Positions 1-29,170 of a stretch of DNA of 29,170 bases are shown piece by piece. The stretch is taken from IMG/VR virus record IMGVR_UViG_3300031787_000010, positions 137,429-166,598 of that record; one strand, given 5' to 3'. Under the pieces are notes generated by a model. It searched no databases, was not told the DNA's origin, and saw only the letters and a list, made by a program, of their open reading frames with translations. The position numbers were made by a program, and so were the translations under genes. Within the stretch, counting starts at the first letter, position 1. The number at the start of each line of letters is the position of its first letter. This DNA comes from a virus (taxonomy: Duplodnaviria > Heunggongvirae > Uroviricota > Caudoviricetes).

Positions 1-3000
1 TTAAATTGAGCATGTATTCCAGTTTGCCAACCATTAATATCTATTGTATCTTCAATACTCATAATCTGAAATGCTCCAAACGCTTTGTAAAACGCAGGAA
101 TACGATCAACCCAGAATAATTCTCCAATACGCATTCCATTAACACCAGGCATTCTTAAATCAGCGGTAAGTGACAATGTTCCCGGTGAAGATCCAAACGC
201 ATTAGATTTATCTCCATTTGCGTCACAACGAATATTAGCTAACATAAGTTCTGGGAATACTTCGACGTAACGGAAGATATCTTCTAATCCAGGAAACTCT
301 CTCATAATTCCTTCTTTTACGGCCGCGGCGGCGGCCGTTGTAGTTTCTTGGGTTTGAATTTGTTGCAATTGTGCCTGAGCTCTATTGCATTTTGCACATG
401 TTTCAGAACCTGCAGCTGTATTGGGGTCATTACAAATTGCTGGTTTTTGTGCTGGTGGCGTGGGAGTCGTGGGCGCAGCAGCTGGATTTGTTGGTGGGGT
501 GCCCGAGAATGTAACTCTACCGTTAAATTCCCAATGCCACGCCTCCGCTGGGTCTTGTGTGAATTGATAATTAGATGCGTTTGCCTTTAACCAATTGTGG
601 GCAGGACTACCGTTTGAAATAGAACCACCTCCCTCGGTACTTAAGTCAAATGCCAATGCCCAACCGTGATTTGAAGTACCAGGTTGTGCACACAATCCAA
701 TATAATTTCCCGTTCTTCTAGATTTTAATTGTGTTGGGGATCTTACATGAGCAGGTCCACCGGTCCATCCTTTGTCTTTTATACAATTTATTTGTACACC
801 GATCGGCCGGTATCCTTCACAATATTTTATTTTATGCCCAGCGGCCCACGCCGCATCCAACATTCTAATAAGCGCATCTGCTGCTTCTGGAAATGTTTTT
901 GCGCTACCACATGCCGCATATTTATTAATAGTTACCATAGCACTCGCGGGCATTCTACCATTACGGAATCCTGCGTCATACAGTTGAGATGCTGCAGCTA
1001 ATCTCGTACTTCTGTTGGTGTACGAAATTGGCACATTAAACGGTCCTTGAACACTATCGTACACCACAAATTCTTGTGTACTACCTGGAATTGAAACCAC
1101 ACCTGCGGCGGATGGTGTTGATGTTGGATTACATTGTTGGCATTTCTTACATTCTTCACTTTCCACAGTTGACTGTGCTGCAGCTTTCTCTGCGGCATTT
1201 GCGTTATTAGCTGGCGGTTGACCGGCGGAACTTGCATTTGCTGGTCCCGGCTGGTTACCGATACCAGCCGCTTGAGCCGTCACTTGTGTATTATTTTGTC
1301 CACACGTTCCAGTTGGTGATGGTATGATTGGCTTGATAGTTAAATCTGGACCTTGCCCACCGTTTGCACTAGGTGACAACGTAGTAATAGCAAACATTTC
1401 TCTCAAAGAATCATTTGCATCCGAAATTAATGCTGTACTACAGTTGGTATCTGTATTAGCTTGTACTTCTCCACCTGCTGCTTGTAAATCTTTAGGTTGT
1501 ACCAATCCCATTGTAGCAATTTGGGAGAATAATCTTTTCGGTAATGCTAAGTCTACAGTACAATCTGTTAATTCTGACCCAACTAATTCTACACCACCAC
1601 CGTCGCGTGGAATTTTTCTTATGTACTTGTTAAAAATATGAATATTGTTTTTTAATCTTTCTACTGCCGCAACCGAGTTTGGTCGGTAGTTAGCGTCAAT
1701 AATCGTATATTCATATTTAGCTGTTCCAAAATCTGTGGAGGTTCCTACTGTTGGACATGTATACGTCTGTGGTTCCGCTACGTCTAGTGTAAGTGCCCAG
1801 AATCCACGGGTTGCACTGTTCATACGGTCTAATAACGTAGCAACACCTCTTAAAACCGTATCTGCGCCTGCCATACTTTCCGCAACAGCTTTGTGATTAA
1901 GCCAGACACCTGTACTTAAGAATGCTCTGTCTCTAGAGTTAGCTGGAGCCGTGTCTCCTGCTGCATTAGTTGACGTTTCCAACTTACCTATCTTAGCAAA
2001 TTCTTTAGATTTATCTGTTTCGTTTAATAATTTACGAACTTCTGGGTCCGCACGGTTGGGGCTATTGTCTTGTGAAGCTAATACTGCGGCTGCCTCATTG
2101 ACAACAATCATTGTACCGGGGTCAACCGAACGTAAGAATTGATTAAAACCAATATAATTTTCTAAAGGATCATCAATATTTTCTCCTCCAGGCGAATTAA
2201 TTGCAGTTGGAGCAGAAGAACGTGCTGGTCCATCCAAATATGGTCGTATCAATGCTATTTTTTGTTTTGTACTTTCAGGAAGTCCTGCTTTTTCGAATAT
2301 CGCTTTAACACCATGTTCTGGATGATTAATTACTACATTAACAAAGAATCGCCATGTCATAAAATATGCATCATCGGATTCCGCAAAACTTTTTTCTGAT
2401 GTGTTTGGTTTTTGCGTATCTGCGCCAGGCTCCCCTTCCTTTTTATTACCATTCTGAAAATATTCCACATGGTCTTTCCATTCTGGTAATAACTCTCCTT
2501 TATATACACCGTCTAGTAGTGACTTTAAATTAAGGCCGCCTCCGACTGTTTTAGTAAAGAACGACTCGACACTATTAGCTCCTTCCGCACAAATTTGTCC
2601 GGAATTGTCTTTTGGTGGAACAACAGTTTGTTTAGTAGAATATGCCCACGCATCTTCAGACGGACCTACTATTTTTACAGAACAGTCGAATGAACCATCA
2701 GAGTTTGCTTTAGTAGAAAAGTTTGCTACTCTACCAAACATCCACATATACTGTCCTTGAGTCGGATACACATAACAATTTAAAATTTCTTCTAAGCCAA
2801 CTTCACGTTTCGCTAGTCTATCTAACAACGAAGTTAATCTACCTCTGTCGTACCAAGGAAATAAATGTTCCGAAATATCACCACGTTCTCCAAACGACGG
2901 TGATAGTTCTGCCGCAAACTGTTGCCCCCACTCCAATACCATACCAACACCCGGTATGAAAAAAGTTCTATGCAATATTTCAAGTTGAGCCAACGATGGT

Positions 3001-3476
3001 ACTGAAATTTCTAACTGTCCGCTTGCTAATAATCCATTCTTATTTCTACCGATTGTCATTTTGGTTATACCAGGCGGTGGTATTCTTAAAAAGTCTTTAC
3101 CTTCGGCAGAGGTGGCTAATTGAATGTTATCTTCAAAAAATTTAGCTAAAAGATTATCGGCAGGATATTGTGCATATATTTTTTGATTCGTACCATCACC
3201 AGTATATGTGTATCCTACATACGGCGCTGTTCCTCCAGCGTTAGATAACATATCTTCTGCTCTAACGTCTGAATTAATAGCGTGTAATCCAATTGTGAAT
3301 CCAATATTACCCGCTCCCAAATATTCTGGTATTTGAATAGTGGTGGTTGCTTTGACGAATGGCATTGCTACTTGAATTGTGTTATCCAACACACTTCGTG
3401 CCTTTAGGATTTTTCGTATTTCTGGATTCGTGATTTTATAGTCAAATGAACCGAAATTGTGTTTAGACTCTGGCAT
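1..3476 (-). CDS. Baseplate hub / tail-associated lysin (>1157 aa, 3' end truncated by the window edge) with an inserted M15 (VanY-like) Zn peptidase domain
   Basis: Absent from the ORF track because no stop falls inside the window. Manual translation from ATG at 3476 gives MPESKHNFGSFDYKITNPEIRK...RIPPPGITKMTIG...QLEILHRTFFIPGVGMVLEWG. The same frame near position 1 reads TLSLTADLRMPGVNGMRIGELFWVDRIP...FQIMSIEDTIDINGWQTGIHAQF, typical of large-phage hub N- and C-termini. Lies directly downstream of the LysM and tube-initiator genes. Confidence 0.8.
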   Translation of the reverse strand, partial: MPESKHNFGSFDYKITNPEIRKILKARSVLDNTIQVAMPFVKATTTIQIPEYLGAGNIGFTIGLHAINSDVRAEDMLSNAGGTAPYVGYTYTGDGTNQKIYAQYPADNLLAKFFEDNIQLATSAEGKDFLRIPPPGITKMTIGRNKNGLLASGQLEISVPSLAQLEILHRTFFIPGVGMVLEWGQQFAAELSPSFGERGDISEHLFPWYDRGRLTSLLDRLAKREVGLEEILNCYVYPTQGQYMWMFGRVANFSTKANSDGSFDCSVKIVGPSEDAWAYSTKQTVVPPKDNSGQICAEGANSVESFFTKTVGGGLNLKSLLDGVYKGELLPEWKDHVEYFQNGNKKEGEPGADTQKPNTSEKSFAESDDAYFMTWRFFVNVVINHPEHGVKAIFEKAGLPESTKQKIALIRPYLDGPARSSAPTAINSPGGENIDDPLENYIGFNQFLRSVDPGTMIVVNEAAAVLASQDNSPNRADPEVRKLLNETDKSKEFAKIGKLETSTNAAGDTAPANSRDRAFLSTGVWLNHKAVAESMAGADTVLRGVATLLDRMNSATRGFWALTLDVAEPQTYTCPTVGTSTDFGTAKYEYTIIDANYRPNSVAAVERLKNNIHIFNKYIRKIPRDGGGVELVGSELTDCTVDLALPKRLFSQIATMGLVQPKDLQAAGGEVQANTDTNCSTALISDANDSLREMFAITTLSPSANGGQGPDLTIKPIIPSPTGTCGQNNTQVTAQAAGIGNQPGPANASSAGQPPANNANAAEKAAAQSTVESEECKKCQQCNPTSTPSAAGVVSIPGSTQEFVVYDSVQGPFNVPISYTNRSTRLAAASQLYDAGFRNGRMPASAMVTINKYAACGSAKTFPEAADALIRMLDAAWAAGHKIKYCEGYRPIGVQINCIKDKGWTGGPAHVRSPTQLKSRRTGNYIGLCAQPGTSNHGWALAFDLSTEGGGSISNGSPAHNWLKANASNYQFTQDPAEAWHWEFNGRVTFSGTPPTNPAAAPTTPTPPAQKPAICNDPNTAAGSETCAKCNRAQAQLQQIQTQETTTAAAAAVKEGIMREFPGLEDIFRYVEVFPELMLANIRCDANGDKSNAFGSSPGTLSLTADLRMPGVNGMRIGELFWVDRIPAFYKAFGAFQIMSIEDTIDINGWQTGIHAQF
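525..962 (-). other. M15-family (D-Ala-D-Ala carboxypeptidase/VanY-like) domain inside the hub protein
   Basis: Translation: NGRMPAS...AADALIRMLDAAWAAGHKIKYCEGYRPIGVQ...AQPGTSNHGWALAFD...WLKANASNYQFTQDPAEAWHWEF. The SxHxxxxAxD and ExWH Zn-binding motifs are intact. Confidence 0.85.
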
Positions 3477-3479
3477 ATA

Positions 3480-3743
3480 TTATAACTGTTGTGGTATTAT
3501 TATTTGCTGTCCTGGCTGTATGAATATTGACCCATTTGCACCACCGTTAGCTCGTGCTATAATGTACCAATATTTAGGAGATCCCAAAAATCTATACGCG
3601 ATTGAATCCCATCTGTCACCCATACGAGCAACGTATTTAAAATCAGTATCAGAAGAATCGTATGCGTCTGGTATCGCAGACGTATAATGACGTTTTTCAT
3701 TATCGTCTCTGTCAATAAGTATTGGATTTATATACTTCGGCAT
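3480..3743 (-). CDS. LysM-like baseplate protein (P2 gpX / T4 gp53-like)
   Basis: 87 aa; YVARMGDRWDSIAYRFLGSPKYWYIIARANG...IQPGQQIIIP is a LysM-type motif. Sits between the tube initiator and the hub. Confidence 0.85.
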   Translation of the reverse strand: MPKYINPILIDRDDNEKRHYTSAIPDAYDSSDTDFKYVARMGDRWDSIAYRFLGSPKYWYIIARANGGANGSIFIQPGQQIIIPQQL

Positions 3744-3746
3744 ATG

Positions 3747-5585
3747 TTATCTCGTTGTGATTGTCTGTTCAAATGGACCAACTGAACCAGACATTTGTTC
3801 TGTAATACCATAGAACGGTGAACTTGCAATACGTGATTTCTTTTCTATCAATACGAACTTCATATCAACCTGTGCTCCCATTGGAACTCCTCTATCTATA
3901 TCCCACGATTCTGTTATCTCATTGAAATTAGTAGACAGTGAAGTTAAATATCCCGGCTGGTTTACATACATATTACCGATCGTCAATCGAATAATATTTG
4001 GTTGAAGAATACCCTTATTAATTCCATAAGGATAGACCAATCCCGTTAAATAATTAATACGTTTCCACACAACGTCTAACTCGTCTTTAGAAAACGCCAA
4101 CACACCGAGTTTAAAACTAATTTCTCTTTGCACAGTAACATAACTGATAAACTTTTCAGTTCTACCGATATATTGATAATTTTTGTATTCAGGTGATGCA
4201 GATTGTTGTAGGTCTTTTATGAACGCTCTGAATTTTATCGGGTCATCATTACCCATAGCTATTGCTATTGTGATTGCATCATCAAAATCATTATTAATAT
4301 TTCTGTATGGTCGTAGTATGTTTGCTGCACTTGAACCCGTTTCATTTGATGGGTCTTTGATATAAGAAATTCTTTTATTCGGAGTTGTTCTGTTTATTGC
4401 AATATATTTTGCATTTTGAGAAGTCATTCCACTATCTTCAAACTGCTTATCACCCGTAATAGATTCTACATCACCCTCAAAGTATTTCAAGAATGGTATT
4501 GATTCTTCGTTATTTTTTGTAATTTCACTTATCCAAGCATTTTCTGCATCGATAAACTTTTGCTGATTATCTATGAGCTGTTGCTTAGCTTGCATATCTT
4601 CTTTGTTATAAAGCGCCAACAGTCCATATTCCTCTACAACGTCGGACACCAATGCAGTTCTGGACACATCGGCCCCTATGCTAACACCATCATCATTTGG
4701 AACACCTCCGGCAGTACCTCCACGGTCAGGTCGTGTGTAAGAACCGTTAGTGTAGTCGGAATCGAATATCTTGTATGACCAATCTGATGATCCGTTTGAT
4801 ATATAAAAATACGTTTTGTATAATCCATCCCACCTACCAGCACCATTAGGTATTGCACCATATCTAATCGTATTCGAAAATACAAACGTTTCGTTTTCTG
4901 GATTTAATACACCGCCGTATTTGAATCTGACTGTCGGGTTAACAAAAGATAATATGTAATCACTATCTTTTGTTCCTAATTCCGGTCTAGTTTTTTTCCA
5001 ACCATCTGCATCATATCCAAAATCGTCACCAACGTTTTTCTTCGCAGTGAAGGCAGAAATAGTACTGGTAATTGGTCCTGCTATTTTTTTCAGTAGTCCT
5101 TTTATACCACCAGTTGCATTTTTTGTAAAACTATCATATGTTGATTTTTGCAGCTGTCCTAATTTTCTTACGTTTGAGTAAGATGTATCTGTTTTTTTTA
5201 ATAAAGTGTTTAATGGCCGTAGGTGTCGTCGTAAATGCAGAAATGGTACGGCGTTGCCAATAGCAAATACAGGATTAATTAATCGTGTTTGCTCAAATGT
5301 GTTTCCAGTTTGAAGTAATTGCTGTTTCAATAAAAACGTTACTCCACGAACACTAAATGTAAAAAGTGTCAATCGTTTTACATCTTGTAATGCACTAGTT
5401 ACTGGTAGAGCGCGTCCCAATGCTCTACTTGCTCCACCAAAATATCCATCACCGACGCGACGAACTACAAGAGGGTCGTCATTTCTACCGGTACTCGGTT
5501 TTCCATTTTCGAATTTAGTGGTTGCGCCTTTATATAATTTATTGACTGTCTGATTATACCGTTTTTCTAGATTAGTAAATGCCAT
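3747..5585 (-). CDS. Tail tube initiator / baseplate tube-like protein (T4 gp48/gp54- or P2 gpU-like C-terminal domain)
   Basis: 612 aa; C-terminal FRAFIKDL...YIGRTEKFISY...REISFKLGVLAFSKDEL...INYLTGLVYP...IRLTIGNMY...GYLTSLS...WDID pattern. Immediately downstream of the tape measure gene; AGAGGA SD upstream. Confidence 0.65.
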   Translation of the reverse strand: MAFTNLEKRYNQTVNKLYKGATTKFENGKPSTGRNDDPLVVRRVGDGYFGGASRALGRALPVTSALQDVKRLTLFTFSVRGVTFLLKQQLLQTGNTFEQTRLINPVFAIGNAVPFLHLRRHLRPLNTLLKKTDTSYSNVRKLGQLQKSTYDSFTKNATGGIKGLLKKIAGPITSTISAFTAKKNVGDDFGYDADGWKKTRPELGTKDSDYILSFVNPTVRFKYGGVLNPENETFVFSNTIRYGAIPNGAGRWDGLYKTYFYISNGSSDWSYKIFDSDYTNGSYTRPDRGGTAGGVPNDDGVSIGADVSRTALVSDVVEEYGLLALYNKEDMQAKQQLIDNQQKFIDAENAWISEITKNNEESIPFLKYFEGDVESITGDKQFEDSGMTSQNAKYIAINRTTPNKRISYIKDPSNETGSSAANILRPYRNINNDFDDAITIAIAMGNDDPIKFRAFIKDLQQSASPEYKNYQYIGRTEKFISYVTVQREISFKLGVLAFSKDELDVVWKRINYLTGLVYPYGINKGILQPNIIRLTIGNMYVNQPGYLTSLSTNFNEITESWDIDRGVPMGAQVDMKFVLIEKKSRIASSPFYGITEQMSGSVGPFEQTITTR

Positions 5586-5587
5586 AA

Positions 5588-8500
5588 TTATCCTCTACGC
5601 ATTAAGCCGACAGTTGTTGAGGCATCGGTTCTGCCCACCAAAATCTTACCAATTTTTTGACCGTCTACTTCTACATTCATTCTACCAATAGCGTTTACTA
5701 CTTGGTCCAGTTTTGCTTCTAACTTGGTCAAATCAACCGAAACAGATGGTGTAGTTTCAGTTTTTTGTTTATTTGCATCTCTACCCAACGCACCAAATGA
5801 TAAGAATCTTACACCAGTATTTACTGCATCAGATACCATATCATCAGCATATGCAACAACGTTATCTCTATTATTCAATGCAATTGCACCAGACGGTGTA
5901 ACCAAAGTACGTTCACCATATCCTGAACGAGATACTACGTCATCACCAAACCAGTTCATCGGGTTCAACTTACTCGCCACGCTTCTCACAGCATTTACCG
6001 GATTCAAGGAAGAAATCTTTTCCTTAATCCAATCAAATATTCTTGTAAACGCACCAGTTATACCATTCCAAATCATCTCTGGTAATGATGTAAACCAAGT
6101 TACTGCTGTATCAAATGCTGTAGATATTTTTTCTGGTAATGAAGTAAACCAATCACCTATTGATGAAAGACCTGCCGTTATTTTTTCTGGTAAACTTGCA
6201 AACCAATCAACCACACTATTGAACTTCTCGGTTACCAGTGCCCAGAAGTCTGGGAAGAATTTCTTTATTGGACCAAAGAAGAAATCTACCATCATTTTAC
6301 CTATATCAGAAAATAGACTCTTGACTGAATCCCACAGTTTACCCACCGCTTCTTTTGCTCCAGAGAAATCTCCAGAAAGTAATTTAGTTATAACGGCTAA
6401 TCCACGAAATGTAATTTCCAAACCACCAGAAAACACTCTCAATACTACTGCCAAGAGTTGTAATGGACGTAGTACAATCATACCAATGACCGACCCAACC
6501 ACTTCAAATGCTTTACCTAATTTCTTAGCGGTTTCACTTGTTTCACCACCGGGACCAGAAAAGACTGCAAACATTGACATAAACGCATCTTTTACTGGTG
6601 ATAATGATTTCCACACCATACCAAATGCTTCTTTAATTGGCGTGAACATACTGATAAATCCTGATATTTGTTGACCGAATACGTGTGCAACGCCTGGGAA
6701 GTATTTGTTAATTGATTTACCTAATGTGTTTCCTATAAATCCACCGACCATCATACCAAGTGGACCTCCCATTGCTCCCAAAGCAGTTCCCACAGCAGCC
6801 AATCCACCTTGAACCAAACCGGAACCCGCAGCTTCTGTTCCAGATTTGCCTTGCTGTCTAGCCGTCATAAATCCTTCGGCTGCTCCAAATATACCAGATA
6901 ATGCAGATCCACCCAGCTTCACACCTTTACTTACAGGCGATATTAGAGATTTTGCTACTGACCCCGCACCCTGCATAATAGAACCAGTAACTCGACCAGG
7001 CGCAGCTATAGCCGTTCTAATACTTTGTAACGGTGATGTTATAGCGGTACGTAATCCTTGTAGGAAAGTAGTTTGTGTTGCAGCAGTACCTGCAGCGGAT
7101 GTCGCTGCAGTGCCTGCGGCGGATGTCGCTGCAGTTCCCGCTGCTCCGGTTCCAGGCAATTTTATAAATTTAGAAATTATGTTTTGGGCAGTTGAAGTTC
7201 CCAATCCCTTTGCTATAAATCCAAGTGTTGTAGCAATTCCAGTAAATACTAATGCCTGTGCTTCCCCAAGGTTAACTAATCTGGATAAGAATCCGTTTGC
7301 ATCTTTTTGTAATTGTTCCGGTGATAACGTTGCTTCTCCAGAACCTTCAGTTCCTTTCGGTGCTCCCAAACGTTGGAGTTCTTCCATAGAAATACCAAAC
7401 GCTTGTGATAGAGCTAGTTGTTCTGACCGACGAAGTTTAGTTAGGTCTTTACCTTGCGATGCAAGTTGTGATCTCAACTCTTCCATCAACGCACCGGTGT
7501 CTCCAGATTCCGCAACTTCAGCCAGTCTGCTACTATCAAATCCGAAGCCCATTGCTCCAAGTTCTGCCTGTTTCTCTAGGAAGCCTTCAAAGTCACCAAT
7601 AATATTATCACCGACTTGATCAATCTTACCTAAATCTACACCAATCTTCTTTGCGTCTGCTGCGGCGCGTGCAAATGAAACAGCAAATCGTGTTCCATTT
7701 CGAGCCAACAATTCGGAATTTTGACCAATTGCTGCCATTGCATCTTTAGAAGTCAATCCCTTCTTAGCAAATTCACTAACGAACTGATCTTGTGCTTTCT
7801 TTGCAGCACCAGTATCACCCATTGTTTGGGTCATAAAGACACGGCGTGCTTTTGCCAACTCACCAGCACCAACACCCATTTCTTTAGCTTGACGTGCTAT
7901 ATCAGCGGCGGCACCAGAAGTTAGTACGCCACCAAATTCAGATTGGAATGCTGCTTGTGCTTCTTGAATTTGTTCCGTAGTAACGCCAGCCTGTTTACCT
8001 AACGAAGTAAATGTTCCAGCAAAACTCTTAACACTAGCTACAAGATTTTCAAATTTTAATTTTGCAGCAGAACCCGCTGACAATCCAAACTGTTGTTGCG
8101 TTTGACGTACCGTAGCTACTAGATTACCAAGAGCATTACCTAATGTTTGTAATGTACCCGCAAGCGCATTCATACTCTTTGCTATACCAGACGCCAATGT
8201 ATTTGCTGCTTCCTTTCTAACGGTTTCTTCTTCGGCGATTCTATCTTCTAAAGCTTTTTGTAAATTATTTTCAGCGGCTGTTGACTGTAGCACCTCTCCA
8301 GCTTGCTGTTGCAATTTGTCTGTTAAATTATCTATTTCACTTTGATAATCGTTATTTATTGCTTCTAATTCTTGTAATCCTTCACTTATTTGTTGTGCTT
8401 CAGATTCCATACCACCGATAGATTGAATTAAATCCAATCGACGTAAGTTTTCTCGCGTGAGAGTATTATTGTTTTGTGCAATAGCGGATTCGTAAGCACC

Positions 8501-9514
8501 TGCGGCATCGGCTGCTGACTGCATATCTGCTTCCATACCAGGAATTGAAGCAGCAATACTGTCTCTGTACTGAATCTCTGCTTTTCGCATTTCTTTTGTT
8601 TCATTAAACGCAGCAAGGATACTTTCTTTTCTAGCTTGTAGAGTTTTTACAAGTTGTTCTTCTTCTTGTGTTAATTCCTTCTGTTTTCCTCTACCTTTGA
8701 ATTCACCACGTTTTTGAATTCGACGTATCTCTTCATTTACCGCATCAATTTGAGATTTTTGAACTTCTTCATTACCTCGTAATGATTTAATTCTATCGTT
8801 ACTTGCTGCAACATCTTCATTAGCAGCATTAATTTGAGATTGCATGAATCTTTCTAGATCTCTTGAAGATTCTGCTTGACTCTGTAACGCTTGATTTGCG
8901 CTCTTTATTTGCGATATTCGTTCTTCAGTTGCTTGCTTTTCACCTTGTGCTGCTTTTATTTGAGCTTGTACGTATCCTAACGATTCGTTTCTAGAATCAA
9001 TTAATGCTTGCACTCCACCTTGTTCTTGGACTTTTTGTTCTAGGGTTGCAAACGTACTATCTGCTTCTTTTAATAATGCAGCCGTGTGTTGTTTCTGTGC
9101 ATTCAACAATTCTCGTGCTTGTGCAACTGATGCTTGTGCAACTGATACCTTAGCTTTTGCTACGGCATATTCTGCTTTAGTTGTCTGAATTACATTTAAA
9201 AATTCATTAGACGCGGCACCCATCGAACGCTTGAGTCTACTTGCTTGCGTCGATTGCTCTTGAAGTGATTGTTTAGTTGCATCTAACTGTTTAGTAGCCG
9301 TGGCTACCTCATCACCGAACTGCTTAAGTGCGCTCTTAATAGTATTTGCAGTACTACTTAATTCTTTTAATGAGGAAGATGTTTTTGTAGCAGAATCTGA
9401 CGCACCCTTAAGATTAACCTTTCCGGCATCTTCAGATAACTTTTTTAAACTTGCTGTAAGCGAAGCAATCGTACTAGATAATTCTTCGGTGTTTACCGTA
9501 GTATCTTCCGCCAT
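5588..9514 (-). CDS. Tail tape measure protein
   Basis: 1308 aa; long N-terminal Ala/Gln/Glu/Lys coiled coil and Ala/Gly-rich helical middle. Trp recurs every 18 aa near the C-terminus (WFASLPEK/WFTSLPEK/WFTSLPEM). Positioned between the chaperone genes and baseplate genes. Confidence 0.85.
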   Translation of the reverse strand: MAEDTTVNTEELSSTIASLTASLKKLSEDAGKVNLKGASDSATKTSSSLKELSSTANTIKSALKQFGDEVATATKQLDATKQSLQEQSTQASRLKRSMGAASNEFLNVIQTTKAEYAVAKAKVSVAQASVAQARELLNAQKQHTAALLKEADSTFATLEQKVQEQGGVQALIDSRNESLGYVQAQIKAAQGEKQATEERISQIKSANQALQSQAESSRDLERFMQSQINAANEDVAASNDRIKSLRGNEEVQKSQIDAVNEEIRRIQKRGEFKGRGKQKELTQEEEQLVKTLQARKESILAAFNETKEMRKAEIQYRDSIAASIPGMEADMQSAADAAGAYESAIAQNNNTLTRENLRRLDLIQSIGGMESEAQQISEGLQELEAINNDYQSEIDNLTDKLQQQAGEVLQSTAAENNLQKALEDRIAEEETVRKEAANTLASGIAKSMNALAGTLQTLGNALGNLVATVRQTQQQFGLSAGSAAKLKFENLVASVKSFAGTFTSLGKQAGVTTEQIQEAQAAFQSEFGGVLTSGAAADIARQAKEMGVGAGELAKARRVFMTQTMGDTGAAKKAQDQFVSEFAKKGLTSKDAMAAIGQNSELLARNGTRFAVSFARAAADAKKIGVDLGKIDQVGDNIIGDFEGFLEKQAELGAMGFGFDSSRLAEVAESGDTGALMEELRSQLASQGKDLTKLRRSEQLALSQAFGISMEELQRLGAPKGTEGSGEATLSPEQLQKDANGFLSRLVNLGEAQALVFTGIATTLGFIAKGLGTSTAQNIISKFIKLPGTGAAGTAATSAAGTAATSAAGTAATQTTFLQGLRTAITSPLQSIRTAIAAPGRVTGSIMQGAGSVAKSLISPVSKGVKLGGSALSGIFGAAEGFMTARQQGKSGTEAAGSGLVQGGLAAVGTALGAMGGPLGMMVGGFIGNTLGKSINKYFPGVAHVFGQQISGFISMFTPIKEAFGMVWKSLSPVKDAFMSMFAVFSGPGGETSETAKKLGKAFEVVGSVIGMIVLRPLQLLAVVLRVFSGGLEITFRGLAVITKLLSGDFSGAKEAVGKLWDSVKSLFSDIGKMMVDFFFGPIKKFFPDFWALVTEKFNSVVDWFASLPEKITAGLSSIGDWFTSLPEKISTAFDTAVTWFTSLPEMIWNGITGAFTRIFDWIKEKISSLNPVNAVRSVASKLNPMNWFGDDVVSRSGYGERTLVTPSGAIALNNRDNVVAYADDMVSDAVNTGVRFLSFGALGRDANKQKTETTPSVSVDLTKLEAKLDQVVNAIGRMNVEVDGQKIGKILVGRTDASTTVGLMRRG

Positions 9515-9517
9515 TCA

Positions 9518-9892
9518 TTATCCTCGAAGTGCGTGATATGTTGCCGCAAACAACGTAGCAACATTTCCACTTGGTGCAGTTGCTATTGCTGGTCCCATAG
9601 TTGCTGCACCTTTTATAGAAATATCTCTTTTTAATCGAGCCATTGGTGCGCCATTAACATGCCACCCCGGAAACATTAAATCCCCGACCAATGTAGCTAA
9701 TGGTGCTCCAGCTGTTGCTAAACCTTTAAATAATTTATTACCTTTAATAGTATACAAAGGAGTGGCAGAACGAGTTGCCGATCCAGCGAATACTCGGAAG
9801 TTGTCCACTACCGTTATCATTGGAGAACCCGCTCGTGCCCATCCTTTATACCCTCTATCATAATCACTTAAAAGTTCTTTGAGTAATATCAT
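9518..9892 (-). CDS. Hypothetical protein with short internal repeats (PL/M/I-A/Y-T/R-h-x-G)
   Basis: 124-aa ORF that fills the gap between flanking genes exactly. Repeated units ATPLYTIKG / GAPLATLVG / GAPMARLKR / GPAIATAPSG. Confidence 0.7.
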   Translation of the reverse strand: MILLKELLSDYDRGYKGWARAGSPMITVVDNFRVFAGSATRSATPLYTIKGNKLFKGLATAGAPLATLVGDLMFPGWHVNGAPMARLKRDISIKGAATMGPAIATAPSGNVATLFAATYHALRG

Positions 9893-9897
9893 ATGGA

Positions 9898-10047
9898 TTA
9901 CCGTTTAGATGCCTTTTCTATTCTGTCTGCTTCTTCTTGTTTCAACTTACCAAACTCACGTATATAGAAATTTCGAAGATAAACAGGCATTTGATATAAC
10001 TCTATGACGCTAAGCGCCCCTTTTGAATAGTGTGCTGTTATCAGCAT
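9898..10047 (-). CDS. Small tail-assembly chaperone partner (gpT/gp51-like); possibly expressed as a frameshift extension of the upstream gene
   Basis: Not in the ORF track. The frame is open from 10113 to TAA at 9898: FGLTPEYKAEIHKSMLITAHYSKGALSVIELYQMPVYLRNFYIREFGKLKQEEADRIEKASKR. The YxMPxxxRxFYxxxL/F...EE pattern is typical of the second tail chaperone segment. The first ATG (10047) gives 49 aa and has no well-spaced SD. Confidence 0.7.
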   Translation of the reverse strand: MLITAHYSKGALSVIELYQMPVYLRNFYIREFGKLKQEEADRIEKASKR

Positions 10048-10060
10048 CGACTTATGGATT

Positions 10061-10840
10061 TCAGCCTTGTACTCCGGCGTCAGGCCAAAAGAAGTTGATG
10101 CCGATAGGCAACCTCACCGATAAGTTGTCAGAACCACATGAATCACAATCAACATTTACATTGAAGTCAACATCTGGAATAAGCTGTCTGTACTGTTCAC
10201 GTAAGAATCTTGTATCCTTAACTAACAAGTTTTCCACAAATGTCCAAATCTTTCCTTTGTTTGTTTCACCGTTTACTGACGAAATCATTGCTCGAAGTCT
10301 TGCGGTCGTATCGGATTCTATTTCTGAATTTGCCTTCTTAAGAGCCTTCGTTTCCTTCTCAATAGCCAATTCATCTCCACGGGTCAACAACTTTAATGTT
10401 ACTTCTGCTTTAGACACCGGAAGAACTATTTTAATTTCAGTCGGACTATTTCCGTCTGGTTCGTTTTCTGTTTTTAATGTAGTCAAATCAACCGTTTCTT
10501 CAATAGTCTTGCCACACTTCGGACAAGTCATTCCTACAGAATAATCTTTACCATATCCAAGAATTCTGGTAGCAACCATCACTGCATTTAAATCACCAAT
10601 TAATAGATCCGATGATTTTACACCCTTTGTGACGATTAAACTATCCATCAACTTATCCAACACAACACCTTTCTGAATTAAGTTAGTTGACGTAAGGATA
10701 TCTTCTTCCTTTGCGGTCATATACTTAATTTCGATTTGTCCAGAACGTAACGGACTTCCTTCTGCATAAAAGACTCCCTTTGAAGGTAAATCAATTACTT
10801 CAGTTGGAAATAGATTTTCTGTAACTGTTTTTTGCTCCAT
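10061..10840 (-). CDS. T4 gp26-like baseplate hub / tail assembly chaperone
   Basis: 259 aa; PTEVIDLPSKG.FY, IKYMTAKEEDILTS, L.GD.NA.MVA.RILGYGKDY, two CxxC motifs (CPKC, CDSC), C-terminal PIGINFFWPD. AAGGAG SD at 10847-10852. Confidence 0.8.
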   Translation of the reverse strand: MEQKTVTENLFPTEVIDLPSKGVFYAEGSPLRSGQIEIKYMTAKEEDILTSTNLIQKGVVLDKLMDSLIVTKGVKSSDLLIGDLNAVMVATRILGYGKDYSVGMTCPKCGKTIEETVDLTTLKTENEPDGNSPTEIKIVLPVSKAEVTLKLLTRGDELAIEKETKALKKANSEIESDTTARLRAMISSVNGETNKGKIWTFVENLLVKDTRFLREQYRQLIPDVDFNVNVDCDSCGSDNLSVRLPIGINFFWPDAGVQG

Positions 10841-10846
10841 ATGTAA

Positions 10847-10852
10847 CTCCTT
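10847..10852 (-). promoter_or_regulatory. Shine-Dalgarno site (AAGGAG) of the gp26-like gene
   Basis: 6 nt upstream of ATG 10840. Comparable sites: AGGAG at 25956-25960, AGAGG at 14080-14084 and 23797-23801. Confidence 0.8.
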
Positions 10853-10870
10853 ATTAATATAAAATATTTA

Positions 10871-10897
10871 CTGCTGATATTAATAAATATCAGTCAG
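10871..10897. promoter_or_regulatory. Inverted repeat CTGATATT-aata-AATATCAG overlapping the helicase stop and an ATATTTAT motif
   Basis: Perfect 8-bp arms at 10874-10881 and 10886-10893, extendable by 3 bp with one bulge. Function unknown. Confidence 0.35.
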
Positions 10898-12773
10898 AAT
10901 CGTTTTCTATGTCAAAGCGTTCATTATATGCGCTATTTAATCTTCTGACAAACTCCTTAAAATAAGACTTTTGTTTATCCGGCGTAACCAATGCACCATC
11001 TACAATCATATCGGCTACCGATTGTTTTTCTTTTAGAATATCACGCATATACTCGTCCATCGTACCATCACAGACCATATAATAGACCTGTACTTGTGCC
11101 TTTTGGCCAATACGATGGGTTCTGTCCTCTGCCTGTTCGTGATTTGCGGGAACCCAATCCATATTCAGAAATACAACCGTATCAATCTTGTGTTGCAATC
11201 CGTCGATACCCATACCGGCTGCTAACAGGCTGAATAATCCAATCTTAGCCTGCCCGCTAACTAATTTGTCAATAGTTTCTTGGCGTTCATTTTTATTCAT
11301 TTCACCTGTCAATAGTGCTGCGTGATGTCCATAATGTTCCAGCAAGAACTTCAATGGAGCAATATAATTACTGAAGATGAGGATGGGTTTGTCGTTATCC
11401 AGAAATTCATCAATCATTTCTACCAACCGAGGTAACTTCTTTTCAATTAGGAAGCTTTGTAGTTTTGGCATGTGTTTAATAGAAGGTTTCCCATCCATTT
11501 TCCATTTACCAAATAATTCTTTCAATAATTCGTTGTATTCTTTTCTTTCGTCCTTCGTCAATTCCACATATAAATCATTCCGTTGTTTAGCCGGTAATTC
11601 CGTTAGTACTTGATCTTTCTTTCGTCGAATTACCAAATCTTTTGTGCGGTCGTGGAGGTCTTGAAGATTCATTGGTGCTTGACCTTTCCATCCACCATAT
11701 CTTTGCGTGAAATGGAAGAAGTTATTGAAGCGTTCCTTATCCAAGAAGTTCAATAAACTAAATGCTTCAATCGGACGAGACATGACCGGCGTTCCCGTCA
11801 AGAAAATCGTATACTTGGTTTTGATGCCGGGATACTTACGGCGTTCTTTCCACGACCCAAGAATGCTCTTTGCTCGAATAGTCTGACGATTCTTTAGATA
11901 GGTTGCTTCATCACACACCAATAAGTCAAATCCTTGGTCACGAAGCCAATGATTATTTTTCGCAACTGCATCGTAATGGGTAATATGAAACTGGTGTTTA
12001 AGGTTTCCATCGTACACCTTACTATCCCAAACAGTACTCTCTTTGCCCGTGAACTTTTTAATTTCACGTTGCCAATTCACGACTACGGACAAAGGACAAA
12101 CAATTAACGTTTTGAGATTATGAAGTTGTGCGTACGCAATAGCTTGCACCGTCTTACCCAATCCCGGCGCATCCGCAATGAGACACCGACCACCAGCTCT
12201 ATCGACGAATTGTACACCAACTTTTTGGTATGGATAGAGGTTGAGTTTCAATCCCTTAATTTCAAAATCCGTATCTTCCTTTTGACGAATTTCATCTAAA
12301 TCTTCCCGACGTTCTTGTAACTTACCTAATAATTTTTCAGCCGACGATGATAAAACGGAATTTGGAAACAACTTCTTGACTTTTGGAAGATGTACTGCGG
12401 GAAACTCCCAATGCTTTTCATCACCATTCCATTTCCGTCCGTCAATCTCATACTTGAATTGTTCCAATAGGAGTTTGTTGTACGGCATGACAATATAGGC
12501 CGTCTTGGTGTCCTTCAAATGGACTTCAATTGGACCTGTCTGTTGTTCTCGTTCTTCTTTGGGTTTATCGGATTGCTTGACACGGGGTAGTTGTAAGTCC
12601 GATACATCATCACCTAACAAAGCTCGTTGTGCTGCTTCAATCCATTTTGCTGGTAATGTTTTAGTTGTGGTTATCCATTGTAAATACTGCGGGGCAGTAC
12701 GCCGAACGCTACCCAACGTATGCCCCGAGTATTTTCCCCACGTAAAGACCACTTCATCCAACGAAGGATGCAT
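10890..12773 (-). CDS. SNF2-family (SMARCAL1/HARP-like) helicase/annealing ATPase
   Basis: 627 aa; LYPYQKVGV, Walker A DAPGLGKT, motif II DEAT, motif III LTGTP, motif VI QAEDRTHRIGQ. A HARP-like segment (PYNKLLLEQFK...GRKWNGDEKHWEFP) precedes the ATPase core. Confidence 0.92.
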   Translation of the reverse strand: MHPSLDEVVFTWGKYSGHTLGSVRRTAPQYLQWITTTKTLPAKWIEAAQRALLGDDVSDLQLPRVKQSDKPKEEREQQTGPIEVHLKDTKTAYIVMPYNKLLLEQFKYEIDGRKWNGDEKHWEFPAVHLPKVKKLFPNSVLSSSAEKLLGKLQERREDLDEIRQKEDTDFEIKGLKLNLYPYQKVGVQFVDRAGGRCLIADAPGLGKTVQAIAYAQLHNLKTLIVCPLSVVVNWQREIKKFTGKESTVWDSKVYDGNLKHQFHITHYDAVAKNNHWLRDQGFDLLVCDEATYLKNRQTIRAKSILGSWKERRKYPGIKTKYTIFLTGTPVMSRPIEAFSLLNFLDKERFNNFFHFTQRYGGWKGQAPMNLQDLHDRTKDLVIRRKKDQVLTELPAKQRNDLYVELTKDERKEYNELLKELFGKWKMDGKPSIKHMPKLQSFLIEKKLPRLVEMIDEFLDNDKPILIFSNYIAPLKFLLEHYGHHAALLTGEMNKNERQETIDKLVSGQAKIGLFSLLAAGMGIDGLQHKIDTVVFLNMDWVPANHEQAEDRTHRIGQKAQVQVYYMVCDGTMDEYMRDILKEKQSVADMIVDGALVTPDKQKSYFKEFVRRLNSAYNERFDIENDSD

Positions 12774-13003
12774 TAAGCCTCAACCTCTAGTATTTCTTCT
12801 GGAGTTGTTGCACGAACATATACCATTCGTTCCATGTCCAATTGCCAACCCTCCTCTGGATCTAATTTTAATATTTGCATCATTTGTTCATTAGCAAGTT
12901 TAATCTGTTGCATTAATTGTGATTGATATTTTTTTAACGCTTCGTTATTATTTAATATCAATTGCGCTAATGCGATAGGAACGTCCATCGTTACTTCTTT
13001 CAT
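12773..13003 (-). CDS. Hypothetical protein
   Basis: 76-aa ORF; its stop overlaps the helicase start (TAATG), and its start abuts the upstream stop. Confidence 0.7.
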   Translation of the reverse strand: MKEVTMDVPIALAQLILNNNEALKKYQSQLMQQIKLANEQMMQILKLDPEEGWQLDMERMVYVRATTPEEILEVEA

Positions 13004-14074
13004 TTATTTTACCTCAACTGAAATCTTCTTTTTCTTTGTTGCTGTCTTACTCTTATTAGCTTTTGGAAGTTGAGTACTTTGTAATTTTAATTGCGTCTCA
13101 GCGATACGCAACTTCAACTCTAACTCCTTCACTTTATTTTCCATTTCTATTTCTTTGGAATTTACAGCAACTTGCTGGTTGGTCGATTGTGCGTTTTGAG
13201 AAGATTCTAGATTACGTTGATCTTGAATCTTTTTTGTCAGTTCCCAGTATATAGGCGGCGTTTCAAACTTACCAATTCGTTTATCAACAAATTCCCGTAC
13301 ATTTGGTTTGGTTCTATGCGTGGACTGTTGTTTACCTTCCGCGTTAGTATGAAATGGACACTTTTTACTTGAAGCAGTTGGATCACCCATAAGCGATCCA
13401 TCCTTTACTTCAGCCGGATATACTCCTCTAAAGTAGTGTTTCTGCCATACATCTGCTGAATGGTGACCCGCTCGTTGTTCGGACATATATTTTAATCTCG
13501 AAACATTCCAATTCCAGTAATCATCGTGAAATTCTTTGAATTCTGGATCGTGGAGCGAACGAATTTCTGCTTCCGTATTATCAAACACCGTCAAGTCGAT
13601 AGGGAAAATAAGCGCAATAGGATCTCCTATTTTTACTTCAAAAGATCCAGGTTGTGTAAATCTCCAATTTAGAGTAAAGGAATATCTTAACCAGTGCGCT
13701 TCTACTACCCCAGACAATGGTATAACGTTTGGCACAGGTGTGTTCGGTGCACCAGTAACGTATAGTCCGTATGGATATTCCATTTGGAATAACCATCCAG
13801 CATGCCAAGTTAAGGTACCTTCTCCAAAGTGAGACGATGGAGTTCCATAACCATCGTGGTGTTTTATTTTTACACCAGAAGGCGCATTATTTCCATCCCA
13901 CTCTGCTGTGAAGTGTGCCTCTGACAATATTTCCCACCCAAATGAATTAGCCATAGATAATGGTAAACATCTGTACGGGTTTTTATTTACTGCATCGTCC
14001 ATCCAAGGACGTTTAGATCCAGCAGGCTGTAGTCTAAACGGTCTGTCGGATGCGGGATATGCTATCATTTTCAT
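13004..14074 (-). CDS. DUF6065-family protein with a C-terminal coiled-coil, Lys-rich extension
   Basis: RPWMD...PYRCLPLSMANSFGWEIL, SHFGEGTLTW, PLSGVVEAHW...FTLNWRFT motifs match my recollection of DUF6065. AGAGG SD at 14080-14084. Confidence 0.7.
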   Translation of the reverse strand: MKMIAYPASDRPFRLQPAGSKRPWMDDAVNKNPYRCLPLSMANSFGWEILSEAHFTAEWDGNNAPSGVKIKHHDGYGTPSSHFGEGTLTWHAGWLFQMEYPYGLYVTGAPNTPVPNVIPLSGVVEAHWLRYSFTLNWRFTQPGSFEVKIGDPIALIFPIDLTVFDNTEAEIRSLHDPEFKEFHDDYWNWNVSRLKYMSEQRAGHHSADVWQKHYFRGVYPAEVKDGSLMGDPTASSKKCPFHTNAEGKQQSTHRTKPNVREFVDKRIGKFETPPIYWELTKKIQDQRNLESSQNAQSTNQQVAVNSKEIEMENKVKELELKLRIAETQLKLQSTQLPKANKSKTATKKKKISVEVK

Positions 14075-14095
14075 AGTAACCTCTTTATTTTAAGT

Positions 14096-14716
14096 TTATT
14101 TTAAATCATCTATTTTGATTAATATCATAGATCGATATGGTTCAGACGTATCTTCATCAATACAATATATAGGGTTTAAATAAAATGGATTTATTTCCAT
14201 ATTAATTTGTCTAAAATCAGAGTCTAAAATATCTTTATTTTCTATAAGATTCCTTCTACTACTGGTTAGCAAGTATGTACTTCCACTATTTTTTATGTTC
14301 TCTAGGGACTTTTTTATATTCTCATAAGAAAGATGTATAAAACAATCTCGCACTATAACTAAATCCTTTTTAGGTAAAGGATCTTCTGTAATATCTAAAT
14401 GTAGAAATTCATGCTGTGGATAATTTAGTCTGTTGTCATTGACGAATACTTCGGCAATGTCCGCTCCGACGTATTCGATTCCCGTCAAATTGACTTCTTT
14501 CATCCAATGAAAGTCACCACACGGTATGTCTAGAATTGATTTGATATTAAATGTATCAAATAATTTTGGCAATGCATTTCTTAAAGGTTTTGTAGATTCT
14601 AATGTACTACCACCACCACTTCGAGTTTCTATGCATCCCCACCCATTTGCCGTTGGATTCATAGCATGTACAGCGTGTATTATAATCTCAAATTCGTGTT
14701 TAAGTTTTTCGTTCAT
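14096..14716 (-). CDS. Class I SAM-dependent methyltransferase
   Basis: W...ETRSGGGST, SILDIPCGDFHWM (motif I), YVGADI, DLVIVRDCFIHL. Start moved from 14767 to ATG 14716, which forms an ATGA overlap with the upstream stop. Confidence 0.85.
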   Translation of the reverse strand: MNEKLKHEFEIIIHAVHAMNPTANGWGCIETRSGGGSTLESTKPLRNALPKLFDTFNIKSILDIPCGDFHWMKEVNLTGIEYVGADIAEVFVNDNRLNYPQHEFLHLDITEDPLPKKDLVIVRDCFIHLSYENIKKSLENIKNSGSTYLLTSSRRNLIENKDILDSDFRQINMEINPFYLNPIYCIDEDTSEPYRSMILIKIDDLK

Positions 14717-15243
14717 GCAAAACTCCAATGCATGAATAGTTGAACAACATGCTGGTGTGGTTCGCAAATTAAATCATCACGCCAATGTGTCATTGTTGTT
14801 CCTAACATCATACCACCATCACCTCGACCAATATTCAAAGGAACTTGATTATTTGTCTTATCAATACACCACAATGGCCATTCCTTATCTAAACTATTAA
14901 ATAGCGTAATAGACATAGTGTAATCAAGACCTTGACGATCAACGTGTTTGTGTAAAGTTCCACCATTATAATAAATGCGTCCAAACGAATTAGCGGGAGT
15001 CATTTTAACTCCCAACTCGTCTTGCAATCTGTCTGTTAATGATCGCAATGCGGCCTCAAACTCTGGATGGTTTCCACCATACGAATTATCATAAAACTTT
15101 TGGTCACCACCTTCATAAACTAAACGATCTGTAGCTTTCATGTCATACATCAACTGAGCAAAGTCGTCGCACTGCTGGTGTGTCAGTACGTCTTTAATGT
15201 ATGCATACCCATGTCGAGCAAAAAATTCTGATTGGTTGTTCAT
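14713..15243 (-). CDS. 2-oxoglutarate/Fe(II)-dependent oxygenase-like protein
   Basis: 176 aa; GYAYIKDVL N-terminus, RIYYNGGTLHKHVDR (HxD), THWR (distal His), QLFMHW. Double-stranded beta-helix oxygenase family common in phages; substrate unknown. Confidence 0.75.
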   Translation of the reverse strand: MNNQSEFFARHGYAYIKDVLTHQQCDDFAQLMYDMKATDRLVYEGGDQKFYDNSYGGNHPEFEAALRSLTDRLQDELGVKMTPANSFGRIYYNGGTLHKHVDRQGLDYTMSITLFNSLDKEWPLWCIDKTNNQVPLNIGRGDGGMMLGTTMTHWRDDLICEPHQHVVQLFMHWSFA

Positions 15244-16796
15244 AACTGTGATCCTCTGTTTTTTTGTATAATATAATCTTCCAATATAACGGCGTCCATC
15301 TCTTTACTATCTAGAACTGTGAGTGCTTCTTTATACGTATTCAAAATTGGTTTTCCTGCCACATTGAACGAAGTATTTAATAATACACCTATTCCAGTTT
15401 TATTATGCATTTCTGTTAATAAATTATATAAAAATTCATTTTGTTTTTTAGTTACAGTTTGTACTCTCGCTGTACCATCCACGTGCACTATTGCTTCTAG
15501 TTTATTTTTATATTCATCTTTTACTCTTGGACAAAAACTCATCCAACGGCTTTCAGTATTCCATTCAAAATATTTGTTAACATCTTCTAGACGGACCACG
15601 GGAGCGAAGGGACGATAATATTCTCTACCTTTTACTTTAGCATTCAATATATCTTTTATTCCAGTAATAGCAGGATTACACAATATACTTCTATTTCCTA
15701 GTGCTCTTGGACCATGTTCACATCTATCTCGTACCACACCTACAATTTTACCAGATATAATATAGTCTGCTAATTTAGCGATGTCAAGTACTTGTGCCGA
15801 TCGTTCGTGTGCAATTCTTATTAATTCATGTCTATCCCATACTACGGGCCCAGCATATGTACAATCAATTGGTTCTGTTGGTTTGATAGTAGATGCTAAT
15901 AATCCAACCGCCAACCCACAATCATTTGGATTAGGTGGAACAAATACGTTTCTAGTTCTAGCAAGTTTGGTATTATTTAATATATTAAGCCCACACCCAC
16001 CAACTAAAATTAAGGGTAATGAAGGGTATTCCTTTAAAAATGGCGTTATCTCTTCTTCAAAAAGTTGCTCAAAGACAAATTGATTTGAAGCAGCTAAATC
16101 TTTAGCGTCTTGGCCAGTGAATCTAAATTCCTCTGGAATGTCAAGAACCTTCCTTATTGTAGTCACCGTTTCCGGTATTTTCCCATCATCCCCGCTATTA
16201 TATATAGTATGTAATTTATTGACGAATTCTTCCGTGGCGTTTCCGTAGTTTGCAAACCCCATAATTTTTCCGGCGTACACCAAGTTTCCCCAAAACGGTT
16301 CTTCCTTTCGTATATCTTCAATATAATGTGCAACCAATCCATATGGAACAGCTAAATCTCTTTTACCAGAATATATTTTTGTAATACCCGCGCGCTTATC
16401 ACCTATAAACACATTGAAAAATCCTTCATCTGAACCACCATCAGCTGATACTATTAACGCATTACTATATGGGGATTGGTATAATCCAGAGTATGCGTGA
16501 GCTGTGTGGTGTGGTAACCATGTGTATTTTTTAGCGGGAAATATTTTATAGTATTCTTGGTGCACGGAATTATATATTACGCTTTCATATTCCGTTACTC
16601 CATATTTTTGATTAAAGTAGTTTTTTATTTCGTGAATCACTGCTATATTATATGGCTCTCTTATGTTATAGTAAAACCATAATGCGCAATTTTTTATTGA
16701 AGTAAATCTTTCTACTTCCACTACTTCTAAAAGTTTGTCATCTTTTGATATAGCTATTGTTGCATTATGAGAACCAAACATTCCTATATTAAACAT
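15240..16796 (-). CDS. O-carbamoyltransferase (NodU/CmcH/TobZ family), copy 1
   Basis: HHTAHA, DGG, GKIMG, GGCGLN, EHGPRALGNRSIL, RPFAP, HVDGTARVQTV, LLNTSFN. Start moved to ATG 16796 (MFNIGMFGSHNA), which aligns with the N-terminus of the paralog. Confidence 0.92.
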   Translation of the reverse strand: MFNIGMFGSHNATIAISKDDKLLEVVEVERFTSIKNCALWFYYNIREPYNIAVIHEIKNYFNQKYGVTEYESVIYNSVHQEYYKIFPAKKYTWLPHHTAHAYSGLYQSPYSNALIVSADGGSDEGFFNVFIGDKRAGITKIYSGKRDLAVPYGLVAHYIEDIRKEEPFWGNLVYAGKIMGFANYGNATEEFVNKLHTIYNSGDDGKIPETVTTIRKVLDIPEEFRFTGQDAKDLAASNQFVFEQLFEEEITPFLKEYPSLPLILVGGCGLNILNNTKLARTRNVFVPPNPNDCGLAVGLLASTIKPTEPIDCTYAGPVVWDRHELIRIAHERSAQVLDIAKLADYIISGKIVGVVRDRCEHGPRALGNRSILCNPAITGIKDILNAKVKGREYYRPFAPVVRLEDVNKYFEWNTESRWMSFCPRVKDEYKNKLEAIVHVDGTARVQTVTKKQNEFLYNLLTEMHNKTGIGVLLNTSFNVAGKPILNTYKEALTVLDSKEMDAVILEDYIIQKNRGSQL

Positions 16797-17571
16797 ATTT
16801 TCGTAAAACCTTATTGTGAAATTGTATGTACTCTTCCGTACTACTGATTCTAAATCTATACGCAAAATACTTTTCATTTGCTATTATGTCATCGACGTAA
16901 TCTACTAACGGGCCACCGTTATCGCCTAAACTTGTAGCGGATGTTTTTACATCTTGATGTACTTCGTCCCAGACGGCATAATTTAATTTATTAAATAGTA
17001 TTACTCCCACACCAAGATCTTCCATAGATAACGGATACGGTAAAGATAAATATTCTTCTTTATTGTTTACTAATTGTTGTACACAATCTTTTGATAGATA
17101 ATTAAAACTTCCTCCGCAAAAATAATACTCATTGTTGTACATATTTCGTGCACCATCATATTGTTTATCTTTTCTTTCCAGTGAATCTAGAAATTTGTGC
17201 ATCTTTTTAATATCAAGGTAAGTCGTATTACAAATTCGAACTATATAATCAAATTCTAAATTATTAAGACACCACTCATATGCTATGATAAGTTTTTGAT
17301 TACGTGGATCTGTAAGAGGATTGCTTACTACATCTTGTACCCCACACACAAGAATATTATTACCGTGGTTATCATACATAATCGCAGAACCCTTGGCGGG
17401 CGTTCCACTTAAATGTGAATACGGTTTATCTTCTAAATCATAACCTCCGTAATAATGAATAACTGTTACGTCTGGGTGTTTTACTCTTGCCCATGTACTT
17501 TTTGCTAACGCATCTATTGCATTATATTCAAAATGCCACGTTGATTGGTTTAGTACTATAATTTTAGTCAT
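16789..17571 (-). CDS. GT31 (beta-1,3-galactosyltransferase/Fringe)-like glycosyltransferase, divergent
   Basis: KLIIAYEWCLNNLEFDYIVRICNTTY...YDG...FCGGSFNYLSKDCVQQL...EDLGVG follows the GT31 layout (K..a..w....dy, G.g..lS, EDv.G). The DxD position reads CNT. Confidence 0.5.
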   Translation of the reverse strand: MTKIIVLNQSTWHFEYNAIDALAKSTWARVKHPDVTVIHYYGGYDLEDKPYSHLSGTPAKGSAIMYDNHGNNILVCGVQDVVSNPLTDPRNQKLIIAYEWCLNNLEFDYIVRICNTTYLDIKKMHKFLDSLERKDKQYDGARNMYNNEYYFCGGSFNYLSKDCVQQLVNNKEEYLSLPYPLSMEDLGVGVILFNKLNYAVWDEVHQDVKTSATSLGDNGGPLVDYVDDIIANEKYFAYRFRISSTEEYIQFHNKVLRKYV

Positions 17572-17572
17572 A

Positions 17573-19132
17573 TTAATCCTTTTTTATATAATAATTTTCC
17601 AAAATCAACCCATCCATTTCCACATTTTCTAGCATCCAGACAGCATCTCTGTATGTATTCAGAATTGGTTTTCCTGCGATATTGAAGGATGTATTTATTA
17701 ATACACCGACTCCTGAAAGTCGTTTTACTTCACCTAATAGGTGATACAGAAAAGAATTTTGCATTTCTGTTACTGTTTGCAATCTAGCCGTGTTATCGAT
17801 ATGTGTGACAGATGGTAAAATTGATCGGTATTCCGTTTTTACTCTTGGGCTAAATGTCATCCAACGTGCTTCACCTTCCCAATCAAAATAAGTATTTGCA
17901 TCTTCCAATCTAGTTACGGGTGCAAACGGACGATAATATTCTCTATGTTTGACTTTTGCATTTAGTATATCTTTCATACCTACAGTTGGCATGCAAAGAA
18001 TACTTCTGTTTCCCAATGCCCTAGCCCCGTGTTCAGAACGACCACGAACAATTCCAATAATTTTTCCAGAAATTAAATCTTCTGCTAATTTTGTGAAATC
18101 TACTTCGGTTGCATTATATTTGTTTACGTACTCATGTAATAAATGTCTATCCCAAACTTCAGGTCCGATATAAGTGGAATCAAATGCATCCGATGGCTTT
18201 AAAAACCCTAACATAAATCCTAAACTCAATCCTCTATCGTCTGGATTTGGCGTTACATGCGTCTTTGTTAATTTATTTACTTGTGTGTTATTCAGTACAT
18301 TTAAAGCACATCCACCAGTTAAACATAATTTGTCATCACTACCTATGATATCTTTGTATGATAACTTTTCAAACAATTGCTCAAACGCATATTGAGAAGT
18401 TCTGACTACATCCACTTCTAACTGGCCAGTTAACTCATCTGGATAACCTAATTTTTTATAATTGTTATACTTGTCCTCGTAAGTAGAATGATGTCCTTTG
18501 TAGTATTCTAAAAAATTATTTATGTTATTGTGTAAAATTTTACCGTATGCTGACAATCCCATCAACTTACCCGAATGTACCAGATATCCTTGAAATCTAT
18601 CTTGTTTGCTCAATGAACTACAATAAAATCCAATTTGTGCATATTTTTCTCCGATATTATAATCAGGTTCCGTTCTATATAATGTGACTCCATTCTGTCT
18701 AGTTGCTTTATAAAAATTAAAACACCCATCATTACCACCACCATCAAAACTAATAATTGTTGCTTCTTTTAAATTAGTTTGATAAAATGCATTATACGCG
18801 TGTCCTTCTTGGTGACCCATCTCTATTAAATTTTTTGCGTTAAAAATATCTAAAACACTTCCGTGTGCAGACCAATATCCACCCGTGAGTACTTCCAAAT
18901 CTGTAGGGTTACATATTAGATTTTGGTATTTGTCTGCACCATATTTTATTTTGAAGTATAGAAGTATTTCTTTTACAGCATGTATAGGATTATGAGTGGT
19001 AGGTAGATACCACGTTAAACTTATATTTTTAACGTTTAGCCATCTTTCCAATTCCACAACTTCTAGAATTTCATCATCTCGACTTATCGTAAATGACGCA
19101 TTGTGTCCTGTGTATATTGATAAATTAAACAT
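17573..19132 (-). CDS. O-carbamoyltransferase (NodU/CmcH/TobZ family), copy 2
   Basis: 519 aa; HQEGHA, FDGGG, GKLMGLSAYG, LTGGCALN, EHGARALGNRSIL, RPFAP, HIDNTARLQTV, LINTSFN. Confidence 0.92.
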   Translation of the reverse strand: MFNLSIYTGHNASFTISRDDEILEVVELERWLNVKNISLTWYLPTTHNPIHAVKEILLYFKIKYGADKYQNLICNPTDLEVLTGGYWSAHGSVLDIFNAKNLIEMGHQEGHAYNAFYQTNLKEATIISFDGGGNDGCFNFYKATRQNGVTLYRTEPDYNIGEKYAQIGFYCSSLSKQDRFQGYLVHSGKLMGLSAYGKILHNNINNFLEYYKGHHSTYEDKYNNYKKLGYPDELTGQLEVDVVRTSQYAFEQLFEKLSYKDIIGSDDKLCLTGGCALNVLNNTQVNKLTKTHVTPNPDDRGLSLGFMLGFLKPSDAFDSTYIGPEVWDRHLLHEYVNKYNATEVDFTKLAEDLISGKIIGIVRGRSEHGARALGNRSILCMPTVGMKDILNAKVKHREYYRPFAPVTRLEDANTYFDWEGEARWMTFSPRVKTEYRSILPSVTHIDNTARLQTVTEMQNSFLYHLLGEVKRLSGVGVLINTSFNIAGKPILNTYRDAVWMLENVEMDGLILENYYIKKD

Positions 19133-19144
19133 AACCGTTTTATG

Positions 19145-20068
19145 TTACAGAGTCTTAATTTGTTTATTTTTGAAATCTATTCCTGAAAATTGCTCGTACT
19201 CATCTAGAGTTCGATGTGTACCCAGACCGTATTTACCCAGATCACCACCTTCAAATAACCTTCGAAGTCGTTCCATCGCAACTTTATGTCTATACTGTCC
19301 AAATTCCGGTGGTAGTACGGTAAAGTGTTTTTTGTTTGGTTCGTTATGTGCTCTATGCCACGATACTATTCTATCGGGCGTGTATATATCATATCCTTTT
19401 GTATACGATCTTACGGCTAAAGCAAATTCTTCACCAGTATAATAATGTAATGGATCTTGTTCCACTTCAACTACCCATTGGCCGTCTGAAAATATAAACC
19501 CACCATATAGTACGGGGACTCTTACATTTTTATATCCAGTACGCTGTTCATTTTCATATCCACCGTATTCAATCCAGTATTGACTAGTTATATTTTTTAT
19601 TTTAGGTATTTGTATTTTATCCATATCAAATATATTACTAAACAAATAGTCTATACCATATTCGTCATTTCTAGAGTATGATGGAGATAAATATGAAATT
19701 ATAGGTTTTGGTGATATGTTTCTTAAATTTTCTATATTTCGTATTAACACGGAGTCCCAATGTTTTATAACCCGAGTGTGTGAATCTATTTGTAATGCAT
19801 ATCTTTCATTTGCATAATATTTCTGTGCTATATTTCTTGCCCAACAACCACCTCTTGATTCTGTCCAATGGTGCAATTCTAAATGTATTGGATACTTGCC
19901 GAGTAAATGATTGATGCAGTTTTCATTCGTCTCTGGCTCTTCATCAAATTGGTGCACTACAGAAAATACTAATCTTTGAGGATTTTCGGCTTTACTAATT
20001 AGGTCTAGTATGGTATGTGGTAGTTCATAATCACGAAAACTTGCAATTGCTATAAAGATTTTTTCCAT
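19145..20068 (-). CDS. GT60-like polypeptide alpha-GlcNAc transferase (Skp1-Hyp Gnt1 / trypanosomatid mucin OGNT family)
   Basis: IFIAIASFRD.EL..TI, S+G.CWAR, LQIDSH.R....WD, GGFIFS, YYTGEE, RSYTKGYDIY.P...WH are the hallmarks of the GlcNAc transferase (PF11397-type) family. Confidence 0.82.
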   Translation of the reverse strand: MEKIFIAIASFRDYELPHTILDLISKAENPQRLVFSVVHQFDEEPETNENCINHLLGKYPIHLELHHWTESRGGCWARNIAQKYYANERYALQIDSHTRVIKHWDSVLIRNIENLRNISPKPIISYLSPSYSRNDEYGIDYLFSNIFDMDKIQIPKIKNITSQYWIEYGGYENEQRTGYKNVRVPVLYGGFIFSDGQWVVEVEQDPLHYYTGEEFALAVRSYTKGYDIYTPDRIVSWHRAHNEPNKKHFTVLPPEFGQYRHKVAMERLRRLFEGGDLGKYGLGTHRTLDEYEQFSGIDFKNKQIKTL

Positions 20069-20070
20069 TT

Positions 20071-22842
20071 TTAGATCCGTCTAAATTTAATTGACAAGTA
20101 ATCCTCCAATTCTTCTAATGAACGAGAATATGAATTGGAAGTATTAAAAAGTATATCATTTATAATTTCAACAGACTTGTCTGTTATTTCATTATGATTT
20201 GTTTTTCTGTATACGGTGCCGTCCAAGTCATGTATATTATAATTATGCCATACTGTCGCCTCAGCGGGTAATTTTATATCCCATCCTTTTAAATAAGATA
20301 AGAACGTTTGTGCTTCTTCTTCACCTTTAGATTTTATTTGCATAGGTACTTGTATATCTCCAGTCCATTCGATTGGTGCAAATATAAATCCTGCACCTAT
20401 CCATTTGTTGTCGAATATTTCGTACTTATCCATTGCTACTAAATTTTTTGTAACTAATCTGTTATCTATTGGATTAACATTTTCAACATCCATATGTCCA
20501 CTAATAACTAATGGGGCATTAGTTTTTATAGATAAAAAGTTTTTTTCCGTATCGGTAAGTTCGAATCCATTTGGATATGTAGAGAATACCACTTTTTTGT
20601 TTGGCATACTTCTATATTGATTTATTAGTATACCATCCCAATTTTGTTTAAATCTACTGTGTGCGTCAATCTGCAAAAAGAAATCCTCATCAGTTATTAA
20701 TTCTTGCTTTATTCTTTCACGCGCCCAAACAACTCCCAGAGAATCTTCATCTGGAGTAAATAATATTTTCATGTTTGGAAAATTTTCATTAAGTAATTCT
20801 TTATGATATTCTTCGTTATCTTGAAGATGGACACCTACCATAATTCGTGATGAGTCTTGTGCCGTTTCATATAAATTTCTTAATGTAGTTAATAACTGGC
20901 GGTCGCAATAGCTAGCTACAGAAACAAATATTTTTTTAGGTTTAAAATCCCAGGCGTCTTTAAATTCTCGTGCCCAATTACCTATGAATCTTTTTGTTTC
21001 AGTAGAATCACATTGCTCATCTTGATTAAACGTACTAGTATTGATATAAAAGTTTTTATCTTCTATATCTTTCATATATCCTCGAAGTCTGTATATATAC
21101 GAGGAAAGAGTGGAATAATCGTTACCTATAAACTTTATAGATCTTGTACATATGAGTTGTTCTATTATCGGAATAAAATTATAGTGCACATTTTCTAGTT
21201 TTGCTAAATGTGCAATATCTTCGTAATAGTGTAACTGATAGTGTTGGGCAAGTTTGTCAAAAAATGATTTATCGGTATGGTCTGTTGCAATATACAATGT
21301 GGAACCATCTGGTATTATATCTTTGATATTATCATAGATTTGCTCCGCTGTAATGAACAAATGCTTATACTGAAAATCATTTCTTCTTATGTGGATTGCA
21401 TAGTATTTTCTGTCTCCCAACACTTCTATTGCCCGCCAACCCAATTCCATTAATTTAGGAGTGTAATGAACGTGCCGTGCTATTAATTTTTTAAGTTCTA
21501 CGTCAAATGTCGTATATATGGTTTGATAAAAATTTCCTAACAATTTACCATCAAAAAATAAACACTCATTGTGACCAAGTAGTTCAATCATATCAGTTAC
21601 AGAACGTCCATGTTTAAATGATTCGTCTGGTAGTGATTCTGTAAAATTTAAAACGTGAAATTCTGGTTCTGTTATGGTTTTACTAATTTCTGCAACTGCT
21701 TCGAACGTAGGAGTAATATTTTTCAGTCTACAGAAATCAAAAAAAGACATTGTTTTTATTCCTAAATCAGACATATCAAAAAAATCTTCTAGCCCAAACG
21801 TATCTTTTAGCAAATACATATTATACTTTGGAGGTAGTACTAATGTCTTATTCGTTAAATATGCTATACAAACCGCCAGTTCTAATGACATTCGTATGTT
21901 GTTAAATCCACCCGGCCACGGTTTTAAAATAATATATCCGGTTTTACCAGTGTAATTGTTAAATATATTAGAAAAATTCCATTTTAAATGGTACAGATAA
22001 TCCGTTCTTTCTTGTGCAATATTAGATAACAAAAGTTCATCTAATTTGTTTCTTGCTCTATTTACGTCTATTTGCATATTCTGATTGTGTGTGTAATCTT
22101 GTTTGAAAAATAAAGAATTATTATTCGCATCAAATATTTCATTCGGGAAATGTGCGATAAGACTGACTTCATTACTGTCATTTTCTTTCCATGCCGTACA
22201 GAATCCAAAGTCCTCTACGTATTGAATTTTTAAATTGTTCTTTTTAACTGCGTAATCCAATCCCCACATTTCAGATTCCCATCGTTTCGTTTCACGTTTA
22301 ATTTGCTCTGAACTGGTAATATAATCGTCTATTATTTTTTTTAATGTACCAAACTTAATACAAAATGGATACATCACACCAAACCCGTCTCTATCATTTT
22401 CAATTTTCCAATTCTGTAACGGTGCGTAGTGAATAAATCTTTGTGCTATAATTTCGTTATATTTAGGAACAAATTCTACTGGATGTAAAAATATCATATC
22501 TGGGTCTAGAAATAATAAATTATCTTCGTCTTTAAAAGAAGAGTTATCGCATAACCATTTTATCGACATGAATTTATTTGGTATAGCTCCCCACCAATAT
22601 TTTTCACCACGTTTTGATTCTGATTCTAGATTTTCCCATTCTGTAGCATAATCTGGTAAATCTATTACTACTACATCCGTGTCTGTGTATTCATCCAACG
22701 GTCTATTTCTACCCATCGGATCTGCACATCGTAATAACACAAGTTTACCTGATTGCTTTACTTTCTTCCGTGACCAGTTTAATAAACGACACTGCCACGA
22801 TTGATACTCACTATTACTAGTTGGTACTATGATATAATCCAT
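20071..22842 (-). CDS. Three-domain glycosyltransferase: GT96 (peptidyl-Ser alpha-galactosyltransferase, SGT1)/GT95-like + GDP-fucose O-fucosyltransferase-like + GT60-like
   Basis: aa ~1-230: YQSWQ..L.WS.KK.KQSGKL..L.CAD, NK..SIKWL, LFLDPDMIF, WESEMWG. aa ~300-590: GGFNNIR...E.A..IA.L..KTLVLPP, YAIHIRRNDF, LYIATD, IEQLIC...FIG...STLSSYI.RLR. aa ~636-923: IFVSVASYCD, SLGVVWAR, LQIDAHSRF..NWD, GAGFIF, GEE, WH. Confidence 0.78.
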   Translation of the reverse strand: MDYIIVPTSNSEYQSWQCRLLNWSRKKVKQSGKLVLLRCADPMGRNRPLDEYTDTDVVVIDLPDYATEWENLESESKRGEKYWWGAIPNKFMSIKWLCDNSSFKDEDNLLFLDPDMIFLHPVEFVPKYNEIIAQRFIHYAPLQNWKIENDRDGFGVMYPFCIKFGTLKKIIDDYITSSEQIKRETKRWESEMWGLDYAVKKNNLKIQYVEDFGFCTAWKENDSNEVSLIAHFPNEIFDANNNSLFFKQDYTHNQNMQIDVNRARNKLDELLLSNIAQERTDYLYHLKWNFSNIFNNYTGKTGYIILKPWPGGFNNIRMSLELAVCIAYLTNKTLVLPPKYNMYLLKDTFGLEDFFDMSDLGIKTMSFFDFCRLKNITPTFEAVAEISKTITEPEFHVLNFTESLPDESFKHGRSVTDMIELLGHNECLFFDGKLLGNFYQTIYTTFDVELKKLIARHVHYTPKLMELGWRAIEVLGDRKYYAIHIRRNDFQYKHLFITAEQIYDNIKDIIPDGSTLYIATDHTDKSFFDKLAQHYQLHYYEDIAHLAKLENVHYNFIPIIEQLICTRSIKFIGNDYSTLSSYIYRLRGYMKDIEDKNFYINTSTFNQDEQCDSTETKRFIGNWAREFKDAWDFKPKKIFVSVASYCDRQLLTTLRNLYETAQDSSRIMVGVHLQDNEEYHKELLNENFPNMKILFTPDEDSLGVVWARERIKQELITDEDFFLQIDAHSRFKQNWDGILINQYRSMPNKKVVFSTYPNGFELTDTEKNFLSIKTNAPLVISGHMDVENVNPIDNRLVTKNLVAMDKYEIFDNKWIGAGFIFAPIEWTGDIQVPMQIKSKGEEEAQTFLSYLKGWDIKLPAEATVWHNYNIHDLDGTVYRKTNHNEITDKSVEIINDILFNTSNSYSRSLEELEDYLSIKFRRI

Positions 22843-23788
22843 ATTGTTCCCGTATCCAGTTAAATGTACGAGTCATTCCTTCTTCTAATGTAATAGCAGG
22901 TTCCCAATTTAACAATGCCTTTACTTTGTCATTATGTGAGTTTCTTCCACGTACTCCCAACGGTCCTTCAATATGTTTACGTTGGAGTTTGACACCAGCT
23001 GCATTTTCAATAATCGTAATTAATTCATTAACGGACACCATTCGGTCTGATCCAATATTAAATGCCGATTGATGTGGACTATCCATTACACGAATTGTTC
23101 CTTCGACTGCATCATCAATATACAAAAACGACCGTGTTTGCTCACCATCACCCCACACTTCAATCGTATCAGAGTTAGTGTGTAAAGCATGTGCGACTTT
23201 TCTACAGAGCGCGGCCGGTGCTTTTTCTCGTCCACCTTGCCACGTACCTACTGGACCGTAGACATTGTGGTATCGGACAATACGGGTTTCAATTCCAAAA
23301 TCTTCGGTGAAATGACGACACATGCGTTCCATAAACAGCTTTTCCCAACCATACCCATCTTCGGGATCGGCTGGGTATTCTGTACCTTCAATTAAAGGTT
23401 CTGGTTCTGTCGTGTTTTGTTTATACACAGGATAGACACAAGCGGTCGATGCGAAGAGAAACTTCTTTGCTCCGTTTAGGTGTGCTGCTTTTAATGTATT
23501 GGTGTCTGGAATAATGGATAACATACACAATGTCTTATTGTGTTCGATAAATCCCATTCCACCCATATCACACGCTAAATGATAGACTTCATCAATACCT
23601 TGCGTGGCGTTTAGAGCAACATCGTAATCCGTTAAGTCTCCGACGATGTTTTCTGCTGACTCGGTAATTTGATACCATTTATCAAACGGCTTTTTATCAA
23701 TTGCTCGTACTGTATATATTTCTGCTAATTTCTTTACTATATGTCCGGCAATAAACCCACCGGCTCCCGTAACCAATATTGTTTTCAT
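22817..23788 (-). CDS. GDP-D-mannose 3,5-epimerase (extended SDR)
   Basis: GAGGFIA, LACDMGGMGFI, YGWEK (YxxxK), GTWQGGREKAPAALCRK, WGDGEQTRSFLYIDD, GVRGRNS are characteristic of GME. Start at ATG 23788 is preferred because the AGAGG SD lies 8 nt upstream. Confidence 0.88.
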   Translation of the reverse strand: MKTILVTGAGGFIAGHIVKKLAEIYTVRAIDKKPFDKWYQITESAENIVGDLTDYDVALNATQGIDEVYHLACDMGGMGFIEHNKTLCMLSIIPDTNTLKAAHLNGAKKFLFASTACVYPVYKQNTTEPEPLIEGTEYPADPEDGYGWEKLFMERMCRHFTEDFGIETRIVRYHNVYGPVGTWQGGREKAPAALCRKVAHALHTNSDTIEVWGDGEQTRSFLYIDDAVEGTIRVMDSPHQSAFNIGSDRMVSVNELITIIENAAGVKLQRKHIEGPLGVRGRNSHNDKVKALLNWEPAITLEEGMTRTFNWIREQYGLYHSTN

Positions 23789-23882
23789 AACCATTTCCTC
23801 TTAATTATTTTTCAGTATTACAATTTAGTATATTCGTACTGTACTATAATACATATTTACGTTTTTACCTCACCAATTGATT

Positions 23883-25949
23883 TTACTCACACGAACTGTT
23901 CGATCCGCCGCAATCAATATAATTTGTACACGATAATACATATTCTGTACCATTACAAGTGTACAAATCTTGGCCCACACATTGAGTAGCTCCAAAAGTA
24001 CATGTTGCTGGTGATGGTGTTGGTGAAGGTGTTTCTGGTGAAGGTGTTACCGGTGAAGGTGTTACCGGTGAAGGCGTTGGTGCTACGGGTGGGCATGGTG
24101 TATTTTGACATTGCCCAGCACAGCAATATGCACACGGTGAACAATCTTGAGCATCAACACATGGTATTGTAGGACATTGTATTTCAGGCGAAGGCGTCAC
24201 TGGCGAAGGTGTTTCCGGCGAAGGCGTCACTGGCGAAGGTGTTACTGGTGAAGGCGTCACTGGCGAAGGTGTTACTGGTGAAGGCGTCACTGGCGAAGGT
24301 GTTACTGGTGAAGGCGTCACTGGCGAAGGTGTTACTGGTGAAGGCGTCACTGGCGAAGGTGTTACTGGTGAAGGCGTCACTGGCGAAGGTGTTACTGGTG
24401 AAGGCGTCACTGGTGAAGGCGTCACCGGCGAAGGCGTCACCGGTGAAGGCGTCACCGGCGAAGGTGTTACTGGTGAAGGCGTTACGGGCGCAGGCGTTTT
24501 TGTTGCAGACGGCGTAATACTTGGAGTAGTAGTAATACTTGGCGTAATAGATGGTGTAATAGAAGGCGTTCTAGTAATACTTGGTGTTCTAGTAATAGAC
24601 GGCGTAGTGGTAATACTTGGAGTAATACTTGGTGTTCTAGTAATAGACGGCGTAGTGGTAATACTTGGAGTAATACTTGGTGTTCTAGTAATAGAAGGCG
24701 TAGCGGTAATACTTGGCGTTCTAGTAATAGAAGGTGTAGTGGTAATAGACGGCGTTGTCGTAATACTTGGCGTAATACTTGGCGTAGTTGTTATTGATGG
24801 AGTTACTGTAGTACTTGGTGTTTTAGTAATTGAAGGGGTAGCAGTGACACTCGGTGTTACTGATGGCGTTACTACTCCTTGTGTACACGGCCAACACGTT
24901 CCGAGAGTAAGTGCTTCAGCAACTGCTGTACATCCACCACCAGTAGGATCTGGATAATTATTACAGCTTGGAACTGTAGTACACTCACAAAATACATAAT
25001 TAATTGTGGTAGCAGAAGGTGTTACCGATGGAGTTGGTGTATTAGTTGGTGTCGTAGTTACCGATGGGGTTGTTGTTATTGAGGGCGTTACCGTTGGGGT
25101 AACAGTTCTAGTAGTTGTTATCGACGGCGTTATTGATGGAGTTGCTGTTATTGATGGAGTTGCTGTTATTGATGGTGTAGTTGTTATAGAAGGTGTAAGA
25201 GTAGGCGTTGGTGTTACAGATTGATTTGTTGTTTGTGTTATTGATGGAGTTACTGTTCTAGTTGGAGTTATAGACGGTGTTGTGGTAATAGATGGTGTTG
25301 TGGTAATAGATGGTGTTCGTGTTAAACTTGGTGTAACAGTTATTGACGGTGTAATTGAAGGTGTAGATGTTATAGTTGGAGTAACCGTTATTGACGGTGT
25401 TGTTGTGATAGAAGGTGTTACTGTCACAGACGGTGTAATAGATGGTGTTCTAGTAATACTAGGCGTAGTAGTAACAGAAGGTGTGGTCGTAATAGACGGC
25501 GTAGTTGTGATACTCGGTGTTCTAGTGATAGAAGGCGTTCTGGTAACTGATGGTGTAGTTGTTATAGAAGGTGTTACAGTTACACTTGGGGTAACCGACG
25601 GCGTAGTTGTTACTGACGGTGTTACTGTCATCGTCGGGGTAGCTGTCGGTGTTTTTGTTGGGGTTATGGATGGAGAGGGAATTGGATAACATAAAAAATA
25701 ATTTTCTCTACCAGAATGCGGCGGTACTGATGGGTATGTGTCATAGGCATCCGTGACCGTAGTTAACGCATTATAATAACCAGGCGGACAACTTGTAGCT
25801 TGAATTCCAGGAGTACCTTTTGGTCCTATAACACCAACCAACGCACGTGCTGCTACAACAGATGGATTGTTTACTAATGCGTAAGCAGAACTAGCTGTTT
25901 GTGCGAAGGAACCCGTAGAAGGAATACCGAATGGAAAAAATACAGCCAC
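23883..25949 (-). CDS. Mucin/extensin-like Thr-Pro-Ser repeat protein with Cys-rich modules; probable virion surface or fibre protein
   Basis: 688 aa; GTG start with AGGAG SD 6 nt upstream. Two long blocks of TPS(I/V)T(T/R/A/V) hexapeptides, 20 tandem (V/E)TPSP pentapeptides, and three Cys-rich modules. The virion role is inferred. Confidence 0.8.
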   Translation of the reverse strand: MAVFFPFGIPSTGSFAQTASSAYALVNNPSVVAARALVGVIGPKGTPGIQATSCPPGYYNALTTVTDAYDTYPSVPPHSGRENYFLCYPIPSPSITPTKTPTATPTMTVTPSVTTTPSVTPSVTVTPSITTTPSVTRTPSITRTPSITTTPSITTTPSVTTTPSITRTPSITPSVTVTPSITTTPSITVTPTITSTPSITPSITVTPSLTRTPSITTTPSITTTPSITPTRTVTPSITQTTNQSVTPTPTLTPSITTTPSITATPSITATPSITPSITTTRTVTPTVTPSITTTPSVTTTPTNTPTPSVTPSATTINYVFCECTTVPSCNNYPDPTGGGCTAVAEALTLGTCWPCTQGVVTPSVTPSVTATPSITKTPSTTVTPSITTTPSITPSITTTPSITTTPSITRTPSITATPSITRTPSITPSITTTPSITRTPSITPSITTTPSITRTPSITRTPSITPSITPSITTTPSITPSATKTPAPVTPSPVTPSPVTPSPVTPSPVTPSPVTPSPVTPSPVTPSPVTPSPVTPSPVTPSPVTPSPVTPSPVTPSPVTPSPVTPSPVTPSPVTPSPETPSPVTPSPEIQCPTIPCVDAQDCSPCAYCCAGQCQNTPCPPVAPTPSPVTPSPVTPSPETPSPTPSPATCTFGATQCVGQDLYTCNGTEYVLSCTNYIDCGGSNSSCE
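24187..24486. repeat. 20 x 15-bp tandem repeat encoding (V/E)TPSP, containing 6 perfect 30-bp copies (24221-24400)
   Basis: The unit aaggcgtcactggcgaaggtgttactggtg occurs exactly at 24221, 24251, 24281, 24311, 24341 and 24371; flanking units differ at wobble positions. Confidence 0.95.
24574..24695. repeat. Perfect 48-bp tandem duplication (about 2.5 copies) within the hexapeptide repeat region
   Basis: gtaatacttggtgttctagtaatagacggcgtagtggtaatacttgga at 24574 and 24622, with a partial copy at 24670. Confidence 0.9.
25010..25680. repeat. Degenerate ~18-bp coding repeats (TPSITT/TPSVTV/TPSITR)
   Basis: The protein-level hexapeptide repeat has diverged synonymous positions; a second block lies at about 24500-24875. 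Confidence 0.9.
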
Positions 25950-25962
25950 AAAATTCTCCTAA

Positions 25963-26157
25963 TTATGTTGGAACAACAATTAACGTTGGTGAAGCATCTA
26001 CTTCTTTATACGGGTCACCAGGCAAACCTAGTAAATTTTCAGCGTAAGCGGCAAGTGCCGCGGTGGTAGGTGTATTTGCCGATGCAATAGTTACACTTGC
26101 CGAAACTGCGAAAGAAGTACTAATTGGTAATCCTAATGGTATAAATTGTATACTCAT
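25963..26157 (-). CDS. Small hypothetical protein, probably virion-associated
   Basis: 64 aa; FIPLGLPISTSFAVSAS motif shared with both neighbours; tight packing. Confidence 0.7.
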   Translation of the reverse strand: MSIQFIPLGLPISTSFAVSASVTIASANTPTTAALAAYAENLLGLPGDPYKEVDASPTLIVVPT

Positions 26158-26166
26158 ATGCCGACT

Positions 26167-26415
26167 CTAGTTAAAATTGCAAACTTCTTTTAACGAAGGA
26201 TTTGCTCTTAACTGTAAATACTGTTCATAGGTTATTTTACAAATTCCAGGAACTCCAAGATCGCCTTTTGATCCAGAAGTACCCGACTCTGCGAAAGAAG
26301 CTGTAAATACGTACATCAAGTATTGTGCATTATTTGCGTAAGACGAAGATAAGGCAAATGATGAGGTGTATAAACTTCCAGAAGCGTATGGATAAAAAGC
26401 TGAGCTAGTAGTCAT
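26167..26415 (-). CDS. Small hypothetical protein, probably virion-associated, with a short Gly-X-Y stretch
   Basis: 82 aa; FYPYASGSLYTSSFALSSSYA...TASFA...GSKGDLGVPG. Confidence 0.7.
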   Translation of the reverse strand: MTTSSAFYPYASGSLYTSSFALSSSYANNAQYLMYVFTASFAESGTSGSKGDLGVPGICKITYEQYLQLRANPSLKEVCNFN

Positions 26416-26418
26416 AGT

Positions 26419-27306
26419 TTAATCTTCTAGTGAAAATACATGTAAGTTTACAGTTGGAGTTATAGGAGAACCCGAAGATGATACGTTCTGCATATAATAA
26501 TAAACAGAATTTATTCCTTCCATTTTTGTTGGATCTGTGATTAATTCCGATAAGTCGTTTCCCATATTTTGTAAATTAGCTCCTATGATTTTAGGAGTAA
26601 AATAAACTATATTACTTCCAGAGATAACAGTATCTATTATTAATCCAATTGATTCCGATGGTTCAGTTGCAAATAATCTATTTCTTTCACTAACATTATA
26701 TATACTACCGCTATTATTATACATTCTAAATCTAACCATGTGGCTAGAGTTTGCTAATGAAGCACTTACCATTATATAAGTTTTTGGTACAGTTGGTGAC
26801 GTAATACTGGTAAATGTACCACTTGCATACGCTAACGCCGCAATAGTCGAAGAAGGTGTTATTTGTATTAATCTACGATTATTTTCTGTGTACGATGTAT
26901 TAATCGCAGGAGTTATAGATGTATCTTCTATTAAAAGCCTATTAATTTTAAAGGAGGAACCCGAAGGCGTGCATCTATAATACGTTAATGGTGTAGTTGC
27001 CGAATTCGTATGTCCTATTGACGCTGGGTTTATCGTATATACTGTATTACTTAAACTCATACTGTAGTCACCGACAAGTGCTACGGTTGGTGGTACGGTT
27101 GAACCAAATATACGGGAAATTTCAGTAGAATCGTCTCTACTCTGAATTGTGTCATAGATTCGTAATCTAGCAGGTTGTGTAGATTCTATACTTAATATAA
27201 GAAAAGAACCCCCAAGGGCAACCGAACCACTACCGACCGTATCGGTAACTGTAATAACGTCTCTGGTAATTTTTGCCCCGGCTTGGACCTGTTCTTTTAA
27301 TCCCAT
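26419..27306 (-). CDS. Hypothetical beta-rich protein with an internal duplication, probably virion-associated
   Basis: 295 aa, Ser/Thr/Ile-rich; two copies of an R(L/F)R(I/M)Y...E.(S/N)R.F...P motif. Confidence 0.7.
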   Translation of the reverse strand: MGLKEQVQAGAKITRDVITVTDTVGSGSVALGGSFLILSIESTQPARLRIYDTIQSRDDSTEISRIFGSTVPPTVALVGDYSMSLSNTVYTINPASIGHTNSATTPLTYYRCTPSGSSFKINRLLIEDTSITPAINTSYTENNRRLIQITPSSTIAALAYASGTFTSITSPTVPKTYIMVSASLANSSHMVRFRMYNNSGSIYNVSERNRLFATEPSESIGLIIDTVISGSNIVYFTPKIIGANLQNMGNDLSELITDPTKMEGINSVYYYMQNVSSSGSPITPTVNLHVFSLED

Positions 27307-27362
27307 AAATCCACGTTGTTAAAGATACACTAGTATAAATATAAAACTATATGTCTTTTACA

Positions 27363-29170
27363 TTAGGATTCCTTCCTCAATTCACTCTGATAAAAATTAA
27401 ATCTATTGTGTTCTATAGGTGACGCAAGGAAAATTCCACTAGTTAATTCGTTTTTTCTGGTTTGTTGGAATATATGACTCATCCATGTTTGTTCGTATGG
27501 TCTAGCCCACTTTGTGTTTAAAAACATTTTTTGATTACCTTCTTTACTGACTATTTGTGGCCAATTACTGTAATAAATCTGCCCTTTAATATAAGGAGTT
27601 TCATCCACAATGTGAATTGTATCAAAAACAGTTTTTGGAGCATTTGGATCAGTTCCGTGTTCAGGTAACTTATTATAGTTAGGCCAAACTTCATTTCTAA
27701 CTGATTGTGGTACATTATACCAAGCCCACTGCACACTATTATCACCGTAAAATTCGGAAAAAGACATTTTAAAGAAATCAAATTTTTCTTTTACCATAAT
27801 TTTAACGAGCTTTTCATATAAGTTTGGTATATGTGATCTAAATCCATTTCTACAGTTCTTACCAATAAAAGACTCGTTGTTAATATGCATATCGTCTTCA
27901 AAAAACATATAAAAATCAGCGTCGGATTCGCTAAAATGTTCTGCTATAAATTGTCTACCACCACATACACCTAAATTCTCTCTATGAATTTCCTCGAACC
28001 CATACAGTTCACATAACTTATCGTATTGTTCAAATAAACTAGTATCCGTAGAGTTATTTACTAATATTTTTCTACATCGTGTAAACATAGTGTCATCAGC
28101 CGATTGTATGGACTTCACGACAGATTCAAATTGTTCTGTAGAATTAAATCCAAGAACATACAGATTTACTTTAGCAGTTTTTGGTGTTAGTTCTTTCGGC
28201 GGTAAATTTTTTATAAGTTCGTCTACGTCCTTTAATTTTTCAAAAAACGGCCATACCAAACCGTCGCCTGAAAGTTCAAATCTATATATTGTTTCTGGAT
28301 ATAGATGTGCCATTACAGCAAATATACTTTCTTCCGTACCCATAAAATTACTTTCTAGGGTTTGTCGTAAAAGATTATAATAATTACTATTTGCCGTTGC
28401 TATTGAAGTTTTGGAACCACCAAAAAATCCACCACGACACACATATTTTAAATGTTGTGTTTTGGCATATCTTTCAATATCAGTACGTGGAAAGCCATGA
28501 ACTTCATATCCATCCTCATACGGATATGATAAGAATATAAACGCATCAACTTCTTCGGTTAATTTTGGTAGATTTTCTAAAACGACATCGTGATGAAAAT
28601 ATCCTGGATGTACTGTCGTGGAGATGCCTGCATCTAACCAATAAAAATAATTTGTATTAAATGGATTACTGATTGATGCATCGTTCAGTAAAAACATCTT
28701 GCTCATAACTACCGGATTATAAAACTCTAAATTTGCTTGTGGAGAGTTTTCTAACCATGCTGCCTGTTTCTTCCAATTTTCAGTATTTCTAATTTCTTGT
28801 ACTTTTTCGTAGAAGGGAAACCAAGTTTTTAGTTCTTCTAACTCCATAACTTTGACATGAGTATTTTTTCTTGATCTATGCTTCCAAACAAATTCTTCAT
28901 CTTCTTTTGCTACATAAATGTATAAATTTGAAGGAGTTTTGAGTAACTCTGCAAATTTGTCAAGATAATAAGAATACGGACGTTTAAAATCATCACCGAG
29001 TGACCCTCTACCTAAATTCCAAAGAGCGGTTACTATGGTCGTATCAGAATTTTCTAAAGTTTTGAATTCTTCAACAGTATTGTCTACTTGTTGTGAAGAT
29101 TCTTGCTCAGTTTTAGGAATCTCGTCTATCGTGAATCGTAAAACTTTATCTCCGAGATTTATAACGAAAG
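27363..29170 (-). CDS. HtrL/YibB (WlaTC)-family glycosyltransferase fused to a C-terminal GT-A-like domain; 5' truncated
   Basis: The frame stays open from 28847 to the window end (…DTTIVTALWNLGRGSLGDDFKRPYSYYLDKFAELLK…). HtrL motifs: SKMFLLNDAS..NPFNT.YFYWLDAGI, RGGFFGGSK, MGTEESIF. The second domain has NLGVCGGRQ...DFYMFFEDD. Confidence 0.8.
   Translation of the reverse strand, partial: FVINLGDKVLRFTIDEIPKTEQESSQQVDNTVEEFKTLENSDTTIVTALWNLGRGSLGDDFKRPYSYYLDKFAELLKTPSNLYIYVAKEDEEFVWKHRSRKNTHVKVMELEELKTWFPFYEKVQEIRNTENWKKQAAWLENSPQANLEFYNPVVMSKMFLLNDASISNPFNTNYFYWLDAGISTTVHPGYFHHDVVLENLPKLTEEVDAFIFLSYPYEDGYEVHGFPRTDIERYAKTQHLKYVCRGGFFGGSKTSIATANSNYYNLLRQTLESNFMGTEESIFAVMAHLYPETIYRFELSGDGLVWPFFEKLKDVDELIKNLPPKELTPKTAKVNLYVLGFNSTEQFESVVKSIQSADDTMFTRCRKILVNNSTDTSLFEQYDKLCELYGFEEIHRENLGVCGGRQFIAEHFSESDADFYMFFEDDMHINNESFIGKNCRNGFRSHIPNLYEKLVKIMVKEKFDFFKMSFSEFYGDNSVQWAWYNVPQSVRNEVWPNYNKLPEHGTDPNAPKTVFDTIHIVDETPYIKGQIYYSNWPQIVSKEGNQKMFLNTKWARPYEQTWMSHIFQQTRKNELTSGIFLASPIEHNRFNFYQSELRKES

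Follow-up and report, generated by a model that had tools for sequence, protein, structure and literature searches.

A mucin-like fibre encoded within an operon of soluble, protein-glycosylation-type enzymes in an uncultured freshwater T4-like phage

In a large uncultured freshwater T4-like phage, the gene for a mucin-like fibre lies within an operon of soluble enzymes of the protein-glycosylating type, belonging to families known from protists and plants, and the phage therefore most likely sugar-coats its own fibre in the bacterium. We analysed a stretch of 29,170 nucleotides (the window; positions 137,429 to 166,598 of IMG/VR record IMGVR_UViG_3300031787_000010), in which 13004–29170 forms one co-oriented, tightly packed array. 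As an earlier sequence-only reading had described, the genes of this array are co-oriented; all lie on the minus strand, and from the epimerase gene to the DUF6065 gene neighbours overlap or are separated by gaps of 1–26 nt. Encoded on both sides of a 688-aa repeat protein (TPS688) are two GT60 (PF11397) domains, an O-FucT domain, an HPAT-family domain, a GT31/Fringe-like protein and an HtrL-like protein, together with two TobZ/NodU-type O-carbamoyltransferases, a methyltransferase, a small 2OG oxygenase, a DUF6065 protein and an epimerase. No transmembrane segments were found in any enzyme or in TPS688, and the best identity of the GT60-type phage proteins to anything cultured is ~30% at most. 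The cluster is incomplete on one side, where the contig ends within the HtrL gene. We consider it probable, and no more than that, that the fibre stalks are O-glycosylated in the cytoplasm and the glycans then carbamoylated and methylated: the analysis shows the genes present, their catalytic motifs and assigned folds, and the synteny with the statistics on it, and the evidence is wholly computational, with no glycan, hydroxyproline or virion proteome data, no biochemistry and no cultured relative.

The candidate acceptor, TPS688 (23883..25949, minus strand), is a mucin/extensin-like fibre of 27% Thr, 20% Pro and 14% Ser (61% in sum), which agrees with its earlier description as a protein made mostly of repeats of these residues. 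It contains 78 TPS triplets and 21 VTPSP units, and its 22 Cys residues fall into four clusters. An N-terminal anchor module, a short G-X-Y run, TPS(I/V)T(T/R) repeats and a Cys module are followed by further TPSIT repeats, (VTPSP)x21 and two more Cys modules. Its DNA consists of tandem arrays of 15, 18, 30 and 48 nt, and translation starts at a GTG codon with the ribosome-binding site AGGAG. Two further proteins of the same genome carry TPS688 repeat units (three in all). Two short fibre paralogues are encoded upstream: p64 (25963..26157, minus strand), taken from the list of open reading frames (ORFs) and overlooked in the earlier gene inventory, which aligns with 60–62-aa ORFs at the same position in L009, L022, L063, L077 and G001, and p82 (26167..26415, minus strand), in which alignment revealed an N-terminal FYPY module and four G-X-Y triplets and which has homologues in relatives. 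The N-terminal module is common to TPS688, p82, p64 and the collagen-like fibre proteins of relatives. The adjoining p295 (26419..27306, minus strand) is a conserved tandem beta-sandwich protein with homologues in 31 helicase-anchored loci, and is probably a structural partner in the fibre cassette; its model (pLDDT 73) has two beta-sandwich domains with generic fold matches only. A PHM-like enzyme was ruled out for p295 because conserved His or Met residues are absent. A late-type promoter motif (TATTTATA on the gene strand; 27334..27341, minus strand) lies ~28 nt upstream of the p295 start. TATAAATA has its single exact occurrence in the window there, and a 7-mer of the motif recurs at 10883–10889, directly 5′ of a T4-baseplate-like gene. 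No terminator-like site was found between the fibre gene and the enzymes. TPS688 is a member of a paralogous fibre family, located behind a late-type promoter and adjoining baseplate genes.

Upstream of the cassette is a putative HtrL/YibB-like glycosyltransferase (27363..29170, minus strand; PF09612, E = 1.2e-17, and TIGR02192), the 5′ end of which is missing at the contig end. Its C-terminal half is uncharacterised, contains an EDD motif, matches phrog_842 weakly (E = 0.0045) and had no match in the PDB or Pfam; homologues of 601–794 aa occur in L079, L022 and G001. On the other side of the fibre, a GDP-mannose 3,5-epimerase (GME) homologue (22817..23794, minus strand; phmmer E = 4.7e-91 to Arabidopsis GME 2c59, with the next SDR class only at 5e-29) probably supplies GDP-L-galactose, and is fused to an O-FucT domain in L164. 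The following gene encodes a 923-aa transferase (20071..22842, minus strand) with HPAT-family (residues 1–290), O-FucT (~303–590) and GT60 (~640–900) domains and the motifs D113-P-D115, H484-IRRND and D726-A-H, a fusion that recurs in at least 25 viral contigs. The O-FucT domain scored 99 bits in Pfam (cut-off 31.5), and the HPAT domain scored 27.6 bits against PF23452 (cut-off 23.9) and 0.94 in the Atlas, with a TM score of 0.8 to Chlorophyta HPAT proteins. The stand-alone GT60 (19145..20068, minus strand; phrog_24687) is a polypeptide GlcNAc-transferase homologue with invariant D95-x-H97 and H238; PF11397 scores were 169 bits for this protein and 109 bits for the fused domain (cut-off 21). 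Of the transferases listed in the sequence-only reading, HtrL, O-FucT, both GT60 domains and the GT31-like protein stood, whereas the 'GT-A-like' entry rests on a weak PHROG match only and the 'GT96-like' domain is, by the tools available, HPAT-family (GT95-type); GT96 membership itself could not be assessed.

The remaining enzymes follow downstream, all on the minus strand. Both O-carbamoyltransferases exceed the curated thresholds of their families; copy 1 (17573..19132) belongs to the NodU/TobZ family (PF16861 and PF02543), and copy 2 (15240..16877; Carbam_trans_N and C in Pfam) matches TobZ, NovN and GdmN in the PDB (E = 1e-36 to 5e-48); a homologue in L007 aligns with copy 2 from residue 28 on, and the true start is probably at 16796. 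Between them lies the 260-aa GT31/Fringe-like glycosyltransferase (16789..17571), which has no match in Pfam, an Atlas feature score of 0.98 and TM scores of 0.72–0.76 to GT31 clusters. The 176-aa 2OG/Fe(II) oxygenase (14713..15243; phrog_2954, no match in Pfam) has an invariant H100-x-D102...H153 triad, and its predicted fold (pLDDT 95) is most like those of PHD-type prolyl 4-hydroxylases (P4H), with Pseudomonas putida P4H (4j25, TM 0.77) and Dictyostelium PhyA (6t8m, TM 0.72) as the top PDB matches. A class I SAM methyltransferase (14096..14767; phrog_3382, E = 2e-44; weak Pfam methyltransferase matches) probably starts at 14716, in an ATGA overlap with the oxygenase stop. The epimerase, both carbamoyltransferases, the methyltransferase and the oxygenase were all borne out, by Pfam, PHROG or fold. 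The array ends with a DUF6065 protein of unknown function (13004..14074; PF19541, E = 2e-64) with a Lys/Glu-rich tail and no match in PDB and profile searches, which always adjoins the 176-aa oxygenase (L005, L007, L009, L014, L164 and L165); most loci with the tri-domain fusion lack this pair. Assignment of the domains to LPS/capsule or DNA-modifying families would have counted against glycosylation of the fibre; protein-directed families were found instead (GT60, HPAT, P4H-like oxygenase and O-FucT with HxRRxD). The HtrL, carbamoyltransferase and PF10250 families are not protein-specific and also occur in polysaccharide and small-molecule pathways.

Among helicase-anchored loci, all eight with a Thr/Pro fibre carry GT60, which was found within 10 kb in none of the ~25 loci with other fibre types. 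No relative was found to keep the enzymes without a Thr/Pro protein, an outcome that had been named as a possible refutation: both are present in the window, L009, L164, L165, L005, G001, L010/11, L022, L063, L071/77 and L079, a statement limited to relatives for which this region is visible. In a wider set of 80 GT60 loci from diverse viral contigs (upstream ORF scored in 63, downstream in 71), the ORF directly upstream of GT60 was Thr/Pro-repeat-rich in 17 of 63 cases (27%; gap 40–96 nt), compared with a background of 36/833 (4%) and 0/71 downstream neighbours (Fisher p = 1.4e-8). This upstream pairing is spread over 10 of 38 clusters at 70% identity, involves at least seven unrelated kinds of Thr/Pro protein and, mapped on the GT60 tree, needs no fewer than 12 changes; within the helicase lineage, one or two ancestral events may account for the pairing. 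The other 46 of the 63 GT60 genes have no Thr/Pro-rich ORF directly upstream, and only ~1/3 of tri-domain fusion loci have one within 10 kb. Across relatives, the enzymes encoded nearby vary with the chemistry of the fibre: collagen-like fibres are accompanied by a PF13640 oxygenase and GT2, a poly-Thr fibre by a sulfotransferase. Our literature search found no paper describing the pairing of GT60 with Thr/Pro proteins.

The enzymes might instead build or alter a non-protein glycan (host LPS, capsule, cell-wall polymer or lipid-linked oligosaccharide) and so serve auxiliary metabolism or superinfection exclusion; the Thr/Pro fibre would then be a mere neighbour because both lie in a variable host-interaction region beside the tail genes. 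HtrL/YibB originates from an E. coli LPS-core locus, the substrates of NodU/TobZ-type carbamoyltransferases are oligosaccharides and small molecules, the island differs greatly in content among close relatives, the same genome has a second large glycan island of unknown target, and the GT60 of XacN1 adjoins a carbamoyltransferase with no obvious Thr/Pro neighbour. We nevertheless regard this as unlikely: to our knowledge, every GT60 and HPAT enzyme characterised to date uses a polypeptide substrate, no enzyme of the array has a membrane anchor, lipid-carrier, flippase and polymerase genes were not seen in the window, and co-location alone hardly explains an adjacency to unrelated Thr/Pro proteins that is directional (27% upstream, 0% downstream).

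Somewhat less likely still, the fibre could be real without being the substrate, and the GT60, HPAT and P4H-like enzymes could modify other phage or host proteins, for example a translation factor or receptor, to take over or protect the cell. Bacterial PPHD acts on EF-Tu, and the oxygenase is structurally closest to a P4H that hydroxylates this protein, that of P. putida; moreover, the majority of GT60 genes in the wider sample do not adjoin a Thr/Pro ORF and the oxygenase/DUF6065 pair is missing from most fusion loci. This is countered by the GT60 adjacency statistics (17/63 upstream versus 36/833; 0/71 downstream), by the reuse of TPS688 repeat units in three proteins of one genome and by the co-variation of fibre type with enzyme set. 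T4-type phages glycosylate DNA, and the oxygenase and transferases might likewise decorate hydroxymethylated bases to evade restriction, with which a sub-threshold TAGT (TET-associated GT) match within the GT60 domain (21.8 bits, cut-off 27.5) and the weak match to phrog_842, annotated as an HMC glucosyltransferase, would agree. We consider such DNA hypermodification very improbable, given that no ThyA-type dCMP/dUMP hydroxymethylase, TET/JBP or C5-methyltransferase was found in the 166.6-kb record (the TET/JBP search had no positive control), that the 176-aa oxygenase has a P4H-like rather than a TET/JBP fold, and that the Thr/Pro synteny would remain unexplained.

Glycosylation of the fibre has partial precedents. 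In the Skp1 pathway of Dictyostelium and Toxoplasma, the prolyl hydroxylase PhyA acts before Gnt1 (PMC3515798). The phage shares with protist GT60 systems two PF11397 domains with a DxH...H motif, solubility (Gnt1 is likewise soluble), a P4H-like oxygenase with a PhyA-like fold and, as in trypanosome and Dictyostelium mucin repeats, a Thr/Pro-rich candidate acceptor. It differs in that the enzymes are phage-encoded and would act in the bacterial cytoplasm with an unknown sugar, that hundreds of repeat sites on a fibre would replace the one hydroxyproline of Skp1 and that most GT60 loci lack this oxygenase. The plant and algal extensin/arabinogalactan-protein pathway (P4H, HPAT GT95, SGT1 GT96 and GT31 Hyp-GalT) is resembled in the HPAT-family domain, the GT31-like protein, the P4H-like oxygenase, SP/TP repeat blocks such as (VTPSP)x21 and the homologue of GME, an enzyme best known from plants; unlike in plants, there is no Golgi anchor, no SPPPP motif and no identified UDP-arabinose pathway, and most phage HPAT-fusion loci lack the oxygenase. 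Chlorovirus PBCV-1 has a prolyl 4-hydroxylase and Mimivirus has glycosylated fibrils and collagen; giant viruses similarly decorate surface fibres with their own hydroxylase, sugar-nucleotide and transferase genes, a likeness that extends to the phage relatives with collagen-like fibres, PF13640 oxygenase and GT2, but these viruses are eukaryotic and use other enzyme families, whereas the phage host is bacterial. In Gram-positive bacteria, GtfA/GtfB glycosylate serine-rich-repeat adhesins, also by O-GlcNAc-type cytoplasmic glycosylation of long Ser/Thr stalks by enzymes encoded beside the substrate; there, a GT4-family initiator and a dedicated export system are used, and the product is an adhesin of the bacterium, not part of a virion. 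Mycobacteriophages, too, encode transferases that glycosylate structural proteins of the same phage within the host cytoplasm, although the glycans are reported to be on C-terminal tails of actinophage capsid and tail-tube subunits (Freeman et al. 2023, Cell Host Microbe 31:1216; via PMC12619734). In the present T4-like phage, long mucin-like stalks of accessory fibres would be the acceptor, and the enzymes belong to the GT60, HPAT, O-FucT and GT31 families with added carbamoylation and methylation.

Both computational checks support the proposal that the phage glycosylates its own fibre; the hydroxyproline ('extensin') branch is only suggestive, as it rests on one small correlation and on the structural resemblance of the oxygenase to P4H. 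Which protein accepts the sugars, what the sugars are, in what order the enzymes act and where in the virion the fibre sits and attaches are all inferences. In the proposed sequence, the late-expressed cassette of p295, p82, p64 and TPS688, set within the operon of soluble glycan enzymes, would yield the 688-aa fibre in the host cytoplasm late in infection. The small P4H-like oxygenase may act first, hydroxylating prolines of the SP-type block. The two GT60 domains would start O-linked chains on the Thr/Pro/Ser stalks, probably with alpha-GlcNAc on Thr/Ser by analogy with the protist enzymes; the O-FucT-like domain would add a GDP-sugar, probably L-galactose from the adjacent epimerase, and the HPAT-family, GT31-like and HtrL-like transferases would add or extend further sugars, before the two O-carbamoyltransferases and the methyltransferase cap the glycans. 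The decorated fibre would then enter the virion through the N-terminal module that it has in common with its short paralogues, where it may form a stiff, protease-resistant, hydrated stalk with Cys-rich terminal knobs.

The window takes up the final 29 kb of a linear IMG/VR record of 166.6 kb (completeness estimate, 89%), and its minus strand carries all of its long open reading frames (ORFs). Positions 1–12773 hold an SNF2 helicase and a tail/baseplate module with a VanY-domain protein, a LysM protein, large unnamed proteins, a beta-flower protein and a T4_baseplate protein. At 3–3476 (minus strand), the 1158-aa tail/baseplate protein with the VanY D-Ala-D-Ala carboxypeptidase domain is followed by the 87-aa LysM protein; the two probably form the part of the baseplate that pierces the cell wall. 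Between 13004 and the contig end, co-oriented genes (all on the minus strand) are packed with gaps of 1–21 nt or overlaps, some of the ATGA type, the exception being the 88 nt between the epimerase gene and that of TPS688, a 688-aa Thr/Pro/Ser-repeat fibre protein. ORF and Pfam checks bore out the sequence-only reading's gene inventory of this array (13004–29170), with three adjustments. A domain described as GT96-like belongs to the HPAT family by every tool used (Pfam and Atlas); the HtrL protein (27363–29168, open at the contig end) has the HtrL_YibB half assigned to it (Pfam), but its C-terminal half, described as GT-A-like, has no Pfam or PDB match; and a 64-aa ORF (p64; 25963–26157; ORF list) had been overlooked. 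PADLOC defence models gave zero matches, and megablast and tblastn searches with the region, the fibre and p295, a beta-sandwich protein, found no match in 50,697 phage records.

Thr, Pro and Ser make up 27%, 20% and 14% of TPS688 (23883–25949). The protein contains 78 TPS triplets and 21 VTPSP units, its 22 Cys residues fall into four clusters, and its gene is built of 15/18/30/48-nt tandem arrays. An N-terminal module (M-x-F-[FY]-P-[FLY]-G-x-P-x-[ST]-S-S-[FY]-A...TAS[YF]A, then 2–4 G-X-Y triplets) is common to TPS688 and two short paralogues, the 82-aa p82 and p64, the latter lying between p82 and TPS688 and consisting of the module and a short G-X-Y run. Counterparts of p64 (60–62 aa) occupy the same position in L009, L022, L063, L077 and G001, and in some related lineages the module, again at this position, continues as long collagen-like G-X-Y or short Cys-containing proteins. 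We infer, without proteomic data, that TPS688 belongs to a set of paralogous late fibres of the virion type. A complex prediction of p82, p64 and the TPS688 N terminus (score 0.02) is not evidence either way. The repeat units TPSIT and VTPSP are reused in two further proteins of the window's own genome (G000): a 681-aa paralogue (C1:2303–4348, minus strand; L166) that shares the repeat units and C-terminal Cys knot of TPS688 and comes immediately behind an 874-aa fibre-like protein, and a 384-aa protein (C1:20244–21398, minus strand; L167) whose InlB-type B-repeat domains are flanked by VTPSP blocks. Just upstream of the fibre set, p295, conserved in 31 related loci, is a tandem beta-sandwich with generic fold matches only (PHM, CBM and comovirus coat; TM approximately 0.3); a PHM-like enzyme role was ruled out, as the copper/metal ligands are not conserved. 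The exact motif TATAAATA (gene strand, TATTTATA) occurs once in the window, approximately 28 nt before p295, and its 7-mer core recurs at 10883–10889, immediately ahead of the baseplate gene. No terminator-like site was found between the fibre gene and the enzyme genes. Over the fibre gene (24001–26000), GC skew is strongly flipped (+0.33 to +0.42, plus strand) because of the ACN/CCN/TCN codon content, and long spurious ORFs (VGV.../LVKAS...) on the opposite strand or in other frames mislead gene callers, as in the related locus L165.

Two domains pass the GT60 (PF11397) threshold of 21 bits: a stand-alone protein (19145–20068; 169 bits) and the C-terminal domain (109 bits) of a 923-aa HPAT/O-FucT/GT60 fusion (20071–22842; Pfam). 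The family's polypeptide GlcNAc-transferases use UDP-GlcNAc as donor and attach alpha-GlcNAc to a Thr or Hyp (hydroxyproline) residue of a polypeptide. The GT-A metal-binding motif, D-x-H and a distal His (D95, H97 and H238), is invariant in ten sequences including both window copies, and D726-A-H is present in the fusion. The HPAT domain (PF23452) passes marginally (27.6 bits; cut-off, 23.9), matches HPAT clusters by Atlas features (0.94) and Chlorophyta HPAT proteins by structure (TM 0.78–0.81) and has an invariant D113-P-D115 motif. HPAT enzymes (CAZy GT95) use a Hyp acceptor and UDP-L-arabinofuranose as donor; CAZy GT96 is the peptidyl-serine alpha-galactosyltransferase SGT1. The O-FucT domain (PF10250; 99.2 bits; cut-off, 31.5) retains the HxRRxD donor-binding motif (H484-I-R-R-N-D). 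GDP-fucose protein O-fucosyltransferases act on Ser/Thr of folded, Cys-rich EGF/TSR modules, and PF10250 also includes polysaccharide-directed plant enzymes. A 260-aa protein (16789–17571) resembles GT31/Fringe by Atlas features (0.98) and structure (TM 0.72–0.76 to GT31 clusters), with no Pfam match even at E = 10. At least 25 viral contigs conserve the HPAT–O-FucT–GT60 architecture; a further GT60 and a carbamoyltransferase usually come after it, and approximately one-third of these loci have a Thr/Pro ORF within 10 kb. Among the Atlas clusters for the HPAT part (residues 1–290), a Pseudomonadota family joins an HPAT-like domain to PqqD, a peptide-recognition element of RiPP pathways, a hint that bacterial HPAT-like enzymes may glycosylate peptides. 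No 19-residue hydrophobic segment that could act as a membrane anchor occurs in TPS688 or in any of the enzymes, so any chemistry would be cytoplasmic.

The remaining enzymes include a class I methyltransferase (14096–14767; Pfam) and an SDR epimerase (22817–23794; Pfam) that matches Arabidopsis GDP-mannose 3,5-epimerase (GME; 2c59) over residues 6–318 at E = 4.7e-91, against 5e-29 or worse for other SDR classes; by sequence comparison, it is a close homologue of the plant enzyme. In the related locus L164, the epimerase is fused to an O-FucT domain. GDP-L-galactose is the 6-hydroxy analogue of GDP-L-fucose, and we infer that the GME homologue supplies it to the O-FucT domain. Two proteins (15240–16877 and 17573–19132) carry both Carbam_trans_N and Carbam_trans_C (Pfam) and group with TobZ, NovN and GdmN (E = 1e-36 to 5e-48); they are assigned by homology to the NodU/CmcH/TobZ O-carbamoyltransferases.

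A GT60 profile search of viral contigs returned at least 584 relatives, and we analysed the best 80 loci. Immediately upstream of GT60 on the same strand, the ORF was Thr/Pro-repeat-rich in 17 of 63 cases, compared with 36 of 833 other ORFs of these loci (odds ratio 8.2, Fisher P = 1.4e-8 for the best 80 of at least 584 relatives); immediately downstream, the count was 0 of 71. The gap between the Thr/Pro ORF and GT60 is 40–96 nt, and a looser 60-residue window admits seven further upstream neighbours as Thr/Pro-rich. The pairing occurs in 10 of 38 GT60 clusters (70% identity), and the N-terminal or globular parts of the upstream proteins are of at least seven unrelated kinds, indicating that the recurring element is the repeat and not a protein family. 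On the GT60 tree, the 17 positive loci require at least 12 changes (five shuffles gave 12–17); the pairing is thus not the property of one clade. For the window GT60 domains, polypeptide alpha-GlcNAc-transferase activity is inferred, and this upstream enrichment (17 of 63 viral loci versus 4%) is only indirect evidence for it. Among cultured phages, only four jumbo phages have a GT60 homologue (XacN1, Xoo-sp13 and Stenotrophomonas CM1/RAS14). In Xanthomonas phage XacN1 (L163; AP018399.1, 219791–223508), the homologue (ORF334) is directly followed by a 765-aa carbamoyltransferase (ORF333); this GT60/carbamoyltransferase pairing is common to XacN1 and the window, making the cultured phage a possible experimental handle.

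We also collected 77 related loci through the SNF2 helicase gene and inspected approximately 10 kb upstream of it. Eight have a Thr/Pro-rich ORF (320–474 aa) at the fibre position (L009, L010, L011, L022, L063, L071, L077 and L079), and all eight have GT60; GT60 is absent from this upstream stretch of approximately 10 kb in approximately 25 helicase loci whose fibres are of other types. In three loci (L007, L012 and L014), GT60 is present and the locus is cut by contig ends. The sequence-only reading would have been refuted by relatives that keep the enzymes without a Thr/Pro protein, and no such relative was found, given the eight paired loci and the resolution of two apparent exceptions. L165 seemed to lack a Thr/Pro ORF upstream of its epimerase, but the database calls there are wrong-frame or antisense readings, and a Thr/Pro-repeat gene is present in frame 2, stopping immediately ahead of the epimerase. 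L008, whose helicase is the closest relative, seemed to lack both GT60 and fibre within 10 kb, but both lie approximately 30 kb upstream on the same contig, in the order two GT60 genes, HtrL, p295, p82, p61 and a 423-aa Thr/Pro fibre, ahead of a larger enzyme island. The pairing appears again in L005, found through its O-FucT domain and set in other genomic surroundings, where a 582-aa Pro/Thr protein directly precedes the genes for the epimerase, O-FucT, oxygenase and DUF6065.

Fibre chemistry and neighbouring enzymes appear to change together among the relatives, as judged from loci with collagen-like and poly-Thr fibres. Beside collagen-like fibre paralogues (L044:3620–7628 and L031), DUF6445, two GT2 and a PF13640 (P4H-type, that is, prolyl 4-hydroxylase-type) oxygenase lie directly upstream of p295, and beside poly-Thr fibres (L078:907–9735) the cassette is accompanied by a sulfotransferase, a subtilase and a 2OG oxygenase, with no GT60 within 10 kb. 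The DUF6445/GT2/PF13640 set recalls collagen hydroxylation and glycosylation. Fibre-region proteins of L020 (2107–6521) contain long G-P-T collagen-like runs and His-rich repeats (AAHTD(I/N)T... and HSNIA...), and one of them ends in the TPS688 Cys knot (50% identity over residues 650–687).

Whether Hyp is involved turns on the 176-aa 2OG/Fe(II) oxygenase (14713–15243; phrog_2954 match). Its model (pLDDT 95) is a double-stranded beta-helix, and the HxD...H iron triad (H100, D102 and H153) is invariant across 17 homologues. The top PDB structure matches are 4j25, 4iw3 and 6t8m (TM 0.72–0.77), the best folds being the PHD-type prolyl 4-hydroxylases Pseudomonas putida PPHD (TM 0.77) and Dictyostelium PhyA (TM 0.72), of which PhyA acts before the GT60 enzyme Gnt1 in Skp1 modification (PMC3515798). 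However, other 2OG oxygenases (SnoK, EctD and AsqJ) score nearly as high by fold, and no sequence-level match was found in Pfam (including PF13640) or PDB; 'P4H-like' is therefore a statement about the predicted fold only, and peptidyl-proline activity is no more than a possibility. DUF6065 (13004–14074; Pfam) always directly follows the oxygenase (L005, L007, L009, L014, L164 and L165) and has invariant His, Glu and Trp positions; it has no detectable relative of known function and no PDB match, and kinship with 2OG oxygenases was rejected (hhalign probability of 0.2% against the oxygenase profile). The oxygenase/DUF6065 pair is confined to the helicase-adjacent clade and L005 and is absent from most HPAT-fusion loci, so Hyp is not a general requirement. 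In the five oxygenase-adjacent fibres, a second block is enriched in the dipeptides Ser-Pro, Ala-Pro or Pro-Pro (32–110 of them), compared with 2–20 in six fibres without the oxygenase, a pattern that is suggestive of a Hyp branch in a comparison that is small and phylogenetically non-independent. In such a branch, the P4H-like oxygenase would convert prolines of the SP/AP/PP block to Hyp, HPAT-family and/or GT60 domains would then glycosylate Hyp, the O-FucT-like domain would add L-galactose made by the plant-type GME, and the glycans would end up carbamoylated and methylated. More widely, each phage lineage may match its fibre chemistry with its own modification enzymes (Thr/Pro with GT60, collagen-like with PF13640 oxygenase/GT2, and poly-Thr with sulfotransferase). 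That the phage has a complete Hyp-based, extensin/Skp1-like pathway in the bacterial cytoplasm together with such lineage-specific pairing is a conjecture that we consider unlikely, if worth stating.

The less specific claim of the sequence-only reading, that the phage O-glycosylates its own Thr/Pro fibre in the host cytoplasm, is supported by synteny, enzyme families and motifs as far as computation allows; no glycan has been shown on the virion, and there is no isolate or proteome. The enzymes could instead act on a non-protein glycan, as the presence of HtrL and carbamoyltransferases and the variable island content would allow, but this leaves unexplained the directional Thr/Pro–GT60 synteny, the absence of membrane-associated steps and the protein-directed enzyme families. 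DNA hypermodification, which would also have refuted fibre glycosylation had the domains fallen into DNA-modifying families, has only two sub-threshold matches in its favour, and no ThyA-type hydroxymethylase, TET/JBP or C5-methyltransferase was found (the TET/JBP search lacked a positive control). Other proteins cannot be excluded as targets of the enzymes.

To our knowledge, phage virion glycosylation is known experimentally from actinophages only, with other enzymes and at other sites. The literature searched contained no description of phage GT60, phage HPAT or DUF6065, nor of these enzyme families together with a mucin-like fibre acceptor and GME, carbamoyl, methyl and P4H-like functions. 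With fibre glycosylation as the reading, the phage cassette would work like the cytoplasmic repeat-glycosylation systems Skp1/Gnt1 and serine-rich-repeat adhesins and like mycobacteriophage virion glycosylation (Freeman 2023, as cited in PMC12619734).

If fibre glycosylation is true, soluble enzymes compatible with the bacterial cytoplasm would be at hand for making mucin- or extensin-type glycoproteins in Escherichia coli, and many orphan glycosyltransferase islands of aquatic phages would gain a candidate acceptor. Families thought to be eukaryotic (GT60, HPAT, O-FucT, GT31, GME and P4H-like) would serve phage fibres, and the origin of 'eukaryotic' protein-glycosylation families would become a question. 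Abundant freshwater T4-like phages would then build mucin-like, densely O-glycosylated fibres, with relevance to protease resistance, adhesion to surfaces and particles, and evasion of recognition.

Follow-up and report, generated by a model that had tools for sequence, protein, structure and literature searches.

A soluble three-domain glycosyltransferase of a tailed phage and its proposed role in cytoplasmic O-glycosylation of the phage's own repeat proteins

A tailed phage encodes, in one soluble polypeptide (P0001), a GT95/GT96-like, an O-fucosyltransferase-like and a GT60-type glycosyltransferase (GT) domain, within a tightly packed, co-oriented gene cluster with overlaps or gaps of 1 to 26 nt between its members. 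Each of the three domains has its nearest relatives among enzymes that initiate protein-linked sugar chains and, with a repeat-protein gene nearby, the phage probably sugar-coats its own mucin-like proteins; on balance, we favor the view that P0001 O-glycosylates these mucin/extensin-like repeat proteins in the cytoplasm. POFUT-type O-fucosyltransferases act on Ser/Thr, GT60 enzymes on Thr of mucin-like repeats or on Skp1 hydroxyproline, and GT95/96 enzymes (HPAT, SGT1) on extensin hydroxyproline or serine. Family resemblance does not fix the acceptor, since PF10250, which also holds non-protein transferases, and the GT-A families include glycan-building enzymes. Moreover, because all three domains resemble first-sugar enzymes, three parallel initiations seem as likely as stepwise chain building. 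Table 1 lists the features of the window, that is, the whole 29,170-nt stretch of DNA that was analyzed.

Table 1. Features of the glycosyltransferase cluster, in window coordinates
Feature	Position	Strand	Evidence
DUF6065 protein, 356 aa	13004..14074	-	Pfam DUF6065, 217 bits; syntenic in closest relatives L008-L010
SAM-dependent methyltransferase	14096..14767	-	phrog_3382, E 2e-44; weak Pfam methyltransferase matches
P0123, 2OG-Fe(II) oxygenase, prolyl-hydroxylase-like fold, 176 aa	14713..15243	-	Invariant residues, model fold
Carbamoyltransferase 2	15240..16877	-	Pfam and PHROG
GT31/Fringe-like glycosyltransferase candidate, 260 aa	16789..17571	-	ESM Atlas lead only
Carbamoyltransferase 1 (NodU/NolO type)	17573..19132	-	Pfam Carbam_trans_N/C, phrog_1601; fused to GT in P0062; synteny
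Second GT60-like glycosyltransferase, 307 aa	19145..20068	-	Pfam GlcNAc, 169 bits; fused to triple GT in relatives; synteny
P0001, soluble three-domain glycosyltransferase, 923 aa	20071..22842	-	Single ORF, ATG start; Pfam
P0001 domain 3, aa 637-923, GT60-type 'GlcNAc' transferase family (PF11397)	20074..20934	-	Pfam, phrog_24687, invariant columns
P0001 domain 2, aa 303-590, O-fucosyltransferase family (PF10250)	21073..21936	-	Pfam, POFUT2 profile match, invariant columns
P0001 domain 1, aa 1-290, GT-A fold, HPAT/SGT1-like (GT95/GT96)	21973..22842	-	Pfam, AlphaFold, Foldseek, invariant columns
NAD-dependent nucleotide-sugar epimerase/dehydratase	22817..23794	-	Pfam Epimerase, 143 bits, phrog_540; adjoins GT in relatives
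P0122, Pro/Thr/Ser repeat protein, 688 aa, Cys-rich islands, candidate acceptor	23883..25949	-	Translation
HtrL/YibB-like protein, putative glycosyltransferase-like, 494 aa (longer if 5'-open frame)	27363..28847	-	Pfam HtrL_YibB, 30.9 bits, cut-off 24.1; record's end

The source of P0001 is a large uncultured freshwater (lake) tailed phage, with a genome that is 89% complete. A first-pass annotation had proposed a three-enzyme fusion of 923 residues with no evident signal anchor, and this description stands: the ORF is real and carries three non-overlapping Pfam domains, each above its curated cut-off. HPAT (PF23452) matches aa 4-223 with 27.6 bits in the whole protein and 31.1 bits when only aa 1-295 are used (cut-off 23.9), O-FucT (PF10250) scores 99.2 bits (cut-off 31.5) with the full model 1-326 covered, and the GlcNAc/GT60 family (PF11397) scores 109 bits (cut-off 21), with its best stretch at aa 694-872. 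The domain limits put forward earlier, about aa 230/300 and 590/636, were roughly right, but the N-domain with its helical tail reaches to about aa 282. No membrane anchor or transmembrane segment is present (maximum 19-residue Kyte-Doolittle mean, 1.34), and the first beta strand of the AlphaFold model begins at residue 3. P0001 is thus soluble and, in a bacterium, its place of work would be the cytoplasm, in agreement with the earlier suggestion of a cytoplasmic rather than an ER/Golgi enzyme; the processive action suggested along with it gains no support from the analysis. Across 31 homologues with 42-64% identity to P0001, each domain has invariant residues of catalytic type: D113-P-D115 in the first, H484/R486/D489 in the second, and D726-x-H728 with H866 in the third. 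By analogy with GT27/GT60, we infer that D726, H728 and H866 form a metal triad. The O-FucT domain has the invariant motifs G-F-N-N-x-R and H484-x-R486-R-x-D489, and when its family profile was compared with solved structures, POFUT2 was the sole match (E 1e-7). A PDB sequence search with the GT60 domain returned nothing significant, and Pfam recognized no GDP-fucose synthesis genes in the window.

GT95 and GT96 are treated as plant and green-algal secretory-pathway enzymes (PMC8012813, PMC5371791), and in the literature that we searched we found no description of either in phages or bacteria. The AlphaFold model of the N-domain (pLDDT 90.1, pTM 0.89) retrieves with Foldseek the SGT1 enzymes of Arabidopsis (E 1e-14) and Chlamydomonas (4e-14) at the top, followed by all HPATs (E 3e-13 to 6e-12, TM 0.66-0.73); SGT1 and nine HPAT entries occupy ranks 1 to 9. 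The alternative that the domain fits GT8 or another generic GT-A family better fails, because the model matches SGT1 and every HPAT far better than other GT-A families; GT6- and GT8-type enzymes trail at E 5e-9 or worse and TM of about 0.5. Moreover, 22 of 30 N-domain family members match Pfam HPAT and no other Pfam family. The motifs singled out in the first-pass annotation (YQSWQ, KQSGKL, CAD, NK..WL, LDPDMI and WESEMWG) coincide with invariant or near-invariant columns of the family, namely, Y13 Q14 W16 Q17, Q30 G32, D41, P88 N89 K90 W96, D113 P114 D115 M116, and W188 E191 M192, and the DxD motif for metal and nucleotide-sugar binding (D113-P114-D115) is invariant in the 31 phage homologues and in the bacterial stand-alone forms. 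An SGT1/HPAT-like identity, rather than a generic GT-A one, is therefore supported by the Pfam model and the predicted structure, as had been proposed. The fold scores do not separate SGT1 from HPAT, and identity to the plant and algal enzymes is only 15-18%. A PDB sequence search with the N-domain profile gave nothing significant, and two profile searches for its relatives returned bacterial and phage stand-alone forms and no named eukaryotic HPAT or SGT1. Since stand-alone GT95/96-like genes are present in bacterial contigs, the domain is not confined to green lineages and protists.

Several protein-glycosylation systems offer points of comparison. In plant and algal extensin glycosylation, P4H acts first; SGT1 (GT96) then adds alpha-Gal to Ser, and HPAT1-3 (GT95) add beta-L-Araf to Hyp (PMC8012813, PMC5371791). 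The phage locus resembles this pathway in an N-domain nearest in fold to SGT1/HPATs, in a candidate acceptor with Ser-Pro/Thr-Pro repeats (P0122), and in a P4H-like oxygenase in the operon. However, the plant enzymes sit in the Golgi as type II membrane proteins. P0001 is free of any anchor and is fused to two further GT families, and the phage repeats are TPSPV/TPSIT rather than Ser-Pro4. Plant matches align with the N-domain model only from their residue 29-69 onward; the type II anchor and Golgi location, which P0001 does not share, are traits of the eukaryotic setting and not of catalysis. The second system is the cytoplasmic hydroxyproline glycosylation of Skp1 in Dictyostelium and Toxoplasma, carried out by the prolyl hydroxylase PhyA, Gnt1 (GT60), the two-domain PgtA, and then AgtA or Gat1. 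Here the parallels are that the enzymes are soluble and cytoplasmic, that one belongs to GT60, that P0123, with PhyA among its best fold matches, may play the part of the PHD-type prolyl hydroxylase, and that GT domains are fused in one polypeptide. Skp1, however, receives one pentasaccharide on a single Hyp of one protein, whereas the phage candidates offer hundreds of repeat sites, and the GT95/96 and O-FucT domains are foreign to the Skp1 pathway. The phage setting is prokaryotic and Pfam finds no Skp1 family match among the window ORFs scanned; hence, the locus is an analogue of the Skp1 pathway and not a member of it.

The GT60 polypeptide alpha-GlcNAc-transferases of Trypanosoma cruzi and Dictyostelium are Golgi membrane proteins that initiate mucin-type O-GlcNAc; domain 3 shares their family by the Pfam model, and the Thr/Pro-rich mucin-like acceptors have a candidate counterpart here, but P0001 is soluble. 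Domain 2 resembles POFUT2 (GT68; PDB 4ap5, 5foe) over the donor-binding half, with the HxRRxD-type motif invariant; the similarity is limited to about 130 residues, and POFUT2 is an ER enzyme that acts on folded Cys-rich TSR modules. There is precedent for glycosylated virions: those of mycobacteriophages Che8, Corndog and Myrna carry glycans at the C termini of their capsid and tail-tube subunits (Freeman et al. 2023, Cell Host Microbe 31:1216, as cited in PMC12619734). As that citing account presents them, these phages, as we propose for the present one, direct phage-encoded GTs at their own proteins in the bacterial cytoplasm; within the same account, they differ in having other GT families, no Pro/Thr-repeat carriers and no multi-enzyme fusion.

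The epimerase gene overlaps the start of P0001 by 26 nt, and the second GT60 gene, a paralogue of domain 3 (27% identity, E 1e-18), starts 2 nt past its stop. Farther along lies an ORF with no Pfam match that the ESM Atlas relates to GT31/Fringe (feature score 0.98, TM 0.72-0.82 to Galactosyl_T/Fringe clusters). In the mechanism that we propose, P0001 would O-glycosylate P0122 and two related repeat proteins of the genome, P0124 and P0125, during infection and before particle assembly; the second GT60, the GT31/Fringe-like enzyme, the epimerase, both carbamoyltransferases and the methyltransferase would serve donor supply, sugar extension and tailoring; and the oxygenase P0123 may hydroxylate prolines first. 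In P0123, H100-x-D102...H153-x-R155 is invariant in 49 homologues, and its model (pLDDT 96.8) best matches, among solved structures, P. putida P4H, Dictyostelium PhyA (6t8m) and PHD2 (E 7e-10 to 1e-7). ALKBH7, OkaE, HalD and SnoN follow close behind, so that in E-value the non-prolyl 2OG oxygenases are only some two orders of magnitude away. No member of the classical P4H family, PF13640, was found in this genome, which is 89% complete.

The resemblance of P0123 to the P. putida prolyl hydroxylase, which was crystallized with EF-Tu, raises the prospect that the targets are host cytoplasmic proteins, glycosylated for takeover or disarming after the oxygenase has hydroxylated one of them, in parallel with Pseudomonas P4H on EF-Tu. 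A soluble, cytoplasmic P0001 would suit such a role. We consider it very unlikely: the fold match of P0123 is unspecific, a set of at least seven sugar-handling genes, carbamoyl and methyl tailoring included, points to a complex glycan on a bulk acceptor rather than to a regulatory single sugar, and the recurrent link with Pro/Thr-repeat genes is left unexplained. Phage GTs are often presumed to act on DNA (PMC12619734), and modification of phage DNA bases against restriction, as by the T4 glucosyltransferases and TET-associated glycosyltransferases, must also be weighed. An SNF2 helicase lies 8 kb downstream, and aa 649-726 of P0001 give a sub-threshold match to TAGT (PF20691; E 2e-4, 21.8 bits, cut-off 27.5). 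That match, however, is confined to the nucleotide-binding start of domain 3, which scores far higher for GT60; for domains 1 and 2, no DNA-acting relatives are known; and both the thymidylate-synthase-type hydroxymethylase (PF00303) and the TET/JBP oxygenase (PF12851) are absent from the genome as far as it is assembled. DNA is the least probable target of those that we considered.

The first-pass annotation had called for a repetitive acceptor, and P0122, two genes and 1 kb upstream of P0001, is a concrete candidate. It starts with GTG, 6 nt after an AGGAG, and consists of TPSITTTPSITR-type repeats and about 24 TPSPV units, encoded by DNA tandem repeats of period 15/18/30/48; with 187 Thr, 96 Ser, 139 Pro and 22 Cys, it is 61% Pro+Thr+Ser. 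P0124, a paralogue of P0122, is encoded elsewhere in the genome. In the locus of an orthologue with 51% identity to P0001 (L005), three Pro/Thr repeat proteins, unrelated in sequence, lie 3.4 kb downstream of the GT, and a PF13640 (P4H-type) oxygenase is immediately upstream. More broadly, a Pro/Thr-rich ORF occurs in the examined flank of 23 of 43 locus clusters after dereplication; of 34 ORFs of this kind, 33 share the strand of the GT. Near the GT their density is about 1 per 19 kb, in other parts of three GT-bearing genomes it is about 1 per 45 kb, and there are none in 125 kb of T4, S-PM2 and S-SCSM1; these controls are small (three cultured phages and distant parts of the same three GT-bearing genomes), and the loci are related and the figures carry no phylogenetic correction. 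On the other side, 12 of 21 triple-GT clusters have no Pro/Thr-rich ORF in the examined flank, and the complete genome G001 has four, separated from its GT by 34-125 kb. None of the repeat proteins matches a virion family, so that assigning them to the particle is guesswork, for which tail genes at a distance of 8-20 kb give the one hint. The data establish the families of the domains, the solubility of P0001, the arrangement of the operon, and the recurrence both of the gene set and of Pro/Thr-repeat genes near it; beyond this, we infer which acceptor and sugars are involved, in what order the steps occur, and that the repeat proteins are part of the particle.

The gene set recurs widely. With a single protein as query, the locus search gave one partial relative; with an alignment, it gave 78 loci. 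Metagenomes hold at least 468 homologues of P0001, many with extra domains and some with a fourth or fifth enzyme domain; the fusion partners include a second GT60 (P0003, P0005, P0008), a PLOD-type GT of the collagen hydroxylysine family, a GT2, DUF5672 and a carbamoyltransferase (P0062). The conserved core, on one strand, comprises the GT, the second GT60, the carbamoyltransferase and the epimerase. The combination is uncharacterized, homologues being annotated as 'hypothetical protein' or 'GlcNAc-transferase family protein', but it is neither unique nor rare; lake and marine phages widely carry a soluble, anchor-free GT95/96-like domain joined to POFUT- and GT60-type ones. Among 50,697 phage records, 25 kb of the window gave no megablast match, and tblastn of P0001 gave single-domain matches only, in S-SCSM1, XacN1 and Xoo-sp13. 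In the cultured Synechococcus phage S-SCSM1, 2OG-Fe(II) oxygenases flank an O-FucT gene that shows 26.5% identity over aa 296-631, and a carbamoyltransferase and further GTs are close by; in the cultured Xanthomonas jumbo phage XacN1, a carbamoyltransferase gene comes directly after a GT60-like one. Unlike the P0001 locus, these have neither a GT95/96-like domain nor, in the 25 kb examined, an adjacent long Pro/Thr-repeat protein.

Such partial sets, like the wide GT-to-repeat spacing in G001, would fit a different function, in which P0001 and its neighbors synthesize or modify a glycan that is not attached to protein (for example, host LPS, capsule, exopolysaccharide or a glycolipid) in an auxiliary or host-takeover role, the Pro/Thr-repeat genes being bystanders. 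The epimerase, the two NodU-type carbamoyltransferases and the methyltransferase are tailoring genes that would be at home there, a cytidylyltransferase-domain protein is encoded at the other end of the record, and PHROGs classes the GT60 family and carbamoyltransferases as 'moron, auxiliary metabolic gene and host takeover'. Moreover, in one bacterial contig (L109), a stand-alone N-domain homologue sits among sulfotransferases, MBOAT and epimerases, in what looks like an exopolysaccharide locus. In another (L110), however, the stand-alone homologue has as neighbors an O-FucT-like gene, a PF13640 oxygenase and a TSSPTT-repeat protein with a TAT signal, and prolyl-hydroxylase-type oxygenases beside the GT are a recurrent theme, as is the enrichment of Pro/Thr-repeat ORFs around it. 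Against polysaccharide synthesis there is also the absence, by Pfam among the window ORFs scanned, of a polyprenyl-phosphate initiating transferase, flippase, polymerase and ABC exporter; P0001 has no membrane segment; and the three domains belong to families of protein O-glycosylation, as do their GT31/Fringe-like and PLOD-type partners. We regard this explanation as fairly unlikely; if the acceptor is nonetheless a polysaccharide, the finding is reduced to an unusual domain fusion.

If self-glycosylation is correct, many aquatic phages wear self-made mucin-like glycoproteins, which would matter for adsorption and the stability of particles as well as for grazing and recognition by immune systems. 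The locus, with its soluble GT fusion, P4H-like oxygenase and giant Pro/Thr/Ser repeat proteins, is a testable prokaryotic model of hydroxyproline/serine/threonine O-glycosylation, and an enzyme as compact as P0001 could serve glyco-engineering in bacteria. A far more speculative extension, which we think rather improbable, is that an extensin-like pathway operates in the bacterial cytoplasm, encoded by tailed phages of freshwater Bacteroidota and by some bacteria. In it, prolines of TPSP-type repeats would be turned into Hyp by a minimal prolyl hydroxylase, and three domains of one polypeptide would each add a different first sugar, the GT95/96-type domain to Hyp/Ser, the POFUT-type domain to Ser/Thr, perhaps within the Cys-rich modules, and the GT60-type domain to Thr; extension, carbamoylation and methylation would then yield a mucin-like virion glycocalyx, and the 'plant-specific' Hyp/Ser O-glycosylation enzymes would have their origin, or an early branch, in prokaryotes and viruses.

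There are three further, minor observations. A promoter and terminator scan performed at chance level and was uninformative on transcription units. An ORF considered as a further GT-A enzyme (orf295, 26419-27306) was set aside, its Atlas leads being weak (0.82) and pointing, if anywhere, to phage fibre N-domains. Finally, exact short contigs on parts of the cluster were found in four freshwater metatranscriptome runs, with P0122 represented in all four; we give them no weight, because contigs are no proof of transcription and DNA may have been carried over.

P0001, the three-domain glycosyltransferase (GT) of the window, had been described in the first-pass annotation as a soluble fusion of SGT1(GT96)-like, O-fucosyltransferase-like and GT60-like enzymes, and this is borne out by Pfam, in which three separate GT domains each exceed the curated cut-off. 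The motifs singled out earlier coincide exactly with the invariant or near-invariant columns of a 31-homologue alignment (42-64% identity to the query), and there is indeed no signal anchor: the maximum 19-residue Kyte-Doolittle mean, 1.34, is too low for a membrane segment anywhere in the protein.

Features of the window and compared loci (window positions unless another sequence is named)
Feature	Position	Strand	Description
P0001	20071-22842	-	ORF, 923 aa
Domain 1	aa 4-223 of P0001		HPAT (PF23452), Pfam
Domain 2	aa 303-590 of P0001		O-FucT (PF10250), Pfam, full model matched
Domain 3	C-terminal third of P0001		GlcNAc/GT60 (PF11397), Pfam
Epimerase	overlaps P0001 start by 26 nt		first in downstream order, before P0001
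Second GT60	starts 2 nt past P0001 stop		
Carbamoyltransferase 1	downstream of second GT60		
260-aa protein	after carbamoyltransferase 1		GT31/Fringe-type galactosyltransferase-like (lead only); ESM Atlas feature score 0.98, TM 0.72-0.82
Carbamoyltransferase 2	after 260-aa protein		
P0123	after carbamoyltransferase 2		2OG oxygenase
Methyltransferase	after P0123		
DUF6065 protein	after methyltransferase, last in list		
P0122	23883-25949	-	688 aa, two genes upstream of P0001; candidate acceptor
718-nt skip	24542-25261		within P0122 repeat array
Two small ORFs	25963-26157, 26170-26415	-	~64 and 81 aa, just upstream of P0122
295-aa protein	26419-27306	-	no family match
Two very long tail proteins	3-3476, 5588-9514	-	
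P0124 and neighbour	G000 3-2264, 2303-4348 (L087)		start of record
Fibre protein	L007:1500-5741		1413 aa, near GT gene
TSSPTT-repeat frame	L110:5589-6608	-	340 codons, open at both ends, opposite a called gene
S-SCSM1 locus	L111, 102203-106872		O-FucT gene
XacN1 locus	L112, 219791-223508		GT60-like gene

Before this follow-up, the assignment of domain 1 (the N-domain) was the weakest of the three. The Pfam HPAT model is matched individually by 22 of 30 family members (best E 2e-8), and none of the 30 matches any other Pfam family. An AlphaFold model of P0001 aa 1-295, for which 30 homologues were supplied, has high confidence (pLDDT 90.1, pTM 0.89). In a comparison with Swiss-Prot models, ranks 1-9 go to SGT1 of Arabidopsis and of Chlamydomonas and to every HPAT entry (HPAT1-3, RDN1/2, NOD3 and PLENTY), at E 1e-14 to 6e-12 and TM 0.66-0.73. 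GT6- and GT8-type enzymes come next, from E 5e-9 and TM ~0.5; among solved structures only GT6 enzymes are matched, at this lower level, as expected if the structure library holds no GT95/96 member. Thus the N-domain fits SGT1/HPAT better than GT8 or a generic GT-A family; a better fit to the latter two is what the first-pass annotation had itself named as speaking against its assignment. As judged from the predicted fold, SGT1 and HPAT are not separable. The plant proteins align to the phage domain only from their residue 29-69 on, so that the phage domain lacks their membrane anchor. In the plant literature, GT95/96 are Golgi enzymes (PMC8012813, PMC5371791), and full-text literature searches turned up no account of such GT95/96-like enzymes from a phage or bacterium, or of the P0001-type three-family fusion. 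Virus-encoded protein glycosylation with multi-domain GTs is known already; the GT95/96-like domain, the three-family fusion and a P4H-like partner are new.

For domain 2, a profile search of all PDB sequences gave POFUT2 as the sole match (E 1e-7, donor-binding half covered), and the motifs G-F-N-N-x-R and H-x-R-R-x-D are invariant. Domain 3 has invariant D726-x-H728 and H866 and shares 27% identity (E 1e-18) with the second GT60-like enzyme, which the next gene encodes. A sub-threshold match to the TET-associated glycosyltransferase family is confined to P0001 aa 649-726; that the operon glycosylates DNA is very improbable, as hydroxymethylase and TET/JBP genes are absent from the 89%-complete genome. 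Proteins with the P0001-type fusion form a large, modular and uncharacterised family: among 5.8 billion proteins searched there are at least 468 homologues, at least 100 of them full length, and those to which a source gives a name are called 'hypothetical protein' or 'GlcNAc-transferase family protein'. Larger variants add a second GT60, then PLOD-type GT, GT2-type domains, a GT1-like domain or DUF5672; one is fused to a complete carbamoyltransferase; ~650-aa forms have no N-domain, which also occurs as a stand-alone protein of 270-340 aa. Such fusions in relatives tie the window's neighbouring genes to the same pathway, and across 78 viral loci the triple GT, second GT60, carbamoyltransferase and epimerase persist as a core encoded on a single strand.

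The candidate acceptor is P0122, whose GTG start is preceded by a Shine-Dalgarno sequence and which contains 187 Thr, 96 Ser and 139 Pro; these fall into TPSITTTPSITR-type units and ~24 TPSPV units, with three Cys-rich islands breaking up the array. Two further proteins in the same genome are related to it. P0124, a close paralogue sharing the repeats and the C-terminal Cys module, lies at the record's other end, adjoining a 754-aa protein that has a cytidylyltransferase-like domain; should the genome be circularly permuted, both genes would carry the glycosylation cluster straight on past the window's end. In P0125, TPSPV runs link small beta domains, one of InlB B-repeat type, and its neighbour is a 1631-aa protein of no known family. 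A single metatranscriptome contig skips 718 nt of the P0122 repeat array, where others stop with loose letters; the join is probably assembly repeat collapse or repeat-number variation between populations. The two small ORFs upstream both show the P0122 N-terminal pattern F-x-P-x-G/A...S-x-S-F-A-x-S/T-A/S-S followed by a G-x-P-G stretch, and may be a family of N-terminal-module paralogues or duplication remnants. The 295-aa protein (Atlas model poor, pLDDT 0.59) shows, in its first 128 residues, a weak likeness to N-terminal parts of phage collagen-like, gp9/10-type fibre proteins, and may be structural rather than an enzyme.

Similar repeat genes recur near other members of the GT family. At L005, where the GT is ~51% identical to P0001, three APTT/TAPT repeat proteins with Cys islands lie 3.4 kb downstream, their repeats quite unlike those of P0122; a 416-aa PF13640 (P4H-type) oxygenase is immediately upstream of the GT, and the locus also has a stand-alone PLOD-type GT. 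With loci dereplicated at 90% DNA identity, a Pro/Thr-rich ORF was found within the examined GT flank in 9 of 21 triple-GT clusters and 14 of 22 GT60-only clusters (23/43 overall), and 33 of the 34 flank ORFs are on the GT strand. The density is ~1 per 19 kb in the GT flanks (631 kb), ~1 per 45 kb in the parts of G000 (the window's own record) and of two other GT-bearing genomes (G001, G002) that are far from the GT, and zero in 125 kb of T4, S-PM2 and S-SCSM1, a comparison limited by its small control and by the relatedness of the loci. Moreover, the complete genome G001 has its four repeat ORFs far away from the GT. For these reasons we read the sequence pattern as co-occurrence at the level of the genome, moderately clustered, rather than as strict adjacency. 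At L007, the fibre has long G-x-T collagen-like repeats replacing the Pro/Thr repeats; together with the PLOD-type (collagen hydroxylysine) GT fusions of some members, this hints at collagen-like acceptors in some lineages.

Among the operon neighbours, P0123 is a 2OG oxygenase, with 1183 homologues, invariant H-x-D...H-x-R residues and a confident predicted fold (pLDDT 96.8). Among solved structures it matches best P. putida prolyl 4-hydroxylase, PhyA (which hydroxylates Skp1 prolyl residues in Dictyostelium) and PHD2 (E 7e-10 to 1e-7, TM 0.73-0.79); other 2OG oxygenases fall within about two orders of magnitude of these, and by its modeled fold a prolyl hydroxylase is plausible. On balance we lean towards a cytoplasmic reaction during infection, in which soluble P0001 O-glycosylates Pro/Thr/Ser repeat proteins of the phage itself. 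The epimerase would provide a donor, extension of the sugars would fall to the second GT60 and to the GT31-like enzyme, and their tailoring to the carbamoyl- and methyltransferases; P0123 possibly makes hydroxyproline sites beforehand. The first-pass annotation had proposed a processive writer. Since the three domains resemble enzymes of initiating type and Thr, Ser and Pro are all present in the repeat unit, it is at least as likely that each domain would add one first sugar, on different residues, as that the three work stepwise. POFUT2 acceptors are small Cys-rich modules, so that domain 2 might, as speculation, target the Cys islands. Skp1 modification in the Dictyostelium cytoplasm, a pathway that brings together a prolyl hydroxylase, a GT60 enzyme and fused GT domains, is the nearest working parallel; among phages, the nearest precedent is the glycosylation of mycobacteriophage virions. 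Modification of host proteins by the same enzymes strikes us as improbable.

A non-protein glycan as acceptor is a less probable but serious possibility, supported by the tailoring genes of the operon, by the partial analogues in cultured phages and by the polysaccharide-like gene context of the high-GC bacterial contig L109 (a GT60 gene, epimerases, sulfotransferases and MBOAT). It fits poorly with the protein-type enzyme families involved, with the absence of membrane segments and with the window, in which no initiating, flippase or export genes were found. High-GC bacterial contigs carry stand-alone N-domain homologues, and those in L109 and L110 indicate that the enzyme set is not phage-only. 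L110 (GCA_028278345.1) has an O-FucT-like gene, a PF13640 oxygenase, GT61, GT92, sulfotransferases and an exosortase. Its TSSPTT frame, with a twin-arginine-type signal followed by TSSPTT/TSPT repeats, lies between the GT61 gene and the PF13640 oxygenase, O-FucT-like and stand-alone HPAT-like genes. From sequence, L110 resembles a bacterial version of the system, whose repeat protein, once modified in the cytoplasm, could exit by the TAT route. Two cultured phages have partial versions and could be experimental entry points: in S-SCSM1 the O-FucT gene lies between 2OG oxygenases with a carbamoyltransferase nearby, and in XacN1 the GT60-like gene is followed by a 765-aa carbamoyltransferase.

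The window is the final 29 kb of a 166.6-kb IMG/VR record whose completeness is estimated at 89%, and nearly all its genes are on the - strand. The stretch is nearly unchanged in at least 16 lake and freshwater DNA runs from many studies. Matches in cellular genomes, limited to contigs of three Saprospiraceae MAGs and one Bacteroidetes single-cell genome, are a hint of the host, not proof. A tape-measure protein, a T4-type baseplate hub and a VanY-domain tail protein identify the source as a large tailed phage. The tape-measure protein has 1308 aa, and downstream of it the protein of at least 1158 aa with the VanY D-Ala-D-Ala carboxypeptidase domain is presumably a cell-wall-cutting tail component.

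Follow-up and report, generated by a model that had tools for sequence, protein, structure and literature searches.

A Pro/Thr/Ser-rich repeat protein encoded beside a glycosylation island: a candidate fibre of a large lake phage

A gene for a 688-aa protein was found at 23883..25949 on the minus strand of the window, a stretch of 29,170 nucleotides from the genome (89% complete) of a large uncultured lake phage. With moderate confidence, the protein is considered to be a structural fibre or adhesin ('whisker') of this freshwater myophage, carrying a stalk that is probably O-glycosylated. Its N-domain (residues 1-91) would dock the fibre on the virion together with three upstream products, a 295-aa double jelly-roll protein and two proteins sharing an N-terminal motif with it. 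Pro/Thr/Ser repeats spanning about 525 residues would serve as an extended spacer without a regular fold, in which the two long stalk blocks, if stretched out, would measure roughly 55-70 nm each. Modules of 6, 8 and 6 Cys interrupt and cap the stalk; in oxic water they may become disulfide-bonded, knottin-like knobs and act as distal contact units. Thr and Ser of the stalk are probably O-glycosylated in the host cytoplasm by soluble phage transferases encoded alongside, and the sugar would stiffen the stalk and shield it against proteases. We infer the virion location, docking partners, disulfides, glycosylation and the role of glycosylation, the location and the modification being read from gene order alone.

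The gene and its repeat stalks

The ORF (P0001; all features below lie on the same strand) opens with a GTG (25949-25947) and closes with a stop codon at 23883-23885. An AGGAG ribosome-binding site, read from the sequence, lies 6 nt 5' of the GTG (25956..25960). The GTG is the first start codon past the preceding in-frame stop, and homologues begin at the same first residue. Thr (27%), Pro (20%) and Ser (14%) make up 61% of the protein, and PTS-rich windows cover 525 of its 688 residues. From N to C terminus the layout is N-domain, TPS[IV]T block, Cys module 1, TPSIT block, VTPSP array, Cys module 2, TPSP block and Cys module 3. Stalk 1 (residues 92-317; 24999..25676) is built of TPS[I/V]T[T/R] hexa- and pentapeptides with 92 Thr, 34 Ser and 41 Pro. 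The second TPSIT[T/R] block forms stalk 2a (residues 359-486; 24492..24875) and is followed by stalk 2b (residues 487-588; 24186..24491), a (VTPSP)x20 array of uncertain copy number in which one unit is ETPSP. Stalk 3 is a short TPSP block (about residues 623-647; 24009..24083). The arrays were detected by Tandem Repeats Finder, the top score (469) being that of a 15/30-nt array. The original prediction of repeat stalks alternating with Cys-rich knots was thus borne out, every part that it listed being located in the translation, and the sequence likewise upheld TPS[I/V]T and VTPSP as two repeat chemistries. The idea that these represent two acceptor classes is weakened, because repeat units interchange freely among relatives (TPTPTPS, ASPPASPE, PPTVPPTV, PTTAP and others); their stalks keep only the P/T/S composition, with no conserved acceptor motif.

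The 21 VTPSP units are encoded by 9 nucleotide versions, with variation confined to third codon positions, and the 39 TPSIT units by 30 versions, in which both TCN and AGT are used for Ser. Differences between repeat copies are almost all synonymous, and the stalk peptide is therefore under selection. Codon usage of the gene agrees with that of adjacent genes. Over its first 1606 nt, which span stalk 1, knot 1 and stalk 2a, the gene is 100% identical in two other IMG/VR assemblies, and these break off inside the VTPSP array. A 2191-nt contig from a 2025 DNA run covers the 5' end of the gene and stops within or beside the repeats. Because the other assemblies break in or near the array, the VTPSP copy number of 20 is the evidence of one contig. 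The locus is present in 16 DNA runs dated 2017-2025, most of them marked as runs from which this assembly may derive.

The gene is real and under selection, beyond chance or slippage. That the region is an artefact, mis-assembled or non-coding and open by chance, is scarcely credible: breaks inside the arrays and the ORFs on the opposite strand would fit such a reading, but the synonymous-only repeat differences, the neighbour-like codon usage, the agreement of two assemblies, the recurrence in 16 runs and the presence of the N-domain and knots in homologues all speak against it.

The opposite-strand ORFs are 102-135 aa long, and gene callers appear to pick the wrong strand in at least one relative's repeat protein. 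PT/knot proteins are under-counted in metagenome catalogues, because assemblers break in repeats and callers appear to take the opposite strand.

The N-terminal domain and the conserved gene block

The N-domain (25677..25949), a putative anchor, reads FFPFGIPSTxSFA...GPKGTPG...CPPGY...YFLCYPIP, with GPKGTPG at residues 42-48. A search of residues 1-95 with phmmer against 1.84 billion proteins gave 12 matches, of which 10 have the domain at their own N-terminus (87-1900 aa; E 1e-14 to 2e-4), and additional members were found on contigs L055, L058, L059 and L060. The family occurs only in uncultured viral or metagenomic DNA. Its signature of about 90 aa (FxPFGIPSxxS.A, GPxGxxG, CPxGY, Y.LC[YF]P) is present in the 688-aa protein; alignment A4 has 15 invariant columns, and C54 and C87 are the invariant Cys. 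All full-length members consist of N-domain, PT linker and a variable distal part, which may be Cys knots, about 10 Ig-like repeats (weak Invasin_D3 match), or Gly-rich or beta domains. The domain defines a previously undescribed family of modular, probable phage fibre proteins, which has no public name. A search for homologues of the non-repeat parts, suggested with the original prediction, was in this way productive, for the N-domain family and also for Cys modules 1 and 3. A tblastn search with the 688-aa protein and its 295-aa neighbour gave no match among 50,697 phage records.

Four further genes precede the candidate fibre gene. Nearest are those for a 64-aa protein (25963..26157) and an 82-aa protein (26167..26415), the latter with a conserved C-terminal ICxIT...EVCNF; both share the N-motif of about 45 residues with the 688-aa protein, so that three adjacent genes have it in common. 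By hhalign, the N-domain matched the two small families with E 6e-7 and 3.4e-7. Then come a conserved 295-aa protein (26419..27306), encoded by the opening gene of the conserved block, predicted to form two jelly-roll beta-sandwiches and a candidate docking partner, and an HtrL_YibB-like putative transferase (27363..29168), whose gene lies directly upstream of the block wherever upstream sequence is covered. In the window and in L052-L055 and L058-L060, the putative fibre gene is the last of the block HtrL-like, ~290 aa, ~80 aa, ~60 aa. The order in relatives is GT island, HtrL-like, ~290 aa, ~80 aa, ~60-155 aa, fibre, followed by ~75 aa, SNF2 helicase, T4-type baseplate hub, ~122 aa and tape measure. 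Synteny of the block with transferases and baseplate/tail genes is conserved; since all contigs bearing the family belong to a single clade, this shared synteny is not independent evidence. The conserved N-domain, the four-gene block by the baseplate/tail genes and three further PT/Cys proteins had been missed in the earlier reading.

The 295-aa protein has 63 homologues and was predicted with an AF2 pLDDT of 89. Its best viral fold matches, each over one domain only, were cyanophage proteins, uncharacterised or 'tail fibre-like' (TMq 0.33-0.39), and PDB folds gave only generic jelly rolls (Z 6.4 or less, TMq under 0.3). The N-domain alone did not fold (AF2 pLDDT 47). When the 295-, 82- and 64-aa proteins were predicted in complex with the N-domain, the score was 0.59 against 0.00 for the best control, a weak support. 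Of 80 solved complexes 58 reached the mark, as did 2 of 110 mismatched pairs; passes at 0.60 or under comprise 7 of the 80 solved complexes and both passing mismatches. On this calibration, a pass of this kind errs more often than not for any complex that was not already likely a priori. At least 33% of contacts agreed between runs, partner pLDDT was at least 49, and the score fell to 0.00 once the 295-aa protein was swapped out.

The N-motif might instead be a leader-like recognition element that recruits tailoring enzymes to the 82-, 64- and 688-aa proteins as substrates, a role to which we give little credence. It would account for a motif repeated in three adjacent genes surrounded by many tailoring enzymes, and 64-aa orthologues sometimes have a PT stalk of their own, with or without a knot (L053, L060). 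Yet the motif is rich in Ser, Thr and Ala and leads into a Cys-paired domain whose conservation extends over 90 residues, longer than typical leaders; a 681-aa paralogue has the repeats without it; and the complex prediction, weak as it is, needed the structural-type 295-aa protein.

This paralogue (G000:2303-4348) is one of three PT/Cys proteins encoded in the same genome besides the candidate fibre. It is built of the same repeat units and ends in a homologous knot, lacks the N-domain, and lies among replication genes, far from the glycosylation island on the contig. The stalk is therefore not tied to the N-domain anchor. The genes for the other two lie just downstream of baseplate-wedge genes.

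Phage fibres and receptor-binding proteins usually combine a conserved N-terminus with distal parts that can be exchanged. By its conserved N-terminal part, the variable distal parts of its family and a gene adjacent to baseplate/tail genes, the 688-aa protein would belong to this class. No signal peptide, TM segment or lipobox was found in it (no basic n-region; no hydrophobic segment, maximum KD19 1.35), which is consistent with modification and assembly in the cytoplasm. These features bear on the proposal that the protein is not part of the virion and is a released or cell-associated mucin-like product (glycan carrier, decoy or matrix, competitor trap) or an assembly-only scaffold. We regard this as distinctly improbable, as such a product would have no exit route before lysis, and the swappable Ig-like, knot and Gly-rich modules behind a conserved N-terminus form a fibre pattern. 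The position of the gene in relatives, just before the helicase, baseplate-hub and tape-measure genes, and that of the two PT/Cys genes after the baseplate-wedge genes point the same way. In its favour are the reading of virion incorporation from gene order alone, the paralogue among replication genes and the failure of the isolated N-domain to fold.

The Cys modules

Cys module 1 (residues 318-358; 24876..24998) has 6 Cys with spacing 1-5-10-11-2 (CxC...GGC.AVA...GTCxPC) and is homologous to a module in the protein P0012 (BLASTP, 53% identity over 30 aa, pairwise E 4e-6). Module 2 (residues 589-622; 24084..24185) has 8 Cys with spacing 4-5-2-2-0-3-4, including a central CC, and a CCxGxC core common to knots in L007, L008 and L053. 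The terminal module 3 (residues 648-688; 23886..24008) has 6 Cys with spacing 6-7-8-5-6 and a homologue in the terminal knot of the 681-aa paralogue (BLASTP, 44% identity, E 5e-14). Modules 1 and 3 contain no CC pair. Across the family, about 30 compact Cys modules flanked by PT sequence were seen, always with an even number of Cys (4-12).

One knot class here has in common with knottins/ICK (Toxin_29, conotoxin O-superfamily) the C-C-CC-C-C pattern with a CCxGxC core. The pattern fits the knots of L053 and L007, that of L053 lying above the Pfam Toxin_29 (ICK) cut-off (25.3 bits vs 25). In contrast to knottins, module 2 has 8 Cys, and none of the three modules of the putative fibre matched Pfam (E up to 10) or PDB sequences; the resemblance may be one of Cys pattern only. 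The bacterial cytoplasm normally does not support disulfide formation, and a search of the 89%-complete genome gave no Erv1/ALR-type oxidase. The CxxC-containing modules may bind metal instead.

The glycosylation island and comparison with known glycoproteins

Directly after the candidate fibre gene lies a glycosylation island (13004..23794), placed exactly between it and the next conserved gene, which encodes a 76-aa protein (12773-13003). The island encodes an epimerase, a triple HPAT/O-FucT/GT60 fusion, a GT60 protein, 2 carbamoyltransferases, a methyltransferase and a DUF6065 protein, and its enzymes appear soluble. Island and neighbouring transferases include PF11397/GT60 and PF10250 (protein O-FucT family by Pfam name). 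PF11397/GT60 covers pp-alpha-GlcNAc transferases acting on mucin Thr (PMC3769586). The 923-aa triple transferase matched PF23452 (HPAT) weakly, with 27.6 bits (cut-off 23.9) and E 2.4e-6.

The functional link to neighbouring transferases that had been proposed for the 688-aa protein gained ground, as judged from gene neighbourhoods. On 7 further metagenome contigs an N-domain member adjoins transferase genes (HtrL-like in 6 of 7, a wider GT island in 4 of 7), and in relatives with enough flanking sequence such genes stand on one side or other of the block. Islands vary between relatives in having GT60 pairs, GT10, GT_PLOD or the triple fusion. In a different type of phage, analogous PT/knot proteins have a tail-fibre gene with an S74 chaperone on one side and, on the other, an epimerase and O-FucT that are 76-82% identical to those here; one of these PT/knot proteins is encoded directly upstream of the two orthologues.

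These observations suggest that the stalk is probably O-glycosylated. The island could act instead on the capsid, tail tube, small N-motif proteins, DNA or host glycans, leaving the PT stalk of the same virion fibre a bare flexible linker. Such linkers occur widely in multidomain proteins of bacteria and phages without known sugar. A bare linker would also agree with the lack of a conserved acceptor motif among freely changing repeat units, with the differing island content and with the paralogue that has the same stalk distant from the island. We nevertheless consider it unlikely, given the transferases flanking the block in relatives, the insertion of the island exactly after the putative fibre gene, the same adjacency in the second phage type, and the characterised members of GT60 and O-FucT, which are protein O-glycosyltransferases (PMC3769586; Pfam names).

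Mycobacteriophages offer a precedent for phage-encoded O-glycosylation of the virion (Freeman et al. 2023, as summarised in PMC12619734). According to that summary, their transferase genes, like those here, lie beside structural genes, and their own virion proteins are modified in the host, on short C-terminal extensions of capsid and tail-tube subunits, as found by experiment (PMC12619734). The candidate acceptor here is a dedicated 525-residue stalk on a separate fibre, known from sequence alone, and the enzyme families (GT60-, O-FucT-, HPAT- and HtrL-like) differ from the mycobacteriophage ones. To our knowledge, phage virion glycosylation is documented only for such short tails on mycobacteriophage capsid and tail-tube proteins.

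T. cruzi mucins are mucin-type glycoproteins whose glycans are started by GT60 pp-alpha-GlcNAc transferases (PMC3769586). Dictyostelium spore-coat proteins, in which mucin-like repeats alternate with Cys-rich modules, are a further protist example (for these, PMC3769586 cites Wang et al. 2003). Such protist glycoproteins have Thr/Pro repeats, Cys-rich modules and PF11397/GT60-type genes in common with the phage locus, without sequence homology in repeats or knots; they are secretory and Golgi-modified by membrane-bound enzymes, whereas the phage protein lacks a signal peptide and the island enzymes are apparently soluble. Animal gel-forming mucins resemble the candidate fibre in consisting mostly of PTS tandem repeats with small Cys-rich interruptions, and in fast-changing repeat sequence with conserved composition. 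This likeness is convergent. The comparison with eukaryotic mucins in the original prediction therefore stands for the tandem repeats and fails for the signal peptide, TM segment and VWD, CysD and CK domains, and a true animal mucin is rejected. Pfam searches of the whole 688-aa protein, extended to E 10 for the Cys modules, gave no VWD, CysD, CK or SEA domain, and Pfam scans of the neighbour genes gave no GT27 GalNAc transferase.

The comparison with algal and plant hydroxyproline-rich glycoproteins did not hold. Counts of SPPP, PPP, SPP and YxY in the 688-aa protein are all 0, so that the defining Ser-Pro3-5 and YxY features of extensins are absent. No P4H-type 2OG oxygenase (PF13640) matched in the 89%-complete phage genome, and no link of DUF6065 to oxygenases was found in Pfam or PDB sequence searches; prolyl hydroxylation might still be supplied by a host enzyme. 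What remains in common is the rod-plus-knob idea and the weak HPAT-family match of the neighbouring triple transferase. A collagen-like or BclA-type (Gly-X-Y)n fibre was rejected, as only GPKGTPG (two triplets) is present.

Streptococcal serine-rich repeat proteins are glycosylated in the cytoplasm. These proteins and Bacillus BclA follow a similar plan, with N-terminal targeting or anchor, a long low-complexity O-glycosylated stalk and a distal binding domain. Their repeats are (Ser-x)n or collagen GxT, in contrast to TPSIT and VTPSP in the phage; their enzymes (GtfA/B GT4, rhamnose/anthrose pathway) are unlike those of the island; and they have export and anchoring systems that are absent in the phage case.

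A fuller version of the favoured reading is offered tentatively, as a possibility. The freshwater myophage clade would make true mucin-like glycoprotein fibres in the bacterial cytoplasm, with dense O-glycosylation of the stalk (and possibly of the knots) by soluble initiating transferases of eukaryote type (GT60 pp-alpha-GlcNAcT-like, O-FucT-like, HPAT/SGT-like), a new hetero-oligomeric anchor of three paralogous N-motif chains on the double jelly roll, and swappable knottin-like tips that oxidise outside as adhesion units. Should the favoured reading hold, a mucin-like stalk reserved for sugar and served by an island of several enzymes would differ from the mycobacteriophage solution and exceed it greatly in scale. 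Mucin-type O-glycosylation could then be modelled in the bacterial cytoplasm, with enzyme families otherwise known chiefly from protists, plants and animals. There would also be a new fibre anchor, the N-domain joined with three partner genes, and a collection of very small disulfide-knot modules mounted on natural stalks, of interest to adhesion biology and protein engineering. Judged from the 16 runs, the phage seems to be common and long-lasting in lakes, and its fibres may influence host encounter in water.

The 688-aa open reading frame and its repeats

The ORF at 23883-25949 on the minus strand encodes a protein of 688 aa. Its GTG start codon at 25949 is the earliest one available downstream of the preceding stop and has AGGAG 6 nt before it; homologues begin at this same residue. 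Thr, Pro and Ser account for 27%, 20% and 14% of the protein; of its 22 Cys, two are in the N-terminal domain (residues 1-91, the N-domain) and the remainder in clusters of 6, 8 and 6. The original prediction had described repeat stalks of TPS[I/V]T and VTPSP type alternating with three Cys modules, and all the elements it named were found in the translation where it had placed them. On the strand opposite such PT-repeat genes, long frames stay open; here they are of 102-135 aa, at 24209-25689 (+).

The arrays in the gene were detected by Tandem Repeats Finder. The VTPSP units (n=21) occur in 9 nucleotide versions differing at third codon positions only, and the TPSIT units (n=39) in 30 versions, with Ser codons of both TCN and AGT type. 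Codon usage is that of the neighbouring genes. This synonymous variation, together with the two Ser codon types and the codon usage, indicates that the repeats are not recent slippage and that the frame is not open by chance.

Two other IMG/VR contigs were 100% identical over the first 1606 nt and ended inside the VTPSP array; the layout is thus independently confirmed up to the second stalk, while 20 VTPSP units is the figure of one contig. The assemblies of two contigs carrying relatives, L058 and L055, likewise end in repeats, and a contig from a 2025 DNA run that covers the gene's 5′ end spans just 2191 nt. Short-read assemblies break in PT-repeat loci (L003, L055, L058), and gene callers probably mis-call such fibre loci.

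No match to the whole protein was obtained in Pfam or PHROGs, nor to the N-domain or any of the three Cys modules in Pfam at E up to 10. Residues 1-100 and 586-688 likewise found none in a word-indexed protein search, in which the candidates were limited to proteins of 378-1204 aa. Among 50,697 phage records, from which near-identical ones may be missing, neither megablast with the locus nor tblastn with the 688-aa protein and its 295-aa neighbour gave a match.

A search for homologues of the non-repeat parts had been proposed as a check, and phmmer recovered an N-domain family. Residues 1-95 gave 12 matches among 1.84 billion representative proteins, 10 of them with the N-domain at their own N-terminus (protein sizes 87 to 1900 aa), and further members were found on contigs L055, L058, L059 and L060. 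The alignment has 15 invariant columns, both cysteines among them. In all full-length members the domain passes directly into a PT-rich linker and then into differing distal parts. These are compact Cys knots in P0005, P0006, P0008, P0009 and the L059 protein, beta-rich globular parts in P0003 and P0004, a Gly-rich domain with knots and an ASPPASPE array in the L060 protein, and about 10 Ig-like repeats with a Cys-rich tip, weakly matching Invasin_D3, in P0012 and P0013. P0012 also carries TPSIT-type repeats and a clear homologue of Cys module 1 of the 688-aa protein. Phage fibres and receptor-binding proteins are typically built in this way, from a conserved N-terminus and exchangeable distal parts. 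On the 216-kb JGI/NCBI contig that carries P0044, the expected place of the fibre gene is taken up by two called minus-strand genes of 189 and 105 aa; its sister contig L055 has an N-domain gene at the matching place.

The PDB sequence search with the N-domain profile gave nothing useful. AF2 of the N-domain alone, from an 11-sequence alignment, reached pLDDT 47 and no fold was obtained; in the ESM Atlas it matched small viral hypothetical proteins at no more than 0.79, a lead only.

A conserved gene block and a predicted complex

On every contig with enough flank, the gene order is an HtrL_YibB-like putative transferase (~600 aa), proteins of ~290, ~80 and ~60-155 aa, and the N-domain protein; in the window the three middle products are of 295, 82 and 64 aa. 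The first ~45 N-domain residues are common to both small proteins (hhalign E 6e-7 and 3.4e-7), and in L053 and L060 the second of these carries a TPSI-type stalk of its own. Neither the N-domain family nor the four-gene block has been described before, and in the literature searched by full text no account of PT/Cys-knot fibre proteins from phages turned up.

All 63 homologues in the 295-aa family are without a name. The model of the 295-aa protein (pLDDT 89, pTM 0.84) consists of two jelly-roll beta-sandwiches. Its PDB fold matches were generic jelly rolls only (Foldseek TMq under 0.3; VIA Z 6.4 or less), and the best viral fold matches, over one domain only, were cyanophage uncharacterised and 'tail fibre-like' proteins. 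The PDB sequence search with its profile gave nothing useful. A family member 31% identical to the 295-aa protein, P0073, lies in a different context on L056 and L057, with a 925-aa protein upstream and, downstream, unnamed genes and a radical SAM enzyme followed by an SNF2 helicase; no recognisable transferases and no small genes with the N-terminal motif were found among the called genes there.

Prediction of the four chains together (295-, 82- and 64-aa proteins and N-domain) gave weak support: it scored 0.59, the best of three controls 0.00, and replacing the 295-aa chain brought the score to 0.00. In calibration, 58 of 80 solved complexes attained the mark, as did 2 of 110 mismatched pairs, and the range of 0.60 or under held only 7 of the 80 solved complexes and both passing mismatches. 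Contact agreement in the complex runs was at least 33% and partner pLDDT at least 49. The modelling gives a hint that the N-domain may require its three neighbours.

We infer a virion location, binding partners, disulfides and sugars for the 688-aa protein. It would be a virion fibre, its N-domain docked with the three upstream gene products, with a PTS stalk of ~525 residues whose two long blocks would each extend ~55-70 nm at 0.25-0.31 nm per residue. Knottin-like knobs would be its contact units, and soluble transferases encoded next to it would O-glycosylate the stalk in the cytoplasm.

Across the PT/Cys proteins compared, about 30 compact Cys modules lie between PT stretches, each with an even number of Cys, from 4 to 12. 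Such counts fit disulfide pairs better than metal sites; metal binding by CxxC pairs is possible. The modules of the 688-aa protein matched no Pfam family or PDB sequence, and the ESM Atlas gave no usable match for the terminal knot. Since neither a signal peptide nor a TM segment was found in the protein, nor an Erv1/ALR sulfhydryl oxidase in a search of the phage's own genome (89% complete), Cys oxidation would necessarily be post-lysis. The C-x4-S-C of module 1 is the EGF O-fucose consensus; this idea was dropped, as the motif is not kept in relatives. At L053:9491-9955 (+), a 155-aa orthologue of the 64-aa gene product has the N-terminal motif, a (TPSI[ST]I)n stalk and a six-Cys knot of pattern C-x6-C-x5-CC-x3-C-x5-C. 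This knot passes the Pfam cut-off for Toxin_29, a spider ICK toxin family, at 25.3 bits, which is probably a likeness of Cys pattern and not a toxin.

The putative glycosylation island and the mucin analogy

Downstream of the fibre gene, relatives encode in succession a ~75-aa protein, an SNF2 helicase, the baseplate hub, a ~122-aa protein and the tape measure. The same series is present in the window as a 76-aa ORF (12773-13003, minus strand), the helicase (10890-12773), the hub (10061-10840), the ~122-aa gene counterpart (9518-9892) and the tape measure (5588-9514). The window differs by a 10.8-kb island (13004-23794, minus strand) of epimerase, transferase, carbamoyltransferase and methyltransferase genes exactly between the fibre gene and the 76-aa ORF; since the latter is orthologous to the relatives' post-fibre gene, the island is an insertion. 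Relatives carry transferase genes on the opposite side of the block, upstream of the HtrL-like gene, including GT60 pairs, GT10, GT_PLOD, epimerases and carbamoyltransferases. Comparison of gene order thus places a transferase island beside the block in each relative, with differing position and content. In all, the synteny evidence is drawn from one clade and one other phage type.

PF10250, the protein O-fucosyltransferase family, is among the families of the neighbouring genes. Also represented is GT60, whose members transfer alpha-GlcNAc to Thr in the mucins of T. cruzi and are homologues of Dictyostelium Gnt2 (PMC3769586). By family assignment, the transferases beside the fibre gene appear to include protein O-glycan initiators. 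Mycobacteriophages are a precedent for phage virion O-glycosylation (Freeman et al. 2023, as cited in PMC12619734). The two repeat chemistries had been read as two acceptor classes. The repeat sequences turn over freely among relatives, so that neither this nor a specific acceptor motif is supported by the comparison.

The likeness to mucins held in the sense that the protein would work like a mucin or glycosylated stalk adhesin; it did not extend to membership of the mucin family. The extensin analogy failed on Ser-Pro3-5 and YxY, and no P4H-type 2OG oxygenase was found in the phage's own genome (89% complete). Sequence searches of Pfam and PDB gave no oxygenase link for the DUF6065 protein (13004-14074, minus strand), earlier taken for a 2OG-Fe(II) oxygenase; the C-terminal ~100 residues of this protein are rich in Lys, Glu and Gln and look like coiled coil. 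Membership tests placed the 688-aa protein outside the mucin, extensin, collagen-like and serine-rich-repeat families.

The source phage and its other PT/Cys proteins

The window is the final 29 kb of a 166.6-kb IMG/VR record (completeness 89%). The source is a tailed phage with a tape-measure protein, a T4-type baseplate hub and baseplate-wedge proteins. Among cultured phages, Microcystis phage Mel-JY01 (41% identity) and Flavobacterium phage immuto (38%) are closest to it by baseplate wedge. In 16 freshwater or lake DNA runs from 2017-2025, most of them flagged as possible sources of this assembly, nearly all words sampled from the locus were present. In a promoter and terminator scan of 22700-29170, sites were no commoner than in shuffled sequence, and transcription-unit boundaries are therefore not assignable. 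The 295-, 82- and 64-aa genes are touched by short contigs from three RNA-library runs, one of which, at 25905-26106, extends into the first 45 nt of the 688-aa ORF; these contigs have a depth of ~3 and may stem from DNA carry-over instead of transcripts.

A different phage type (contigs L007/L009 and L008) has proteins of 582 and 487 aa in which PT repeats (PPTVPPTV, PTTAP, TDPPATDPPS) are interspersed with four Cys knots, each of 6 or 8 Cys. A CCxGxC core and a CxC...CxxC type are common to these knots and the modules of the 688-aa protein. The genes for these proteins are flanked on one side by a tail-fibre gene whose product has an S74 chaperone domain and on the other by an epimerase gene, after which come O-FucT, transferases and a carbamoyltransferase. 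The epimerase of the window (22817-23794, minus strand) is 76-82% identical to those at L007:9037-9996 and L008:6001-6969, and the adjacent O-FucT domains are only ~36% identical. The sequence comparison suggests that the epimerase, or the cassette, was recently exchanged between phage lineages.

Three more PT/Cys proteins are encoded in the genome of the window's phage (G000). In a 681-aa paralogue outside the window (G000:C1:2303-4348, i.e. L061:2303-4348, minus strand), TPSIT[T/R] and VTPSP units make up ~590 residues; it also has a module of 8 Cys and, at its end, a 6-Cys knot that is homologous to module 3 (44% identity, E 5e-14). The paralogue's N-terminus is of 22 residues only, without the N-domain, and its gene adjoins those of an 874-aa unknown protein, an SbcCD-like nuclease and a primase. 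A 384-aa protein (G000:C1:20247-21401, i.e. L062:5245-6399, minus strand) combines VTPSP/ITPSP repeats with an InlB B-repeat (Flg_new_2) domain, and a 302-aa protein (G000:C1:21405-22328, i.e. L062:6403-7311, minus strand), which has a weak late-nodulin match, contains three small Cys knots along with PAPTP linkers. The genes of these last two are just downstream of the baseplate-wedge genes.
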